Part shown: positions 1 to 64,000 of the stretch, piece after piece
Layout of the letters: each line of letters opens with the position of its first letter
Numbering within the stretch: the stretch's first letter is position 1
NCBI GenBank assembly: GCA_963667465.2
Contig: CAXXDN010000002.1
Location: 768,001-832,000, forward strand
Direction of reading: 5' to 3'
DNA: 64,000 nucleotides
Source: Dehalococcoidia bacterium
GTDB lineage: Bacteria; Chloroflexota; Dehalococcoidia; UBA2979
Position numbers and translations under genes: made by a program
The notes under the pieces: generated by a model
Databases searched by the model: none
What the model saw: only the letters and a program-made list of their open reading frames with translations
Told to the model about the DNA's origin: nothing

Positions 1-3000
1 CGGTGGGAGTGGAATCGTCGTCGGTGATGGTCACCGTCGCATCGGAGACGGTGAGGCCGGTGGCGGCGCCGTGCAGCGTGAGCGTCTCCGGGCCCTCCGG
101 CAGCGCGTCATTCGCGGGCGTCAGCGTGAAGGTTGCCTGACCGCTGCGCTGCCCCGCCGTGATGGGCACGGTCACCGGGCCGGCAGCCGTGTAATCGGTG
201 CCTGAGACGGCAGTGTCACCCGACTGACCGACGGTGACCGTCACCGCGGCATCCGTGGCGAGGGTTCCGGGCCCGACGAAGGCCGCGGTGAGGGTGAGCG
301 TCGTGGCGCCCGCGTTCTCCGCCACGCTCTCCGGGCTGACGCTCAGCATCACGGCGGTGGGAGGGCTGACCTCGCTCGTGTCGCGGATCAGGAGGGTGTG
401 CTGCCCCGCGGACCGGTCGATGGTGACGTGCTGCCCCACGACGTTCGCCAGGCTGACCAGGAGGGTCTCGGTCCCTTCTGGTATCCCGTCGGCGACGGTC
501 GGGATCGCGACCTCGGCAGTCTGGCCTCCTGCCGGGATGGTGAGGGTCGCGGGCAGGGCTGTGAAGTCCTCGCCTGCCCGAGCTGTTCCGCTGACGGCGA
601 GGTCAACGGTCACGTCATCCTGGTGGGGCTTCTGCATGCGCAGGCGGAACAGGCTCTGCTCGCCCTCTTCCACCTCGGCGTACGTCGGCCGCAGGTACAG
701 GACGCTGCGGTCATCATCGGTCAGGGTCACCACGGTGGGAGAGCCTGCCCGCACCCGCCCGCTCACCACAAGCAGCGATATGACGACCTCTTCGTCCGGC
801 TCCACGACGTTGTTGTCGACGGGGAGGATGCGGATCAGTCGCCTCGTGTCGCCAGCTGCGAAGGTCAGTTCTCCCGTGCTGATCCACCCGTCCGGACCGT
901 CAGACCGGGTGATGATGTCGCCGTCCATGCCGACCACCGAGTTGGGAGCGTGCAGCAGGTACCGCACCTCTGCCGTCGTCGCGAGGGCTGAGCTCAGGCG
1001 GACCCCGATGTCCAGCTGTCCGTCCTCGTTGAGGCTGTAGGCCGCGCGCTCGAAGGTGACGGTTGAGTCCGGCGGTCCTGTCAGGTCGTCATCGCCGATG
1101 GTCAGGTCTTCCGGATCCGGATCCTGGACCTGCGTGGTGCCCGTCACGGTCGCCGAGACCTCCACTGTCTTGCCCGGGCCGACCTCGTCGTCGTCGACGG
1201 CTGTGATGGTGACGAAGCCCCTGCTCTCGAGGGCTCCCGCCTTGACGGTCAACACCCGGTTCGTGCTGATCCTGAAGTCCGACGCAGTCGCGTTCGTTGA
1301 CGGAGCCACAGCGACGGTGAACGTGACGTCGGCGGTCACAGGCTCACTCAACCGGGCCGTGACGAAAGTCGCGCCCCTGTCCCCACCGCCCTCGGAGATG
1401 GTGGCGGGGCTCAGCACCAGCGACGACGGCACACCCGGCTGCCCGTCGTTGTCCTGAATGGTCCCGGATGCCTGCTGCGCAGGCGGCGGACTCTGGCGAG
1501 GGAGCCGCGATCGCACCCGCGGCGAGGAAGTGCTCAGGGTCACGGTAATGGTTTCGTCTCCTTCGACCACCGTGTCGCCGAGGATCGGAATGACGATGTT
1601 CCCTTGCTGGCTCCCGGCGGGAATGGTGATCGACAGCGGATCCGGAGCGGTGTAGTCGCTGCCCGCGGTTGCTGTCCCACCCAGCGTGTAGGAGACAGTG
1701 ACGCTCTTCCCGCTCACGTTGCTCAATCTGACCACAAAAGTCATGTCCGCGATCTCCTGGGGGCTATCCCCCTCCATCACGGCTATCGCATCGGCCACGG
1801 AGGCCGTCGGCGCGGCGTCGTCATCGTTGATGGTGACTTCGGCATCGGCGATCGTCAGGCCGCTCGCCGTGGCGTGCACCGTCAGCTTCTCGTCGTCCTC
1901 GTCGAGGGTGTCCTGCCTCGGCGCCAGGCTGAAGGTCCCCTGCCCGCTGCTCTGGCCCGCCGTGATCGTGATGTTGAAGCCGCTGACGCCGGTGTAGTCC
2001 GTGCCTGACTCCGCCGCGTCGCCGTCCTTGCCGACCTTCACCGTCACTGTCGTGTCGGCATCGAACGTCGTCGTGCCGCCGAGGGTCGCCGTGACCGTCA
2101 CCGTCGTCGCGCCGGCGCCCTCGGCCACGCTCGAGGGGCTCACCGACAGCGAGGCCGTCGTCGGGGCCGTGTCGTCATCGGTGATGGTGCCGGTGGCCGT
2201 CGACGAGGAGCCGAGCGTGGTGTTCGTCGGCGAGGCGAGCGTGACCGTGAAGGTCTCGTCGCTCTCGGCGATGGTGTCCTCTGTCGTCTGCACCTCGATG
2301 GTGCCGGTCCTGGAGCCGGCGGCGATGGTCAGCGTCTGGGCCGTCGTCTGGGCGGTGTAGTCCGTGTCCGCCGTCGCCTGGTTCGCGCCGTCCGCGCCGT
2401 CGTCGCCGGTCGTCCACTGCACGGTGACCTCGCGGCCTGAAACCGCGCCCAGCGTGACGGTGAACTCCGCCTTCCCGCCTTCCGCCACCGAGGCGTCAGC
2501 GATGGTCAGCTCGGGCAGCGCATCGTCGTCGGTGATCGTGACCTCGGCGTCGGCGATCGTCAGGCCGCTCGCCGTGGCGTGCACCGTCAGCTTCTCGTCG
2601 TCCTCGTCGAGGGTGTCCTGCTTCGGCGCCAGGCTGAAGGTCTGCTGACCGCTGGACTCGCCCGCTGTGATCGTGATGTTGAAGCCGCTGACGCCCGTGT
2701 AGTCCGTGTCCGAGACGGCGGTATCGCCGTCCTTGCCAACCTTCACCGCCACCGTCGTGTCGGCATCGAACGTGACGGAGCCCGCGAGGGTTGCCGTGAC
2801 CGTCACCGTCGTCGCGCCGGCGCCCTCGGCCACGCTCGAGGGGCTCACCGACAGCGAGGCCGTCGTCGGGGCGTCGTCGTCATCGGTAATCGTCAGCGTC
2901 ACCGCCTGCGGGTTCGCCACTCCGCCGCCCGAGGCTGCGCCGGATACCGTCACCGTCGCGTTGGGGGCGTCAACGTCGTTGTCCACCGCCGTCAGCGTCA

Positions 3001-6000
3001 CCGCGCCCGTGCTGGTCTTTGCGCCCGCCGCGATCGTCAGCGTCTTGTTGGTGGTGAGCGTCACCGGCGAGCCGTTCGGTACCGATACCTCGACCGTCAC
3101 CTGCTCACTCGACGCCACGGACAGCGTCGCCGTCACCGTGCTCGCGTTGTCGTCGCCGCTCTCGTCGATCGTCGCTGGGCCCAGCACCAGGCTCACGGTC
3201 GGCGTGCCCTCGTCGTCGGTGATGGTCAGCGTCACGTCCGATGGGTCCGCCACTCCGCCGCCCGAGGCTGCGCCCGACACCAACACCGTCGCGTTGGGGG
3301 CGTCGACGTCGTTGTCGACCGCCGTCAGCGTCACCGTGCCCGCGCTGGTCTTTGCGCCCGCCGCGATCGTCAGCGTCTTGTTGGCGCTGAGCGTCACCGG
3401 CGACTGAGCCGGGACCGACACCTCGAGCGTCACCTGCTCACTCGACGCCACGGACAGCGTCGCCGTCACCGTGCTCGCGTTGCCATTGCCGTTCTCATTG
3501 ATCGTCGTCGGACTCAGCGACAACGTCACAGTCGGCGTCGCCTCGTCATCGGTGATGGTGCCGGTGGCGGTCGACGTGCCGAGCGTGGCGTTCGTCGGCG
3601 AGGCGAGCGTGACCGCGAACGTCTCGGCGTCCTCGGCGATGCTGTCCTCTGTCGTCTGCACCTCGATCGTGCCGGTGGCGGAGCCGGCGGCGATGGTCAG
3701 CGTCTGGGCCGTCGTCTGGGCGGTGTAGTCCGTGTCCGCCGTCGCCTGGTTCGCGCCCTCCGCGCCGTCGTCCCCGGTCGTCCATTGCACGGTGACATCG
3801 CGGCCCGAGACCGCGCCCAGCGAGACGGTGAACTGCGCCTTCCCACCCTCCGCCACCGAGGCGTCGGCGATGCTGACCGTCGGCAGCGCGTCGTCGTCGG
3901 TGATGCTGACCTCGGCGTCGGCGATCGTCAGGCCCGTCGCGGTGGCGTGCACCGTCAGCTTCTCGTCGTCCTCGTCGAGGGTGTCCTGCTTCGGCGCCAG
4001 GCTGAAGGTCCCCTGCCCGCTCTTCTGGCCGGCCGTGATTGTCAGTGTCACATCGGACACTGCCGTGTAGTCCGTGCCCGACTCGGCCGCGTCGCCGTCC
4101 TTGCCGACCTTCACCGTCACTGTCGTGTCGGCATCGAACGTCGTCGTGCCGCCGAGGGTCGCCGTGACCGTCACCGTCGTCGCGGTGTCCTCTTCGCCCA
4201 CGCTCGACGGGCTCACCGACAGCGAGGCCGTCGTCGGGGCCGTGTCGTCGTCGGTGATGGTCAGCGTCACCGGCGACGGGTCGGAGACTCCGCCGCCCGA
4301 GGCTGCGCCCGACACCGACACCGTCGCGTTGGGGGCGTCGACATCGTTGTCGACCGCCGTCAGCGTCACCGTCCCCGTGCTGGTCGTCGCCTCAGCCGCG
4401 ATCGTCAGCGTCTTGTTGGCGCTGAGTGTCACCGGCGCGCCGTTCGGCACCGCTACCTCGATCGTGACGGCCCTGTCCGACTTGCCCGACAGCGTCGCCG
4501 TCACCGTGCTCGCGTTGTCGTCGCCGCTCTCATCGATCGTCGTCGGACTCAGCGACAGGGTCACGGTCGGCGTGCCCTCGTCGTCGGTGATGGTCAGCGT
4601 CACGTCCGATGGGTCCGCCACTCCGCCGCCCGAGGCTGCGCCGGACACCGACACCGTCGCGTTGGGGGCGTCGACGTCGTTGTCCACCGCCGTCAGCGTC
4701 ACCGTGCCCGTGCTGGTCTTTGCGCCCGCCGCGATCGTCAGCGTCTTGTTGGCGCTGAGCGTCACCGGCGAGCCGTCCGGCGCCGATACCTCGACCGTCA
4801 CCTGCTCACTCGACTCGCCCGACAACGTCGCCGTCACCGTGCTCGCGTTGTCGTCGCCGCTCTCGTCGATCGTTGAGGGAGTCAGCACCAGGGTCGCGGT
4901 CGGCGTGCCCTCGTCGTCGGTGATCGTCAGCGTCACGTCCGATGGGTTGGAGACGCCGCCGCCTGAGGCTGTGCCCGACACCGACACCGTCGCGTTGGGG
5001 GCGTCGACGTCGTTGTCGACCGCCGTCAGCGTCACCGTCCCCGCGCTGGTCGTTGTGCCCGCCGCGATCGTCAGCGTCTTGTTGGTGCTGAGCGTCACCG
5101 GCGAGCCGTTCGGCACCGACACCTCGATCGTGACGGCCCTGTCCGACTTGCCCGACAGCGTCGCCGTGACCGTGCTCGCGTTGCCATTGCCGCTCTCATT
5201 GATCGTCGCTGAGCTCAGCGCCAGGGTCGCGACCGGCGTGGCCTCGTCGTCGGTCACCGTCACCGCCACGCTGCCCACCGACTCGCCGTCGTAGTCGTTG
5301 CCACTCGAGCTCACCGTGTGCGTGATGCTCGTCTTGCGCTGGTCGCCCGTGTTGTCCAGGTCGTCGTCGACCGCCGTCACCGTCACCAGCTGCGCGTCCC
5401 ACTCAGACGGCGTGAACGTCAGCGTCTCCGCGCTCACCGTCGCCACTGTCGTGTCCGCGCTCGCAACCGTGATCGTCACCGTGCCCGTCGGCTTCGACGC
5501 CAACGACACCTCGTAGGTCGCCACGTCCTCCGCCACGTCCGCCGTCGCGTCCTTGTCCACCTCGTGGACCGTCAGCCCGCCGGCCGGCACCGCCACGCCC
5601 GCCGGGTTCGTCAGCGTCACGCCGCGCTCGTCGTCGTCGCTGATCGTGCCGCTCGCCGTCTTCGTCGTGCCGAGCGTTGCATTGGCGGGGCTCGTCAGCG
5701 TGACCGTGACGGTCTCGTTCGGCTCGTCCAGTTCGTCGCCCAGGACGGGGATGCTGATGGAGCCGGCCTCGTCGCCCGCATCGATAGTGATGGTCTTCGT
5801 CTCGGGGTCCGTGTAGTCCTCGTCCGCCGTGGCCGTGCCGCCGAGGGTGTAGTCGACACTGACGTCCCGCCCGCTGGCCGCCGACAGCGTGACCGCGAAC
5901 GTCATGTTCGTCGCCGTGCCCGGGTCGTCGCCCTCCGGCACTGCCGTCGCGTCCGCGATGGTGACCGTCGGCAGCGCGTCGTCGTCGGTGATCGTGACCT

Positions 6001-9000
6001 CGGCGTCGGAGATGGTCAGGTCGGTCGCCGTCGCGTGCACCGTCAGCTTCTCGTCGTCCTCGTCGAGGGTGTCCTGCTTCGGCGTCAGGCTGAAGGTCTG
6101 CTCACCGCTCTTCTGGCCCGCCGAGATCGTCAGCGTCACATCGGACACTGCCGTGTAGTCCGTGTCCGAGACGGCGGTATCGCCGTCCTTGCCGACCTTC
6201 ACCGCCACCGTCGTGTCGGTGGCGAAGGTGATGGCCTTCGTGATGGTGGTCTCTGTCGGCGGGTCGACCGTTGTGTCCCGTACGACCTCCGTGATCGCAT
6301 CGAGGGTCGCCGTGACCGTCACCGTCGTGGCGCCGGCGCCCTCCGCCACGCTCGAGGGGCTCACCGACAGCGAGGCCGTCGTCGGGGCCGTGTCGTCGTC
6401 GGTGATGGTGCCGGTGGCGGTCTTCGGCGTGCCGAGCGTCGCGTTCGTCGGCGAGGCGAGCGTGACCGCGAACGTCTCGGCGTCCTCGGCGATGCTGTCC
6501 TCGGTCGTCTGCACCTCGATGGTGCCGGTCCTGGAGCCGGCGGCGATGGTCAGCGTCTGGGCCGTCGTCTGGGCGGTGTAGTCCGTGTCCGCCGTCGCCT
6601 GCTTCGCGCCCTCCGCGCCGTCGTCGCCGGTCGTCCACTGCACCGTCACATCGCGGCCCGAAACCGCGCCCAGCGTGACGGTGAACTCCGCCTTCCCGCC
6701 TTCCGCCACCGAAGCGTCGGCGATCGTCAGCTCGGGCAACGCGTCGTCGTCGGTGATCGTGACCTCGGCGACGGCGATGGTCAGGTCCGTCGCCGTCGCG
6801 TGCACCGTCAGCTTCTCGTCGGCCTCGTCGAGGGTGTCCTGCAGCGGCGCCAGGCTGAAGGTCCCCTGCCCGCTGCTCTGGCCGGCCGTGATTGTCAGCG
6901 TCACATCGGACACTGCCGTGTAGTCCGTGTCCGAGACGGCGGTATCGCCGGCCTTGCCAACCTTCACCGTCACCGTCGTGTCGGCATTGAACGTGACGGA
7001 GCCAGCGAGGGTCGCCGTGACCGTCACCGTCGTCGCGCCGGCGCCCTCGGCCACACTTGTCGGGTTCACCGACAGCGAGGCCGTCGTCGGGGCCGTGTCG
7101 TCGTCGATGATGGTGCCGGTGGCGGTCGACGTGCCGAGCGTGGCGTTGGTCGGCGAGGCGAGCGTGACCGTGAAGGTCTCGGCGCCCTCGGCGACGGTGT
7201 CCTCCGTCGTCTGCACTTCGATCGTGCCGGTGGCGGAGCCGGCGGCAATGGTCAGCGTCGCGGCGCTGCTCTGGGCGGTGTAGTCCGTGTCCGCCGTCGC
7301 CTGCTTCGCGCCCTCCGCGCCGTCGTCGCCCGTCGTCCACTGCACCGTCACATCGCGGCCCGAAACCGCGCCCAGCGTGACGGTGAACTCCGCCTTCCCG
7401 CCCTCCGCCACCGAGGCGTCGGCGATGGTCAGCTCCGGCTCCGTGTCGTCGTCGGTGATCGTGACCTCGGCGTCGGCGATCGTCAGGCCCTCCGCCGTGG
7501 CGTGCACCGTCAGCTTCTCGTCGGCCTCGTCGAGGGTGTCCTGCAGCGGCGCCAGGCTGAACGTCTTCTCACCGCTGGACTCGCCCGCGGTGATCGTGAT
7601 GCTGAAGTCGCTCACGCCCGTGTAGTCCGTGTCCGAGACAGCCGTGTCACCGCCCTTGCCGACCTTCACTGTCACCGTCTTGTTGGCATTGAACGTGACC
7701 GAGCCCGCGAGGGTCGCCGTGACCGTCACCGTCGTCGCGCCGGCGCCCTCGGCCACGCTCGAGGGGTTCACCGACAGCGAGGCCGTCGTCGGGGCGGTGT
7801 CGTCGTCGGTGATGGTCAGCGTCACCGGCGACGGGTTCGCCACTCCGCCGCCCGAGGCTGCGCCGGACACCGACACCGTCGCGTTGGGGGCGTCGACGGC
7901 GTTGTCCACCGCCGTCAGCGTCACCGTGCCCGCGCTGGTCGTTGTGCCCGCCGCGATCGTCAGCGTCTTGTTGGTGCTGAGCGTCACCGGCGAGCCGTTC
8001 GGCACCGACACCTCGATCGTGACGGCCCTGTCCGACTTGCCCGACAGCGTCGCCGTGACCGTGCTCTCGTTGTCGTCGCCGCTCTCGTCGATCGTCGCTG
8101 GGCCCAGCACCAGGCTCACGGTCGGCGTGCCCTCGTCGTCGGTGATGGTCAGCGTCACCGGCGACGGGTTCGCCACTCCGCCGCCCGAGGCCACGCCCGA
8201 CACCGACACCGTCGCGTTGGGGGCGTCGACGGCGTTGTCGACCGCCGTCAGCGTCACCGTGCCTGTGCTGGTCTTTGCGCCCGCCGCGATCGTCAGCGTC
8301 TTGTTGGCGCCGAACGTCACCGGCGAGCCGTTCGGCACCGATACCTCGACCGTCACCTGCTCACTCGACGCCACGGACAGCGTCGCCGTCACCGTGCTCG
8401 CGTTGTCGTCGCCGCTCTCATCGATCGTCGCTGGGCTCACCGACAGGCTCACGGTCGGCGTGCCCTCGTCATCGGTGATGGTCAGCGTCACCGGCGACGG
8501 GTGCGCCACTCCGCCGCCCGAGGCCACGCCCGACACCGACACCGTCGCGTTGGGGGCGTCGACGTCGTTGTCGACCGCCGTCAGCGTCACCGTCCCCGTG
8601 CTGGTCGTCGCGCCCGCCGCGATCGTCAGCGTCGTGTTGGCGCTGAGCGTCACCGGCGAGCCGTTCGGCACCGACACCTCGATCGTGACGGCCCTGTCCG
8701 ACTTGCCCGACAGCGTCGCCGTCACCGTGCTCTCGTTCGTCGCTCCGCTCTCGCCGATGGTTGAGGGAGTCAGCGACAGGGTCGCGGTCGGCGTGGCCTC
8801 GTCGTCGGTCACCGTCACCGCCACGCTGCCCACCGATTCGTCTTCGTAGTCGTTGCCGCGCGAGGTCACGGTGTGCGTGATGCTCGTCTTGCGCTGGTCG
8901 CCCGTGTTGTCCACGTCGTCGTCGACCGCCGTCACGGTCACCGTCTGCGCGTCCCACTCAGACGGCGTGAACGTCAGCGTCTCCGCGCTCACCGTCGCCA

Positions 9001-12000
9001 CTGTCGTGTCCGCGCTCGCAACCGTGATCGTCACCGTGCCCGTCGGCTTCGACGCCAACGACACCTCGTAGGTCGCCACGTGCTCTGCCACGTCCTCGGT
9101 CGCGGTCTTGTCCACCTCGTGGACCGTCAGCCCGCCGGCCGGCACCGCAACGCCCGCCGTGTTTGTCAGCGTCACGCCGCGCTCGTCGTCGTCGGTGATG
9201 GTGCCGCTCGCCGTCTTCGTCGTGCCGAGCGTTGCGTTGGTCGGCGAGGCGAGCGTGACGGTGACCGTCTCGTTCGGCTCGTCCAGTTCGTCACCCAGGA
9301 CGGGGATCACGATGCTGCCCGTGGCCGAGCCTGCCGCGATGGTGATGGTCTTCGTCTCGGGGTCCGTGTAGTCCTCGTCCGCCGTGGCCGTGCCGCCGAG
9401 GGTGTAGTCGACACTGACGTCCCGCCCGCTGGCCGCCGACAGCGTGACCGCGAACGTCATGTTCGTCGCCGTGCTCGGGTCGTCGCCCTCCGGCACTGCC
9501 GTCGCGTCCGCGATGGTGACCGTCGGCAGCGCGTCGTCGTCGGTGATCGTGACCTCGGCGTCGGAGATCGTCAGGCCCGTCGCCGTCGCGTGCACCGTCA
9601 GCTTCTCGTCGTCCTCGTCGAGGGTGTCCTGCCTCGGCGCCAGGCTGAAGGTCCCCTGCCCGCTGCTCTGGCCCGCCGTGATCGTGATGTTGAAGCCGCT
9701 GACGCCGGTGTAGTCCGTGCCCGAGCTGGCGGTGTCGCCGTCCTTGCCGACCTTCACCGCCACGGTCGTGTCGGCATTGAACGTGACGGAGCCCGCGAGG
9801 GTCGCCGTGACCGTCACTGTCGTCGCGGCGGCGCCCTCCGCCACGCTCGACGGACTCACCGACAGCGACGCCGTCGTCGATGCCGTGTCGTCGTCGGTGA
9901 TGGTGCCGGTCGCCGTCGACGTGCCAATCGTGGCGTTCGTCGGCGAGGCGAGCGTGACCGTGAACGTCTCGTCGTCCTCGGCGATGCTGTCCTCGGTCGT
10001 CTGCACCTCGATCGTGCCGGTGGCGGAGCCCGCGGCGATGGTCAGCGTCGCGGCGCTGCTCTGGGCGGTGTAGTCCGTGTCCGCCGTCGCCTGGTTCGCG
10101 CCCTGCGCGCCGTCGTCGCCCGTCGTCCACTGCACGGTGACGTCGCGGCCCGAGACCGCGCCCAGCGTCACCCTGAACTGCGCCTTGCCACCCTCGGCCA
10201 CCGAGGCGTCAGCGATGGTCAGCTCCGGCAGCGCATCGTCGTCGGTGATCGTGACCTCGGCGTCGGCGATCGTCAGGCCGCTCGCCGTGGCGTGCACCGT
10301 CAGCTTCTCGTCGTCCTCGTCGAGGGTGTCCTGCCTCGGCGCCAGGCTGAACGTCTTCTGCCCGCTGGACTCGCCCGCTGTGATCGTGATGTTGAAGCCG
10401 CTGACGCCCGTGTAGTCCGTGTCCGAGACGGCGGTATCGCCGTCCTTGCCAACCTTCACCGCCACCGTCGTGTCGGCATCGAACGTGACGGAGCCCGCGA
10501 GGGTCGCCGTGACCGTCACCGTCGTCGCGCCGGCGCCCTCGGCCACGCTCGAGGGGCTCACCGACAGCGAGGCCGTCGTCGGGGCGTCGTCGTCATCGGT
10601 AATCGTCAGCGTCACCGGCGATGGGCTGGAGACTCCGCCGCCCGAGGCTGCGCCCGACACCGTCACCGTCGCGTTGGGGGCGGCGACGTCGTTATCCACC
10701 GCCGTCAGCGTCACCGCGCCCGTGCTGGTCGTCGCGCCCGCCGCGATCGTCAGCGTCTTGTTGGTGCTGAGCGTCACCGGCGAGCCGTTCGGCACCGACA
10801 CCTCGATCGTGACGGCCCTGTCCGACTTGCCCGACAGCGTCGCCGTGACCGTGCTCTCGTTGTCGTCGCCGCTCTCGTCGATCGTCGTCGGAGTCAGCGA
10901 CAGGCTCACGGTCGGCGTGCCCTCGTCGTCGGTGATGGTTAGCGTCACCGGCGACGGGTCGGAGACTCCGCCGCCCGACGCCGCGCCGGACACCGACACC
11001 GTCGCGTTGGGGGCGTCGACGTCGTTGTCCACCGCCGTCAGCGTCACCGTGCCCGTGCTGGTCTTTGCGCCCGCCGCGATCGTCAGCGTCTTGTTGGCGC
11101 TGAGCGTCACCGGCGAGCCGTCCGGCGCCGATACCTCGACCGTCACCTGCTCACTCGACTCGCCCGACAACGTCGCCGTCACCGTGCTCGCGTTGTCGTC
11201 GCCGCTCTCGTCGATCGTTGAGGGAGTCAGCACCAGGGTCGCGGTCGGCGTGCCCTCGTCGTCGGTGATCGTCAGCGTCACGTCCGATGGGTTGGAGACG
11301 CCGCCGCCTGAGGCTGTGCCCGACACCGACACCGTCGCGTTGGGGGCGTCGACGTCGTTGTCGACCGCCGTCAGCGTCACCGTGCCCGCGCTGGTCGTTG
11401 TGCCCGCCGCGATCGTCAGCGTCTTGTTGGTGCTGAGCGTCACCGGCGAGCCGTTCGGCACCGACACCTCGATCGTGACGGCCCTGTCCGACTTGCCCGA
11501 CAGCGTCGCCGTGACCGTGCTCGCGTTGCCATTGCCGCTCTCATTGATCGTCGCTGGGCTCAGCACCAGGGTCGCGGTCGGCGTGGCCTCGTCGTCGGTC
11601 ACCGTCACCGCCACGCTGCCCACCGACTCGCCGTCGTAGTCGTTGCCACTCGAGCTCACCGTGTGCGTGATGCTCGTCTTGCGCTGGTCGCCCGTGTTGT
11701 CCAGGTCGTCGTCGACCGCCGTCACCGTCACCAGCTGCGCGTCCCACTCAGACGGCGTGAACGTCAGCGTCTCCGCGCTCACCGTCGCCACTGTCGTGTC
11801 CGCGCTCGCAACCGTGATCGTCACCGTGCCCGTCGGCTTCGACGCCAACGACACCTCGTAGGTCGCCACGTCCTCCGCCACGTCCGCCGTCGCGTCCTTG
11901 TCCACCTCGTGGACCGTCAGCCCGCCGGCCGGCACCGCCACGCCCGCCGGGTTCGTCAGCGTCACGCCGCGCTCGTCGTCGTCGCTGATCGTGCCGCTCG

Positions 12001-15000
12001 CCGTCTTCGTCGTGCCGAGCGTTGCATTGGCGGGGCTCGTCAGCGTGACCGTGACGGTCTCGTTCGGCTCGTCCAGTTCGTCGCCCAGGACGGGGATGCT
12101 GATGGAGCCGGCCTCGTCGCCCGCATCGATAGTGATGGTCTTCGTCTCGGGGTCCGTGTAGTCCTCGTCCGCCGTGGCCGTGCCGCCGAGGGTGTAGTCG
12201 ACACTGACGTCCCGCCCGCTGGCCGCCGACAGCGTGACCGCGAACGTCATGTTCGTCGCCGTGCCCGGGTCGTCGCCCTCCGGCACTGCCGTCGCGTCCG
12301 CGATGGTGACCGTCGGCAGCGCGTCGTCGTCGGTGATCGTGACCTCGGCGTCGGAGATGGTCAGGTCGGTCGCCGTCGCGTGCACCGTCAGCTTCTCGTC
12401 GTCCTCGTCGAGGGTGTCCTGCTTCGGCGTCAGGCTGAAGGTCTGCTCACCGCTCTTCTGGCCCGCCGAGATCGTCAGCGTCACATCGGACACTGCCGTG
12501 TAGTCCGTGTCCGAGACGGCGGTATCGCCGTCCTTGCCGACCTTCACCGCCACCGTCGTGTCGGTGGCGAAGGTGATGGCCTTCGTGATGGTGGTCTCTG
12601 TCGGCGGGTCGACCGTTGTGTCCCGTACGACCTCCGTGATCGCATCGAGGGTCGCCGTGACCGTCACCGTCGTGGCGCCGGCGCCCTCCGCCACGCTCGA
12701 GGGGCTCACCGACAGCGAGGCCGTCGTCGGGGCCGTGTCGTCGTCGGTGATGGTGCCGGTGGCGGTCTTCGGCGTGCCGAGCGTCGCGTTCGTCGGCGAG
12801 GCGAGCGTGACCGCGAACGTCTCGGCGTCCTCGGCGATGCTGTCCTCGGTCGTCTGCACCTCGATGGTGCCGGTCCTGGAGCCGGCGGCGATGGTCAGCG
12901 TCTGGGCCGTCGTCTGGGCGGTGTAGTCCGTGTCCGCCGTCGCCTGCTTCGCGCCCTCCGCGCCGTCGTCGCCGGTCGTCCACTGCACCGTCACATCGCG
13001 GCCCGAAACCGCGCCCAGCGTGACGGTGAACTCCGCCTTCCCGCCTTCCGCCACCGAAGCGTCGGCGATCGTCAGCTCGGGCAACGCGTCGTCGTCGGTG
13101 ATCGTGACCTCGGCGACGGCGATGGTCAGGTCCGTCGCCGTCGCGTGCACCGTCAGCTTCTCGTCGGCCTCGTCGAGGGTGTCCTGCTTCGGCGCCAGGC
13201 TGAACGTCCCCTGCCCGCTCTTCTGGCCGGCCGTGATCGTGATGTTGAAGCCGCTGACGCCGGTGTAGTCCGTGCCTGACTCCGCCGCGTCGCCGTCCTT
13301 GCCTACCGTCACTGCCACCGTCGTGTCGGCAGCGAACGTCGTCGAGCCGCCGAGGGTTGCCGTGACCGTCACCGTCGTCGCGCTGTCCTCTTCGCCCACG
13401 CTCGTCGGGCTCACCGACAGCGAGGCCGTCGTCGGGGCGGTGTCGTCATCGGTGATGGTGCCCGTCGCCGTCGACGGGGAGCCGAGCGTGGTGTTCGTCG
13501 GCGAGGCGAGCGTGACCGCGAAGGTCTCGGCGTCCTCGGCGATGCTGTCCTCGGTCGTCTGCACTTCGATGGTGCCGGTCCTGGAGCCGGCGGCGATGGT
13601 CAGCGTCTGGGCCGTCGTCTGGGCGGTGTAGTCCGTGTCCGCCGTCGCCTGGTTCGCGCCCTCCGCGCCGTCGTCCCCGGTCGTCCATTGCACGGTGACG
13701 TCGCGGCCCGAGACCGCGTCCAGCGAGACGGTGAACTGCGCCTTCCCACCCTCCGCCACCGAGGCGTCAGCGATGGTCAGCTCCGGCAGCGCGTCGTCGT
13801 CGGTGATCGTCACCTCGGCATCGGCGATCGTCAGGCCGCTCGCCGTCGCGTGCACCGTCAGCTTCTCGCCGTCTTCGTCGAGGGTGTCCTGCCTCGGCGC
13901 CAGGCTGAACGTTCCCTGCCCGCTCTTCTGGCCCGCCGTGATTGTCAGCGTCACATCGGACACTGCCGTGTAGTCCGTACCCGACTCCGCCGTGTCGCCG
14001 TCCTTGCCGACCTTCACCGTCACCGTCGTGTCGGCAGCGAACGTGACCGAGCCCGCGAGGGTCGCCGTGACCGTCACCGTCGTCGCGGCGGCGCCCTCGG
14101 CCACGCTCGACGGGCTCACCGATAGCGAGGCCGTCGTCGGGGCGTCGTCGTCATCGGTGATCGTCAGCGTCACCGGCGACGGGTGCGCCACTCCGCCGCC
14201 CGAGGCTGCGCCCGACACCGACACCGTCGCGTTGGGGGCGTCGACGTCGTTGTCCACCGCCGTCAGCGTCACCGTGCCTGTGCTGGTCTTTGCGCCCGCC
14301 GCGATCGTCAGCGTCTTGTTGGCGCTGAGCGTCACCGGCGATTGAGCGGGGACCGACACCTCGACCGTCACCTGCTCACTCGACGCCACGGACAGCGTCG
14401 CCGTGACCGTGCTCGCGTTGTCGTCGCCGCTCTCATCGATCGTCGTCGGATTCAGCGACAGGCTCACGGTCGGCGTGCCCTCGTCGTCGGTAATCGTCAG
14501 CGTCACCGGCGATGGGCTGGAGACTCCGCCGCCCGAGGCTGCGCCCGACACCGTCACCGTCGCGTTGGGGGCGTCAACGTCGTTGTCGACCGCCGTCAGC
14601 GTCACCGTGCCCGCGCTGGTCTTTGCGCCCGCTGCGATCGTCAGCGTCTTGTTGGCGCTGAGCGTCACCGGCGACTGAGCCGGGACCGACACCTCGAGCG
14701 TCACCTGCTCACTCGACGCCACGGACAGCGTCGCCGTCACCGTGCTCGCGTTGCCATTGCCGTTCTCATTGATCGTCGTCGGGCTCAGCACCAGGGTCGC
14801 GGTCGGCGTGCCCTCGTCGTCGGTGATCGTCAGCGTCACGGCCGATGGGTCGGAGACTCCGCCGCCCGAGGCTGCGCCCGACACCGACACCGTCGCGTTG
14901 GGGGCGTCGCCGTCGTTGTCCACCGCCGTCAGCGTCACCGCCCCCGTGCTGGTCGTCGCCTCAGCCGCGATCGTCAGCGTCTTGTTGGCGCTGAGCGTCA

Positions 15001-18000
15001 CCGGCGAGCCGTTCGGCACCGACACCTCGATCGTGACGGCCCTGTCCGATTTGCCCGACAGCGTCGCCGTGACCGTGCTCTCGTTGTCGTCGCCGCTCTC
15101 GTTGATCGTCGCTGGGCTCAGCGACAGGGTCGCGGTCGGCGTGGCCTCGTCGTCGGTCACCGTCACCGCGACGCTGCCCACCGACTGGCTGTCGTAGTCG
15201 TTGCCGCGCGAGCTCACCGTGTGCGTGATGCTCGTCTTGCGCTGGTCGCCCGCGTTGTCCAGGTCGTCGTCGACCGCCGTGACCGTCACCAGCTGCGCGT
15301 CCCACTCAGACGGCGTGAACGTCAGCGTCTTCGGGCTCACCGTCGCCACCGTCGTGTCCGCGCTCGCAACCGTGATCGTCACCGTGCCCGTCGGCTTCGA
15401 CGCCAGCGACACCTCGTAGGTCGCCACGTGCTCTGCCACGTCCTCGGTCGCGGTCTTGTCCACCTCGTGGACCGTCAGCCCGCCGGCCGGCACCGCAACG
15501 CCCGCCGTGTTTGTCAGCGTCACGCCGCGCTCGTCGTCGTCGGTGATGGTGCCGCTCGCCGTCTTCGTCGTGCCGAGCGTTGCGTTGGTCGGCGAGGCGA
15601 GCGTGACGGTGACCGTCTCGTTCGGCTCGTCCAGTTCGTCGCCCAGGACGGGGATCACGATGCTGCCCGTGGCCGAGCCTGCCTTGATGGTGATGGTCTT
15701 TGTCTCGGGGTCGGTGTAGTCCTCGTCCGCCGTGGCCGTGCCGCCGAGGGTGTAGTCGACGCTGACGTCCCGCCCGCTGACCGCCGACAGCGTGACCGTG
15801 AACGTCATGTTCGTCGCCGTGCCCGGGTCGTCGCCCTCCGGCACTGCCGCAGCGTTCGCGATGCTGACCGTCGGCAGCGCGTCGTCGTCGGTGATGCTGA
15901 CCTCGGCGTCGGCGATCGTCAGGCCGCTCGCCGTCGCGTGCACCGTCAGCATCTCGTCGTCCTCGTCGAGGGTGTCCTGCTTCGGCGCCAGGCTGAAGGT
16001 CTGCTCACCGCTCTTCTGGCCCGCCGAGATCGTCAGCGTCACATCGGACACTGCCGTGTAGTCCGTGTCCGAGACGGCGGTATCGCCGTCCTTGCCGACC
16101 TTCACCGCCACCGTCGTGTCGGCAGTGAACGTGACGGAGCCCGCGAGGGTCGCCGTGACCGTCACCGTCGTCGCGCTGTCCTCTTCGCCCACGCTCGGCG
16201 GGTTTACCGACAGCGCCGCCGTCGTCGGGGCGGTGTCGTCGTCGGTGATGGTGCCGGTGGCGGTCGACGTGCCGAGCGTGGCGTTCGTCGGCGAGGCGAG
16301 CGTGACCGCGAACGTCTCGGCGTCCTCGGCGATGCTGTCCTCTGTCGTCTGCACCTCGATCGTGCCGGTGGCGGAGCCGGCGGCGATGGTCAGCGTCTGG
16401 GCCGTCGTCTGGGCGGTGTAGTCCGTGTCCGCCGTCGCCTGGTTCGCGCCCTCCGCGCCGTCGTCCCCGGTCGTCCATTGCACGGTGACATCGCGGCCCG
16501 AGACCGCGCCCAGCGAGACGGTGAACTGCGCCTTCCCACCCTCCGCCACCGAGGCGTCGGCGATGCTGACCGTCGGCAGCGCGTCGTCGTCGGTGATGCT
16601 GACCTCGGCGTCGGCGATCGTCAGGCCCGTCGCGGTGGCGTGCACCGTCAGCTTCTCGTCGTCCTCGTCGAGGGTGTCCTGCTTCGGCGCCAGGCTGAAG
16701 GTCCCCTGCCCGCTCTTCTGGCCGGCCGTGATTGTCAGTGTCACATCGGACACTGCCGTGTAGTCCGTGCCCGACTCGGCCGCGTCGCCGTCCTTGCCGA
16801 CCTTCACCGTCACTGTCGTGTCGGCATCGAACGTCGTCGTGCCGCCGAGGGTCGCCGTGACCGTCACCGTCGTCGCGCTGTCCTCTTCGCCCACGCTCGA
16901 CGGGCTCACCGACAGCGAGGCCGTCGTCGGGGCGGTGTCGTCGTCGGTGATGGTGCCCGTCGCCGTCGACGGGGAGCCGAGCGTGGTGTTCGTCGGCGAG
17001 GCGAGCGTGACCGTGAAGGTCTCGTCGCTCTCGGCGATGGTGTCCTCTGTCGTCTGCACCTCGATGGTGCCGGTCCTGGAGCCGGCGGCGATGGTCAGCG
17101 TCTGGGCCGTCGTCTGCGCGGTGTAGTCCGTGTCCGCCGTCGCCTGGTTCGCGCCCTGCGCGCCGTCGTCGCCGGTCGTCCACTGCACGGTGACCTCGCG
17201 GCCTGAAACCGCGCCCAGCGTGACGGTGAACTCCGCCTTCCCGCCTTCCGCCACCGAGGCGTCAGCGATGGTCAGCTCGGGCAGCGCGTCGTCGTCGGTG
17301 ATCGTGACCTCGGCGTCGGAGATCGTCAGGCCCGTCGCCGTCGCGTGCACCGTCAGCTTCTCGTTGTCTTCGTCGAGGGTGTCCTGCGTCGGCGCCAGGC
17401 TGAACGTCCCCTGCCCGCTCTTCTGGCCGGCCGTGATCGTGATGTTGAAGCCGCTGACGCCGGTGTAGTCCGTGTCCGAGACGGCGGTGTCACCGCCCTT
17501 GCCGACCTTCACCGCCACCGTTGTGTCGGCAGCGAACGTCGTCGAGCCGCCGAGGGTTGCCGTGACCGTCACCGTCGTCGCGCTGTCCTCTTCGCCCACG
17601 CTCGAGGGGCTCACCGCCAGCGAGGCCGTCGTCGGGGCGTCGTCGTCATCGGTAATCGTCAGCGTCACCGCCTGCGGGTTCGCCACTCCGCCGCCCGACG
17701 CCGCGCCGGACACCGACACCGTCGCGTTGGGGGCGTCGACGTCGTTGTCCACCGCCGTCAGCGTCACCGTGCCCGCGCTGGTCTTTGCGCCCGCTGCGAT
17801 CGTCAGCGTCTTGTTGGCGCTGAGCGTCACCGGCGCGCCGTTCGGCACCGATACCTCGACCGTCACCTGCTCACTCGACTCGCCCGACAACGTCGCCGTC
17901 ACCGTGCTCGCATTGCCATTGCCGCTCTCATCGATCGTCGTCGGAGTCAGCGAGAGGCTCACGGTCGGCGTGCCCTCGTCGTCCGTGATCGTCAGCGTCA

Positions 18001-21000
18001 CGGCCGATGGGTCTGAGACTCCGCCGCCTGAGGCTGTGCCCGACACCGACACCGTCGTGTTGGGGGCGTCGACGTCGTTGTCGACCGCCGTCAGCGTCAC
18101 CGCGCCCGTGCTGGTCGTCGCGCCCGCTGCGATTGTCAGCGTCGTGTTGGCGCCGAGCGTCACCGGCGAGCTGTTCGGCACCGCCACCTCGATCGTGACG
18201 GCCCTGTCCGACTTGCCCGACAGCGTCGCCGTGACCGTGCTCTCGTTCGTCGCCCCGCTCTCGTCAATCGTTGAGGGAGTCAGCGCCAGGGTCGCGACCG
18301 GCGTGGCCTCGTCGTCGGTCACCGTCACCGCGACGCTGCCCACCGACTCGTCGTCGTAGTCGTTGCCACTCGAGCTCACCGTGTGCGTGATGCTCGTCTT
18401 GCGCTGGTCGCCCGCGTTGTCCAGGTCGTCGTCGACCGCCGTGACCGTCACCAGCTGCGCGTCCCACTCAGACGGCGTGAACGTCAGCGTCTCCGCGCTC
18501 ACCGTCGCCACTGTCGTGTCCGCGCTCGCAACCGTGATCGTCACCGTGCCCGTCGGCTTCGACGCCAACGACACCTCGTAGGTCGCCACGTCCTCCGCCA
18601 CGTCCGCCGTCGCGTCCTTGTCCACCTCGTGGACCGTCAGCCCGCCGGCCGGCACCGCCACGCCCGCCGGGTTCGTCAGCGTCACGCCGCGCTCGTCGTC
18701 GTCGCTGATCGTACCGCTCGCCGCGTTCGGCTTGCCGAGCGTGGCGTTGGTGGGGTTCGTCAGCGTGACCATGACGGTCTCGTTCGGCTCGTCCAGTTCG
18801 TCGCCCAGGACGGGGATGCTGATGGAGCCGGCCTCGTCGCCCGCATCGATAGTGATGGTCTTCGTCTCGGGGTCCGTGTAGTCCTCGTCCGCCGTGGCCG
18901 TGCCGCCGAGGGTGTAGTCGACGCTGACGTCCCGCCCGCTGGCGGCCGACAGCGTGACCGCGAACGTCATGTTCGTCGCCGTGCCCGGGTCGTCGCCCTC
19001 CGCCACCGCCGCAGCGTTCGCGATGCTGACCGTCGGCAGCGCGTCGTCGTCGGTGATGCTGACCTCGGCGTCGGCGATCGTCAGGCCCGTCGCGGTGGCG
19101 TGCACCGTCAGCTTCTCGTCGTCCTCGTCGAGGGTGTCCTGCTTCGGCGCCAGGCTGAAGGTCTGCTCACCGCTCTTCTGGCCGGCTGAGATCGTTAGCG
19201 TCACATCGGACACTGCCGTGTAGTCCGTGCCTGACTCCGCCGCGTCGCCGTCCTCGCCGACCTTCACCGTCACTGTCGTGTCGGCATCGAACGTCGTCGT
19301 GCCGCCGAGGGTCGCCGTGACCGTCACCGTCGTCGCGCTGTCCTCTTCGCCCACGCTCGGCGGGTTTACCGACAGCGCCGCCGTCGTCGGGGCCGTGTCG
19401 TCGTCGGTGATGGTGCCGGTGGCCGTCGACGAGGAGCCGAGCGTGGCGTTCGTCGGCGAGGCGAGCGTGACCGTGAACGTCTCGGCGTCCTCGGCGATGC
19501 TGTCCTCGGTCGTCTGCACCTCGATCGTGCCGGTCCTGGAGCCAGACTTGATGGTCAGCGTCTGGGCCGTCGTCTGGGCGGTGTAGTCCGTGTCCGCCGT
19601 CGCCTGGTTCGCGCCGTCCGCGCCGTCGTCGCCGGTCGTCCACTGCACGGTGACGTCGCGGCCTGAAACCGCGCCCAGCGTGACGGTGAACTCCGCCTTC
19701 CCGCCTTCCGCCACCGAGGCGTCGGCGATGGTCAGCTCGGGCAGCGCGTCGTCGTCGGTGATCGTGACCTCGGCGTCGGAGATCGTCAGGTCCGTCGCCG
19801 TCGCGTGCACCGTCAGCTTCTCGTCGGCCTCGTCGAGGGTGTCCTGCATCGGCGCCAGGCTGAAGGTCCCTTGCCCGCTCTTCTGGCCGGCCGTGATTGT
19901 CAGCGTCACATCGGACACTGCCGTGTAGTCCGTGTCCGAGACGGCGGTATCGCCGGTCTTGCCGACCTTCACCGTCACCGTCGTGTTGGCATCGAACGTG
20001 ACCGAGCCCGCGAGGGTCGCCGTGACCGTCACCGTCGTCGCGCCGGCGCCCTCCGCCACGCTCGAGGGGCTCACCGACAGCGAAGCCGTCGTCGGGGCCG
20101 TGTCGTCGTCGGTGATGGTGCCGGTGGCGGTCGACGTGCCGAGCGTGGCGTTGGTCGGCGAGGCGAGCGTGACGGTGAAGGTCTCGTCGCCCTCGGCGAT
20201 GCTGTCCTCGGTCGTCTGCACCTCGATCGTGCCGGTCCTGGAGCCGGCGGCGATGGTCAGCGTCGCGGCGCTGCTCTGGGCGGTGTAGTCCGTGTCCGCC
20301 GTCGCTTGGCTCGCGCCCTGCGCGCCGTCGTCGCCGGTCGTCCACTGCACGGTGACATCGCGGCCCGAGACCTCGCCCAGCGAGACGGTGAACTGCGCCT
20401 TCCCGCCTTCGGCCACCGAGGCGTTGGCGATCGTCAGCTCGGGCAGCGCGTCGTCGTCGGTGATCGTGACCTCGGCGTCGGCGATGGTCAGGTCCGTCGC
20501 CGTGGCGTGCACCGTCAGCTTCTCGTCGGCCTCGTCGAGGGTGTCCTGCAGCGGCGCCAGGCTGAAGGTCCCCTGCCCGCTCTTCTGGCCGGCCGTGATC
20601 GTCAGCGTCACATCGGACACTGCCGTGTAGTCCGTGCCCGACTCGGCCGCGTCGCCGTCCTTGCCGACCTTCACCGTCACCGTCGTGTCGGCAGCGAACG
20701 TGACCGAGCCCGCGAGGGTCGCCGTGACCGTCACCGTCGTCGCGCCGGCGCCCTCCGCCACGCTCGAGGGGCTCACCGACAGCGCCGCCGTCGTCGGGGC
20801 GTCGTCGTCATCGGTAATCGTCAGCGTCACCGGCGATGGGCTGGAGACTCCGCCGCCCGAGGCTGCGCCCGACACCGTCACCGTCGCGTTGGGGGCGTCG
20901 ACGTCGTTGTCCACCGCCGTCAGCGTCACCGTGCCCGTGCTGCTCTTTGCGCCAGCCGCGATCGTCAGCGTCTTGTTGGCGCTGAGCGTCACCGGCGACT

Positions 21001-24000
21001 GAGCGGGGACCGATACCTCGACCGTCACCTGCTCACTCGACTCGCCCGACAACGTCGCCGTCACCGTGCTCGCATTGCCATTGCCGCTCTCATTGATCGT
21101 CGTCGGACTCAGCGACAGGGTCACGGTCGGCGTGTCCTCGTCATCGGTGATGGTCAGCGTCACCGGCGACGGGTTCGCGACTCCGCCGCCCGAGGCTGCG
21201 CCGGATACCGTCACCGTCGCGTTGGGGGCGTCGACGTCGTTGTCCACCGCCGTCAGCGTCACCGTGCCTGTGCTGGTCTTTGCGCCCGCCGCGATCGTCA
21301 GCGTCTTGTTGGTGGTGAGCGTCACCGGCGAGCCGTTCGGTACCGATACCTCGACCGTCACCTGCTCACTCGACGCCACGGACAGCGTCGCCGTCACCGT
21401 GCTCTCGTTGTCGTCGCCGCTCTCATCGATCGTTGAGGGAGTCAGCGCCAGGCTCACGGTCGGCGTGCCCTCGTCGTCCGTGATCGTCAGCGTCACGGCC
21501 GATGGGTCTGAGACTCCGCCGCCCGTGGCTGTGCCGGACACCGACACCGTCGCGTTGGGGGCGTCGACGTCGTTGTCCACCGCCGTCAGCGTCACCGTGC
21601 CCGCGCTGGTCGTTGTGCCCGCCGCGATCGTCAGCGTCTTGTTGGTGCTGAGCGTCACCGGCGAGCCGTTCGGCACCGACACCTCGATCGTGACGGCCCT
21701 GTCCGACTTGCCCGACAGCGTCGCCGTGACCGTGCTCGCGTTGCCATTGCCGCTCTCATTGATCGTCGCTGGGCTCAGCACCAGGGTCGCGGTCGGCGTG
21801 GCCTCGTCGTCGGTCACCGTCACCGCCACGCTGCCCACCGACTCGCCGTCGTAGTCGTTGCCACTCGAGCTCACCGTGTGCGTGATGCTCGTCTTGCGCT
21901 GGTCGCCTGCGTTGTCCACGTCGTCGTCGACCGCCGTCACGGTCACCGTCTGCGCGGCCCAGTTCGACGGCGTGAATGTCAGCGTCTTCGCGCTCACCGT
22001 CGCCACCGTCGGGTCCGCGCTCCCAACCGTGATCGTCACCGTGCCTGTCGGCTTCGACGCCAGCGACACCTCGTAGGTCGCCAAGTGCTCTGCCACGTCC
22101 TCGGTCGCGGTCTTGTCCACCTCGTGGACCGTCAGCCCGCCGGCCGGCACCGCCACGCCCGCCGGGTTCGTCAGCGTCACGCCGCGCTCGTCGTCGTCGC
22201 TGATCGTGCCGCTCGCCGTCTTCGTCGTGCCGAGCGTTGCATTGGCGGGGCTCGTCAGCGTGACCGTGACGGTCTCGTTCGGCTCGTCCAGTTCGTCACC
22301 CAGGACGGGGATCACGATGCTGCCCGTGGCCGAGCCTGCCTTGATGGTGATGGTCTTCGTCTCGGGGTCCGTGTAGTCCTCGTCCGCCGTGGCCGTGCCG
22401 CCGAGGGTGTAGTCGACACTGACGTCCCGCCCGCTGGCCGCCGACAGCGTGACCGCGAACGTCATGTTCGTCGCCGTGCCCGGGTCGTCGCCCTCCGGCA
22501 CTGCCGTCGCGTCCGCGATGGTGACCGTCGGCAGCGCGTCGTCGTCGGTGATCGTGACCTCGGCGTCGGAGATGGTCAGGCCCGTCGCTGTGGCGTGCAC
22601 CGTCAGCTTCTCGTCGTCCTCGTCGAGGGTGTCCTGCTTCGGCGCCAGGCTGAAGGTCTTCTCACCGCTCAACTCGCCGGCTGAGATCGTTAGCGTCACA
22701 TCGGACACTGCCGTGTAGTCCGTGCCCGACTCGGCCGCGTCGCCGGCTTTGCCGACCTTCACCGTCACCGTCGTGTCGGTGGCGAAGGTGATGGCCTTCG
22801 TGATGGTGGTCTCTGTCGGCGGGTCGACCGTTGTGTCCCGTACGACCTCCGTGATCGCATCGAGGGTCGCCGTGACCGTCACCGTCGTGGCGCCGGCGCC
22901 CTCCGCCACGCTCGAGGGGCTCACCGACAGCGAGGCCGTCGTCGGGGCCGTGTCGTCGTCGGTGATGGTGCCGGTGGCGGTCTTCGGCGTGCCGAGCGTC
23001 GCGTTCGTCGGCGAGGCGAGCGTGACGATGATCGTCTCACCGGGGTCGTGCACGAGGTCGCCGAGGACGGGGACCACGATCTTGCCCTCCGTCTCGCCCG
23101 CCGCGATGGTGACGGTCTTCGGGGCGGGGTCGATGTAGTCCTCGCCTGCCGTGGCCGCACCGCCGAGGGTGTAGCTCACCGACGTGGCCCGCTGGCTCGC
23201 CGCCGACAGCGTCACCGTGAAGGTCATGTCCGTCGCCGTGCTGGGGTCGTCGCCCTCCAGCACGGCCGACGCGTTCGCGATGGTGACCGCCGGCGAGGCG
23301 TCGTCGTCGGTGATCGTGCCCGTGGCCTCCGTCTCGCCCGCGGTGCTGGAGAGCGTGGCGTTCGTGGGGTTGGTCAGCGTGAGGATGATGGTCTCGTCGT
23401 CCTCGTCCACCACGTCGCCGAGCACGGGGACGACGATGCTGCCCGTCGCCTCGCCCGCGGCGATGGTGATGGTCTTCGTCGCGGGGTCGGTGTAGTCCTC
23501 GCCTGCCGTGGCCGTGCCGCCGAGGGTGTACTCGATGGTGGCGGCCTGCCCGCTGGCCGCCGCGAGCGTGACGGTGAAGGTCATGTCCGTCGCCGTGTTG
23601 GGGTCGTTGCCCTCCAGCACCGCCGAGGCGTTACTCACCGAGACCGCCGGCGCGTCGTCGTCGTCCGTGATCGTGCCCGTGGCCTCGGCCGGCGATCCGA
23701 GCGTGGCGTTGGTGGGCGAGGTGAGCGTGACGACGATGGTCTCCGCGACCTCGTCCACCACGTCGCCGAGGACGGCGATGACGATGCTGCCCTCCGTCTT
23801 GCCCGCCTCGATGGTGATGCTCTTCGTCGCGGGGTCGGTGTAGTCCTCGCCCGCCGTGGCCGTGCCGCCGAGGGTGTACTCGATGGTGGCGTCCTGCTCG
23901 CTCGCGGCCGCGAGCGTGACGGTGAAGGTCATGTCCGTCGCCGTGTTGGGGTCGTTGCCCTCCAGCACCGCCGAGGCGTCGGCGATGGTCACCGCCGGCC

Positions 24001-27000
24001 CGTCGTCGTCGTCGGTGATCGTGCCCATGGCCTCGGTGTCGCCGGCGGTGGTGGAGAGCGTGGCGTTGGTGGGGTTGCTCAGCGTGACCGTGATGGTTTC
24101 GTTGGGCTCGTCCACGACGTCGCCGAGCACGGGGACGACGATGCTGCCCGTCGCCTCGCCCGCGGCGATGGTGACGGTCTTCGTCGCGGGGTCGGTGTAG
24201 TCGCTGCCCGCCGTGGCCGTGCCGCCGAGGGTGTAGTCGACCGTGATCTCCCGCGAACTGGCCGCCGAGAGCGTGACGGTGAACGTCATGTCCGTCGCCG
24301 TCTTGGGGTCGTTGCCCTCAGCCACGGCCGTCGCATCGCCCACCGACACCGTCGGCGCCTCGTCGTCGTCCTTGATGGTGCCCTTGACGCTCCCAACCCC
24401 AGGAGTGACGAGGTTGTCGGGGCCGTCGAACGTGATGATAAACGTCTCGTCCTCCTCGTCGATGAGATCCTGCGTCGTCTGCACTGTGAGCACGATCTCA
24501 TCTCCTATAGCGCCTTCTCCCTTCTCGATGGTGAGGACCTGATCCGTGACTTGCGTGTAGTCGACGCCCGCCACGGCCTGGTTGGCGCCGTCCTTCGGGC
24601 CATCCGCGGTGGACCACGTCAGTTCATAGTCCCTCGGCGCACCGCCGAGGATGAAGAACATAAACTCGACGTCGTCCCCCTCTGTTGGTTTATTCGGACC
24701 GCCAAAGTTCAGCGTCGCATCGATGTTGAGCACCTTGACGGCGACGTCGTCCGCCTCCACGGAGCCGTAGTCAGCGCCCGTGACCTCGTGCTTGATGGTG
24801 ATGGTTCGGTCGCGTTCGGCAGTCCTGATGTGCTTCTTGTGGAGCACAACGGTCTGGGGCTTGTTCCAGTTCTTCGTGGTGAACGTGAGCGTGTTGTTCG
24901 GCAGGAGAACCAAGTCCCCATCCGAGTCTCGCCCGCTGCCGACGAGAAGGTTGTCACTGTTTTGGATGCCCGTCAGCTTGACGGAGACGGGGCCGGTGGG
25001 CTCGGAGGTGAGGACGACGGTGTACTCGACGTCCACCGGATCGGTGGGCAGCGACTCGACGAGCGTCAGCTCGGTCGGGGTGATGAGGATGCCCTTCTGG
25101 TCGTCGTCGGTGACGGAGACGGGCACCTCGAACTGCTGCGTCTCGAGGTAGCCGCCGCCCTTCACGGTGATCACGATCACGCCCTCGCGCTTCGGCGGGT
25201 CGTTCGCGATCTCGTCGTCCACGGCGGTCACGGTGACCTCGTGCCTCGCGTTGCGGTTGGCGAAGGTGTAGGTCAGCTCGGTGGTGGCGTCGGCGCCGTC
25301 GTCCTGCGGGTCGTCCGGGTTGCCCTTCGTGCGCTGGAGCGTGTAGGCGGGGGCGACCTCCTTCGCGCTGAGGGTGATGACGACCTCCTCGCCCTCGCGG
25401 ATGCTGCCCGCCGCCGGGTAGACGGTCAGGACGGCCGACCCGGGCGCCTCGGTCGTGGTGTCGCCATCCGTGGTGACGACCTTCTCGGCGATGGCGATGG
25501 TCGCCGGCTCGATGTGGAGCGGGCGCTCCTCGACGGTCACGGAGATGGAGGCGGTGGCCCGGTTGCCGTCCTCGTCGGTGACGTGCAGCAGCAGGTCGTA
25601 CTTGTTGTCCGTGCCGGCGTCCTTCGGGGCGGCGCGGTGGAGCGCCGGCACGCTGATGACGCCGGTGATCGGGTGGATCTTGAAGTGGCTGGCGTCCGCG
25701 CCGGCGAGGGAGAAGAAGACCGGCTTGTCCGGCGGCTGAACGCTGACCTTCGGCCGGGAGAGGTCGTACGCAAACCCCTCGGGCTTGCTCACGTCGCCCG
25801 GCGTCTCGCTGAACGCGACGGAGCGCGTGCCTGTGTCGCGGATGGTCACGAGCGAGACGTGGAGTTCATAGCCCGGGTGAGAGTACTGGGTGTCCAGCTT
25901 GCCCAGGCCGTCGGCCCGGGCGACGAGGCCGAAGACCCAGTCACCATCGGCCTTCCCGTTGTCGAGGGTGCTGATGGTGATCGACTTGCTGATCTCGCCT
26001 TCCGGGATGGTTACGTTGTTGCCGCCGGGGTGGACGTAGTGGACGCCGGCAGTTGCCTGGTTGGGGACGCCGAGGCTCACAAGAAACCAGGACACGATAG
26101 TGTCCGTCCGCAGCGGCTGATCGAAGCGGAAGGTCAGCGTCGCCGCGTCCCCCTCGTCCACGGTCACATCGGGCACGACGTAGAGCGTGGGGCGGTCCTC
26201 GGGGATCTTGACCCGCACCGCGTCCTGCGGCGTGTGAATGGCGATGCCGTTGCTCTCGTTCACGAGCTCGAGGACGAAGCTCTCCGCCTCCTCGTACACG
26301 ATGTCGTCGAGGACCGAGATCGGCACATCCACGTGGGACTGGCCGGCGGGGATGATGACCTGACTGGCGCCCGCATACGCGAAGTCCACGCCCGGTTCGG
26401 CGGTCTCGGTGCGGGTGATGATGGACACCGTCTGCAGGGTCGCCACGGGCTCGCTGGTGGAGACGCGGAGCATGGCGCCCGCGCCCTCCTGCACGCTCTT
26501 GTACTTGAGGCCGTCGTCGTCGGTCCCGCCGGCCGGGCTGTCCGGGGCGAAGTCGAGCGACACCTTGTTGCTGTCGTCATCGACGATGGTGAAGGTGAGC
26601 TCGAAGTTTATGAAGTCCGGGAGAGCGGTGCGCCGCAGCGTCGTCGGCGCGCTGATGAACTCGACCTGGACGGTGAAGGACTCGTCCTTCTCCTTCCGCG
26701 TGTCCTGGGGGATGGCGAGGGGAATCGTCAGCTCCCACACGCCGGACTCCCAGTCCTGATAGAGCGGCCACAGCACCTCTTGCCGCGTCTGGCACTGGAG
26801 GGAACGGTTGGCTTCGAAGCGCCGTGCCTGGAACAGCACGTCGGCCGCATTGCTACTGGCGATGTCGAACGCGCCCGCGTTGACGGCTACGGTGCTCTCC
26901 GGGTGCACGGTCGCGGAGCGGCCGCCGGTTGCCATCTCGCGGAAGCACGAGAGCGTCCGTAGCCCCTCGTGGTAGGCGACTTCGTCCTGCGGGATTGGCG

Positions 27001-30000
27001 TGCGGCGCAGCGTGAGCGTGACGGGCGTGTCGACGGTCGTTGAGTAGTGGCTCCCCGTCTTGCCGCCGCTGCCCTCCGGGATGCCGTCCTGGATGTAGCG
27101 CAGCGTCTCGTCGCTCAACCAGATGCGCAATGCGTTCGGGTCCTCGATGTACCCGCGGGCGGTGTCCCGCTCGAACCGCACCTTCGCCGGGTCTCCGCTG
27201 AGCTTCACCAGGAAGTACTCGGTCCCCTCGCCGCGGGTGTCTTCCTTGATGCCCACCGAGATGGTCTTCGCCGTTTCACCGGGCGCGAAGGTGAGGCTGG
27301 CGTTGCTGACCGGCGTGAAGTCGTCCCGGCCCCACGTCGACTCTCCCCCCGCCTGCGCCGCCTCGAAGCCGCTGCCCACCGCCTCGACGGTCGACCACTG
27401 GACGGTGACGGGTACCGACTGCGCCCGCCTCAGCCGCACCGTGAACTGCGCCGCCGCGCCGCTCGCCTCCGCCACGGGCGCCGCGTCCTCGATGGTCACG
27501 CTCGCCTGATCGTCATCGTCGAGGATCTGCCCCGTGGCGCTGAGCGTCCCGCTCTTCGCCTCCGGCGCCTGCGAGAGCACGACGCGAAGGGTTTCCGTGC
27601 CCTCCTTCGCCTCGTCGTTGAGCGTCTTGACGGTGATCCGGGCGGGCACCTTGCCTCCGCTCCAGGTGTCGAAGGTGTTGGCGTATCTCGGGAACGTGAG
27701 CGTCTGCGGCAGGGCTGCCTCGTAGTCCCCCTCGGCGGCGATGGCGCTGCCGTCCTCGGTGTGCCACTGCACGGTCACGTTCTTCTGCGAGGGGGCGGAG
27801 AGCGTCGCGGTGAAGGTCAGGTCGCCGCCCTCGGTCACGGCGGTGGCGTCGCTGATGCTGAGCGTCGGGCGCGCGTCGTTGTCGCGGATGATGCCGACGG
27901 CCAAATTCTCATCGATCTGCATGCCCGATGAATCGGTGATGTAGACGATGAACCGTTCGGCCCACTCGTCGATGCCGTCGTCCACTGTCGCCAGCGAGAA
28001 CCGGGGAGCGGATGTTTCGCCCGCCGGGATGGTCATGGACTTCCCGGCCTCCGGCAGGGCCGTGTAATCCCTGTCCGATTGCAGGCTGGAGGCGGCAAAC
28101 TCGTTGGTGAGCTTGCGATACCCCAACCCCGGCTGGAAGTCATCCGATGGATCGAAGAGCGGATCCTTGCTCTTGATGGTGACGGTGATGTCCCTGCCCA
28201 CCGGCTCGCTGAGGCGCGCCTCGAAGAGCTGCGGCATGCCCTCCACCTGCCCCTCGGGGTAGACGGGCACGATGGACACCGAGGGGCCATCGAGGACCTC
28301 AACCGACGGCGCCTTGATGCTCGCCGTGAAGGCGTGCAGGGTGAAGTCGCTCCCGAAGAGCTCCCGTTCCTCCTTCGCGCCGGCGCCGCCCCCCAGGATG
28401 ATGTTGGCGACGCTGACCGAGAACTTCTCGGTACCCTCGCCGCTCACGCCGTCCTCGATGGTCGGGATGGCGATGGTCGCCTCCGTCGCGCCGGGCGGCA
28501 CGATGAACCTCCACCCGCCAGAGGCATAGTCCGACCCGGCCTTCGCGCTCTCGTCCCTGGCTAAGACCTGCACAACGAGCGAGCGCGAGATGGGGCGCGA
28601 GATGGGGCGCGAGAGGTGCAGCCGGTAGACGACGTTCTCGCCCTCCTGCACGCGCGGGTCGTCCAGCGTGATGCTCAGCTCCAGTTCATCGTCGTCGTCG
28701 CGGATGAAGCCTGTCCTGACGAGTTCGGAGCCGCCGTCGAACGTCACGGCGGCCTCGCCCATCACGGCGAACTTCAGCCGGAGCCACTCGTTCTCCTCCT
28801 CCGTGTAGTCGCCCGTGACCTGCACCTCGACGTACTTGCGCACCTCGCCCGGCTTGAACGTGACGGTGCCGGCCGCCGTGCTCGAGACGAAGTCGACGCC
28901 CGCCGTCGCGGCGTCGGGGTACTCATTGTTGGGCGCGGTCGTGTTGGACGTGTCCAGCGCGTAGGAGACCTGCACCTCCTTGTTGGTGGGGGTGTTCAGC
29001 CCGATCTCGAACCGCAGGTCTGGCGTCTCGCCCTCGTCCGCCTCGACGACGTACGCGTCCTTCGCGTAGAGCGCCGGCGGGTCGTCGTCGTCCGCGATCG
29101 TCACGTCCGTGTAGTAGAGGGTGACCGTGCCTGGCCTGGTGCTGGAGCCCTTCACCTTGAGCCCGCCGGCCCCTGCCTCCCAGACGATCTGGAAGCACTT
29201 GTCGGCGTTGTCGAGGGCGTCACCGATGGTGGTGATGGCGATCCGCTTCGTCTGCTCTCCGCTCCTCCACGTCAACGTCCGGGACGGGACAGGCACGTAG
29301 TCCAGATCGTGCTGAGCCATCTCGGCGCCACAGCTCCCGCCGACGCCTCCGCGCATGGCGTTGAAGGTGAGGGTCGCCGACTCCCCAACCTTGAGCTGGC
29401 GAGCAAGGCTCATCTCGACGACCACGTCTTCGCCCTCGATGACCGACAGCGCACTGGGCACGTTTACGTCGACCTGCTCCTTCGAGTGCAATTCAGCCGA
29501 GGCGAGGAGCTCAGAGCGTTCGCCAGCGTCTGCTTCAGGGAACATCAGGTCGCCGATGTCGGCGTCATCCAGCCAGAACCGCACCGTGAAGCGTTCCGCC
29601 TGCTCAACCAGGCCGTCGACGTGGGTGGCGAACTTGATCTCGTGCGTCTCCACGATGTCACCCGCCGGCATGACGAGTTCCATCTTCCCGGTCAGACGGC
29701 CGTTGGAGAGCGTCGTGGTGTAGGTGGGTTGATCATTCGCCGGGCGACCGCTGTCCTGGTCCGCCGTCTCCGAGGAGATGGACTTGAACTTGAAGTCCTC
29801 CCCTGTCTTGTATCCGGCGGCCTCGTTCGTGGGGCTGAAGGCGGCCGTCTCGGGTATCAGCTCCCAGCGCAGGACGCCCGACGATCGAGGGTTTGTGTAA
29901 GCCCCCTCTTCTCCCATGGGCTGCTTGGTGGTCGTCACAGTGAAGGTGATGTCGTCGCCCTCGCCGTTGTACGTGCTGGGCTTGATGGTGACGGTCGTCG

Positions 30001-32941
30001 TGCCCTCTTCGTTGTCCACGATCCGGCCCAGCACGATCAGTTCCCGGTCGGGGTAGCCGTCGCCGTCGGCGTCGGGGAAGTGGAAGCCGTCGTTGCCCTT
30101 CCGCAACCGCACCGCCACCGTCTCGTTCCCCTCCGGGATCTCGTCGTCAGTCACCGTCATGCTGAACGTTCTGCCAGGGGTCCTGTTGGCGTTGTTGTTG
30201 GGGAAGGACAGGTTCACGCTGCCCGACGTCGCCGAGGTGGTGAAGTCCGTGCCGCGCGTCGCGGTGCTCGTGTCGTCGAGGATTTCCCACGTCACCGTGC
30301 CGACGTCCAGCCGGCGTTCGGTGGTGATCCCGCGGGTGCCGCGCACACGGAAGGTCAGCGGGTCGCCCGAATCCTCCTCGACCTCCGGCGCCGTGACCTC
30401 GATCGTCCCGGTCGACTCGTCATCGTCCACGATGGTGACCTCGACGGTCAGCGCCTTCTTGCCGTTGACGAACCGGAAGTTGTCGTCGCCTCGTGGCGTC
30501 CGCAGCCTGATGACGAGCTTCTCGTCCGGCTCAAAGGCGAAATCGGGAATAGTCGTGAGATCGAGGGCCGTTTCCCGGGACCGAATGAGACCCGGTCCGA
30601 ACGTTACGGGCAGTGTTCCCGAAGCAGCCAGGGCATGGTCTTTCAGGCCCCCACCAGTGGTTGCCGTGCTCTCTGCTGAGACCACCTCCCATCTGAAACT
30701 ATAGGAACGCCCAACAGCGGATTCGGCCTGGCTCCGGTATGCGGTCAACATGATTTGCGCGGTGTTGCCGTCCGACGCCCCCGTGCCCGTGCCCTCACTC
30801 ACCGTCCCGGGAGCGGTGGCTGTCACCTGCCAATCGAGCAAGTCGTCGTCCTCGATGTGGTAGGTGAAGGTGACGGTCTTGTCCGGATCGCTGTCGGCGT
30901 CGTCCCCGTCCGGGAAGCTGCCGTCGAGCGCATTCAGCTTCAGCACGATCGACTCGCGCGACTCATGGATCTGGTCCGGACTGATGGCGATGACGAGGTC
31001 TTGCTCCACACTCGTCTTGCCCCGTTGGAAGTTGAAGGTGATATCGCCGGTCGCACCGGTGCGTCCGCCCACGGTGAAGTCGGTACCCGCTGTCGCTGTG
31101 CTTGTCGAGTCGATGGTGTAGCGGAACTTGCGGATCGTCTGCCTGGCCTGCGCGGCCTCCGCGAGGGAGCGGTGCGCGGTGAGCGTGAGCCGGATCTCAC
31201 CGGCATCCGCGGCCTTGCTCCCCTCCGTCACGACCGTCCCTTCAGCCGGCGCCTCCACGAAGATCCGGCCGGCGGGCACATCATCGTTCGCGATGGTGTA
31301 GGAGAAGTCCGCGTGGGCGGCGCCACCGGGCAGCGAGAGGCTCTTGCCGCCGATGAGGCCGGGCCCGGGTGAGAACCGGAGCGTCGCCGTCTCGGCCCCC
31401 TCCACCATGTCGTCCGGGTTGACTTCCATCGTGAGGGTTCGCTCAGCCTTCCCCGCGTTGAGGGGGAAGCCGAGCGCCAGGGTCATCTTGTTGAACTGGC
31501 GGATCGGGGGGCGCGTGACCTGGGGCTCGCGCGCCCAGATATCGCGCGTCTCCTCGGCGATCGGAACGCTGTTGTGTTCGCTATGGCCCTTCAGGTCGAC
31601 ATCCGGGTTCTGGGCGAGCGGGAACCACCAGCCCACCGTCCAGCTGGTGTTGACCGCGGTCTCCTCGGCGGCCGGGGGCGGGCGGTGCACCGTGACGGTG
31701 AAGTCGACCTGCCCCCCGGAGGTCTTGTCGAGCGCGGTGCCCTCCACCAGCGCTGACCCCTTCGGGACGCTGGGTGTGATGGTCACCACCCCGGCCTCCG
31801 GTTCGTCGTCGGCGATGTACGGCTTGACGATGACATTCCTGCGGGGGGCATCGCCGGGGGTCTGGGGGACAATTGTGGTTTGCAGCAGCGCCCCGGGGAA
31901 GGAATCGCGAACCGAGAACGACAGCGTGACCACCTCGTTGCCCTCGGCCCACAGGTCCGGCACGGTCTCCAGCACGATGCGTTTCGACTGCGCACACAGG
32001 GTCTCACCCGGTCCGTCCGGGTTCCCCGGTGGCATGTCGAACCGGACCGTGCCGCTTGTCGGCCCCGTGAAGTCGCGGAACGGTCCCGAACTGCTCGCCG
32101 TGCTCGTTTCTGTCACCCGCCAGTCGACCTCGGCGATGGTGCGTGTCAGGCACGCCGCATCCGGCCTGAAGAAGACCAGCTGCGCGCCGAAATCGGTGCC
32201 GGTTCCGCTGTCCCCCTCCGCGCCGCGGCCGTCCCTGCCATCGGCGCTAATGGGGATGACGGTGATCCTGGGCAGCTCCTGGTCGTCGTCCGCGATCGTT
32301 GCCTCTACCTGCCTGGAGTGCTTCGCGCCGTTCGGAGCGTCCTTCAGCTCGACCGTCGTCAGGCCACCGAGCTCACCCTTGAGTGTGAAGTTCACCCTGA
32401 CCGATTCATCCACCTCCTGAAAACGGTCCGAGATGGTCTTCATGTCAATGGTCGCCGTCGCGGAATCGGTATTCGTGCCTGAGAATGGGAAGTAGACGCG
32501 GAACCGCCCGCAGAACTCGTCGTCGCAAGCGTTGCTGTCCTGCTTCGAGATCGCCGAGCCCGAGGTCTTCACCACGGGATCGTCGACATCCCCGTGCTCG
32601 TGGGCGTAGTTGGGAACGGCGGGCCCGGTCAGGGTGGCAGCGCCCGACCGGTGGTTGCGATCGCTATGCCAGTCACGATCGATATTCCAGTCGACCCAGA
32701 AGCTGATGATCGGTTTGGCAGCTTCGGTGGCCGGGCGGTTCACCTCGATGGTGAACGTGAGCTTGTTGCCGTGGCTTGCCTGGTCCTTGGCGGTGCCCTC
32801 GGTTACGCCGACGGCGCTCACGGTGACGATGGTGGTGGGAGTCGTCTGGGCGAAGACCAGGCCCGGGAGGAATACAATAGTAATAGCAAGCAGGGACAGG
32901 GCGCCAACCGCCGTGTAGAAGCTGACCCGTCTCAGGGACAT
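1..32941 (-). CDS. Giant secreted Calx-beta/Ig-like repeat surface protein (putative adhesin), at least ~10,980 aa; 3' end lies beyond the left edge
   Basis: ATG at 32941 gives MSLRRVSFYTAVGALSLLAITIVFLPGLVFA|QTT (Sec signal peptide). The same frame reads sensible protein at spot checks near 30500, 29300, 26900, 1500, 620 and at 2-40 (..VTITDDDSTPT). The ORF track lists no terminated minus-strand ORF in this frame, consistent with no internal stop. Recurrent Calx-beta-like motifs: V.EG, ATAG.DY, TI.AG, DE.DETF.VTL, TI.DDD. Alternative in-frame ATG at 33049. Confidence 0.9.
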   Translation of the reverse strand, partial: MSLRRVSFYTAVGALSLLAITIVFLPGLVFAQTTPTTIVTVSAVGVTEGTAKDQASHGNKLTFTIEVNRPATEAAKPIISFWVDWNIDRDWHSDRNHRSGAATLTGPAVPNYAHEHGDVDDPVVKTSGSAISKQDSNACDDEFCGRFRVYFPFSGTNTDSATATIDMKTISDRFQEVDESVRVNFTLKGELGGLTTVELKDAPNGAKHSRQVEATIADDDQELPRITVIPISADGRDGRGAEGDSGTGTDFGAQLVFFRPDAACLTRTIAEVDWRVTETSTASSSGPFRDFTGPTSGTVRFDMPPGNPDGPGETLCAQSKRIVLETVPDLWAEGNEVVTLSFSVRDSFPGALLQTTIVPQTPGDAPRRNVIVKPYIADDEPEAGVVTITPSVPKGSALVEGTALDKTSGGQVDFTVTVHRPPPAAEETAVNTSWTVGWWFPLAQNPDVDLKGHSEHNSVPIAEETRDIWAREPQVTRPPIRQFNKMTLALGFPLNAGKAERTLTMEVNPDDMVEGAETATLRFSPGPGLIGGKSLSLPGGAAHADFSYTIANDDVPAGRIFVEAPAEGTVVTEGSKAADAGEIRLTLTAHRSLAEAAQARQTIRKFRYTIDSTSTATAGTDFTVGGRTGATGDITFNFQRGKTSVEQDLVIAISPDQIHESRESIVLKLNALDGSFPDGDDADSDPDKTVTFTYHIEDDDLLDWQVTATAPGTVSEGTGTGASDGNTAQIMLTAYRSQAESAVGRSYSFRWEVVSAESTATTGGGLKDHALAASGTLPVTFGPGLIRSRETALDLTTIPDFAFEPDEKLVIRLRTPRGDDNFRFVNGKKALTVEVTIVDDDESTGTIEVTAPEVEEDSGDPLTFRVRGTRGITTERRLDVGTVTWEILDDTSTATRGTDFTTSATSGSVNLSFPNNNANRTPGRTFSMTVTDDEIPEGNETVAVRLRKGNDGFHFPDADGDGYPDRELIVLGRIVDNEEGTTTVTIKPSTYNGEGDDITFTVTTTKQPMGEEGAYTNPRSSGVLRWELIPETAAFSPTNEAAGYKTGEDFKFKSISSETADQDSGRPANDQPTYTTTLSNGRLTGKMELVMPAGDIVETHEIKFATHVDGLVEQAERFTVRFWLDDADIGDLMFPEADAGERSELLASAELHSKEQVDVNVPSALSVIEGEDVVVEMSLARQLKVGESATLTFNAMRGGVGGSCGAEMAQHDLDYVPVPSRTLTWRSGEQTKRIAITTIGDALDNADKCFQIVWEAGAGGLKVKGSSTRPGTVTLYYTDVTIADDDDPPALYAKDAYVVEADEGETPDLRFEIGLNTPTNKEVQVSYALDTSNTTAPNNEYPDAATAGVDFVSSTAAGTVTFKPGEVRKYVEVQVTGDYTEEENEWLRLKFAVMGEAAVTFDGGSELVRTGFIRDDDDELELSITLDDPRVQEGENVVYRLHLSRPISRPISRSLVVQVLARDESAKAGSDYASGGWRFIVPPGATEATIAIPTIEDGVSGEGTEKFSVSVANIILGGGAGAKEERELFGSDFTLHAFTASIKAPSVEVLDGPSVSIVPVYPEGQVEGMPQLFEARLSEPVGRDITVTIKSKDPLFDPSDDFQPGLGYRKLTNEFAASSLQSDRDYTALPEAGKSMTIPAGETSAPRFSLATVDDGIDEWAERFIVYITDSSGMQIDENLAVGIIRDNDARPTLSISDATAVTEGGDLTFTATLSAPSQKNVTVQWHTEDGSAIAAEGDYEAALPQTLTFPRYANTFDTWSGGKVPARITVKTLNDEAKEGTETLRVVLSQAPEAKSGTLSATGQILDDDDQASVTIEDAAPVAEASGAAAQFTVRLRRAQSVPVTVQWSTVEAVGSGFEAAQAGGESTWGRDDFTPVSNASLTFAPGETAKTISVGIKEDTRGEGTEYFLVKLSGDPAKVRFERDTARGYIEDPNALRIWLSDETLRYIQDGIPEGSGGKTGSHYSTTVDTPVTLTLRRTPIPQDEVAYHEGLRTLSCFREMATGGRSATVHPESTVAVNAGAFDIASSNAADVLFQARRFEANRSLQCQTRQEVLWPLYQDWESGVWELTIPLAIPQDTRKEKDESFTVQVEFISAPTTLRRTALPDFINFELTFTIVDDDSNKVSLDFAPDSPAGGTDDDGLKYKSVQEGAGAMLRVSTSEPVATLQTVSIITRTETAEPGVDFAYAGASQVIIPAGQSHVDVPISVLDDIVYEEAESFVLELVNESNGIAIHTPQDAVRVKIPEDRPTLYVVPDVTVDEGDAATLTFRFDQPLRTDTIVSWFLVSLGVPNQATAGVHYVHPGGNNVTIPEGEISKSITISTLDNGKADGDWVFGLVARADGLGKLDTQYSHPGYELHVSLVTIRDTGTRSVAFSETPGDVSKPEGFAYDLSRPKVSVQPPDKPVFFSLAGADASHFKIHPITGVISVPALHRAAPKDAGTDNKYDLLLHVTDEDGNRATASISVTVEERPLHIEPATIAIAEKVVTTDGDTTTEAPGSAVLTVYPAAGSIREGEEVVITLSAKEVAPAYTLQRTKGNPDDPQDDGADATTELTYTFANRNARHEVTVTAVDDEIANDPPKREGVIVITVKGGGYLETQQFEVPVSVTDDDQKGILITPTELTLVESLPTDPVDVEYTVVLTSEPTGPVSVKLTGIQNSDNLLVGSGRDSDGDLVLLPNNTLTFTTKNWNKPQTVVLHKKHIRTAERDRTITIKHEVTGADYGSVEADDVAVKVLNIDATLNFGGPNKPTEGDDVEFMFFILGGAPRDYELTWSTADGPKDGANQAVAGVDYTQVTDQVLTIEKGEGAIGDEIVLTVQTTQDLIDEEDETFIITFDGPDNLVTPGVGSVKGTIKDDDEAPTVSVGDATAVAEGNDPKTATDMTFTVTLSAASSREITVDYTLGGTATAGSDYTDPATKTVTIAAGEATGSIVVPVLGDVVDEPNETITVTLSNPTNATLSTTAGDTEAMGTITDDDDGPAVTIADASAVLEGNDPNTATDMTFTVTLAAASEQDATIEYTLGGTATAGEDYTDPATKSITIEAGKTEGSIVIAVLGDVVDEVAETIVVTLTSPTNATLGSPAEATGTITDDDDAPAVSVSNASAVLEGNDPNTATDMTFTVTLAAASGQAATIEYTLGGTATAGEDYTDPATKTITIAAGEATGSIVVPVLGDVVDEDDETIILTLTNPTNATLSSTAGETEATGTITDDDASPAVTIANASAVLEGDDPSTATDMTFTVTLSAASQRATSVSYTLGGAATAGEDYIDPAPKTVTIAAGETEGKIVVPVLGDLVHDPGETIIVTLASPTNATLGTPKTATGTITDDDTAPTTASLSVSPSSVAEGAGATTVTVTATLDAITEVVRDTTVDPPTETTITKAITFATDTTVTVKVGKAGDAAESGTDYTAVSDVTLTISAGELSGEKTFSLAPKQDTLDEDDEKLTVHATATGLTISDAEVTITDDDALPTVTIADATAVPEGDDPGTATNMTFAVTLSAASGRDVSVDYTLGGTATADEDYTDPETKTITIKAGSATGSIVIPVLGDELDEPNETVTVTLTSPANATLGTTKTASGTISDDDERGVTLTNPAGVAVPAGGLTVHEVDKTATEDVAEHLATYEVSLASKPTGTVTITVGSADPTVATVSAKTLTFTPSNWAAQTVTVTAVDDDVDNAGDQRKTSITHTVSSSGNDYDGESVGSVAVTVTDDEATPTATLVLSPATINESGNGNASTVTATLSGKSDRAVTIEVSVPNGSPVTLSTNKTLTIAAGTTTSAGTVTLTAVDNDVDAPNATVSVSGTATGGGVSDPSAVTLTITDDEGTPTVSLALTPSTIDESGDDNESTVTATLSVASSEQVTVEVSVPNGSPVTLTTNKTLTIAAGAKTSTGTVTLTAVDNDVDAPNATVTVSGAASGGGVANPSPVTLTITDDEDTPTVTLSLSPTTINESGNGNASTVTATLSGESSEQVTVEVSVPAQSPVTLSANKTLTIAAGAKSSTGTVTLTAVDNDVDAPNATVTVSGAASGGGVSSPSPVTLTITDDDDAPTTAALSVSPSSVAEGAGATTVTVTATLAGSVTFAADTTVTVKVGKDGDAAESGTDYTAVSDVTLTITAGQKSGQGTFSLAPLQDTLDEADEKLTVHATATDLTIADAEVTITDDDALPELTIANASVAEGGKAQFTVSLGEVSGRDVTVQWTTGDDGAQGASQATADTDYTAQSSAATLTIAAGSRTGTIEVQTTEDSIAEGDETFTVTLASPTNATLGTSTATGTITDDDTAPTTASLSVSPSSVAEGAGATTVTVTATLAGSVTFDANTTVTVKVGKTGDTAVSDTDYTAVSDVTLTITAGQKSGQGTFSLAPMQDTLDEADEKLTVHATATDLTISDAEVTITDDDALPELTIADASVAEGGKAEFTVTLGAVSGRDVTVQWTTGDDGADGANQATADTDYTAQTTAQTLTIKSGSRTGTIEVQTTEDSIAEDAETFTVTLASPTNATLGSSSTATGTITDDDTAPTTAALSVNPPSVGEEDSATTVTVTATLGGTTTFDADTTVTVKVGEDGDAAESGTDYTAVSDVTLTISAGQKSGEQTFSLAPKQDTLDEDDEKLTVHATATGLTIADAEVSITDDDALPTVSIANAAAVAEGDDPGTATNMTFAVTLSAASGRDVSVDYTLGGTATADEDYTDPETKTITIDAGDEAGSISIPVLGDELDEPNETVMVTLTNPTNATLGKPNAASGTISDDDERGVTLTNPAGVAVPAGGLTVHEVDKDATADVAEDVATYEVSLASKPTGTVTITVASADTTVATVSAETLTFTPSEWDAQLVTVTAVDDDLDNAGDQRKTSITHTVSSSGNDYDDESVGSVAVTVTDDEATPVATLALTPSTIDESGATNESTVTATLSGKSDRAVTIEVAVPNSSPVTLGANTTLTIAAGATTSTGAVTLTAVDNDVDAPNTTVSVSGTASGGGVSDPSAVTLTITDDEGTPTVSLSLTPTTIDESGNGNASTVTATLSGESSEQVTVEVSVPNGAPVTLSANKTLTIAAGAKTSAGTVTLTAVDNDVDAPNATVSVSGAASGGGVANPQAVTLTITDDDDAPTTASLAVSPSSVGEEDSATTVTVTATLGGSTTFAADTTVAVKVGKGGDTAVSDTDYTGVSGFNITITAGQKSGQGTFSLAPTQDTLDEDNEKLTVHATATGLTISDAEVTITDDDALPELTIADASVAEGGKAEFTVTLGAVSGREVTVQWTTGDDGAQGANQATADTDYTAQTTAQTLTIAAGSRTGTIEVQTTEDTIAESDETFTVTLASPTNTTLGSPSTATGTITDDDTAPTTASLSVSPSSVGEEDSATTVTVTATLGGTTTFDADTTVTVKVGKDGDAAESGTDYTAVSDVTLTITAGQKSGQGTFSLAPKQDTLDEDDEKLTVHATATGLTIADAEVSITDDDALPTVSIADASVAEGGKAQFTVSLGAVSGRDVTVQWTTGDDGAEGANQATADTDYTAQTTAQTLTIAAGSATGTIEVQTTEDSIAEDAETFAVTLASPTNATLGTSTATGTITDDDTAPTTAALSVNPPSVGEEDSATTVTVTATLAGSVTFTADTTVAVKVGKDGDTAVSDTDYTAVSDVTLTISAGQKSGEQTFSLAPKQDTLDEDDEMLTVHATASGLTIADAEVSITDDDALPTVSIANAAAVPEGDDPGTATNMTFTVTLSAVSGRDVSVDYTLGGTATADEDYTDPETKTITIKAGSATGSIVIPVLGDELDEPNETVTVTLASPTNATLGTTKTASGTITDDDERGVTLTNTAGVAVPAGGLTVHEVDKTATEDVAEHVATYEVSLASKPTGTVTITVASADTTVATVSPKTLTFTPSEWDAQLVTVTAVDDDLDNAGDQRKTSITHTVSSRGNDYDSQSVGSVAVTVTDDEATPTATLSLSPATINESGDDNESTVTATLSGKSDRAVTIEVSVPNGSPVTLSANKTLTIAAEATTSTGAVTLTAVDNDGDAPNATVSVSGAASGGGVSDPSAVTLTITDDEGTPTATLVLSPTTINENGNGNASTVTATLSVASSEQVTLEVSVPAQSPVTLSANKTLTIAAGAKTSAGTVTLTAVDNDVDAPNATVTVSGAASGGGVSSPSPVTLTITDDEGTPTVSLSLNPTTIDESGDDNASTVTATLSVASSEQVTVEVSVPAQSPVTLSANKTLTIAAGAKTSTGTVTLTAVDNDVDAPNATVSVSGAASGGGVAHPSPVTLTITDDDDAPTTASLSVSPSSVAEGAAATTVTVTATLAGSVTFAADTTVTVKVGKDGDTAESGTDYTAVSDVTLTITAGQKSGQGTFSLAPRQDTLDEDGEKLTVHATASGLTIADAEVTITDDDALPELTIADASVAEGGKAQFTVSLDAVSGRDVTVQWTTGDDGAEGANQATADTDYTAQTTAQTLTIAAGSRTGTIEVQTTEDSIAEDAETFAVTLASPTNTTLGSPSTATGTITDDDTAPTTASLSVSPTSVGEEDSATTVTVTATLGGSTTFAADTTVAVTVGKDGDAAESGTDYTGVSGFNITITAGQKSGQGTFSLAPKQDTLDEADEKLTVHATATDLTIAVAEVTITDDDALPELTIADASVAEGGKAEFTVTLGAVSGRDVTVQWTTGDDGAEGAKQATADTDYTAQTTAQTLTIAAGSRTGTIEVQTTEDSIAEDAETFAVTLASPTNATLGTPKTATGTITDDDTAPTTASLSVSPSSVAEGAGATTVTVTATLDAITEVVRDTTVDPPTETTITKAITFATDTTVAVKVGKDGDTAVSDTDYTAVSDVTLTISAGQKSGEQTFSLTPKQDTLDEDDEKLTVHATATDLTISDAEVTITDDDALPTVTIADATAVPEGDDPGTATNMTFAVTLSAASGRDVSVDYTLGGTATADEDYTDPETKTITIDAGDEAGSISIPVLGDELDEPNETVTVTLTSPANATLGTTKTASGTISDDDERGVTLTNPAGVAVPAGGLTVHEVDKDATADVAEDVATYEVSLASKPTGTVTITVASADTTVATVSAETLTFTPSEWDAQLVTVTAVDDDLDNTGDQRKTSITHTVSSSGNDYDGESVGSVAVTVTDDEATPTATLVLSPATINESGNGNASTVTATLSGKSDRAVTIEVSVPNGSPVTLSTNKTLTIAAGTTTSAGTVTLTAVDNDVDAPNATVSVSGTASGGGVSNPSDVTLTITDDEGTPTATLVLTPSTIDESGDDNASTVTATLSGESSEQVTVEVSAPDGSPVTLSANKTLTIAAGAKTSTGTVTLTAVDNDVDAPNATVSVSGAASGGGVSDPSPVTLTITDDEGTPTVSLSLTPTTIDESGDDNESTVTATLSGKSDRAVTIEVSVPNGSPVTLSTNKTLTIAAGATTSTGAVTLTAVDNDVAAPNATVTVSGAASGGGVSSPSPVTLTITDDDDAPTTASLSVSPSSVAEGAGATTVTVTATLAGSVTFDADTTVAVKVGKDGDTAVSDTDYTGVSGFNITITAGESSGQKTFSLAPRQDTLDEDDEKLTVHATASGLTIADAEVTITDDDALPELTIADASVAEGGKAQFRVTLGAVSGRDVTVQWTTGDDGAQGANQATADTDYTAQSSAATLTIAAGSATGTIEVQTTEDSIAEDDETFTVTLASPTNATIGTSTATGTITDDDTASTTASLSVSPSSVAEGAAATTVTVTATLAGSVTFNADTTVAVKVGKDGDTASSGTDYTGVSGFNITITAGQSSGQGTFSLAPRQDTLDEDDEKLTVHATATGLTISDAEVTITDDDALPTVTIADATAVPEGDDPSTATNMTFAVTLSAASGRDVSVDYTLGGTATADEDYTDPETKTITIAAGSATGSIVIPVLGDELDEPNETVTVTLASPTNATLGTTKTASGTITDDDERGVTLTNTAGVAVPAGGLTVHEVDKTATEDVAEHVATYEVSLASKPTGTVTITVASADTTVATVSAETLTFTPSEWDAQTVTVTAVDDDVDNTGDQRKTSITHTVTSRGNDYEDESVGSVAVTVTDDEATPTATLSLTPSTIGESGATNESTVTATLSGKSDRAVTIEVSVPNGSPVTLSANTTLTIAAGATTSTGTVTLTAVDNDVDAPNATVSVSGVASGGGVAHPSPVTLTITDDEGTPTVSLSVSPATIDESGDDNASTVTATLSVASSEQVTVEVSVPNGSPVTFGANKTLTIAAGAKTSTGTVTLTAVDNAVDAPNATVSVSGVASGGGVANPSPVTLTITDDEGTPTVSLVLGPATIDESGDDNESTVTATLSGKSDRAVTIEVSVPNGSPVTLSTNKTLTIAAGTTTSAGTVTLTAVDNAVDAPNATVSVSGAASGGGVANPSPVTLTITDDDTAPTTASLSVNPSSVAEGAGATTVTVTATLAGSVTFNANKTVTVKVGKGGDTAVSDTDYTGVSDFSITITAGESSGEKTFSLAPLQDTLDEADEKLTVHATAEGLTIADAEVTITDDDTEPELTIADASVAEGGKAEFTVTLGAVSGRDVTVQWTTGDDGAEGAKQATADTDYTAQSSAATLTIAAGSATGTIEVQTTEDTVAEGAETFTVTLASPTNATLGTSTATGTIIDDDTAPTTASLSVNPTSVAEGAGATTVTVTATLAGSVTFNADTTVTVKVGKAGDTAVSDTDYTAVSDVTLTITAGQSSGQGTFSLAPLQDTLDEADEKLTVHATATDLTIAVAEVTITDDDALPELTIADASVAEGGKAEFTVTLGAVSGRDVTVQWTTGDDGAEGAKQATADTDYTAQTTAQTLTIAAGSRTGTIEVQTTEDSIAEDAETFAVTLASPTNATLGTPKTATGTITDDDTAPTTASLSVSPSSVAEGAGATTVTVTATLDAITEVVRDTTVDPPTETTITKAITFATDTTVAVKVGKDGDTAVSDTDYTAVSDVTLTISAGQKSGEQTFSLTPKQDTLDEDDEKLTVHATATDLTISDAEVTITDDDALPTVTIADATAVPEGDDPGTATNMTFAVTLSAASGRDVSVDYTLGGTATADEDYTDPETKTITIDAGDEAGSISIPVLGDELDEPNETVTVTLTSPANATLGTTKTASGTISDDDERGVTLTNPAGVAVPAGGLTVHEVDKDATADVAEDVATYEVSLASKPTGTVTITVASADTTVATVSAETLTFTPSEWDAQLVTVTAVDDDLDNTGDQRKTSITHTVSSSGNDYDGESVGSVAVTVTDDEATPVATLALSSATINESGNGNASTVTATLSGKSDRAVTIEVSVPNGSPVTLSTNKTLTIAAGTTTSAGTVTLTAVDNDVDAPNATVSVSGTASGGGVSNPSDVTLTITDDEGTPTATLVLTPSTIDESGDDNASTVTATLSGESSEQVTVEVSAPDGSPVTLSANKTLTIAAGAKTSTGTVTLTAVDNDVDAPNATVSVSGAASGGGVADPSDVTLTITDDEGTPTVTLSLSPTTIDESGDDNASTVTATLSGKSDRAVTIEVAVPNGAPVTLSANKTLTIAAEATTSTGTVTLTAVDNDVDAPNATVSVSGAASGGGVSDPSPVTLTITDDDTAPTTASLSVSPSSVGEEDTATTVTVTATLGGTTTFDADTTVTVKVGKDGDAAESGTDYTAVSDVTLTITAGQKSGQGTFSLAPKQDTLDEDDEKLTVHATATGLTIADAEVSITDDDALPTVSIADASVAEGGKAQFTVSLGAVSGRDVTVQWTTGDDGAEGANQATADTDYTAQTTAQTLTIAAGSATGTIEVQTTEDSIAEDAETFAVTLASPTNATLGTSTATGTITDDEATPTVTLSLSPTTINENGNGNASTVTATLSVASSEQVTLEVSVPAQSPVTLSANKTLTIAAGAKTSAGTVTLTAVDNDVDAPNATVLVSGAASGGGVADPSDVTLTITDDEGTPTVSLVLGPATIDESGDDNASTVTATLSVASSEQVTVEVSVPNGSPVTLTTNKTLTIAAGAKTSTGAVTLTAVDNDVDAPNATVTVSGAASGGGVANPQAVTLTITDDDDAPTTASLSVSPSSVAEGAGATTVTVTATLAGSVTFDADTTVAVKVGKDGDTAVSDTDYTGVSGFNITITAGESSGQQTFSLAPKQDTLDEDDEKLTVHATASGLTIADAEVTITDDDALPELTIADASVAEGGKAEFTVTLGAVSGREVTVQWTTGDDGADGANQATADTDYTAQTTAQTLTIAAGSRTGTIEVQTTEDTIAESDETFTVTLASPTNTTLGSSSTATGTITDDDTAPTTASLSVSPSSVAEGAGATTVTVTATLGGTTTFDADTTVTVKVGKDGDAAESGTDYTGVSGFNITITAGQSSGQGTFSLAPRQDTLDEDDEKLTVHATASGLTIADAEVTINDDDAAPTASVADAIAVMEGDSPQEIADMTFVVRLSNVSGKSVTVSYTLGGTATAGSDYTAPDPLSITIPAGSQQGNIVIPILGDTVVEGDETITVTLSTSSPRVRSRLPRQSPPPAQQASGTIQDNDGQPGVPSSLVLSPATISEGGGDRGATFVTARLSEPVTADVTFTVAVAPSTNATASDFRISTNRVLTVKAGALESRGFVTITAVDDDEVGPGKTVEVSATVTGTTQVQDPDPEDLTIGDDDLTGPPDSTVTFERAAYSLNEDGQLDIGVRLSSALATTAEVRYLLHAPNSVVGMDGDIITRSDGPDGWISTGELTFAAGDTRRLIRILPVDNNVVEPDEEVVISLLVVSGRVRAGSPTVVTLTDDDRSVLYLRPTYAEVEEGEQSLFRLRMQKPHQDDVTVDLAVSGTARAGEDFTALPATLTIPAGGQTAEVAIPTVADGIPEGTETLLVSLANVVGQHVTIDRSAGQHTLLIRDTSEVSPPTAVMLSVSPESVAENAGATTLTLTAAFVGPGTLATDAAVTVTVGQSGDTAVSGTDYTAAGPVTVPITAGQRSGQATFTLTPANDALPEGPETLTLHGAATGLTVSDATVTITDDDSTPT
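4640..6842. repeat. ~2.2 kb near-identical direct repeat, copy 1 (copy 2 at ~10985-13187, offset 6345)
   Basis: Shadow ORFs 5298/11643, 5553/11898, 5889/12234 and 6162/12507 have identical translations; only a few nucleotide differences seen by eye (near 5039 and 5211-5235). Confidence 0.85.
10985..13187. repeat. ~2.2 kb near-identical direct repeat, copy 2
   Basis: Matches 4640-6842 at offset 6345. Confidence 0.85.
22960..24360 (-). repeat. Four tandem, more diverged type-E Calx-beta modules preceding the main array
   Basis: Four copies of ..EG(N/D)DP.TATDMTFTVTL.AAS...Y.LGG.ATAG.DY.DPA.K..TI.AG...G.IV..VLGD.V.E..ETI..TL..PTNATL.. Confidence 0.8.
25510..25810 (-). other. Cadherin-like domain within the giant protein
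   Basis: Translation ..VSKPEG..PVFFSLAGADASHFKIHPITGVISVPALHRAAPKDAGTDNKYDLLLHVTDEDGNRATASISVTVEE resembles the bacterial cadherin pattern (L.GADA..F.I...TG, P.D...DN.Y....VTD). Confidence 0.6.
28583..28614. repeat. In-frame 12-bp tandem duplication (GCGCGAGATGGG x~2.7) encoding LSRPISRPISRS
   Basis: Seen directly in the sequence. Confidence 0.8.
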
Positions 32942-33065
32942 CAGCGGTGACCGACTGTGACTATCGAGGCGTCCGGCGCAAACACCCGCTGGAACACCTA
33001 GTGCCGAGCCTGCATGAGCTCGCTCCCCTCCCGGCGCGCAGGGCAACATCCATGCAACGACATTG

Positions 33066-33071
33066 ATTGTA
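33066..33071 (-). promoter_or_regulatory. Candidate -10 element (TACAAT) for the giant gene
   Basis: TACAAT on the minus strand in a locally AT-richer patch ~125 nt upstream of ATG 32941. Confidence 0.45.
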
Positions 33072-33209
33072 GCCGCATCCTACGCGATCAGGGAAGCGTC
33101 CGCGTGTCCTCGTGGGAAGATCCCGGCCCCCACCGGCGGCCGGGAGATCGCTGCGCTCGTTGCGGACCGGGACGATTCCGGCGACCCCGGCCGCCTCGTC
33201 CGAAGCCCA

Positions 33210-33690
33210 ACCGGCGGGCGAGCGCGCCAGGAACGCGCCGGCGCTCGACGTGCGGAGCCAGCTCTACCAGCTCACGGGGGTGGACCTGACGCGGATTGAT
33301 GGGGTGGACAAGCACACGGCGCTGACGTTCGTCAGCGAGGTCGGGCTGGACATGAGCGGGAGACCGTGAAGCACTTCGCCTCGTGGTTGGGCCTGTGCCC
33401 GAGAAGCCGCGTCACCGGTGGCACGGTCATCAGCTCCCGGACCCAGCCGTCAGCGAGCCGGGCTGCAGCCGCCCTCGGTCTGGCGGCCTACGGCCTTCCC
33501 GCTCCGACAGCGCGCTCGGGGCGTTCCTGCGGCGGAAGAGGGCGCAGCTGGGGTCGTCGAAGGCCATCACGGCGACGGCTCACAGGCTGGCGCGGATCAG
33601 CTACCTGATGCTGGAGGACGGACACGCCTGCACGGAAGCCGGAGCCGGCTACTGCGAGCAGCCGCCGCCACCCCGGCGTCGCCAGCTTTG
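33210..33690 (+). pseudogene. IS110-family transposase remnant (C-terminal part, frameshifted, no N-terminal DEDD domain)
   Basis: Three frames give consecutive pieces: NAPALDVRSQLYQLTGVDLTRIDGVDKHTALTFVSEVGLDMS / KHFASWLGLCPRSRVTGGTVISSRT..SRAAAAL / SDSALGAFLRRKRAQLGSSKAITATAHRLARISYLML, typical of the IS110/IS116/IS902 C-terminal domain. Confidence 0.85.
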
Positions 33691-33730
33691 ACGCACTGCA
33701 GGGCAGGACAGCGGCAGGCAGCTGGTCCGG

Positions 33731-34549
33731 TCAGGGACGGACGGCGAGAGCGCGGCCGAAGGCCATCCCGGCAACGGCTCCGGGGTCCCGCCACCATTCC
33801 GCCAACTGGCGAGCGATCTCGGTCATCATCTCCGGTGACAGCGCTCCACTCTGCTTCGCGGCGTCCGCTATGCCGCCATCCAGAAACCACTGGCGGATGA
33901 TGGCGTGGTAGAAATCGATCTCGTCGGGAGTGTGGTAGACCTCGAAGGAAGCAGAGATGTCGATGTCCACGAAGCCAGCCCGCCAAAGGTGCAGCTTCAT
34001 GTCCCGGGCGATCTCGGGGTGGCCGCCGTCCGCGGCCAGCAGATCACTGAACGCCTCCAGCGACCGTTGCATCACCCCCAACTCCGGATGGGCGAAACAG
34101 GATCCAAGCATGAGGTCGCGGCAGGCCACCAGGCCCCCCGGCCGCAGCACCCGCTTCACCTCCGCCAATGCCCGGTCGGTGTCGGAGACGTGCAGCAGGA
34201 CGCCGCCCAGATGGACCGCGTCGAAGGAGCCGTCCTCGAAAGGCAGGTCCTCCACGTCGGCTACCTGGAACGCCGCGTTGCGGCAGTCGGCAGCGGCGGT
34301 CACGGCTCGGGCGAGGTCAATCTGCGACGGCTCGATATCAACTCCACGCAGCTCGCCCGGGGCGACGGCCCGGGCCAGTCGCAGCGACAGATGTCCCGCA
34401 CCACAGCCGACGTCCAGCAGCCTTTGCCCGCGCTCCAGATGGGGAATCAGGAAATTCAGGCTCTCCTGCTGGGCGAAGCGCGCCTGGAACCGGCTCATCT
34501 CCTCGCTGTAACCCATGGTGTATACCGAATCTGCTGTGTCCTGTGGCAT
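33731..34549 (-). CDS. Class I SAM-dependent methyltransferase (UbiE-like)
   Basis: Motif I LLDVGCGAG, GVD, ADVEDLPFEDGSFDAV, ALAEVKRVLRPGG; SD-like GGAGG upstream. Confidence 0.9.
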   Translation of the reverse strand: MPQDTADSVYTMGYSEEMSRFQARFAQQESLNFLIPHLERGQRLLDVGCGAGHLSLRLARAVAPGELRGVDIEPSQIDLARAVTAAADCRNAAFQVADVEDLPFEDGSFDAVHLGGVLLHVSDTDRALAEVKRVLRPGGLVACRDLMLGSCFAHPELGVMQRSLEAFSDLLAADGGHPEIARDMKLHLWRAGFVDIDISASFEVYHTPDEIDFYHAIIRQWFLDGGIADAAKQSGALSPEMMTEIARQLAEWWRDPGAVAGMAFGRALAVRP

Positions 34550-34608
34550 TTCCCGCGTACACCTCCCTGTGCTGACTTTGCATGCGGACGCCGTGGCGGC
34601 GGCGAGTT

Positions 34609-35052
34609 CTACCCTGATCTTGACCGTGCATCCAGGCTGTCCAGTATGGCCGCGATGACTTCCACGGCCTGCTGGAACCGGTCCGGGGGAATTCCTCGCG
34701 CCAGATCTTCCGCCAGTTCCCGAAGGGGCTGCTCCAACTGCCGCGCCAGTTCCTCGCCCTCCCTGGTGACCCGCAGGGTCACGTTTCGCCGGTCGGTCCG
34801 CGAGCGGCGCCGGGTAATCAGCTGCTTCTCGTAGAGGCGCTGCGCCGTCCGGCTGATCAGCGACTGCTCCAGGGTCACGCGTGAACCGACGTCGACCGGG
34901 TTCATGGGGCCTTGTTCCACCAGTGTAACGAGCACGCGGTATTCGGACGGCGAGATCCCGGAGGACACCAGCACCGCCGCCCAGCGCCGCTCCACCAGGA
35001 GACCCACGTCCGCGAGCTGCAGGGGCAAGGTCACGTTCACGTTTTCAGACAT
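34609..35052 (-). CDS. MarR-family transcriptional regulator
   Basis: GISPSEYRVLVTL..SLISRTAQRLYEKQLITR.RS.TDRRNVTLRVTREG winged helix-turn-helix; SD GGAG upstream. Confidence 0.9.
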   Translation of the reverse strand: MSENVNVTLPLQLADVGLLVERRWAAVLVSSGISPSEYRVLVTLVEQGPMNPVDVGSRVTLEQSLISRTAQRLYEKQLITRRRSRTDRRNVTLRVTREGEELARQLEQPLRELAEDLARGIPPDRFQQAVEVIAAILDSLDARSRSG

Positions 35053-35084
35053 GGATGGACTCCCCGGGGGGAGGGGGAGCGCTT

Positions 35085-35093
35085 ACTATATCA
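35085..35093 (-). promoter_or_regulatory. Extended -10 promoter (TGaTATAGT) for marR-methyltransferase
   Basis: TGnTATAGT ~33 nt upstream of the marR ATG in an AT-rich intergenic stretch. Confidence 0.55.
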
Positions 35094-35400
35094 TTTGTTC
35101 TGCAATCGCGCTGATTGATAAAAGTGCTATGTCCTCATACGTAATGGCACTCGTGACTGTGGCATTGATTGTATGGCCTTCACTGGACTCGCACAATTCA
35201 AATCGCCAGCCAGCACCCGTGGCCGTCGTAACGATTTGCCGTCAGGACTCAAGGCGGGAGCCGGATGCGTTAGCCGCACGTCCGAATCCGTGCGGGGGGC
35301 GCCGGCAACCGGCGTCCCTACCGCGAACCCGTAGCGACCGCACGATGTGCGGGGCGATCTTCGGGCAGCAAGCGTTGGCCGGGCGGAAGCCTCTCAGCGG

Positions 35401-38400
35401 TCACGAGCATCGCCGGACGGATGCAATGATGAGATCGAAATTCGCGTTGACGTCGAAGGTCGTGAGGGCCTGTTGATGGCTCTGCTGGAGCGCTGCGATG
35501 TCCTCTGCTGAGTCACCTTCGTCCCGTAGCGCCTGGAGTGCGTCCGCTTGCTGATCGACGAGCGCTTGCCGATCAATGGCCTGCTGAGCCCGCAGGGCGG
35601 CGAGGCGCTGCTGGATCACCTCGTCCGGCGGATCGCATTCGGCGGTAGGAGTCGGCGTAGGCGTCGACGTAGGTGTGGGCGTAGGTGCGGGCGTTTCCGG
35701 CCGGTCTCGAGGGCGCACCGCGGTCCGCTCTACCTCCGCAGCGATGACCGTGAAGCGGCTGCTGTCGCCGCGTCCGAAGACGTCCGGGAAGTAGCTCTCC
35801 TCGGCGCGCGCGGGGGCGACAAAAAAGTCACCGGGCGTCGTCGCCCGCGCATAGTAGACGTACTCGTGCACTCCTCGAGGCAGGCGCGTGGCCAGCAGCA
35901 CCACCCGGTCGTCACGGAGGTCCACCTGGTCCCACGGGCTCCAGTACCAGCGGTACCAGGGCGCGGAGTACGCCGGCGCAGCGCCGGGCAGCGCCTCCGC
36001 GCGATCCGCTTCCAGCCGCTCGCGCAGATAGGGCGCGACGATGTTCAACTGCGGGTCGATCGGCTCGAGGCCGGCCGGCAGGGAGTCCTCGACCCTGGCG
36101 AAGAGGCGATCCGCGGGCGCGGCGACCGTCACGACGACACGCACCACGTCGCCGATGGAAGCGCTCGTGATGGGCGTGCCGGGGTCGTCCAGCAGCGAGT
36201 AGCGGCGCGAGACGGCAAAGCCGCGGTTCAGCGCCTCGACGGCTTGCGCCGGCGTGACGTAGCGCAGGTTGAGCCCGTAGTAGAGCCGCCCGGCGCTAGC
36301 AGCCTCGCGGTCGAACTGCACCCGGCTGACCTCGCCCGGCGGCAGGTCCGCGAGGGCGACCGCGGCGGCGTCGAGGTAGTCGCCGGCCGGCACGTCAAAG
36401 TCGCCGTCGAGCACCCGCGTGGTGTTGACCAGCACCGAGTAGTCGTAGACGCCGCGCGTCTCGCCGGTCAGCTCGGCGTAGGCGCCGAGCGAGGCCATGC
36501 CCTGTGCGCGCTCGACGTCGGTCTTCCAGCGGTTGACCGAGCGGGCGTAGGCGAGCCAGCGCGCGGTCTCCTCGAGCAGCGGGTGCGACGGGTCGACCTC
36601 GGTGAGGGCGCGCAGCACGATCGCGGTGGTCCGCACGCTGCCGTTGTGCATGCTGCCCGCGATGCGTTCGTCCTCCCAGTGGTTGCCGTTGGCGCTGGCG
36701 ATGGTGTTGGCCGTGAGGTCGTTGAGCAGCGCGCGCGCGGCCTCGTGGTCGCGCTCGTGGCCACTTCCGATGAGGCCGAGCAGCAGGTAGGCGCGCCCCC
36801 AGTTCGTGAGGTCCGCGCGGTGCTGCTCGAAGATCGCGAGCACCCTGCCGGCCTGCTCGCGCGAGCGCGCGCTGACCTCGCGCCCCTCGTTCGAGGCGTC
36901 AACGAGCGCGTAGAGCAGGAAGGCGTGCTGGTTGGCGTCGGCCGGACGCTCGACGTCGGTCGTGCGGTCCAGGTACTCCGTGACCGCGCGAGTGGCCCGC
37001 GACAGCGCCCCGTCGGGAACCGTCTCAGCGGTGTCCCGGGCCTCGCCGAGCGCCAGCAGCACCCAGCCGCTGACCCAGGCGTCCTGCTCGCAGACGCCGC
37101 ACCAGCTCCACCAGCCGTGGTACTCCTGCTCGCCGACCAGCGTCCTCACGTCGGCCGTGAGCTGGGCCCGCTCAGTCTGGTCCAGACCATCCGGCGTCGC
37201 ACGCTCCACGGCGACAGAGGCGATGACGCGGCTCGCGATGCGCACGGGCCACTCGGTCCAGCGCAGGTAGGGCTTGAAGTAGTCCAGCTCCTCGTCGAGC
37301 GCGCCGACCAGCGAGCCCTGTAGCGACAGCTCCAGCGAGCCGCTGCCCGTGATCACGTAGTCCGGCAGGTACACCGCCTCGATAGCCGGTACGTCCTCGA
37401 CGACGCCGCCGGTCGCCGTCGTCTCCGGGGTCACGTCGAGGTGCACGGGCAGGCTGATCTCGACGGCGTCGCCGTAGCTATCCGTGACGGCGCGGAAGCG
37501 CACCGTCGCCGCGCCCTCGGCGAGGACGCGGGCGGGCCAACCGAAGATCGCCGAGTCGCCGGGTTCGATCGTCATCGTGCGCGCGGCATCGTCGTCGAGG
37601 GTCACGCCCTCGGCCTCGACGGTGACGGTCACCTCGCGCGCCGTGTCCGTACCGTTGCGCACGAGCGTGCGCAGCGTGACGGAGTCGCCGACGCGCAGGA
37701 AGCGCGGCAGCGCGGGGCGCACGAGCAGCGGCTGCGTCACCCGCAGCTCGCTCTCGCCCTCGCCGACTTGCGTCTCGGCCGTCACGGCGCGGGCGAGCGC
37801 TCGCCAGGTGGTGGTGTTGTCCGGCAGATGCAGCTCGAAACTGGCCTTGCCTCCCTCGTCCGTGGTGAGTTGCTCGATCCAGAGCGCCGTGTTCTGGAAG
37901 TCCGAGCGCACAGGCGCGTCGGCGCCGCTCTCTGCCACGGGCGCGGGGGCGATCACCGCGTCTTCCGCCCCGGACATACCCGTGTCTGGATGCTCCGGCG
38001 GTAGGGATGGCCCGGCGGGTGACCGGTTCTTCGCCCGGCCGTCGCCCGTGGCTTCTTCGCCCTCCCCGGCCTCGCGGTAGGCCTCGTTCCAGCGGTCGAC
38101 GAGGACGGCGAGCGACGAGGCGGTACGGACGCCAAGCCCACGCTCGTACCAGAACCAGTCCAGCCCGTTCGCCCCAGGCTCGTCCGCCAGCGCGAGCACA
38201 GCCTTGTCGACGATCGCGACCGCGAGATCGGCCTCGACGCCGCGGCCTTCCGCATCGGTCACGGTGACGTCGTAACGTACCGTTTCGCCAGCCAGGGCCT
38301 GCGTGCGGTCCGGCTCGATGCGCACATCAAGGCTCCGCGGCGCCGTCGAGACGGAGAGTTCGATGTTGCCAACGAGGTAGCGCGGGTAGGGATCGTCAGC

Positions 38401-41400
38401 GGTCGGCGGGCGATAGAGCACGACACCCACGTAGATGTTGGGGATATGCGCGTCCTCGATCGGGATGCGCAGCACCTCGCTGTTCGTCTCGAAGCTGCGC
38501 ACCTCGCTGCTCAGCACGCGCCCGCGCTCGATGGTGACGAGGGCGGTGGCGCCCGCGAACGGCGCCGGCACGAGCACCTCGGCCACGTCGCCGACCTCGT
38601 ACTCCTCACGGTCGGCGATGAGCTCGATGATGTCGTCGTCGCGCACCGGCCACGGCGCGTAGTCCGGGCCACTCACCCAGAGGGCGCGGGCAGAGCGCGC
38701 GACACGTTCACGCTCGTCGAGCGACTCCGCCACGAGCCGGTACGAGCCGGACTTCGGCGGGGTGAACGTCAGCGCTGCCTCGCCAGCCTCGTTCGTCGTG
38801 GCGGAGAGCACCTCGATCTCCGTCTCGCGCAGCTCATAGCGGTAGGAGTAGCCGCCGTGGTCCGCCCGCTCCTTCGAACGCACCCACTCGCGCTCGACTA
38901 CACGGACCGTCATGGGCCGGTTCGGCGCGATGCGGCTCTCGAAGTCGACCGTCACGAGGTGGATGGTCTCCGGCTCTCCGGCCCTGGCGATGTAGGACTC
39001 GGTCTTGATGCCGGCGTACCACGTGGCGGGGTGGACGGTGACCGCGGTGCTGTTCCCCACGGCCTGCCCGTTCGCGTCTGTCACGGTCGCGCTGATCGTG
39101 AACCGCTGGGTGCCCTCGTCCTGCTCGAGCCTGGCGGGAACCTCGAAGCGTGCGCTGCCGGAGGCGTCCGTACGCGTCTCGCCTTCGCCCCGCAACGGAT
39201 CAGCGCGGTCGGGGGTTCGGTAGTAGTAGTCGTACTCCGAGAACGAGTAGTCCTCGTAGCCCTCGACGCGGATCGAAGTGGGCCACGCCAGCGCGGACCA
39301 CTTGACAGCGGCGTCCGCCACGGCGCCGCCGAAGTAGAAGCTCGCCGCTACCTCGGCCGAGATCGCGTCAGCAGCGAGGTAGTCCGTTCCCGCCGCCTCC
39401 ACGGTGACCTCGAACTCCGGCGCGCGGAACTCCGCCACCGTGAAGGGAATCGAGGCCACCACGCGGCCGTGACCATCGAGCACGGACACCGCGTACCTAC
39501 CCGTGGCGGCGTTGCCGGGGAGCACGAACTCGCCCGCGAGAGCCCCGAACTCATCGAGCTCGGACGTTGTGTCGAGCAGGTCCTCCCAGCGTGGATCCCG
39601 GATCCGGATGGTGACCTCGGTGCCCGGTCCTGGCACGGCTAACGACGCGTCGTCGTCGTCCCGCACGACGGCCTTGTAGTAGACGGTCTCGCCGGGGCGG
39701 TAGATCGGCCGGTCGCTGTACAGGTGGCCGACCGAGCTGGGGAAGTACGATGAAGCCCCCAGCTGTGAGGGTGAAGCTCCCGCATCCCACCACGTAGCCG
39801 CCACGCCGCTGCGTCCGTCCTCCTCGATCCGCACGAGGTGGTTTCCGTACGGCCTCCAGTAGCTCGAGTAGGAGTCACTGGTGGCCGTGACGGCGAACCG
39901 CGCCAGTCCGTCGCTGTCGGTGTCGGCGGCCTGGTAGGGGCTCGCTGGCGGGTTCTCGAGCGGGGCGGTGTTCACCGTGACGCCGCTGAGCGGGTTGCCG
40001 GTCTCGTAGTCGAGCGCCCAGACGATCAACTCGTCGAACGCGAGCTTGGTGACGATCGCCGTGTCGACGACGCTGAGCACCAGCTTCCGCGGGTACCACC
40101 ACTGCGCCTCGGGGTGGTCGACCGCGAGGAAGTAGTGGCCCCTGGGCAGCGGTTCGCCCTCGCTCAGGCCCGTCGAGTAGACGCGCGAGGCGTCGCGCAA
40201 CTCCGCGTCGATCTGCTCGCTCCAGCTGCGTATCGGATTGCTGGCGGGAGTGAACTCCTCCCAGCCGTCGGAGCGCCATCCGTCGATGAAGCCGCTGCGG
40301 AGCAGGATCTCAGCCTCGGCGTCCGCGAGACGGTAGAGCCGGAAGCGAGCCTCTTCCACGGCCAGCGCGTGGTAGTACAGCACCTGTGGATCGGCCGCCG
40401 CGAAGGTGACGAAGCTGCCCGGGGCCGCCGGGTTCACCCGCGGGTTCACGGTCTCCGCCTCCGTGGTGAACGAGAACTCGTAGGCGGGAACCGCCCGCCC
40501 CCCGCGATCACGTGCGCCTGCCGCGAGGCGCACGGTGTACTTCGTCGCGGGCTCGAGTCGGACGTCCACGCTCACTATCCCGCGGCCCCAGCTGTAGGGC
40601 GAGACCACGATGTCATCGGGTTCGATGCCACTGATCGAGACGCGGCCTTCGAAGGATTCGAAGTCCATCGGGTTGTTGTATTCGAGGGTGATGTCGTACC
40701 GCCAAGCGTCGCTCTCACCGTCCAGCGGCCGCGTGCGTATCAGCCGCGGCGGCTCCACCACGGTGAAGCGAGCGATCCGGTGCGACTGGATGCCGCCGCC
40801 CGCAGCGCCGCGCAGCCCGAGCGGCGCTTCCAGCCTGTACGCGACGCCGAGCGCCAGCGGCTGGTCAGGCATGAGCGTGACCACGCTGTCGCCCTCGCTC
40901 CAGGCGAACGAGGACGCAACGGCGGAGCCGCTCTCGACGCGCAGCTTGAGGCCCGCCTCGACCGAGGCGCGGTCCATCGGCTGGTTGAAGGTGACGACGA
41001 ACGGCCCGTCCGGCTCGACGAACTTCGAGCCGTCACTCGGCTTGAAGCGCGTGATCGCGGGCTGGATCGTCGCGAAGCTCCACTCGAAGTCGGACTGGAG
41101 GACGCCGTCGGCGGCCGAGGTGAGCCCAGCGGGGATGCGCACGCGATACTGAGTGCTGGGCGGCAGCCCCGTGCTCGGCGTGAAGCGGTAGAGCGATGTG
41201 TTGAGCCATTCGCCCTTGCCCGCGATCTGCGGGTCGAACTCCAGCACCGGCGGCGCTTCGCCCTCCTGGAGCACGGTCAGCGCCGCGACCGAGCGGTTGA
41301 ACTGCACGAGGATCTGCGCCTCCGCAGGCACCTCGCGATCCCCATCTCCGGGGATGACGTAGGTCACCTCCAGCCCGCCGGAGACGGTGAACGCGTGCAC

Positions 41401-42099
41401 GTGGTCCTCGGAGAGCCCTGCCGCCGCAGCGTCCACGCGCAGCTCGTAGCGCTTCCCGCGTTCCCAGCCCGGGTAGGCGGGCTGGTACAGCAGCGTGCGA
41501 TTGTCGGCCCAGACGAACGAGCCCTCGACGGGCGGGGCGATCGAAACGAGGGCGGCGCCGTCCGCCTCGGACGGCGGAACGCGGAAGGCGATCGTCGCGA
41601 CCGCGAGCCGCGGCACTTCCGTGCCGCCAGGCGAGACGGCCACCGGGCGCGGAAGCTCGTCGAGGGGCACCACAATCCTCAGGTTTCCGTAGCGGAAGCG
41701 CCCGTCGAGGCTGTGGCCATCGTCGAGTTGGAGCGGGCCCGGATCGAGCCACTCGCCGCCTGTCCGGCGGGCGCTGACGGAGACGGACATGGGATCGCCG
41801 ACGCCCTGCCAGACGCGCAGCTCGACGCCGCCGACGGTGATGTCACCGTAGCGAAGGCTACCGTCGTCGCTCTTCCCGCTCTGCGGGAGCGGAATCGTTC
41901 CGAGCGCGCCCCAGTCGCCGCCCTCGGGGCGGGCACTGACCAGGAGCGACTGCGGGTAGAGCACGTCCTGCCAGACGCGCAACTCGAGGACGGCGCTGTC
42001 GTCGCCGCTGGCGCTCGCGCTTCGCGCTCCGTCCGGGCTGCTCGTGGCCGCCAGCGCAGCCAGGAGCAGCGTGCTCAGCACGACGGCGAGTAGTCTCAC
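35401..42099 (-). CDS. Bacterial alpha-2-macroglobulin family protein with N-terminal Ig-like (Big_5-type) domains; no thioester motif
   Basis: Signal peptide; Ig-like repeats (VQFNRSV, VTFNQPMDRASV, YNNPMD); MG2 motif YSDRPIYRPGETV; VAEFRAPEFEV; VRSDFQNTALW; LPDNTTTW; PALPRFLRVGD; C-terminal RATTPGDFFVAPARAEESYFPDVFGR. Confidence 0.92.
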   Translation of the reverse strand: MRLLAVVLSTLLLAALAATSSPDGARSASASGDDSAVLELRVWQDVLYPQSLLVSARPEGGDWGALGTIPLPQSGKSDDGSLRYGDITVGGVELRVWQGVGDPMSVSVSARRTGGEWLDPGPLQLDDGHSLDGRFRYGNLRIVVPLDELPRPVAVSPGGTEVPRLAVATIAFRVPPSEADGAALVSIAPPVEGSFVWADNRTLLYQPAYPGWERGKRYELRVDAAAAGLSEDHVHAFTVSGGLEVTYVIPGDGDREVPAEAQILVQFNRSVAALTVLQEGEAPPVLEFDPQIAGKGEWLNTSLYRFTPSTGLPPSTQYRVRIPAGLTSAADGVLQSDFEWSFATIQPAITRFKPSDGSKFVEPDGPFVVTFNQPMDRASVEAGLKLRVESGSAVASSFAWSEGDSVVTLMPDQPLALGVAYRLEAPLGLRGAAGGGIQSHRIARFTVVEPPRLIRTRPLDGESDAWRYDITLEYNNPMDFESFEGRVSISGIEPDDIVVSPYSWGRGIVSVDVRLEPATKYTVRLAAGARDRGGRAVPAYEFSFTTEAETVNPRVNPAAPGSFVTFAAADPQVLYYHALAVEEARFRLYRLADAEAEILLRSGFIDGWRSDGWEEFTPASNPIRSWSEQIDAELRDASRVYSTGLSEGEPLPRGHYFLAVDHPEAQWWYPRKLVLSVVDTAIVTKLAFDELIVWALDYETGNPLSGVTVNTAPLENPPASPYQAADTDSDGLARFAVTATSDSYSSYWRPYGNHLVRIEEDGRSGVAATWWDAGASPSQLGASSYFPSSVGHLYSDRPIYRPGETVYYKAVVRDDDDASLAVPGPGTEVTIRIRDPRWEDLLDTTSELDEFGALAGEFVLPGNAATGRYAVSVLDGHGRVVASIPFTVAEFRAPEFEVTVEAAGTDYLAADAISAEVAASFYFGGAVADAAVKWSALAWPTSIRVEGYEDYSFSEYDYYYRTPDRADPLRGEGETRTDASGSARFEVPARLEQDEGTQRFTISATVTDANGQAVGNSTAVTVHPATWYAGIKTESYIARAGEPETIHLVTVDFESRIAPNRPMTVRVVEREWVRSKERADHGGYSYRYELRETEIEVLSATTNEAGEAALTFTPPKSGSYRLVAESLDERERVARSARALWVSGPDYAPWPVRDDDIIELIADREEYEVGDVAEVLVPAPFAGATALVTIERGRVLSSEVRSFETNSEVLRIPIEDAHIPNIYVGVVLYRPPTADDPYPRYLVGNIELSVSTAPRSLDVRIEPDRTQALAGETVRYDVTVTDAEGRGVEADLAVAIVDKAVLALADEPGANGLDWFWYERGLGVRTASSLAVLVDRWNEAYREAGEGEEATGDGRAKNRSPAGPSLPPEHPDTGMSGAEDAVIAPAPVAESGADAPVRSDFQNTALWIEQLTTDEGGKASFELHLPDNTTTWRALARAVTAETQVGEGESELRVTQPLLVRPALPRFLRVGDSVTLRTLVRNGTDTAREVTVTVEAEGVTLDDDAARTMTIEPGDSAIFGWPARVLAEGAATVRFRAVTDSYGDAVEISLPVHLDVTPETTATGGVVEDVPAIEAVYLPDYVITGSGSLELSLQGSLVGALDEELDYFKPYLRWTEWPVRIASRVIASVAVERATPDGLDQTERAQLTADVRTLVGEQEYHGWWSWCGVCEQDAWVSGWVLLALGEARDTAETVPDGALSRATRAVTEYLDRTTDVERPADANQHAFLLYALVDASNEGREVSARSREQAGRVLAIFEQHRADLTNWGRAYLLLGLIGSGHERDHEAARALLNDLTANTIASANGNHWEDERIAGSMHNGSVRTTAIVLRALTEVDPSHPLLEETARWLAYARSVNRWKTDVERAQGMASLGAYAELTGETRGVYDYSVLVNTTRVLDGDFDVPAGDYLDAAAVALADLPPGEVSRVQFDREAASAGRLYYGLNLRYVTPAQAVEALNRGFAVSRRYSLLDDPGTPITSASIGDVVRVVVTVAAPADRLFARVEDSLPAGLEPIDPQLNIVAPYLRERLEADRAEALPGAAPAYSAPWYRWYWSPWDQVDLRDDRVVLLATRLPRGVHEYVYYARATTPGDFFVAPARAEESYFPDVFGRGDSSRFTVIAAEVERTAVRPRDRPETPAPTPTPTSTPTPTPTAECDPPDEVIQQRLAALRAQQAIDRQALVDQQADALQALRDEGDSAEDIAALQQSHQQALTTFDVNANFDLIIASVRRCS

Positions 42100-42295
42100 G
42101 GGTACTTCTGCACCGACACCGAGGGTGGCGCGGCCTCACCGCAGGTGTGAGCATCCCCACGAGCGAACCGGCGCCCCGTGGACGTCTCAGACAATCTATG
42201 CCTGTTCTTCTTCTTGTTGCGGCGGCGCATCACCGCCATCAGCCGCTTGACGGACGCTATTTCGTACTTCACCAACTCCGGCGCGATGTTCACCA

Positions 42296-42703
42296 TCAGC
42301 TTGAACGGAGACCACCAATCTGCCCTTGTTGCCCTGATCTCGTTTCAGCCGCGCCTCGAGCAGCGAGGTGCGTCAGTTGCGTGAGCTCGGACAGCTTTGC
42401 CTGGAGCGTGCCGGTCATCGCCTTGTTCACGGGCTCCAGCTTCGTGACGCCGCCGTTTCTCAGCTTCACCCCGTACCACGGGGCCAGCGGGACATCGGCG
42501 CTCCAGTTGAGGGCGTCGGTGACCGTCCCCTCGAGGCCGGCCTGCACAGCCAACAGCAGCGTGCAGTCGGCACCCTGCGTGCAGGCCGTCTGCGCCCGCG
42601 CGCCGTCAGCGCCCGCCGGTGACGGCCAGCCAGAGGCTAACCCCGAGGCCGATCGCGAGGAGCGCACCAGGCTCAGCCAACGCTGCGTCCGCACGTTTCG
42701 CAT
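42296..42703 (-). pseudogene. Truncated secreted leucine-rich-repeat protein (N-cap plus about one repeat)
   Basis: DCTLLLAVQAGLEGTVTDALNWSADVPLAPWYGVKLRNGGVTKLEPVNKAMTGTLQAKLSELTQLTHL resembles a plant-type LRR N-terminal cap and first repeat, then similarity stops; SD GGAGG upstream; signal peptide looks degraded. Confidence 0.55.
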
Positions 42704-42764
42704 GAGCCGTCACCCTCCCGCAGGGCCAGCCCGACTCCTGGGAGACTGCTCATCGATGATACAG

Positions 42765-45251
42765 CTAGCCCCGCGGCCGCGAGGCCGCAAGCCTCTCGCG
42801 CTGGCGCTCCTCGGCGGCCCGGGCGGCGGCGTCCTCGCCGCCCTCGTCCGGCCAGCCGACGATGCCGGCCTCCCTGAAGCCGTCGATCTCGTCGGCCGAG
42901 TAGCCCAGCTCCTCGAGGATGGGACGGGTGTGCTCGCCGGGCTCGCAAGCCGGACCGATGATCGGCGGGGCGCTGTCGAGGGTGACGATCGGGCCGTGAC
43001 GCCAGTACTCCCCGAACGTCGGGTGGCTGACGTCGACGGTGAAGCCGAGCGCGCGGTTGGCGTCGTTCCCGGCGAACTCCGCGACAGTGGCGGTGTCGGC
43101 CCGGACACAGGCGACGTCGCGGGCGGCAAGATCGCGCTCCCACCTGTCGGCGCTGCGCCCGACGAACACCTCGGCGAGGGCCGCCGCAAGCGTATCGCCG
43201 TGCTCCTCGCGCGCCTCGGCGCTCGCGAAGCGCGGGTCCGTGAGCCACTCGTCGCGTCCCAGCTCCGCGCAGAGTGCGCGCCACTCCTGCTCGAACGGCG
43301 CGGCGAGGAACACCCAGGCGTCATCGCCGGTGCGGTACAGGCGATAGAGCGGCCCCTGCCCCAGCAGCTCGGAGTCCGGCTGGCGGCGCGGTGGCACGTC
43401 CGGCCCGCGGACGGCCCCGTCTGCGTTGGCATAGAGGTTCGAGGCGATCATCGTCGTGAGCTGGTACTGGCCGATGCCCAGCTCCTCGGCGACGCGCAGG
43501 CCGAGCAACAGGCTGCTGCCGAGGCCGAGCGCGGCGTTGACGTCGGGGTTGCCCTCGTTCGCGTTCTGGAGGCGCCAGGCCTTCTGCTTGAGCCCGTCCA
43601 GCGGCAGCCCGGCGTCGTCGGCGTGGAGCTCGCTCGGGGGCATCTGCTGGATCGCGCCGCCGCCGAGGGCGCCCGCGATGGGGTGCATCGCCGGCTTGAA
43701 CGAGTACGGGCCTGAGTCCCCGTAGGAGGCGCCGTAGTGGTAGACGACACGCGGATTGAGCGCCCTCGCCTGCTCGTAGCCGATGCCGAGCCGCTCGGCA
43801 ACACCGGGGCGGAAGTTGTGCATGACGACGTCGGCGCGCTCCAGCAGGCGGTGGACGATCGCCTGGCCCTCCGCTGTCTTGAGGTTGACCCCGATGCTCT
43901 CCTTGCCGGCGGTCGTCTTGTAGAACAGCAGCCGGCCCGCTGTGTAGCGACTCACCTCGCCCTCGGGCGGCTCGACCTTGATCACGCGCGCCCCGAGGTC
44001 GGCGAGCAGCGCGCTGCCGAACGGCGTGGCGAAGAAGGTCGAGAAGTCGACGACGAGGGTTCCCTCGAGGGGCGCCGCCGGCGCGGGGCCGGCTTCGCCG
44101 GGCTCGACTGCCGCCCAACTCCCGGCGTCGACGCCATTGGCCGAGCCGAGTGAGGGCGCTCCCCGGCTGGGAGTCGCGGGAGTCTCGGTTTGCCGAACGA
44201 TCGGGCCGACCTGCTCGACGCCGTCGATCTCGATGATGTGCTCGTTGTGGCGGACCTGGGGGTGGTCGAACGCGTCGGCAGCCTCGAAGAAAGGCTCGAT
44301 GGCGATGTCGCGCTCGGCGTCGAAGATCGCCTTCCACTCGGCCCAGGTCTTCTCGCGCGTGCGATCGAGCACCGCCTCCCAGACGCCCTCGCTGTCCGCG
44401 GCGTTCCTGAGTGCGGGGAGGTCGACGTAGCGTGGGTCGGAGTAGAGGTCGGTGAGCCCCATCGCGTTCAGCTGCGCCATGAAGAGGTGCGGGAGGGTGT
44501 TGGCGAACTGCAGCCAGACACCGTCCTTCGTGACCGCCGTCAGGTAGTTCGGGCGCGGGACCTGGTACTGAATCGCGCCCCAGGTGCTCAGCCGATCGGC
44601 CGCGAGCGGGTCGGCCGCGGCCGCCTGCATCGCGTACCAGCGGATCATGTCGTAGGCAGTGGTGCCCTGCAGCAGGCTGGTCTCGACGTGCGTGCCTCGC
44701 CGCGTCTGCCGCCGCACGTGCAGGGCCGCGAGGATGCCCTGCAGCGCAGCGTGGAGCGCGCCGTAGCCGGCCGACGGCACGGCGGCGAACGCCGGGCCGC
44801 CTCGCTTGGGCAGCAGGCTTGAGAACTCGAGCATGCGACCGCTCAGCGCGGAGACGATGCCCTCGTAGCCCTTGAGGTGAGCCCAGGGTCCGCGCGCGCC
44901 GAAGCCCGTGATCGAGGCGTAGACGAGCGCCGGGTTAAGCGCGCGGGCCTCCTCGTAGCCGAGGCCGAGCCGCTCCATCACGCCGGGCCGGAAGTTCTCG
45001 ACCAGCACGTCGGCCGCTGCGATCAACTCGCGTGCGGCGGCTCGCCCGTCCCCGGACTTGAGGTCCAGGACGCGGCTGCCCTTGCCGCGGTTCCAGAAGC
45101 CCCACGCGGGGTGCCCTCGGTACGGGTCAGCCGAGGGCGGCTCGATCTTGACGACCTCCGCCCCGAAGTCGGCGAGGATCGTGCTGACGAGGTTGCCGTG
45201 CATCCCCCGCGTGAAGTCGAGGACGCGCAGTCCGCTACAGGCCAGCGTCAC
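42765..45251 (-). CDS. Family III CoA-transferase (CaiB/BaiF-like), tandem two-domain form
   Basis: Two units: LSGLR-like VLDF..LADFGAEVVKIEPP..NRGK..ADVLVENFRPGVMERLG and LEGTLVVDF..LADLGARVIKVEPP..ADVVMHNFRPGVAERLG. Start moved to GTG 45251 (or 45257) after GGAGG at 45261-45265. Confidence 0.9.
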   Translation of the reverse strand: MTLACSGLRVLDFTRGMHGNLVSTILADFGAEVVKIEPPSADPYRGHPAWGFWNRGKGSRVLDLKSGDGRAAARELIAAADVLVENFRPGVMERLGLGYEEARALNPALVYASITGFGARGPWAHLKGYEGIVSALSGRMLEFSSLLPKRGGPAFAAVPSAGYGALHAALQGILAALHVRRQTRRGTHVETSLLQGTTAYDMIRWYAMQAAAADPLAADRLSTWGAIQYQVPRPNYLTAVTKDGVWLQFANTLPHLFMAQLNAMGLTDLYSDPRYVDLPALRNAADSEGVWEAVLDRTREKTWAEWKAIFDAERDIAIEPFFEAADAFDHPQVRHNEHIIEIDGVEQVGPIVRQTETPATPSRGAPSLGSANGVDAGSWAAVEPGEAGPAPAAPLEGTLVVDFSTFFATPFGSALLADLGARVIKVEPPEGEVSRYTAGRLLFYKTTAGKESIGVNLKTAEGQAIVHRLLERADVVMHNFRPGVAERLGIGYEQARALNPRVVYHYGASYGDSGPYSFKPAMHPIAGALGGGAIQQMPPSELHADDAGLPLDGLKQKAWRLQNANEGNPDVNAALGLGSSLLLGLRVAEELGIGQYQLTTMIASNLYANADGAVRGPDVPPRRQPDSELLGQGPLYRLYRTGDDAWVFLAAPFEQEWRALCAELGRDEWLTDPRFASAEAREEHGDTLAAALAEVFVGRSADRWERDLAARDVACVRADTATVAEFAGNDANRALGFTVDVSHPTFGEYWRHGPIVTLDSAPPIIGPACEPGEHTRPILEELGYSADEIDGFREAGIVGWPDEGGEDAAARAAEERQRERLAASRPRG

Positions 45252-45277
45252 AGTCACCACCCTCCGCGCGTCTCTTG

Positions 45278-47554
45278 TCAGCGGCAGATTACCGCGAAGG
45301 CGTAGCCGCGTCCGGTGAGGCCATCGAGGACGGTCTCGAGCGCGGCGACGGTCTGCGAGCGTTCGCCGCCCCCGTCGTGCATCAGAATGATCGCGCCGGG
45401 CCGCACGTTGGCGAGGATGTGCGAGGCGATCTGCTCCGCGCCGGGCCGCCGCCAGTCCTGCGGGTCGATCGACCAGAGCACCATCGACTTGCCGAGTTCG
45501 GCGGCGATGCGAGTGGCGTACTCGTTCGTCGCTGCGTACGGGGGCCGCAGGCACTCGATTGGGTCGACGCTCGTCCCCGCGACGGCGTGGAGGGCGGCGT
45601 CCGTGCTCGTCACCTGCGCGACGATGTCCTCGCGGTCCGCCTTGCTCAGCCAGATGTGGTCGAACGTGTGGTTCTCTGCCTCGTGCCCGGCCTCGACCAT
45701 GCGCTCGATGATCGACGGAAACCGTGAGACGTTCTGGCCGAGCACGAAGAAGGTCGCCGTCACCTCGTAGCGATCGAGCACGTCGAGCACCGCGGGCGTC
45801 CAGGTGGGGTGCGGTCCGTCGTCGAAGGTCAGGTAGGCCAGCGGCGCGCCGGCCCGGTTGTGCGCCGGCGGGTGCGCCGGGTCCACCCGGTTCGGCCGCT
45901 CCGCGACGGGCTCGGGCTGCTGCCAGGCGGCCTCGATGGCGTCCCAGGTCGAGCGGTCGACGACGCCCGTCGGTTCGAGATCGGCGCGTAGCTGGATGCG
46001 GATCACCGCCTCGCGGGTCGCGGTGTCGTAGACGTCGTAGTAGCGGCCGGGGTAGAGGAAGCCGAGCCCCGGCACGCGCGCGAGCCGCTGCTGCAGCGCG
46101 CGCACGGCGCGCCCGCGATCGCCCGAGCCGATTGTGTAGCCCTCGGCGAGGCGCTCCGCCGACGGTCCTGGTAGCAGCTCGTCGGCCGATGGCTCCCCGG
46201 GCGGCGCGCCGGGCGCGCGTTCGGCGGACTTGAGGAACGCCGCCAGCTCGTGCAGGGAGACGTCATCGGGGGAGCGTTCGATCGCCCGTGCGGCCGCCTC
46301 GCGCGCCCGCTCCAGGTCGTCCGGCGAGGCGAGCGCGAAGGCCAGGGCGCGAACCGCGTGGATCGCCGCGTGGTCCGGCCGCTGCTCGAGCGCGCGCTCG
46401 CTGTAGTCGAGGAGCGTCACGGCCAGCGTCGTGAGGTCGAGCTCGGCGGCCGTGTCGGTGATGAGCGGCCCATCGAGGGCGAACGCATCGTCCGGCGCGT
46501 GGGCACGCATCAGGTCGAGCGCCGCCTCGTACTCCCCGGCGAACACATGGGTGAGCAGCGGCTGGCCGGGCGACCCCGCGTACGCGAGCCGCGCCGCCGC
46601 CGTCTGGTTCACGAGGATCGAGAGCCAGCGCAGGCCGTCGTGGCCGGGGACCTCGCTGGCCGCGTGCACGGCGCGCGCCGCCGCCTCCCGCCAGAGATCG
46701 GCTTCCGCGAGCGCCACGACGGACGCCGCGTCTGCCCTGGCATCCGGTGGAAGGCCCGGCGGAACTGCGAGCTGCACGCGACTCAGGTCGCTGCCGTCCC
46801 AGCGGTAGATCTCCAGCGACCGCTCCTCAACGGCGCACGCGTAACAGAAGACGTAGGGGTTCGAAGAGTTCAGCACGAACTCGGGGAGCCCGTCGCCATC
46901 GAGGTCCGTGGTCGCTCCTGCGTTCGGCCGTGAGCTGATGTGCGAGAGCGCGCTGGAGAGGCGGGTGCCGTCGAAGCGGATCACGTCGAACGTTCCGGCG
47001 TGCGCCCCCGTCGGCCCGCGGATGATCACCCAGGCGCTGCCCGGCACGGCGTCGATCGTGACGAGCTCGACCTGCTCCGTGCGCTGCGGCGCCGTGTCGA
47101 TCTCGATCCGGTCAATCTCCTCGGACCAGGTTCCATCGTTGCTGAGGCGGTAGACGGCGACGATGTGGAAGAAGTCGATCGGGTCGCCGTCGTCGTTCAC
47201 GTAGAACGGCTGCGGCCCGTCGGTGACCACGGCCCAGTACGCGCCGCCCGCGTCCCGCACCCCGAGGTCCAGCGCACGCGCCGTGAGCTCGTTGTCGCCG
47301 AACTCCTCCGTGATCGCCGCGAGCAGGATCGAGGCGAGTTCGGCCGCCCGCTCGGCGAGCTCCTCGATGCCGGGTGTTGGCTGCGGCGTCGGGCTCAGTG
47401 CAGGCGTCGCGGTCGGGCTCGGCGCGCTTGCCGGCGAAGGCGCCGGTGTGGCGACGGGCACAGGTGCGCGGCCGGGGTCGTCGCCGCTCTCGCAGCCCGC
47501 GAGGATGGCGACGCCAAGCACCAGCACGGCAGCGGCGGTGAGGCGTGCATTCAT
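45278..47554 (-). CDS. Lipoprotein polysaccharide deacetylase (CE4/NodB) with peptidoglycan-binding domain
   Basis: Lipobox ILAGC; Pro/Thr linker; PG-binding-like GSGDRGRAVRALQQRL..TREAVIRIQ...LEPTGVVDRSTW; NodB motifs TFDDGP, NHTFDH, RPPY, DPQDW, LMHDG. Confidence 0.88.
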   Translation of the reverse strand: MNARLTAAAVLVLGVAILAGCESGDDPGRAPVPVATPAPSPASAPSPTATPALSPTPQPTPGIEELAERAAELASILLAAITEEFGDNELTARALDLGVRDAGGAYWAVVTDGPQPFYVNDDGDPIDFFHIVAVYRLSNDGTWSEEIDRIEIDTAPQRTEQVELVTIDAVPGSAWVIIRGPTGAHAGTFDVIRFDGTRLSSALSHISSRPNAGATTDLDGDGLPEFVLNSSNPYVFCYACAVEERSLEIYRWDGSDLSRVQLAVPPGLPPDARADAASVVALAEADLWREAAARAVHAASEVPGHDGLRWLSILVNQTAAARLAYAGSPGQPLLTHVFAGEYEAALDLMRAHAPDDAFALDGPLITDTAAELDLTTLAVTLLDYSERALEQRPDHAAIHAVRALAFALASPDDLERAREAAARAIERSPDDVSLHELAAFLKSAERAPGAPPGEPSADELLPGPSAERLAEGYTIGSGDRGRAVRALQQRLARVPGLGFLYPGRYYDVYDTATREAVIRIQLRADLEPTGVVDRSTWDAIEAAWQQPEPVAERPNRVDPAHPPAHNRAGAPLAYLTFDDGPHPTWTPAVLDVLDRYEVTATFFVLGQNVSRFPSIIERMVEAGHEAENHTFDHIWLSKADREDIVAQVTSTDAALHAVAGTSVDPIECLRPPYAATNEYATRIAAELGKSMVLWSIDPQDWRRPGAEQIASHILANVRPGAIILMHDGGGERSQTVAALETVLDGLTGRGYAFAVICR

Positions 47555-47612
47555 CTCACGAACCTATCACGCGCCGGGCCCACCAAGGCGGCCAGCCGCT
47601 ACCATCGGACGC

Positions 47613-48506
47613 ATGACGCCATCCGCACGGATCGAGGTCGAGGAGGCGCCTGCGCGCAGGCTGCTGACGCCCACTGGCGGCTACCTCTCCGCCTTCTCGC
47701 ACACCCTCAACCCGTACGCAGGTTGCGCCTTCGGCGACCGCGGTTGCGGCGTCTACTGCTACGTCGCCGAGTCGCCGATCGGGCGCTTCGCAGACCGCCC
47801 CTGGGGCCGCTGGTTACGCGTCAAGACGAACGCCGCCGCGGCGCTGCGGCGCGAGCTTGAGCGCCGGCCACGCCTCGAGGACGTGCGCATCTTCATGAGC
47901 TCGGCAACGGACCCCTACCAGCCCGCGGAGGCGCGTTACGGGATCACCCGCTCGATCCTCGAGGTCTTCTGCGAGTTCCCGGTGGGCCTGCTGCTCCTGC
48001 AAACTCGCTCCCCGCTCGTCGAGCGCGATCTCGACCTGCTCGCCGGGCTGCCCTTCGCATGGCTCTCGATGACCGTCGAGACCGACGACGACGAGGTGCG
48101 GCGCGCCCTTACGCCGACCAGCCCGGGCATCGAGCGCCGCTTCGCGGTGATGCGCCGGGCACGCTCGCTTGGCGTCGCGGTGCAGGCAGCGGTCAGCCCG
48201 GTGCTGCCGCACGACCGCGAGCGCTTCGTCGAGCTGATCGCCGGGGCCGCCGACCGTGTGGTCGTCGACACATTCACCGGCGACGGCGCGGCGGGACGGC
48301 GCACGGCGGCGCGGCCCCTCCCCGCCCGCTTCGAGGATCTCGGCTACGGCGACTGGCGCGACGAACGTGCGGCCCGGTCGCTCTACGATGACTTGCGCGA
48401 GCGCCTTGACGCCGAGCGGGTCGGCTGGTCCGTCGAGGGTTTCAACGAGCTGGCGCGGCCTGCTCTCACAGACGCAGTGCGCAGTTATGTCTCCTATGAG
48501 GACTAA
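47613..48506 (+). CDS. Radical SAM protein, spore-photoproduct-lyase-like family
   Basis: TLNPYAGC...C...CY, IFMSSATDPYQPAE, LLQTRSPLVERDLDLL. Start moved to ATG 47613 to avoid overlapping the divergent gene. Confidence 0.82.
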   Translation: MTPSARIEVEEAPARRLLTPTGGYLSAFSHTLNPYAGCAFGDRGCGVYCYVAESPIGRFADRPWGRWLRVKTNAAAALRRELERRPRLEDVRIFMSSATDPYQPAEARYGITRSILEVFCEFPVGLLLLQTRSPLVERDLDLLAGLPFAWLSMTVETDDDEVRRALTPTSPGIERRFAVMRRARSLGVAVQAAVSPVLPHDRERFVELIAGAADRVVVDTFTGDGAAGRRTAARPLPARFEDLGYGDWRDERAARSLYDDLRERLDAERVGWSVEGFNELARPALTDAVRSYVSYED

Positions 48507-48508
48507 GA

Positions 48509-48905
48509 GGCCAGGGGGCCTGTAAGCCGAATTCTGTACCGCCCTCGGTCTGAGGGCGGCGACGACCATCCATCTAGGGCGACGGTTGCCCGCCGCCTCC
48601 AGCGGCCTACCCGGGAGCGGAGCCGGACGCCCCTGCCGCGCAGAGCACGGCGCGCTCCCCTATTTGGCCTTGCTCCGGGCGGGGTTTGCCTGGCCGCCCC
48701 GTCTCCGGGACGCCGGTGCGCTCTTACCGCACCATTTCACCCTTACCGCCGGAGCCGAGGCCCGCGACGGCGGTATCTTTCTGTGGCACTTTCCGTCGGC
48801 TCGCGCCGCCCGGCCGTTAGCCGGCGCCCTGTCCGGAGGAGTTCGGACTTTCCTCCCGCGGCTCGCCCGAAGGCGCTCCACCGGCGGCCGTCCGGCCCCC
48901 TGGCC
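48509..48905 (-). ncRNA. rnpB: RNase P RNA (bacterial type A)
   Basis: Minus strand has GAGGAAAGTCCGAAC near the 5' end, AAGTGCCACAGAAA, GGTGAAATGGTGCGGTAAGAGCGCACC, GGCAAACCCC..GGAGCAAGGCCAAATAG and 3' ACAGAATTCGGCTTA; terminal P1 helix GGCCAGGGGGCC / GGCCCCCTGGCC. Confidence 0.97.
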
Positions 48906-48915
48906 AGCCTCGATC

Positions 48916-49995
48916 CTACTCCCCGGCGCCCGTGGTCCGCGACATTACGTGCAGATCGTCCGCCGGCAGCTCAACCACCCAGCGCTCCTGGCCCGCCACG
49001 CCGAGGATCTCGTAGGGCCTCGATGCAACCTCGACGGCGATCGGCGGTCCGGCTCCCTCGGGCACGAGGTGCAACGTGTGCGTGTTGCCGAAGGCGAGGT
49101 CGTCGACGACGCGCGCGACGAAGCAGTTGTCCGGCAGCGCGCCGTCCGGGTCGATGCGCCGCAGCACCACGCGCTCCGCGCGGATCGCGATGTCGACTGT
49201 CTCCGCGTCGGCCGTGCCGGGCGGCAACGTAGCGCCCAGGGGCAGCCCGGAGACGATCGCGCCGTCGCCCCGGCACTCCCCCTCGAAGATGTTGGAGAAC
49301 CCGGTCAGCTCCGCGACCAGCCGCGAGGCGGGGCGGCGGAACACCTCGTCGCGCGGTCCGAACTGCAGCACGCGGCCCTCGTCGAGGACCGCGATGCGGT
49401 CGCCAAGCAGGTGCGCCTCGCGCAAGTCGTGCGTGACGAAGACGATCGAGAGCCGCATCTCGCGGCGCAGGCGCAGCAGCTCCGCCCGCAGATCGGCGCG
49501 CAACGCCTCGTCGAGCGCCGAGAACGGCTCGTCGAGCAGTAGCACGTCCGAGCGCCGCACGAGCGCCCTCGCGAGGGCGGCTCGCTGCTGCTGCCCGCCC
49601 GAGAGCTGGTGCGGCCGCCGCCCGTCCAGCCCCTCGATCGAGAGTAGTCGCAGCAACTCCTCGTAGCGCCCGGGCGCATCGATGTCGCGCTCGAGCCCGA
49701 TTAGCACGTTGCGCCGCAGATCCAGGTGTGGGAACAGCGTCGGCTCCTGCACGACGTAGCCGCTGCGCCGCTCCTGCGGCGGCAGATCGACGCCCGCAGC
49801 GGCGTCGAAGACCGTGCGCCCGCCGATCTCGATGCGGCCGCCGCGAGGCCGCAGCAAACCCGCGATCGCACGCAGCGTCAGGCTCTTGCCGGAGCCGGAG
49901 CGCCCGTAGAGCACCACCAGCTCGTCGGCGGCCTCGAGGGTGACCGCGAGGTCGAAGTCGCCGACGCGCGCCGCGAAGCGCGCGCGCAGCGTCAT
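48916..49995 (-). CDS. modC: Molybdate ABC transporter ATP-binding subunit
   Basis: Walker A GRSGSGKS, VDLPPQERRSGYV, LSGGQQQR, LLLDEPFSALD, VTHD; third gene of a modAB operon. Confidence 0.85.
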   Translation of the reverse strand: MTLRARFAARVGDFDLAVTLEAADELVVLYGRSGSGKSLTLRAIAGLLRPRGGRIEIGGRTVFDAAAGVDLPPQERRSGYVVQEPTLFPHLDLRRNVLIGLERDIDAPGRYEELLRLLSIEGLDGRRPHQLSGGQQQRAALARALVRRSDVLLLDEPFSALDEALRADLRAELLRLRREMRLSIVFVTHDLREAHLLGDRIAVLDEGRVLQFGPRDEVFRRPASRLVAELTGFSNIFEGECRGDGAIVSGLPLGATLPPGTADAETVDIAIRAERVVLRRIDPDGALPDNCFVARVVDDLAFGNTHTLHLVPEGAGPPIAVEVASRPYEILGVAGQERWVVELPADDLHVMSRTTGAGE

Positions 49996-50789
49996 CGGTA
50001 CGCCCCCGCCGAGGCGGTGACGCGGTGCAGCGCGAGCAGCAGCACGGCGGCGAACCCGAGCAGCACCACCGACAGCGAGACCGCACCGGCGATCCCGGCC
50101 TCCGACTCGAAGGCGGCGAGGATCGCGAGCGGCATCGTCTGTGTCCGGCCCGGCAGCGAGCCGGCGAAGAGCAGCGTTGCGCCCAACTCGCCGAGCGCGC
50201 GCGCCCAGCAGAGCACCGCGCCGCCCGCTAGCGAGGGCCAGACCAGCGGCAGCGTCACACTGCGGAAGGTCCGCCAGCGCGAGAGCCCGAGCGTGTAGGC
50301 GACGCCCTCGAAGCGCGGGTCGGCGCCCCGGAAGCCGGCATATGCGGAGCGCACGTAGAAGGGCGCGGAGACGAAGAGCTGCGCCAGCACCACCGCCGTG
50401 GTGGTGAAGGAGAGCGAGAGGCCGATCCCGCCGAGCGTGTCGCCGAGGTAGCCGCTGCGCCCGAACGCGGAGAGCAACGCGATGCCCGCGACCGTCGGTG
50501 GCAGCACCAGCGGCAGGTCGAGCAGCGACGCGGCGAGGCGGGCCGCCCTCGCCCGGCTGCGCGCCAGCAGCCAGGCGAGCGGCGTGCCGAGCAGCACAGC
50601 GATCGCGAGGCTGATCGTGGCGGTGACCATCGAGAGGCGCAGCGCGTCCCAGGTCGCCCCCGATGTGAGCTCGGCGGCGACATCACCGTCGCTGAGGGCG
50701 CGCCAGACGAGGCCGCCGAGCGGCAGGAGCAGCAGGAGCACGAGCAGGGTCGCAGCGACGGCCACCGCGATCGAGACGCTCCGGCTCAT
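49992..50789 (-). CDS. modB: Molybdate ABC transporter permease
   Basis: LDLPLVLPPTVAGIALL, WARALGELGATLLFAGSLPGRTQTMPLAI; ATGA overlaps with modA and modC. Confidence 0.9.
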   Translation of the reverse strand: MSRSVSIAVAVAATLLVLLLLLPLGGLVWRALSDGDVAAELTSGATWDALRLSMVTATISLAIAVLLGTPLAWLLARSRARAARLAASLLDLPLVLPPTVAGIALLSAFGRSGYLGDTLGGIGLSLSFTTTAVVLAQLFVSAPFYVRSAYAGFRGADPRFEGVAYTLGLSRWRTFRSVTLPLVWPSLAGGAVLCWARALGELGATLLFAGSLPGRTQTMPLAILAAFESEAGIAGAVSLSVVLLGFAAVLLLALHRVTASAGAYR

Positions 50790-51601
50790 CGCGCCTGCAC
50801 CCCGGCGACGCTCGGCAGGAAGCCGTAGAGCGCGAAGATCGCCTGCGCGGGCGAGGACAACAGCCAGGCGAGCAGATCCCCGGCCGCCGGTTCGGCCTCC
50901 TCGATCAGAACCGCCACGTACTCGTTCAGCGGGGTCCGGGGCGGCAGCAGGATTGCGCGCAGCCCGTCGCTCAGCGCGACGTCCGAGGCGTAGACGAACG
51001 CCGCGTCCGCCTCGCCGAGTTCGAGTCGCGAGAGCACGATCCGCACGCTCGGGTCCTCCGTCGCAATCTTGTCGCGCAACGCGTGTGCGGTCTCCGGCTG
51101 CTGCTGCTCGACCCACTCAAGGGCGATCCGCGAGAGTGCGCCGACCGGGACCGAGGGCGCCCCGACCGCGATCCGCACGTCCGCCAGCGCCAGATCGCGC
51201 AGGCTGCGCCACGGCGCATCCTCCGGAACGGCGACGACGAGCGCGTTCGCCGTCACCACCGTGGGCTGTCTGGCGAGCCCGGCGTCGAGCAGGCGGGCTG
51301 CCTGCAGCGGATTGGCGGAGATGAAGAGATCGTCGCCCGCCCCTTCCGCGATCTGGGAGGCGAGCACCTGCGAGCCGGCGAAGCGCACCTCGACCTCGAT
51401 GCCGGGATGGGCGCGCTCGAAGCCCCCGACGATGTCGGGCAGGGCGTGCCGCAGCGAGGACGCTGCGGCGAGCGTGACGGTCGGTTTCCGTTCGCCGCTG
51501 TCGCAGCCGCCGAGCAGCAGCGCGAGGACGGCGAGGAGCGCGAGCGCCGGCAGCGGAGCGCGGAGGCGCCATGATAGCGAGAGTCGGCAGGCCGAGCGCA
51601 T
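50786..51601 (-). CDS. modA: Molybdate ABC transporter substrate-binding lipoprotein
   Basis: Lipobox LLGGC; AAASSL, FAGSQVLASQI, DLFISAN, VPVG, GEADAAFVYASD. Start uncertain. Confidence 0.88.
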   Translation of the reverse strand: MRSACRLSLSWRLRAPLPALALLAVLALLLGGCDSGERKPTVTLAAASSLRHALPDIVGGFERAHPGIEVEVRFAGSQVLASQIAEGAGDDLFISANPLQAARLLDAGLARQPTVVTANALVVAVPEDAPWRSLRDLALADVRIAVGAPSVPVGALSRIALEWVEQQQPETAHALRDKIATEDPSVRIVLSRLELGEADAAFVYASDVALSDGLRAILLPPRTPLNEYVAVLIEEAEPAAGDLLAWLLSSPAQAIFALYGFLPSVAGVQAR

Positions 51602-51665
51602 ACTGCCCAGGGCTCCCCGCAGTCCGCGCCGCCCTGCACAAGCTCAGAACGCCGCCGCGCCTCCG

Positions 51666-51697
51666 AGTATATTCCGCGGCGCGCCCGGTGCTACGAT
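51666..51697. promoter_or_regulatory. Divergent -10 elements: TATACT (minus, modABC) and TGcTACGAT (plus, yceD operon)
   Basis: Both hexamers lie in the 105-nt divergent intergenic gap. Confidence 0.5.
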
Positions 51698-51706
51698 CGT
51701 TTCCTG

Positions 51707-52312
51707 TTGGCCACGCAGTCAGCGCGGTCACGGCAGACGCCACAACGGAGACCGGTCGTGCATTTCAACGTCGCCACGCTGCTGCAGGAGCCGGTCGGAA
51801 GCCGCCGCGACGGACGCCTCGAGGGCGAGGCGATGCGCGTCGAAACGGTGGACTGGAGCGCCCTCGCGAGCGGCGAGGTGCGGCTGCTTCGCTCGACCCG
51901 CGGCGTGCTGGTGCATGCGCGGCTCGAGACAGCCCCCCTTGTTGAGTGCGCACGCTGCCTCGAGTCGTTCCGCCAGGCGGTCGCGTTGAGCATCGACGAG
52001 GAGTTCGTCGCGCCGTACGACCTGCTGACCGGCGAGCCCGTGGAAGCGATCGACGAGGACGACTTCCGGATCGACGCGCAACACCATCTCGATCTCAGCG
52101 AGGCAGTCCGGCAGTATGAACAGACGGCGATCCCGATCCAGCCGATCTGCCGTCCCGCCTGCGCCGGGTTGTGCGCGGAGTGCGGGAGCAACCGCAACCT
52201 CGCTGCCTGCGAGTGCGCGGAGACAGTCACGGCCGGGCCGTGGGAGGCGCTGAGCGCGCTGAGCGAGCGGCTGCACGCCACGGAGGAACACGATGGCGCT
52301 ACCGAAACGTAG
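51707..52312 (+). CDS. yceD: YceD/DUF177 family protein
   Basis: ECARCL, LDLSEAVRQ, PICRPACAGLCAECGSNRN..CEC; directly upstream of rpmF. Start TTG 51707 or a GTG near 51755-51758. Confidence 0.88.
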   Translation: MATQSARSRQTPQRRPVVHFNVATLLQEPVGSRRDGRLEGEAMRVETVDWSALASGEVRLLRSTRGVLVHARLETAPLVECARCLESFRQAVALSIDEEFVAPYDLLTGEPVEAIDEDDFRIDAQHHLDLSEAVRQYEQTAIPIQPICRPACAGLCAECGSNRNLAACECAETVTAGPWEALSALSERLHATEEHDGATET

Positions 52313-52502
52313 AACCCCGAAGGCGAAGCAGCGGCAGCGCCGCAGCCACCACCGCATCAACGCGCCGCACCTCGTGCGCTGCACGACCTGCAACTCCTGG
52401 CACGTGAGCCATCACGTGTGCGAGGTGTGCGAGGGTGACTACAATGACGCCGCCGAAGCGGCCCCGGTCGCCGAGGCCGAAGACGACGACGACGAGGAGT
52501 AG
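52293..52502 (+). CDS. rpmF: 50S ribosomal protein L32
   Basis: MALPKRRTPKAKQRQRRSH..CTTC..SHHVCEVC; SD GGAGG. Confidence 0.95.
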   Translation: MALPKRRTPKAKQRQRRSHHRINAPHLVRCTTCNSWHVSHHVCEVCEGDYNDAAEAAPVAEAEDDDDEE

Positions 52503-52562
52503 CCTCCAGCCGGACTCCGCGTGGTTCGGCCCGAGGCATACCGAACACCCCGCGGAGCGCCG

Positions 52563-53519
52563 ATGACCCCCATCACCATCCCGGAACTGCCCGCCGCCGC
52601 CGCCACAGCCTGGCTCTTCCCCGGACAAGGCGCCCAGCACGTCGGCATGGGCCATGACCTCGCCGAGGAGATCCCCGCCGCCCGCGCCGTCTTCGACGCG
52701 GCCGACGAGGCGCTCGGATTCTCACTCTCCACGCTCTGCTTCGAGGGCCCGGAGGACGAGCTGCTGCGCACGGTCAACACCCAGCCGGCACTCGTCGCGC
52801 ACGGCATCGCCGCACTCGCCGCGGCGATCGACCAGGGCAGTATCAGCGAGGCGCCCGCCCTTCTCGCAGGCCACTCGCTGGGCGAGTACGCCGCGCTGAT
52901 CGCGGCGGGCGCGATTAGCTTCGAGGACGGCATCCGGCTGGTCCGCGAGCGCGGGCGGCTGATGCAGGAAGCGTGCGACGCGCAGGCTGGCACGATGGCC
53001 GCCATCCTCGGCCTCGACCGTGACACGCTGGAACCGATCTGCGCCGACCACGGGGCAGCCGTCTGCAACGAGAACGCCGCCGGCAACATCAGCATCGGCG
53101 GGACCGCCGAGGCGGTCGCCGCGGCGAGTGAGGCAGCAACCGAGGCGGGCGCCTCGCGCGTCGTGCCGCTCAAGGTCGCGGGCGCCTTCCACACGCCGCT
53201 GATGGCAAGCGCCGCCGCGGGAATGGCGGCTGTCCTCGCTGCCGCTCCCTTCACGGACCCCGCAACGCCGGTCGTCTCCAACGTGACGGCGCAGCCGCTG
53301 ACCGCGGGGGACGCCCTCGCGGCCGAGCTGCGCGATCAGATCACGAGCCCTGTGCTCTGGCTTGACTCGCTGCGCACGATGCTCGATGCCGGCGTGAGCT
53401 CGTTCGTCGAGTTCGGGCCGGGCCGGGTGCTGACCGGGACGGTCGGCCGGACGGATCGTTCGGCCGCGGTGCGCAACGTCGCGACCGCTGCGGACGCGCG
53501 CGGCGGGGACGAGGAGTAG
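52563..53519 (+). CDS. fabD: Malonyl-CoA:ACP transacylase
   Basis: FPGQGAQ, TQPAL, GHSLGEY, GAFHT, VEFGPGRVL; start moved to ATG 52563 after GGAG. Confidence 0.95.
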   Translation: MTPITIPELPAAAATAWLFPGQGAQHVGMGHDLAEEIPAARAVFDAADEALGFSLSTLCFEGPEDELLRTVNTQPALVAHGIAALAAAIDQGSISEAPALLAGHSLGEYAALIAAGAISFEDGIRLVRERGRLMQEACDAQAGTMAAILGLDRDTLEPICADHGAAVCNENAAGNISIGGTAEAVAAASEAATEAGASRVVPLKVAGAFHTPLMASAAAGMAAVLAAAPFTDPATPVVSNVTAQPLTAGDALAAELRDQITSPVLWLDSLRTMLDAGVSSFVEFGPGRVLTGTVGRTDRSAAVRNVATAADARGGDEE

Positions 53520-53523
53520 CGGC

Positions 53524-54291
53524 ATGGTCGACCAGGCGAACACGAGGCCACTGCTGGGACGCAACGCAGCCATCACAGGCGGCGCGCGGGGCATCGGCCG
53601 AGCGATCGCGATGGAGCTCGGCCGCCACGGCGCGAACGTGATCATCACCTACCGGCGCGAGGAACACCTCGCCAGCGCCGTCGCCAGCGACATCCGCTCG
53701 CTTGGCGTGTCCTGCACCGCCGTGCAGGTGGACGTGCGCAACCAGGACGATCTGGAGGCGCTGTTCGAGGAAGGGCGCCAGCGCCACGGCAAGATCGACA
53801 TCCTCGTCAACAACGCCGGCGTCACCGAGGACGGCCTCGTCGTGCGCATGAGCGACGACTCCTGGGACCGCGTCATCGAGACGAACCTGCGCGGGGCCTT
53901 CCTCGCGACGCGGTTGGCGCTGCGCCAGATGACGCGGGCGCGCTGGGGCCGCGTCATCAACATCACCTCCGTCTCCGGGATCATGGGCAACGCCGGGCAG
54001 GCCAACTACGCCGCGGCCAAGGCAGGCATGATTGGCTTCACGCGCGCCGTGGCTCGCGAGGTTGCCTCGCGCCAGGTCACCGTCAACGCGGTGGCGCCCG
54101 GTTTCGTGCACACGGACCTCACGGCAGGGCTCAGCGACAGCCAGAAGCAGGCGATCCTCGACCTGATCCCGCTCGGCCGCCACGCCGAGCCCGAGGACAT
54201 CGCACCGCTCGTCGCCTTCCTCGCCTCGGACGCCGCGGGTTACATCACCGGCCAGACGCTGCACGTCGACGGCGGCCTGGTGATGCAGTAG
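53524..54291 (+). CDS. fabG: 3-oxoacyl-ACP reductase
   Basis: TGGARGIG, NNAGVT.D, GNAGQANYAAAKAG, VAPGF, YITGQTLHVDGG; follows fabD. Confidence 0.93.
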   Translation: MVDQANTRPLLGRNAAITGGARGIGRAIAMELGRHGANVIITYRREEHLASAVASDIRSLGVSCTAVQVDVRNQDDLEALFEEGRQRHGKIDILVNNAGVTEDGLVVRMSDDSWDRVIETNLRGAFLATRLALRQMTRARWGRVINITSVSGIMGNAGQANYAAAKAGMIGFTRAVAREVASRQVTVNAVAPGFVHTDLTAGLSDSQKQAILDLIPLGRHAEPEDIAPLVAFLASDAAGYITGQTLHVDGGLVMQ

Positions 54292-54297
54292 CGGGCG

Positions 54298-54765
54298 ATG
54301 CCGCCCGGCTCCCGCCGCCGTTCCCGCATCGTCGCCTTCCAGGTGCTCTACGAGGCGGACCAATCCGGCCGCGATCTGCGGCCCATCCTGGAGCGACATC
54401 TGGACGAATCGCGGCTTTCCGCGGATGCCGCGGCCTTCACCCGCTCGCTCGTCGAGGGCGTGGAGGAGCATCGCGAGCAACTGGACCAGCGGATCGCCGC
54501 GCAGGCGCCCGCGTTCCCCCTCTCCTCGATGGCGCCGATCGACCGCAACCTGCTGCGCCTTGCCCTCTTCGAGATATGCTTCGATAATCGCCGTGCTCCG
54601 CTGCCGGTCGTAATCAACGAGGCCGTCGAACTGGCCAAGGGATACGGCTCGGAGTCATCCGGGCGCTTCGTCCACGGGGTGCTCGGAGGGATCACGGCGG
54701 CGGACGCCACGGACCGCGAGGCGACGACCAACGAGCACGCCGGGCGCTCCGCCGGACCCGACTGA
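54298..54765 (+). CDS. nusB: Transcription antitermination factor NusB
   Basis: RRRSRIVAFQVLYE, IDRNLLRLA, VINEAVELAKGYG..SGRFVHGVL. Confidence 0.95.
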   Translation: MPPGSRRRSRIVAFQVLYEADQSGRDLRPILERHLDESRLSADAAAFTRSLVEGVEEHREQLDQRIAAQAPAFPLSSMAPIDRNLLRLALFEICFDNRRAPLPVVINEAVELAKGYGSESSGRFVHGVLGGITAADATDREATTNEHAGRSAGPD

Positions 54766-54801
54766 ACCGGCGCCCGCCCCCAGACCGAGAGGACCGCACC
54801 G

Positions 54802-55062
54802 GTGGCAACCACGTACGAGCGCGTTCGCGCCCTGATCGTCGAGCAACTCGGCGTCGACGAATCCCAGGTGACTCCCAACGCCTCCTTCGTCGATGACCTC
54901 AACGCCGACTCACTCGACCTCGTCGAGCTGATCATGTCGATGGAGGAGGAGTTCTCCGCCGACGGCACGGACATCGAGATCTCGGACGAGGACGCGGAGA
55001 AGATCCAGAGCGTCCAGGACGCCCTCGACTACCTGCACGACCTCGGCATCGAGGACGAGTAG
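54802..55062 (+). CDS. acpP: Acyl carrier protein
   Basis: [27 protein letters not shown]. Confidence 0.96.
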
Positions 55063-55176
55063 CGCGCGCCGCCCGCGGGCGGCGTCTACGCCCCGGTGCA
55101 GCGGAGTCCCGGCCGCTCGCCGCGGTGAACCGCGCGTGGCCGAACGGAGCCGCGCCGGGCGTACTATCCTGTAGAC

Positions 55177-55620
55177 ATGGAACTGCTTGGCGTCGGTGTT
55201 GCCGAGGCGTTCGTGGTCCTCGTGATCTCGCTGATCGTCGTCGGCCCGCAGCGCTTCCCCGAGATCGCCCGCCAGGGCGGCCGCTATTTCCGCATGGCCC
55301 GGCGCTACGCCGCCGAAGTCACCGCCGACGTGCGCGGCGCGATGCAGGAGCTTGAGGCCGAGGTCGAGGAGCAGCGCGAAGAACTGATGGCCGCCCGGGA
55401 GGACATCTCCAGCGGCATCAGCACCTCGATCGAGGAGACCCGGAGCGATCTCCGCGACATCGGGCGTGAAACACAGGACGCTTTGCGGGACGCACCGGCC
55501 GCCGACGTACCGGCGGCGCGCGAGCCCGACACCTCCGGGAACGGCGCCGCCCCTCCCGCTGCGGCCAGCGGGCTGCTGACGCCTCGTGAACTCCCCGCGC
55601 GCGACGGCGAGAGCGACTAG
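55177..55620 (+). CDS. tatB: Twin-arginine translocase TatB-like subunit
   Basis: N-terminal TM helix with E, hinge GPQRFP, amphipathic helix; directly upstream of tatC. Confidence 0.75.
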   Translation: MELLGVGVAEAFVVLVISLIVVGPQRFPEIARQGGRYFRMARRYAAEVTADVRGAMQELEAEVEEQREELMAAREDISSGISTSIEETRSDLRDIGRETQDALRDAPAADVPAAREPDTSGNGAAPPAAASGLLTPRELPARDGESD

Positions 55621-55623
55621 GCC

Positions 55624-56433
55624 GTGACCAGCGCCCCGACCGACGAGCAAATCCCACCGGAACCGGACGCCGGGGAGGAGCCCGACGGCGAAGAAGAGGA
55701 GCGCGACGGCGGGGAGATGACCCTGCTCGGTCACCTCCTGGAGTTGCGCACCCGCGTCACCTGGATGGCGGGGGCGATCATCCTCGGCATGTGCATCTTC
55801 TTCCCGCCGCCCGTCAACTTCGCGATCTGGGAGTTCCTGCTCGAACCGGCGCGCTCGCGCATCGAGAACTTCGAGGCGCAGGCGATCGAGCCGCTGGAGA
55901 ACCTCGGCGTCTACTTCCGGATCGCGCTCGCCTGCGGCCTCGCCGTGGCGATGCCGATGCTCGTCTACCAGACGATGCGCTTCGTCACCCCGGCGCTGAC
56001 GAGGCAGGAGAAGCGCTGGATCTACCCGATCGCGCTCGGCGCCTCATTCGCCTTCCTCGCGGGCATGGCCTTCGCCTACTTCGTCGTGCTGCCGGCCGCT
56101 TACGGCTTCCTCTTCCAGTTCGGGAGTGACCTGGCGTCGCCGAATCCGCGCATTAGCAGCTACATGGACCTGACGCTGCGGCTGATCGTAATCCTCGGGT
56201 TCGTGTTCGAGATGCCGATCCTGATCATGGGGCTCGCGCGCATCCGCGTCGTGCACTGGCGCAAGCTGCTCGGCTGGTGGCGCATGGCGATCATCGGCGC
56301 CTTCGTCGTCTCAGCCATCGCGACGCCGACGATCGACCCGGTGACGCAGTCGCTGGTCGCCGGGCCGATGATCGTCCTCTACGGCCTTGGCATCGGCCTC
56401 GCCTGGGTCGTGCGTCCGAGGGCCGAGGAGTAG
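55624..56433 (+). CDS. tatC: Twin-arginine translocase TatC
   Basis: MTLLGHLLELRTR, FVTPALTRQEKR, GFVFEMP, IATPTIDPVTQ. Confidence 0.95.
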   Translation: MTSAPTDEQIPPEPDAGEEPDGEEEERDGGEMTLLGHLLELRTRVTWMAGAIILGMCIFFPPPVNFAIWEFLLEPARSRIENFEAQAIEPLENLGVYFRIALACGLAVAMPMLVYQTMRFVTPALTRQEKRWIYPIALGASFAFLAGMAFAYFVVLPAAYGFLFQFGSDLASPNPRISSYMDLTLRLIVILGFVFEMPILIMGLARIRVVHWRKLLGWWRMAIIGAFVVSAIATPTIDPVTQSLVAGPMIVLYGLGIGLAWVVRPRAEE

Positions 56434-56510
56434 CCGCGCCGCATCCGCCAGACCGATCAGCTGCATACGCAGCGCTACCGTTTCCGTAAGCGTGCTACGA
56501 TAGGCTGCAG

Positions 56511-57206
56511 ATGAGTGATGCCATCGGCAGTCCGTCTCGGGCGGCCAACCCCGCCCTGCTCACCCTCTACGAGGAGATTGCCGATTGCCCCGCCTGCGAA
56601 CTGGCCCGTACGCGCACGCAGACCGTCCCCGGCGCCGGCCCCGCCCCTGCCGAGGTGATGTGCATCGGCGAGGCGCCCGGCGCGCGCGAGGATGAACAGG
56701 GCCTGCCTTTCGTCGGGCCCGCCGGCCGCTTCCTCGACCAGTTGCTGGGTGGCGTCGGGCTTTCGCGGGAGGCGGTGCACATCGCCAACGTCGTGAAGTG
56801 CCGCCCGCCGGGGAACCGCGATCCGCAACCCGAGGAGATCGCGGCCTGCAACCCCTTTCTCGAACGCCAGATCGCGATTGTCGATCCGCTGCTGATCGTC
56901 ACGCTCGGGCGCTTCTCGATGTCCCGCTGGTTCCCTGGCGCCTCGATCAGCCGCATCCACGGCCAACCGAAGGATTTCGGTGGGCGCATCGTCCTGCCGA
57001 TGTACCACCCGGCCGCGGCGCTCCACCGCGGCGACCTGCGCCCGGTGATCGAGGCCGATTTCGCCCGCATTCCCGAGCTTCTGGAGCAGGCGCGGCGCGG
57101 GGGCCAGGCCGGGGACGCCGCCGCCTCCGAACCGTCCGCTCCGTACGTCCAGGCAAGCGCGGCCGCTGCTCCCGGCTCCTCGTCCGGGCAGCGTTCCCTG
57201 CTGTGA
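56511..57206 (+). CDS. Uracil-DNA glycosylase, family 4 (Fe-S)
   Basis: [38 protein letters not shown]. Confidence 0.93.
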
Positions 57207-58936
57207 GCGCGCGCAACGGGGCGACCCTGCGGGTCATTCCCCTCGGCGGCCTCGGCGAGATCGGCCGCAACATGATGCTCTACGAGCAGGGCGACGACGT
57301 GATCGCCGTCGACGTGGGGCTGATGTTCCCCGAGGAGCACATGCCCGGCGTCGACCTCGTGATCCCGGACCTGCGCTACTTGCTGCAGAACGCCGAGCGG
57401 CTGCGCGCCGTCTTCCTCACGCACGGCCACGAGGACCACATCGGCGCGCTGCCCTTCCTGATGCGCGCGCTGCGCGATCACGGCGAGCCGCTCCCGCCCG
57501 TCTTCTGCACCCAGCTCACACGAGGCCTCGTGCAGGTCAAGCTGCGCGAGCACCGGCTACTCGAAGAGACGCACGTGCAGGTGATCGAGCCGGGCCAGAC
57601 GATCGAGGCCGGTTCGTTCTCTGTCGAGCCGTTCGCCGTCTCGCACTCTATCCCGGACTCGGTGGGGTTCATCATCCACACCTCGCTCGGTCCGGTCGTG
57701 CACACCGGCGATTTCAAGATCGACCACACGCCGGTGATGGGGCAGCACACGGACCTCACGCGCCTTGCCGAGATCGGCCGCGAGGGCGTCGTGCTGCTCG
57801 CGGCGGACTCCACCTACGCGGAGATCGAGGGCCACACACCCTCCGAGCAGACGGTCGCCGACGCGCTCGATCGCGTGATCGGAGATGCGCCGGGGCGGGT
57901 CGTCGTCGCGACCTTCGCCTCGCTGATCTCGCGCGTGCAGATGGTGATCGACGCGGCCGAACGCTATGACCTGCGCGTCTTCGTCACGGGCCGTTCGATG
58001 GTCAACAACGTGCAGATGGCGCGCGAGCTCGGCTACCTCGACGTGCCCGACGGCATCCTCATGAACGTGCGCGAGATGCAGGAACACCCGGACTCGCGCA
58101 CCGTCGTGATCAGCACCGGCGCGCAGGGCGAGCCGACCGCCGCCCTCACCCGCATGGCGAACGGCGATCACCAGCACATCGCGATCACCGAGGGCGACAC
58201 GGTGATCCTCTCCTCGAACCCGATCCCCGGGAACGAGGCGCTCGTCGACCGCAACATCGACAACCTCTTCCGGGCCGGGGCGCGCGTCGTCTACAACCGC
58301 ATCGCGCCCGTCCACGTCCGCGGCCACGCCGCGCGCGAGGAGCTGAAGATCATCCACCGCCTCGTGCAGCCCCGGCACTTCGCCGGCATCCACGGCGAGC
58401 ACCGCCACCTGGTGATGCACCGCGAACTCGCAATCGACCTCGGGATCGACGCGGACGACGCCTTCGTCCTCAGCGACGGCGACGTGCTGGAGATCAGCGA
58501 GGACGGCGCAGCGATCGCCGATGTCGTCCCTGCCGATTATGTCTATGTCGACGGCATCGGCATCGGCGACATCGACCACATCGTGCTGCGCGACCGGCAG
58601 CGGCTCGCCTCGGACGGAATGTGCGTGGTGGTCGTCGCCGTCGACCGGCGCCGCGGCGAGCTGGTCGGCGTCCCGCAGGTGCTGCTGCATGGCTTTGTGG
58701 GCCCCGAGGAAGAGGAACTGATCACAGAGCGCGTGTGCCAGCTGGTCGCCAACCTCGCCGGTGGCGAGGAGGGGCGTCGCGACTGGACCGACTGGCGTGA
58801 GACACTGGAGGACGAGGTGGCTCGCCTCCTCTATCGCGAGACGCACCGGCGGCCCGTTGTACTGCCGGTCACCGTGGAGGCGCCGTCCGGCGAACGGGGC
58901 GGCGTCCTGCCAAGGAGCGCAACGACGGAGGAGTGA
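57203..58936 (+). CDS. rnj: Ribonuclease J
   Basis: [52 protein letters not shown]; GTGA overlap with the UDG gene. Confidence 0.95.
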
Positions 58937-58948
58937 GCAGAGCCCTCG

Positions 58949-58984
58949 AACCGGACCGCTTGCCTGGCGGGGGGCGGTCCGGTT
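58949..58984 (+). other. 11-bp perfect inverted repeat between rnj and ftsK
   Basis: AACCGGACCGC...GCGGTCCGGTT; no U-tract; ends just before the ftsK SD. Confidence 0.5.
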
Positions 58985-58998
58985 GAAGGAGCGGAGCG

Positions 58999-61440
58999 AT
59001 GGCCCGAACGAATACCCGCCGCCCGGCTGGCCGTGGCACGCAGCGAGCGACCTCACGATCGGTCGTGAGGCACGTCCTGCGCCCGGAGATCGCCGGGACC
59101 GCCCTTGTCGTTCTGGCGGTGGCGCTACTGCCCTTCCTGCTCCCGCTGACGAGTATCGTGGCCGAGGCCCGCGACGGCCTGGTGGGCGCCCTCGGGCTGC
59201 ACGTCTTCACGCTCGTCGTGCTCACGCTGACGACCGGGCTGCTGCTCGCGCTGCGCCAGGGCGGGCGGCTGCGCGGCCGCGGGCGGCACATCGCCGGCGC
59301 GGCCCTGCTGCTGGCGTTCAGCGCCGGGCTGCTCGGGCTCTGGACACCCGACGTGATCGTCGGCGAGGTCGACCTTGGCACGAGCTCGGCCGGGGGTAGC
59401 CTCGGGCGCGAACTCGCAGGCGGCGGGCTGCTGACGGCCGCCTGGCTCGCACTGTTCCCGATCGGGTTCACGCTGCTCTGGCCGCGCACGGCCTGGCAGT
59501 TACTGCGCGGCAGCCCGCGCGCCCTCGGCCTCACCCTGGCCTGGCTCTGGCGTCACGTCGCGCGGCCCGCCGGGCACGGCGTTGCCGCGCAGGTCCGCGC
59601 CTTCCGCGCGCGCCGCCGCCGGCCCGAGCTGGCGAGCGACCCGTACGCCGACCTCCGCGCCGACCTGCCGGCCGGAACCGGCCTGCCGACGCGCCTCGAG
59701 AACCAGCCGGCCACGAACGGTGCGACCTCGGGGGCCGAGGCCGCGAGCGAAGCGGCAGCCGCGATCGAGGTCGCGGAGCCGCCGCCCCCGAAGCAGATCG
59801 AGATGGACCTCGAGCACGATGTCAGCACCTGGCGTCACTCGAGCGATGGCTGGCAACTGCCGCCGATCGAGCTGCTGGCCGCGGCGGAGCCACTCGCGCC
59901 CGAGCTGGGCGACCAGCAGCGTCGCGCCGATCTGATCGTCGAGACGCTCGCCTCCTTCGGCGTCGAGGCGCAGGTCTCGCAGATCAGCGAGGGCCCGACC
60001 GTCACCCAGTTCGGCGTCGAGCCCGGCTGGGACGTGCGCACCCGCACGGTCCAGGAACGCACGCCCGAGGGCCAGGCCGTCCTCGACGAGGAGGGCCAGC
60101 CGCGCACGAAGCAGATCGAGGTCTCGCGCACGCGCGTGCGCGTGAACCGCATCACCGCGCTGCAGAACGACCTCGCGCTCGCGCTCGCCGCCCCCGCGCT
60201 GCGCATCGAGGCGCCCGTACCCGGGCGCTCGGTCGTGGGCATCGAGGTGCCGAACGCCAGCTCTGCGGTGGTGACGCTGCGCAGCGTGCTGGAGTCGCGC
60301 GAGTTCGCGAAGGCGGCGGGCAAGTCGCCCCTGCCGATCGCGCTCGGCTCCGGCGTCTCCGGCACGCCGGCCGTCGCCGACCTCGCGCAGATGCCGCACC
60401 TGCTGATCGCGGGCGCGACGGGCTCCGGCAAGTCGGTCTGCCTCAACTCGATCATCGCCTGCCTGCTGATGAACTTCTCGCCCGAGCAGCTGCGCTTCGT
60501 GCTGATCGACCCGAAGCGCGTCGAGCTCGCGCCTTTCGCCGACGTGCCGCACCTCGCCTTCAGCGAGATCGTGATCGACATGGACAAGGTGGTCGGCACG
60601 CTGCAGGCCGTGATCCACGAGATGGAATCGCGCTACCGGCGCTTCGCGAACGTCGGCGTGCGCAACCTCGAGCGCTACAACGAGCAGGCCGGGAGCGGCC
60701 GCCTGCCCTACTGGGTCGTGGTCATCGATGAGCTGGCCGACCTGATGCTGGCCGCGCCCTACCAGGTGGAGCACCAGTTGGTGCGCCTCGCGCAGCTCGC
60801 AAGGGCGACCGGCATCCACCTCGTGGTCGCCACGCAGCGGCCCTCGGTGGACGTGGTGACCGGCCTGATCAAGGCGAACTTCCCGACGCGGATCGCCTTC
60901 GCCGTCTCATCGCAGGTGGACTCGCGCACCATCCTCGACGGCGGCGGCGCCGAAAAGCTGCTCGGCAAGGGCGACATGCTCTTCCAGCCGAAGGATCAGG
61001 GGAAGCCGACCCGGCTCCAGGGCGTCTTCGTCTCCGACGGCGAGATCGAGGACCTGACGAGCTTCTGGACCGACGGTCGTTTCGAGGACCTGCGCCCGCC
61101 CAGCTTCGATGAGCTGATCGACGAAGCCGCCGAGGAAGTCGCCGCCCTCGAGGCCGGAGGGGGCGCCGGACCCGCCTCCGCCGAGGTCGACCCGATGATC
61201 ACGAAGGCCCTCGAACTGGCGCGCGAACACGACCAGATCTCGACCTCCCTGCTGCAGCGCCGCCTGCGCATCGGCTACCCGCGCGCCGCGCGCGTCATGG
61301 ACGAGCTCGAGGAGCAGGGCGTGGTTGGCGCCTCAGAGGGCGGATCGGGCAGCCGTCCCGTGCTCCTCGACGCGGACGAGGGTGGCGCGGAGACGCCTGC
61401 CGCGCCTGTCGCGGGTGCGCCGGTGGTGGATCGGGAATAG
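58999..61440 (+). CDS. ftsK: DNA translocase FtsK/SpoIIIE
   Basis: N-terminal TM helices, MPHLLIAGATGSGKS, IDPKRVEL, VIDELADLM, ATQRPSVDV, GAEKLLGKGDML, gamma domain STSLLQRRLRIGYPRAAR. Confidence 0.96.
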   Translation: MARTNTRRPAGRGTQRATSRSVVRHVLRPEIAGTALVVLAVALLPFLLPLTSIVAEARDGLVGALGLHVFTLVVLTLTTGLLLALRQGGRLRGRGRHIAGAALLLAFSAGLLGLWTPDVIVGEVDLGTSSAGGSLGRELAGGGLLTAAWLALFPIGFTLLWPRTAWQLLRGSPRALGLTLAWLWRHVARPAGHGVAAQVRAFRARRRRPELASDPYADLRADLPAGTGLPTRLENQPATNGATSGAEAASEAAAAIEVAEPPPPKQIEMDLEHDVSTWRHSSDGWQLPPIELLAAAEPLAPELGDQQRRADLIVETLASFGVEAQVSQISEGPTVTQFGVEPGWDVRTRTVQERTPEGQAVLDEEGQPRTKQIEVSRTRVRVNRITALQNDLALALAAPALRIEAPVPGRSVVGIEVPNASSAVVTLRSVLESREFAKAAGKSPLPIALGSGVSGTPAVADLAQMPHLLIAGATGSGKSVCLNSIIACLLMNFSPEQLRFVLIDPKRVELAPFADVPHLAFSEIVIDMDKVVGTLQAVIHEMESRYRRFANVGVRNLERYNEQAGSGRLPYWVVVIDELADLMLAAPYQVEHQLVRLAQLARATGIHLVVATQRPSVDVVTGLIKANFPTRIAFAVSSQVDSRTILDGGGAEKLLGKGDMLFQPKDQGKPTRLQGVFVSDGEIEDLTSFWTDGRFEDLRPPSFDELIDEAAEEVAALEAGGGAGPASAEVDPMITKALELAREHDQISTSLLQRRLRIGYPRAARVMDELEEQGVVGASEGGSGSRPVLLDADEGGAETPAAPVAGAPVVDRE

Positions 61441-61443
61441 AAC

Positions 61444-63528
61444 CTACCGCCCGCGCCCCCTGCCGCCGCGGCGCCCGCCGCCGGCGTTCGCACGCTGCGG
61501 GCGCGGCGAGGGCGTGTCGAAGGCGCGCAGGCCCTCGGGGGTATCGCCGACGAGCTCGCGGCGCAGCTCGACAATCTGGTCGCGGAGCTGGGCGGCGCGC
61601 TCGAACTCCAGTTCGCGCGCGGCGGACTTCATCTGTGACTCCAGCTCCTTGATCATCCGCAGCAGCTCGTCCCGCGGCAGGTCCGTGGCGACGACGTAGG
61701 CAGGCGACTCTTCGGCGACGCGAAGGCCGTCCGTGATGTCGCGGATCTCCTTGCTGATGCCCTCGGGCTCGATGCCGTGCTGCTCGTTCCAGGCGAGCTG
61801 GATCGCGCGCCGCCGCTCCGTCTCGTCGAGGGCGTTTCGCATCGAGTCCGTCACGGTGTCGGCGTACATGATCACGCGGCCTCCGGCGTGGCGGGCCGCT
61901 CGGCCGATCGTCTGGATCAGCGATCCGCCGGAGCGCAGGAACCCCTCCTTGTCGGCGTCGAGAATGCAGACGAGCGAGACCTCGGGCAGGTCGAGGCCCT
62001 CGCGCAGCAAGTTGATGCCCACGACCACGTCGTACACGCCCTGCCGCAGATCGCGCAGGATGTCGACGCGCTCGAGGGTGTCGATCTCGGAGTGGAGGTA
62101 GTGAGCCTTCACGTCCATCTCGAGCAGATAGTCGGTCAGGTCCTCGGCCATCTTCTTGGTCAGCGTGGTCACGAGGACGCGCTCGCGACGCCCGGCCCGC
62201 GTGCGCACCTCGGCGAGCAGGTCGTCGATCTGCCCCTGCGTCTCGCGCACCTCGACGATCGGGTCAGGGAGGCCGGTCGGGCGGATTACCTGCTCGGCGA
62301 CGTGCTGCGAGCGCTCCAGTTCGTACGGCCCGGGGGTCGCCGAGACAAAGATCACCTGGTTGAGATGGTCCTCGAACTCGGCGAAGTCGAGTGGGCGGTT
62401 GTCGAGTGCCGAAGGCAGCCGGAAGCCAAAGTCGACCAGCGTCTGCTTGCGCCGGATGTCACCGAAGTACATCCCGCGGATCTGCGGCATGGCGATGTGC
62501 GACTCGTCGACGAACACCAGCCAGTCGTCCGGGAAATAGTCGAGCAGCGTCCACGGCGTGGAGCCCACCCCGCGCCCCTGGAGGTGCCTCGAGTAGTTCT
62601 CGATGCCGGAGCAGTAACCGCTCTCACGCAGCATCTCCAGGTCGTAGCGCGTGCGCTCCTCGAGCCGCGTCGCCTCGAGGATCTGGCCCGCGCTCCGCAG
62701 CGCGACGGAGCACTCGCGCAGTTCCTCCTCGATATTCTTGATGGCGAGCTCGAGGCGGTCGCTGGAGGTGACGAAGTGCTTCGCCGGGTAGATCGAGAAG
62801 CGCTCCTGCGCCGTCAGCAGCTCGCCGGAGAGCGGGTCGACGGTGCCGATGCGCTCGATCTCGTCGCCCCAGAAGTCGACACGCACGGCGACGTCCTCGT
62901 AGGCCGGGAAGATCGTGAGCGTGTCGCCGCGCACGCGGAAGGTGCCGCGCACGAGGTTCATGTCGTTGCGTGCGTACTGCATGTCCACCAGCTGGCGGAT
63001 CAAGGAGTTGCGGTTGACGTGCCGCCCGACGTGCAGCTTCGCGACGAACGATTCGTACTCGCCGGGCTCGCCGAGACCGTAGATGCAGGACACGGAGGCG
63101 ACGATTAGTACATCGCGCCGCTCGAACAGCGCGCGCGTCGCCGAGTGGCGCATCTTGTCGATCTCGTCGTTGATGTCGGCGTCCTTGGCGATGTAGGTGT
63201 CAGTGCGGGGGATGTAGGCCTCGGGCTGGTAGTAGTCGTAGTAGGAGACGAAGTACTCGACGGAGTTGCGAGGGAAGAACTCGCGGAACTCCGCCGTCAG
63301 CTGTGCGGCCAGCGTGCGGTTGGGCGCGAGCACCAGCGTCGGCCGCTGATGCTGGGCGATGATGTTGGCCATCGTGAAGGTCTTGCCGGAGCCGGTGGCC
63401 CCGAGCATGGTCTGCATCGTCAGTCCACGATCGAGGCCCTCGAGGAGTTGCTCGATCGCCTGCGGCTGGTCGCCCATCGGGCGGAACTCGCTAACCAGCT
63501 CGAACCCGGTGCTCGCTGTGGTGGTCAC
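61444..63528 (-). CDS. uvrB: Excinuclease ABC subunit B
   Basis: [49 protein letters not shown]-terminal UVR domain. Start GTG 63528 or ATG 63537; the track start at 63903 overlaps the divergent SDR. Confidence 0.97.
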
Positions 63529-63640
63529 GCGCTCCATTGTACGCCTCGCCGGCGCCGATCCCGCCTCGCGCCGCGCCGCGCTATGCTGCCCGGCGGAACG
63601 GAACTGAAGCGCACGACGCGTGAGGCCGGGGAGGTGAACG

Positions 63641-64000
63641 ATGCGGCTCGAGGGCAAGGTCGCGATGGTCACGGGAGCGGCTTCGGGCATCGGACGGGCG
63701 ACATCGCTGACGCTGGCGCGCGAGGGCGCGGCCGTGATGTGCGCCGACGTCAACACCGCGGGCGCGCAGGCTACGGCGGACGCGATCGCCGCAGCGGGCG
63801 GGACGGCGGCCGTCGTCGCGCTGGATGTCACCGACGAGGAGGCCGTGCAGGCCGCCCTGGCCGCCACCGTCGAACAGCTCGGCGCGCTGCACATCCTGGT
63901 CAACGATGCCGGTATCAGCGGCCGTACGCACGATTACCACGACGTGATCGACGTGAACCTCAACGGCGTCTACTACTGCATGAAGCACGGCGCGGCGCTG
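63641..64000 (+). CDS. Short-chain dehydrogenase/reductase (partial, runs off the right edge)
   Basis: [49 protein letters not shown]; SD GGAGG. Not in the ORF track because it has no stop in the window. Confidence 0.9.

Follow-up and report, generated by a model that had tools for sequence, protein, structure and literature searches.

LapA of Pseudomonas, SiiE of Salmonella and MpIBP of Marinomonas are giant RTX adhesins of the ~1 MDa class that are exported by type I secretion. Ebh of Staphylococcus aureus (~1.1 MDa) is a Sec-exported protein composed of helical FIVAR/GA modules and ending in a C-terminal membrane anchor. Among eukaryotic extracellular proteins, the sponge aggregation factors are described in the available text of PMC5400394 as host proteins that contain Calx-beta together with Wreath and von Willebrand domains, and an enrichment of Calx-beta genes in sponge symbionts is reported, as a statistical result, in the available portions of PMC9531527 and PMC11706023. 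The words "Calx" and "sponge" are absent from the giant-gene preprint 10.1101/2023.11.21.568195, as are "Calx", "adhesin" and "Chloroflex" from PMC11573180. An earlier sequence-only reading of the DNA studied here knew of no characterised giant adhesin in this lineage, and literature searches found none; the enriched-gene lists of PMC9531527 and PMC11706023 may include relatives.

The window (the whole stretch of DNA analysed, 64,000 nt) contains most of a giant gene that is real, intact and formed by one unbroken frame. When open ends are allowed, the ORF listing returns it as a single minus-strand ORF (2..33049, 11,016 aa, open at its 3' end); by default the listing omits frames that run off the source sequence, hence its absence from the ORF track. 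The sequence-only reading had proposed a single secreted protein above 1 MDa, encoded without stops or frameshifts from 32941 through position 2 by ~10,980 codons in the window. Full translation bears out the frame, the codon count is exact [(32941-2+1)/3], and the computed mass of 1,173,442 Da (1.17 MDa) supports the size. Leftward extension along the contig, also proposed there, placed the stop codon at C2:766196-766198, 1,805 nt beyond the left window edge, and revealed no C-terminal anchor. The whole frame from the ATG at 32941 to C2:766196 is free of in-frame stops and frameshifts and comprises 11,581 codons (34.7 kb), or 11,617 if counted from the first ATG (window 33049). The main features of the gene are as follows.

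1..32941, minus strand: in-window part of the giant gene (codons 1-10,980 of 11,581; no stops, GC3 0.92)
32849..32941, minus strand: predicted Sec-type signal peptide of 31 residues (RR n-region, hydrophobic core, P-G break, VFA before Q)
24362..32848, minus strand: N-terminal low-repetition region, residues 32-2860 (~23 divergent Calx-beta-like modules)
1820..24361, minus strand: repetitive core, residues 2861-10374 (DDDDAD, then six super-repeats)
22189, 18694, 15532, 11974, 9184 and 5629 (window positions), minus strand: starts of the six E units
1..1819, minus strand: first part of the C-terminal region (residues 10375-11581), covering residues 10375-10980 (Calx-beta-like modules)

Codon positions behave as expected for a coding sequence of this genome, with GC3 of 0.92 vs GC2 of 0.54, the former resembling that of host genes. 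The longest spurious antisense ORF within the gene is 1,304 aa, and the runner-up among coding-like ORFs in the 2.97-Mb source genome (G000, 93.6% complete) is 2,590 aa. The gene occupies 1.17% of the genome and must therefore earn its cost. Its product is extremely acidic (computed pI 4.05; 1,709 D+E vs 520 K+R, net charge about -1,190) and contains 17.5% Thr.

We estimate that the protein comprises ~97 β-sandwich modules of Calx-beta/Ig-like type, which supports the build proposed by the sequence-only reading (~90 domains). Divergent Calx-beta-like modules are followed by six super-repeats made of five domain types and by a Calx-beta C-terminus. Super-repeats 1-3 read E BBB ACACAD, E BB ACACAD and E BBB ACACAD, and super-repeats 4-6 read E BBB ACAD, E BBB ACACAD and E BBB AC BB ACA; the C-terminal region (10375-11581) also includes four further units of type A and an X-Y pair that recurs. 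The Pfam Calx-beta HMM (PF03160, gathering cut-off 27 bits), suggested as a check on the build, matched all three thirds of the protein at 300, 328 and 244 bits (9+12+8 stretches). Searched singly, units C, D and Y score 46, 38 and 39.5 bits against Calx-beta and X falls below the cut-off at 22 bits, while neither the A unit (118 aa, the most abundant) nor the E unit has a Pfam match of its own. The LapA domain (PF20579, cut-off 27 bits) scores 58, 115 and 134 bits on the thirds, in 3+8+8 = 19 stretches, with a single B unit below the cut-off at 23.2 bits; Cadherin_3 (PF16184, cut-off 25.5 bits) reaches 38.7 and 28.8 bits summed over copies, with no stretch passing individually. The first five N-terminal modules have no Pfam match, and the N-terminal 810 aa come close to an orphan sequence: five matches were found among 1.84 billion representative proteins. 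Atlas look-ups for the protein returned, as leads, only bacterial Calx-beta, GEVED and LapA clusters.

An AF2 model of an A-C pair (pLDDT 95) identifies the CBD12 tandems of NCX1 and CALX as its best Foldseek matches (PDB entries 3us9, 3rb7 and 2dpk; E 1e-11), and aligns to single CBD1 domains with TM scores of 0.78-0.85, an rmsd of ~2 Å and 22-30% identity. The E-B pair is likewise modelled as two β-sandwiches (pLDDT 88.5), with NCX1/CALX CBDs among the top matches; a phmmer search of a whole super-repeat against PDB sequences gave no matches. A conserved acidic cluster closes each module (...TITDDD, AVDNDVDAPN), and the protein contains 131 D[DN][DE] motifs. Acidic-site residues D89, D92, N93, D127, D209, D238 and D239 are invariant over 19 aligned sequences, and the acidic positions are also invariant in a second alignment of 18 sequences. 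These clusters are most likely Ca2+ sites at the domain junctions, as predicted from sequence and by analogy with characterised domains.

The ATG at 32941 opens MSLRRVSFYTAVGALSLLAITIVFLPGLVFA, followed by QTT, and the orthologues P0003 and P0004 are called from the same Met. This signal is the sole segment with a 19-residue Kyte-Doolittle mean above 1.8, bar one borderline window at residue 3052, and G000 contains signal peptidase I genes. tatB and tatC genes lie near the giant gene. Tat export, considered for the RR pair and these neighbours, was rejected because the core is so hydrophobic and the protein so large. The C-terminus (...QAGNGQ) is a Calx-beta module; the C-terminal part has no hydrophobic window that could form a TM anchor, and the 11,581 residues include no LPXTG (LP.TG) motif. 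One sortase gene is found elsewhere in G000.

The named relatives of host UvrB are "Chloroflexi bacterium" (95%) and "Dehalococcoidia bacterium" (75-77%), and the host is a sponge-associated Chloroflexota and, from its gene content, of monoderm type, with no match in G000 to Omp85 (PF01103) or to TolC-type OEP (PF02321), each of which was detected in 7 of the 14 control genomes. As the host lacks both, Sec is the expected default route and type I secretion no option. The sequence-only reading was therefore right to assign an N-terminal Sec-type signal rather than type I secretion, none of the searched features of the latter being present; its view of this as an oddity does not hold. That the protein is nevertheless an adhesin of the LapA/SiiE/MpIBP type, exported by type I secretion, is extremely improbable. 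The 19 LapA-domain stretches and a similar tandem Ig-like build would suit such a protein, whereas its N-terminus is a Sec-type signal and not a retention module, RTX GGxGxD motifs number zero in 11,581 residues, ABC or MFP genes do not flank the gene, and a LapG-type protease (PF06035) gave no match in G000, adding to the missing outer-membrane components.

In the export route that we favor, the N-terminal hydrophobic signal would direct the nascent chain to the Sec translocon, and a single membrane crossing would place the protein outside a cell that has no outer-membrane assembly or TolC-type genes. The ~97 tandem β-sandwich modules would fold after export, and their acidic clusters would bind Ca2+ at the junctions in the sponge, whose fluid resembles seawater. 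On the basis of the conserved acidic motifs and the fold likeness to NCX1 CBD12, Ca2+ would stiffen the chain; at an assumed ~4 nm per domain, the rod would reach ~0.4 µm. The fiber may be retained by an uncleaved signal acting as anchor or by non-covalent binding, or may be released into the matrix.

The giant gene is accessory and is carried by a 45.2-kb island whose insertion point coincides exactly with the 3' end of the tmRNA gene. Features of the island and its surroundings are listed below.

-2797..-2443 (L091:5203-5557), outside the window: tmRNA gene (ssrA), whose last base is also where synteny with G001 stops
-2442: left end of the island, directly after the tmRNA gene
33050..33730: spacer upstream of the giant gene with frame-shifted transposase-like fragments on the plus strand, which may be an IS110-like transposase remnant
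33731..34549, minus strand: class I SAM methyltransferase, in the island
34609..35052, minus strand: MarR-family regulator, in the island
35401..42099, minus strand: bacterial alpha-2-macroglobulin-like protein of 2,232 aa with Big_5 domains, in the island
42100..42765: right end of the island; G001 synteny starts again at 42766

A scan of 32800-33800 found no sigma-70-like promoter or terminator. The island is absent from G001, whose 16S is 99.93% identical to that of G000; in G009, which has no insert, the tmRNA gene lies 119 nt from a CoA-transferase gene, and G004 carries a different insert of ~10 kb at the same tmRNA site. A paralogue of the SAM methyltransferase (45% identical) is located just upstream of a 9,360-aa Calx-beta frame in G001. 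Deletion in the relatives, as opposed to insertion here, is formally still admissible: no integrase was seen among the island genes scanned (a set that leaves out small ORFs at both island ends), and the ends share no direct repeat longer than one 11-nt word.

The sequence-only reading had presented the protein as a rarity, which the comparison with other genomes does not confirm. Proteins of this giant Calx-beta type are frequent: of 791 candidates scored (3,665-11,664 aa), 535 match the C-terminal part, and Calx-beta matches occur in 11 of the 18 other genomes of the genus, where open frames reach 9,360 aa. If the close orthologues and G115 are set aside, identity over the N-terminal region is 23-41%. 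In the genome of orthologue P0004, UvrB (P0041, on the same 2,918,552-bp contig) is 99% identical to that of G000, and the N-terminal part of the giant 86%; judged by these identities, the giant evolves at about ten times the rate of UvrB when close genomes are compared. G115, a MAG titled Acidimicrobiia, is distant from G000 by 16S (78%) and UvrB (61%). It nonetheless contains an open frame that extends over 12,975 aa or more, the first 2,800 residues of which are 83% identical to the giant protein, and a second frame of 10,515 aa with the same C-terminus at 69-70% identity. G115 also follows the E-BBB-A-C syntax of G000, with units 70-84% identical, and G000 and G115 have no neighboring genes in common. 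By sequence comparison, this points to movement of the giant gene across phyla of bacteria associated with sponges. Chimeric joining in G115 is an unlikely explanation of the cross-phylum match, even though both halves of the gene are at contig ends there and a 13.6-kb piece of the G115-type array (99.4-99.95% identical) is binned in another MAG, G117. Neither the tmRNA-linked island nor the relative in G115 was among the claims of the sequence-only reading.

The order and number of the super-repeats rest on one assembly, and the array could have been assembled at the wrong length or in the wrong order, the real gene being shorter, longer or interrupted. Super-repeats that are 88-93% identical in DNA over 3-7 kb, with a longest exact repeat in the core of 1,609 bp, are difficult in this respect. 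Logan contigs are found on every bin of the core, but they are short, fit in several places and break up inside it, so that the core is unbridged; the G115 assembly also broke inside its own copy. Among the orthologues, P0003 (5,787 aa) and P0004 (6,238 aa) finish with tails that resemble frameshifts, and the C-terminal P0160 (4,886 aa) begins within a domain; such split orthologues could mean that the gene is decaying in some populations or that it is hard to assemble. However, an assembly error of this kind is quite unlikely given that the frame is open throughout 34.7 kb, far from the ends of a 1.9-Mb contig. The copies also differ by 7-12% and in composition (BBB/BB; ACACAD/ACAD), as old diverged duplicates do, and dN/dS between them is below 1 (0.37-0.54 in 15 pairs; 0.49 over 2,373 codons). 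The partial orthologues of 5,787 or 6,238 aa and 4,886 aa would add up to a similar total if the parts belong together. Two runs with the label sponge metagenome contain the sampled words at fractions of 0.96 and 0.66; in one of these the N-terminal 8.8 kb is tiled with no differences, and a single Logan contig spans 24212-33000 in two runs that come from two studies. The same split frames, the putative transposase-like remnant directly upstream and the lack of any listed RNA run for the N-terminal 8.7 kb might alternatively suggest that a transferred gene persists here as a relic, silent or in decay, and is open by chance. This is very unlikely, considering the 34.7 kb without a stop, the dN/dS of 0.4-0.5 between copies, the host-like GC3 and the conservation of the signal peptide and termini in three lineages.

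With regard to function, the giant fiber would most likely serve attachment or matrix building in the sponge, contacting host matrix, host cells or neighboring microbes; we infer this adhesion role. A real fiber could instead act mainly as a surface coat or spacer, in the form of a hydrated negative brush against sponge phagocytes, phages or neighbors, or as a structural layer in the envelope of a wall-poor Chloroflexota. The extreme charge and Thr content would suit such a coat, as would the absence of an anchor motif and of a distinct ligand-binding tip domain, every module found being Calx-beta-like; in the available text of PMC6306507, sponge SAR202 genomes are reported to lack peptidoglycan synthesis genes. 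Nevertheless, an accessory island gene absent from sister species is a misfit for a core envelope part, and the domain families are shared with known adhesins and matrix proteins, making a main role other than adhesion unlikely, if worth keeping in mind. It is tempting to speculate that a single gene of 35-70 kb, as a mobile "docking fibre" cassette, is swapped whole between Chloroflexota and Acidimicrobiia, beside tmRNA/tRNA genes, and engages or imitates the Calx-beta aggregation-factor matrix of the host, whereby its carriers would be treated by the sponge as residents and not as food. The transfer part of this proposal is well supported and the host-mimicry part purely inferred; nothing beyond the common domain family speaks for mimicry, no wider homology with aggregation factors was seen, and the nearest Atlas clusters are bacterial. 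As a whole, it is doubtful. The explanation that we consider probable overall is an intact gene for a Sec-exported fiber of Ca2+-binding type, with a role in attachment or matrix, located on an accessory island and moved across phyla.

With this locus, the Calx-beta enrichment described for sponge symbionts in the available text of PMC9531527 and PMC11706023 gains a concrete example at full length, and the locus indicates that such giant genes can be accessory, island-borne, fast-evolving and common to different sponge-dwelling phyla. It offers a testable case of how uncultured symbionts persist in an animal that feeds on bacteria, and a natural experiment in the transfer of a gene far above the usual size of mobile cargo. 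The splitting or truncation of orthologues in other assemblies calls for caution in annotation.

Compared with LapA, SiiE and MpIBP, the giant protein displays a similar long chain of tandem Ig-like β-sandwiches, acidic and presumably Ca2+-binding junctions and a size of ~1 MDa. In contrast to these adhesins, it has a Sec-type N-terminal signal in place of the retention module and no RTX, and its host is of monoderm type. It resembles Ebh in its Sec signal, its size class of ~1.1 MDa, its repetitive rod-like build and a bacterium without an outer membrane, but is all-β and Calx-like and lacks a C-terminal hydrophobic segment. The fold of the A-C model is closest to that of NCX1/CALX CBD12, which ranks high for the E-B model too; those domains, however, are cytoplasmic regulators of a eukaryotic exchanger, present in two copies as opposed to ~97 predicted extracellular ones. 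An extracellular Calx-beta build and the habitat are shared with the sponge aggregation factors, as described in the available text of PMC5400394, whereas Wreath and von Willebrand domains are absent from the Pfam results for the giant protein. P0008 (Leptospirillia MAG, 6,721 aa), P0017 (Pedobacter, 7,271 aa) and the 9,360-aa frame of G001 match it in domain family, size class and N-terminal signals, and differ in the nearly orphan N-terminal segment and in the low identity over the N-terminal region. The giant protein thus belongs to an already known giant Calx-beta kind, and its unusual part is its transfer history.

The giant gene is a single open frame on the minus strand that runs from 33049 to 2 in the window (11,016 aa, 3′ end open in an ORF listing that admits open ends) and terminates at C2:766196-766198, 1,805 nt past the left window edge; the window itself is G000:C2:768001-832000. 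The sequence-only reading had proposed a hidden gene of more than 32.9 kb at this place, and this is borne out; its ORF track overlooked the gene because the ORF list leaves out frames running off the source by default. The gene has 11,617 codons from the first ATG and 11,581 from the ATG at 32941. The latter encodes MSLRRVSFYTAVGALSLLAITIVFLPGLVFA, then QTT after the putative cleavage point, giving a segment in which two arginines are followed by an extended hydrophobic core, a Pro-Gly break, and small side chains at -3 and -1. This segment is the sole clearly hydrophobic stretch of the protein, and the same Met is the annotated start of two orthologues in the protein collection. Codon-position GC is 0.92 at GC3 and 0.54 at GC2; the second-longest coding-like ORF of G000 has 2,590 aa.

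The precursor (1,173,442 Da, pI 4.05) contains 17.5% Thr, 1,709 Asp and Glu, 520 Lys and Arg, and only nine Cys. A motif scan of the whole protein found neither LPXTG nor GGxGxD. Cutting at the recurrent ...I/T-x-D-D-D/E domain ends, by which modules were counted, yields 86 segments, or approximately 97 modules once multi-domain segments are allowed for. The regions and core units are:

Residues 32-2860 (minus-strand gene): divergent-module region, the low-repetition N-terminal part.
Residues 2861-10374: repetitive core with five unit types, A-E.
Unit A, 118 aa, 22 copies in core: no Pfam match as a single unit.
Unit B, 111 aa, 19 copies in core: LapA-like in Pfam as a single unit.
Unit C, 117 aa, 11 copies in core: Calx-beta as a single unit, 46 bits.
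Unit D, 116 aa, 10 copies in core: Calx-beta as a single unit, 38 bits.
Unit E, 129 aa, 6 copies in core: no Pfam match as a single unit; a weak Cadherin_3 signal, summed only.
Last 1,200 residues: C-terminal region of further Calx-beta-like modules, final residues ...QAGNGQ.

The core begins DDDDAD and continues with six super-repeats, each opening with E. The first five N-terminal modules have no match in Pfam; they are mutually alignable and show the features typical of Calx-beta: an acidic ...PD...EG.E... stretch and I-x-DDD at the end. Searching 1.84 billion representative proteins with the N-terminal 810 aa returned just five hits: P0003, itself a partial orthologue, plus three short fragments and a weak match. 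AlphaFold models were built from alignments with related loci. The A-C pair (pLDDT 95) best matches the tandem Ca2+-binding domains of NCX1 and CALX, with TM scores of 0.78-0.85 to single CBD1 domains, and the E-B pair (pLDDT 88.5) forms two β-sandwiches. In both alignments the acidic residues at the junctions do not vary. The product is an intact secretory-type giant whose Calx-beta-fold modules meet at conserved acidic junctions.

Over 3-7 kb, super-repeats share 88-93% DNA identity; exact repeats reach 1,609 bp, and unit composition varies between super-repeats. The dN/dS among repeat copies is 0.37-0.54 (15 pairs, 351 codons), and 0.49 over 2,373 codons. The unique N-terminal 8.8 kb is present whole in public sequencing runs, with all sampled words in five runs, which come from two studies; the fractions are 0.96 and 0.66 in two runs whose label is sponge metagenome. 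A single Logan contig spans 24212-33000 with no differences in run X1 and one in X5, and contigs of X6 tile the same interval with none. Logan contigs within the core are short and each fits several places, so the order and number of super-repeats rest on this one assembly. No RNA run is listed among the public runs with the N-terminal part.

The gene lies in a 45.2-kb island; its left border and another of its genes are:

G000:C2:765203-765557 (window -2797 to -2443): tmRNA gene, the island's left border.
Window 35401-42099, minus strand: alpha-2-macroglobulin-like protein, 2,232 aa, with MG2, bait region, A2M, bMG10, and three Big_5 domains.

Synteny with G001, a genome of the same genus (16S identity 99.93%), covers the ferredoxin oxidoreductase, Bcp, S41 protease, SmpB, and tmRNA genes, ends with the final tmRNA base (-2443), and restarts at 42766 with a CoA-transferase gene. 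Between these points lie the giant gene, a spacer whose fragments are presumably transposase-like, a methyltransferase, a MarR regulator, and the alpha-2-macroglobulin-like protein, which has no match in the G001 regions compared. GC is approximately 0.66 at 24001-36000 (unique N-terminal part, methyltransferase, MarR) against 0.707 for the genome and 0.70 for the repeat core. The tmRNA 3′ end is a variable spot in the genus, on the six genomes compared (G000, G001, G004, G009, G013, G018): G009 has no insert, its tmRNA gene lying 119 nt from the CoA-transferase gene, G001 has 519 bp, and G004 has a different insert of approximately 10 kb with an IS481-like transposase. Neither an integrase nor a long flanking repeat was found at the island. 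The N-terminal 840 aa of the giant protein turned up in none of 40 relatives and none of 98 other genomes of the family. Outside the window, two 320-aa ORFs with equal codon-position GC lie at -6784 to -5822 and -21134 to -20172; the former was read as an IS481-like transposase, with a 92% identical copy in the G004 insert.

Three partial orthologues are in the protein collection. Both P0003 (5,787 aa) and P0004 (6,238 aa) align collinearly, at 86% identity, to the N-terminal part and finish in frameshift-like tails within the array; P0160 (4,886 aa) begins mid-domain and shares the C-terminus at 91% identity. The 2,918,552-bp contig carrying P0004 encodes a UvrB 99% identical to that of G000, and since P0004 itself is only 86% identical, the giant gene diverges roughly ten times faster than UvrB. 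Searching species-representative genomes with the E-BBB block found 71 loci under MAG titles from many phyla, including Candidatus Poriferihabitaceae, Candidatus Entotheonella, and Candidatus Palauibacter irciniicola, which are names of sponge symbionts. G115, a MAG titled Acidimicrobiia (16S 78% and UvrB 61% identical to G000), holds the best loci, in two pieces (loci L109-L112):

G115 C1:1616076-1655000: open frame of at least 12,975 aa at a contig end, first 2,800 residues 83% identical to the giant protein.
G115 C2:1951166-1982710: 10,515-aa frame at a contig end, same C-terminus at 69-70% identity.

Should the two pieces form a single gene, its product would be longer than 23,000 aa, double that of the window's gene. 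Among the 25 of 71 loci listed, the G115 repeats follow the E-BBB-A-C syntax of the G000 gene, and their units are 70-84% identical. The N-terminal module occurs in one of the 44 genomes behind the E-BBB loci and in no G115 relative out of 40. In the N-terminal part, G000, the P0003/P0004 pair, and G115 stand at much the same distance from one another (82-87% mutual identity), whereas marker genes across these lineages range from 99% down to 61%. Such a pattern points to horizontal transfer of the entire gene, with the caveat that both G115 pieces lie at contig ends. The G115 homologue has a GC of 64-65%, in line with four other 20-kb samples of G115, which span 62.5 to 66.7%. Its neighbors share no genes with those of the G000 gene, and a tRNA-Ser gene lies approximately 3.4 kb past its stop. 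A further caveat to the transfer is a 13.6-kb contig (L015) that was binned with G117, a Dehalococcoidia-titled MAG, and matches parts of the G115 array at 99.4-99.95% DNA identity. The N-terminal module is missing from G117, whose UvrB shows 68% identity to that of G000, and the contig is probably a mis-binned fragment or haplotig. The giant gene is accessory, mobile, and fast-evolving.

Calx-beta matches occur in 11 of 18 other genomes of the genus, with open frames of up to 9,360 aa and their own signal peptides. The 9,360-codon frame (G001:C3:3051459-3082535, L092-L094) has a signal peptide and no anchor, and lies between an upstream methyltransferase 45% identical to that of the G000 island and a downstream 1,816-aa Calx-beta frame. 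Giant frames at G012:C19, G004:C1:1745001-1760657, and G015:C1:690991-704178 (5,874, at least 5,219, and 4,396 aa) have in common a C-terminal domain of approximately 100 aa (...WPECL.GE...SLV.YEGGSV.DL.AC...) that the G000 protein lacks.

For the UvrB encoded in the window, the named relatives are "Chloroflexi bacterium" (95%) and "Dehalococcoidia bacterium" (75-77%). In G000 (completeness 93.6%), neither Omp85 nor the TolC-type OEP family has a match, each being matched in seven of 14 control genomes; the flanks of the giant gene hold no secretion genes, so the plain reading is Sec export across a single membrane. G000 has no LapG-type protease and carries one sortase gene and signal peptidase I; no anchor was found at the protein's C-terminus. 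The tatB and tatC genes at 55177-56433 (plus strand) lie 22 kb away, and their proximity was judged a coincidence in view of the strong hydrophobicity of the signal and the protein's size.

The host's habitat is sponge. Ca2+ stiffening would extend the fibre to approximately 0.4 µm, and its role may be attachment or matrix building in the sponge, which agrees with two reports (PMC9531527, PMC11706023) that Calx-beta, cadherin, and fn3 domains are enriched in sponge symbionts. Since the sponge's own aggregation factor is likewise built from Calx-beta domains, according to a further report (PMC5400394), docking on it or mimicry of it is a speculative idea suggested by analogy.

Adhesins of the LapA, SiiE, and MpIBP type are type I-secreted, whereas the G000 protein has a Sec-type signal. 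The sequence-only reading treated this as an oddity; the contrast is due to the host's envelope, G000 being without Omp85 and OEP, and implies no new route. No description of a sponge Chloroflexota Calx-beta protein larger than 1 MDa was found in the literature searched, supplementary files aside. Nevertheless, 535 of 791 scored candidates of 3,665-11,664 aa match the C-terminal part; as giant Calx-beta proteins are already common, the window's gene is, judged by these matches, another of them, distinguished by its completeness, its tmRNA-linked island, and its copy in another phylum.
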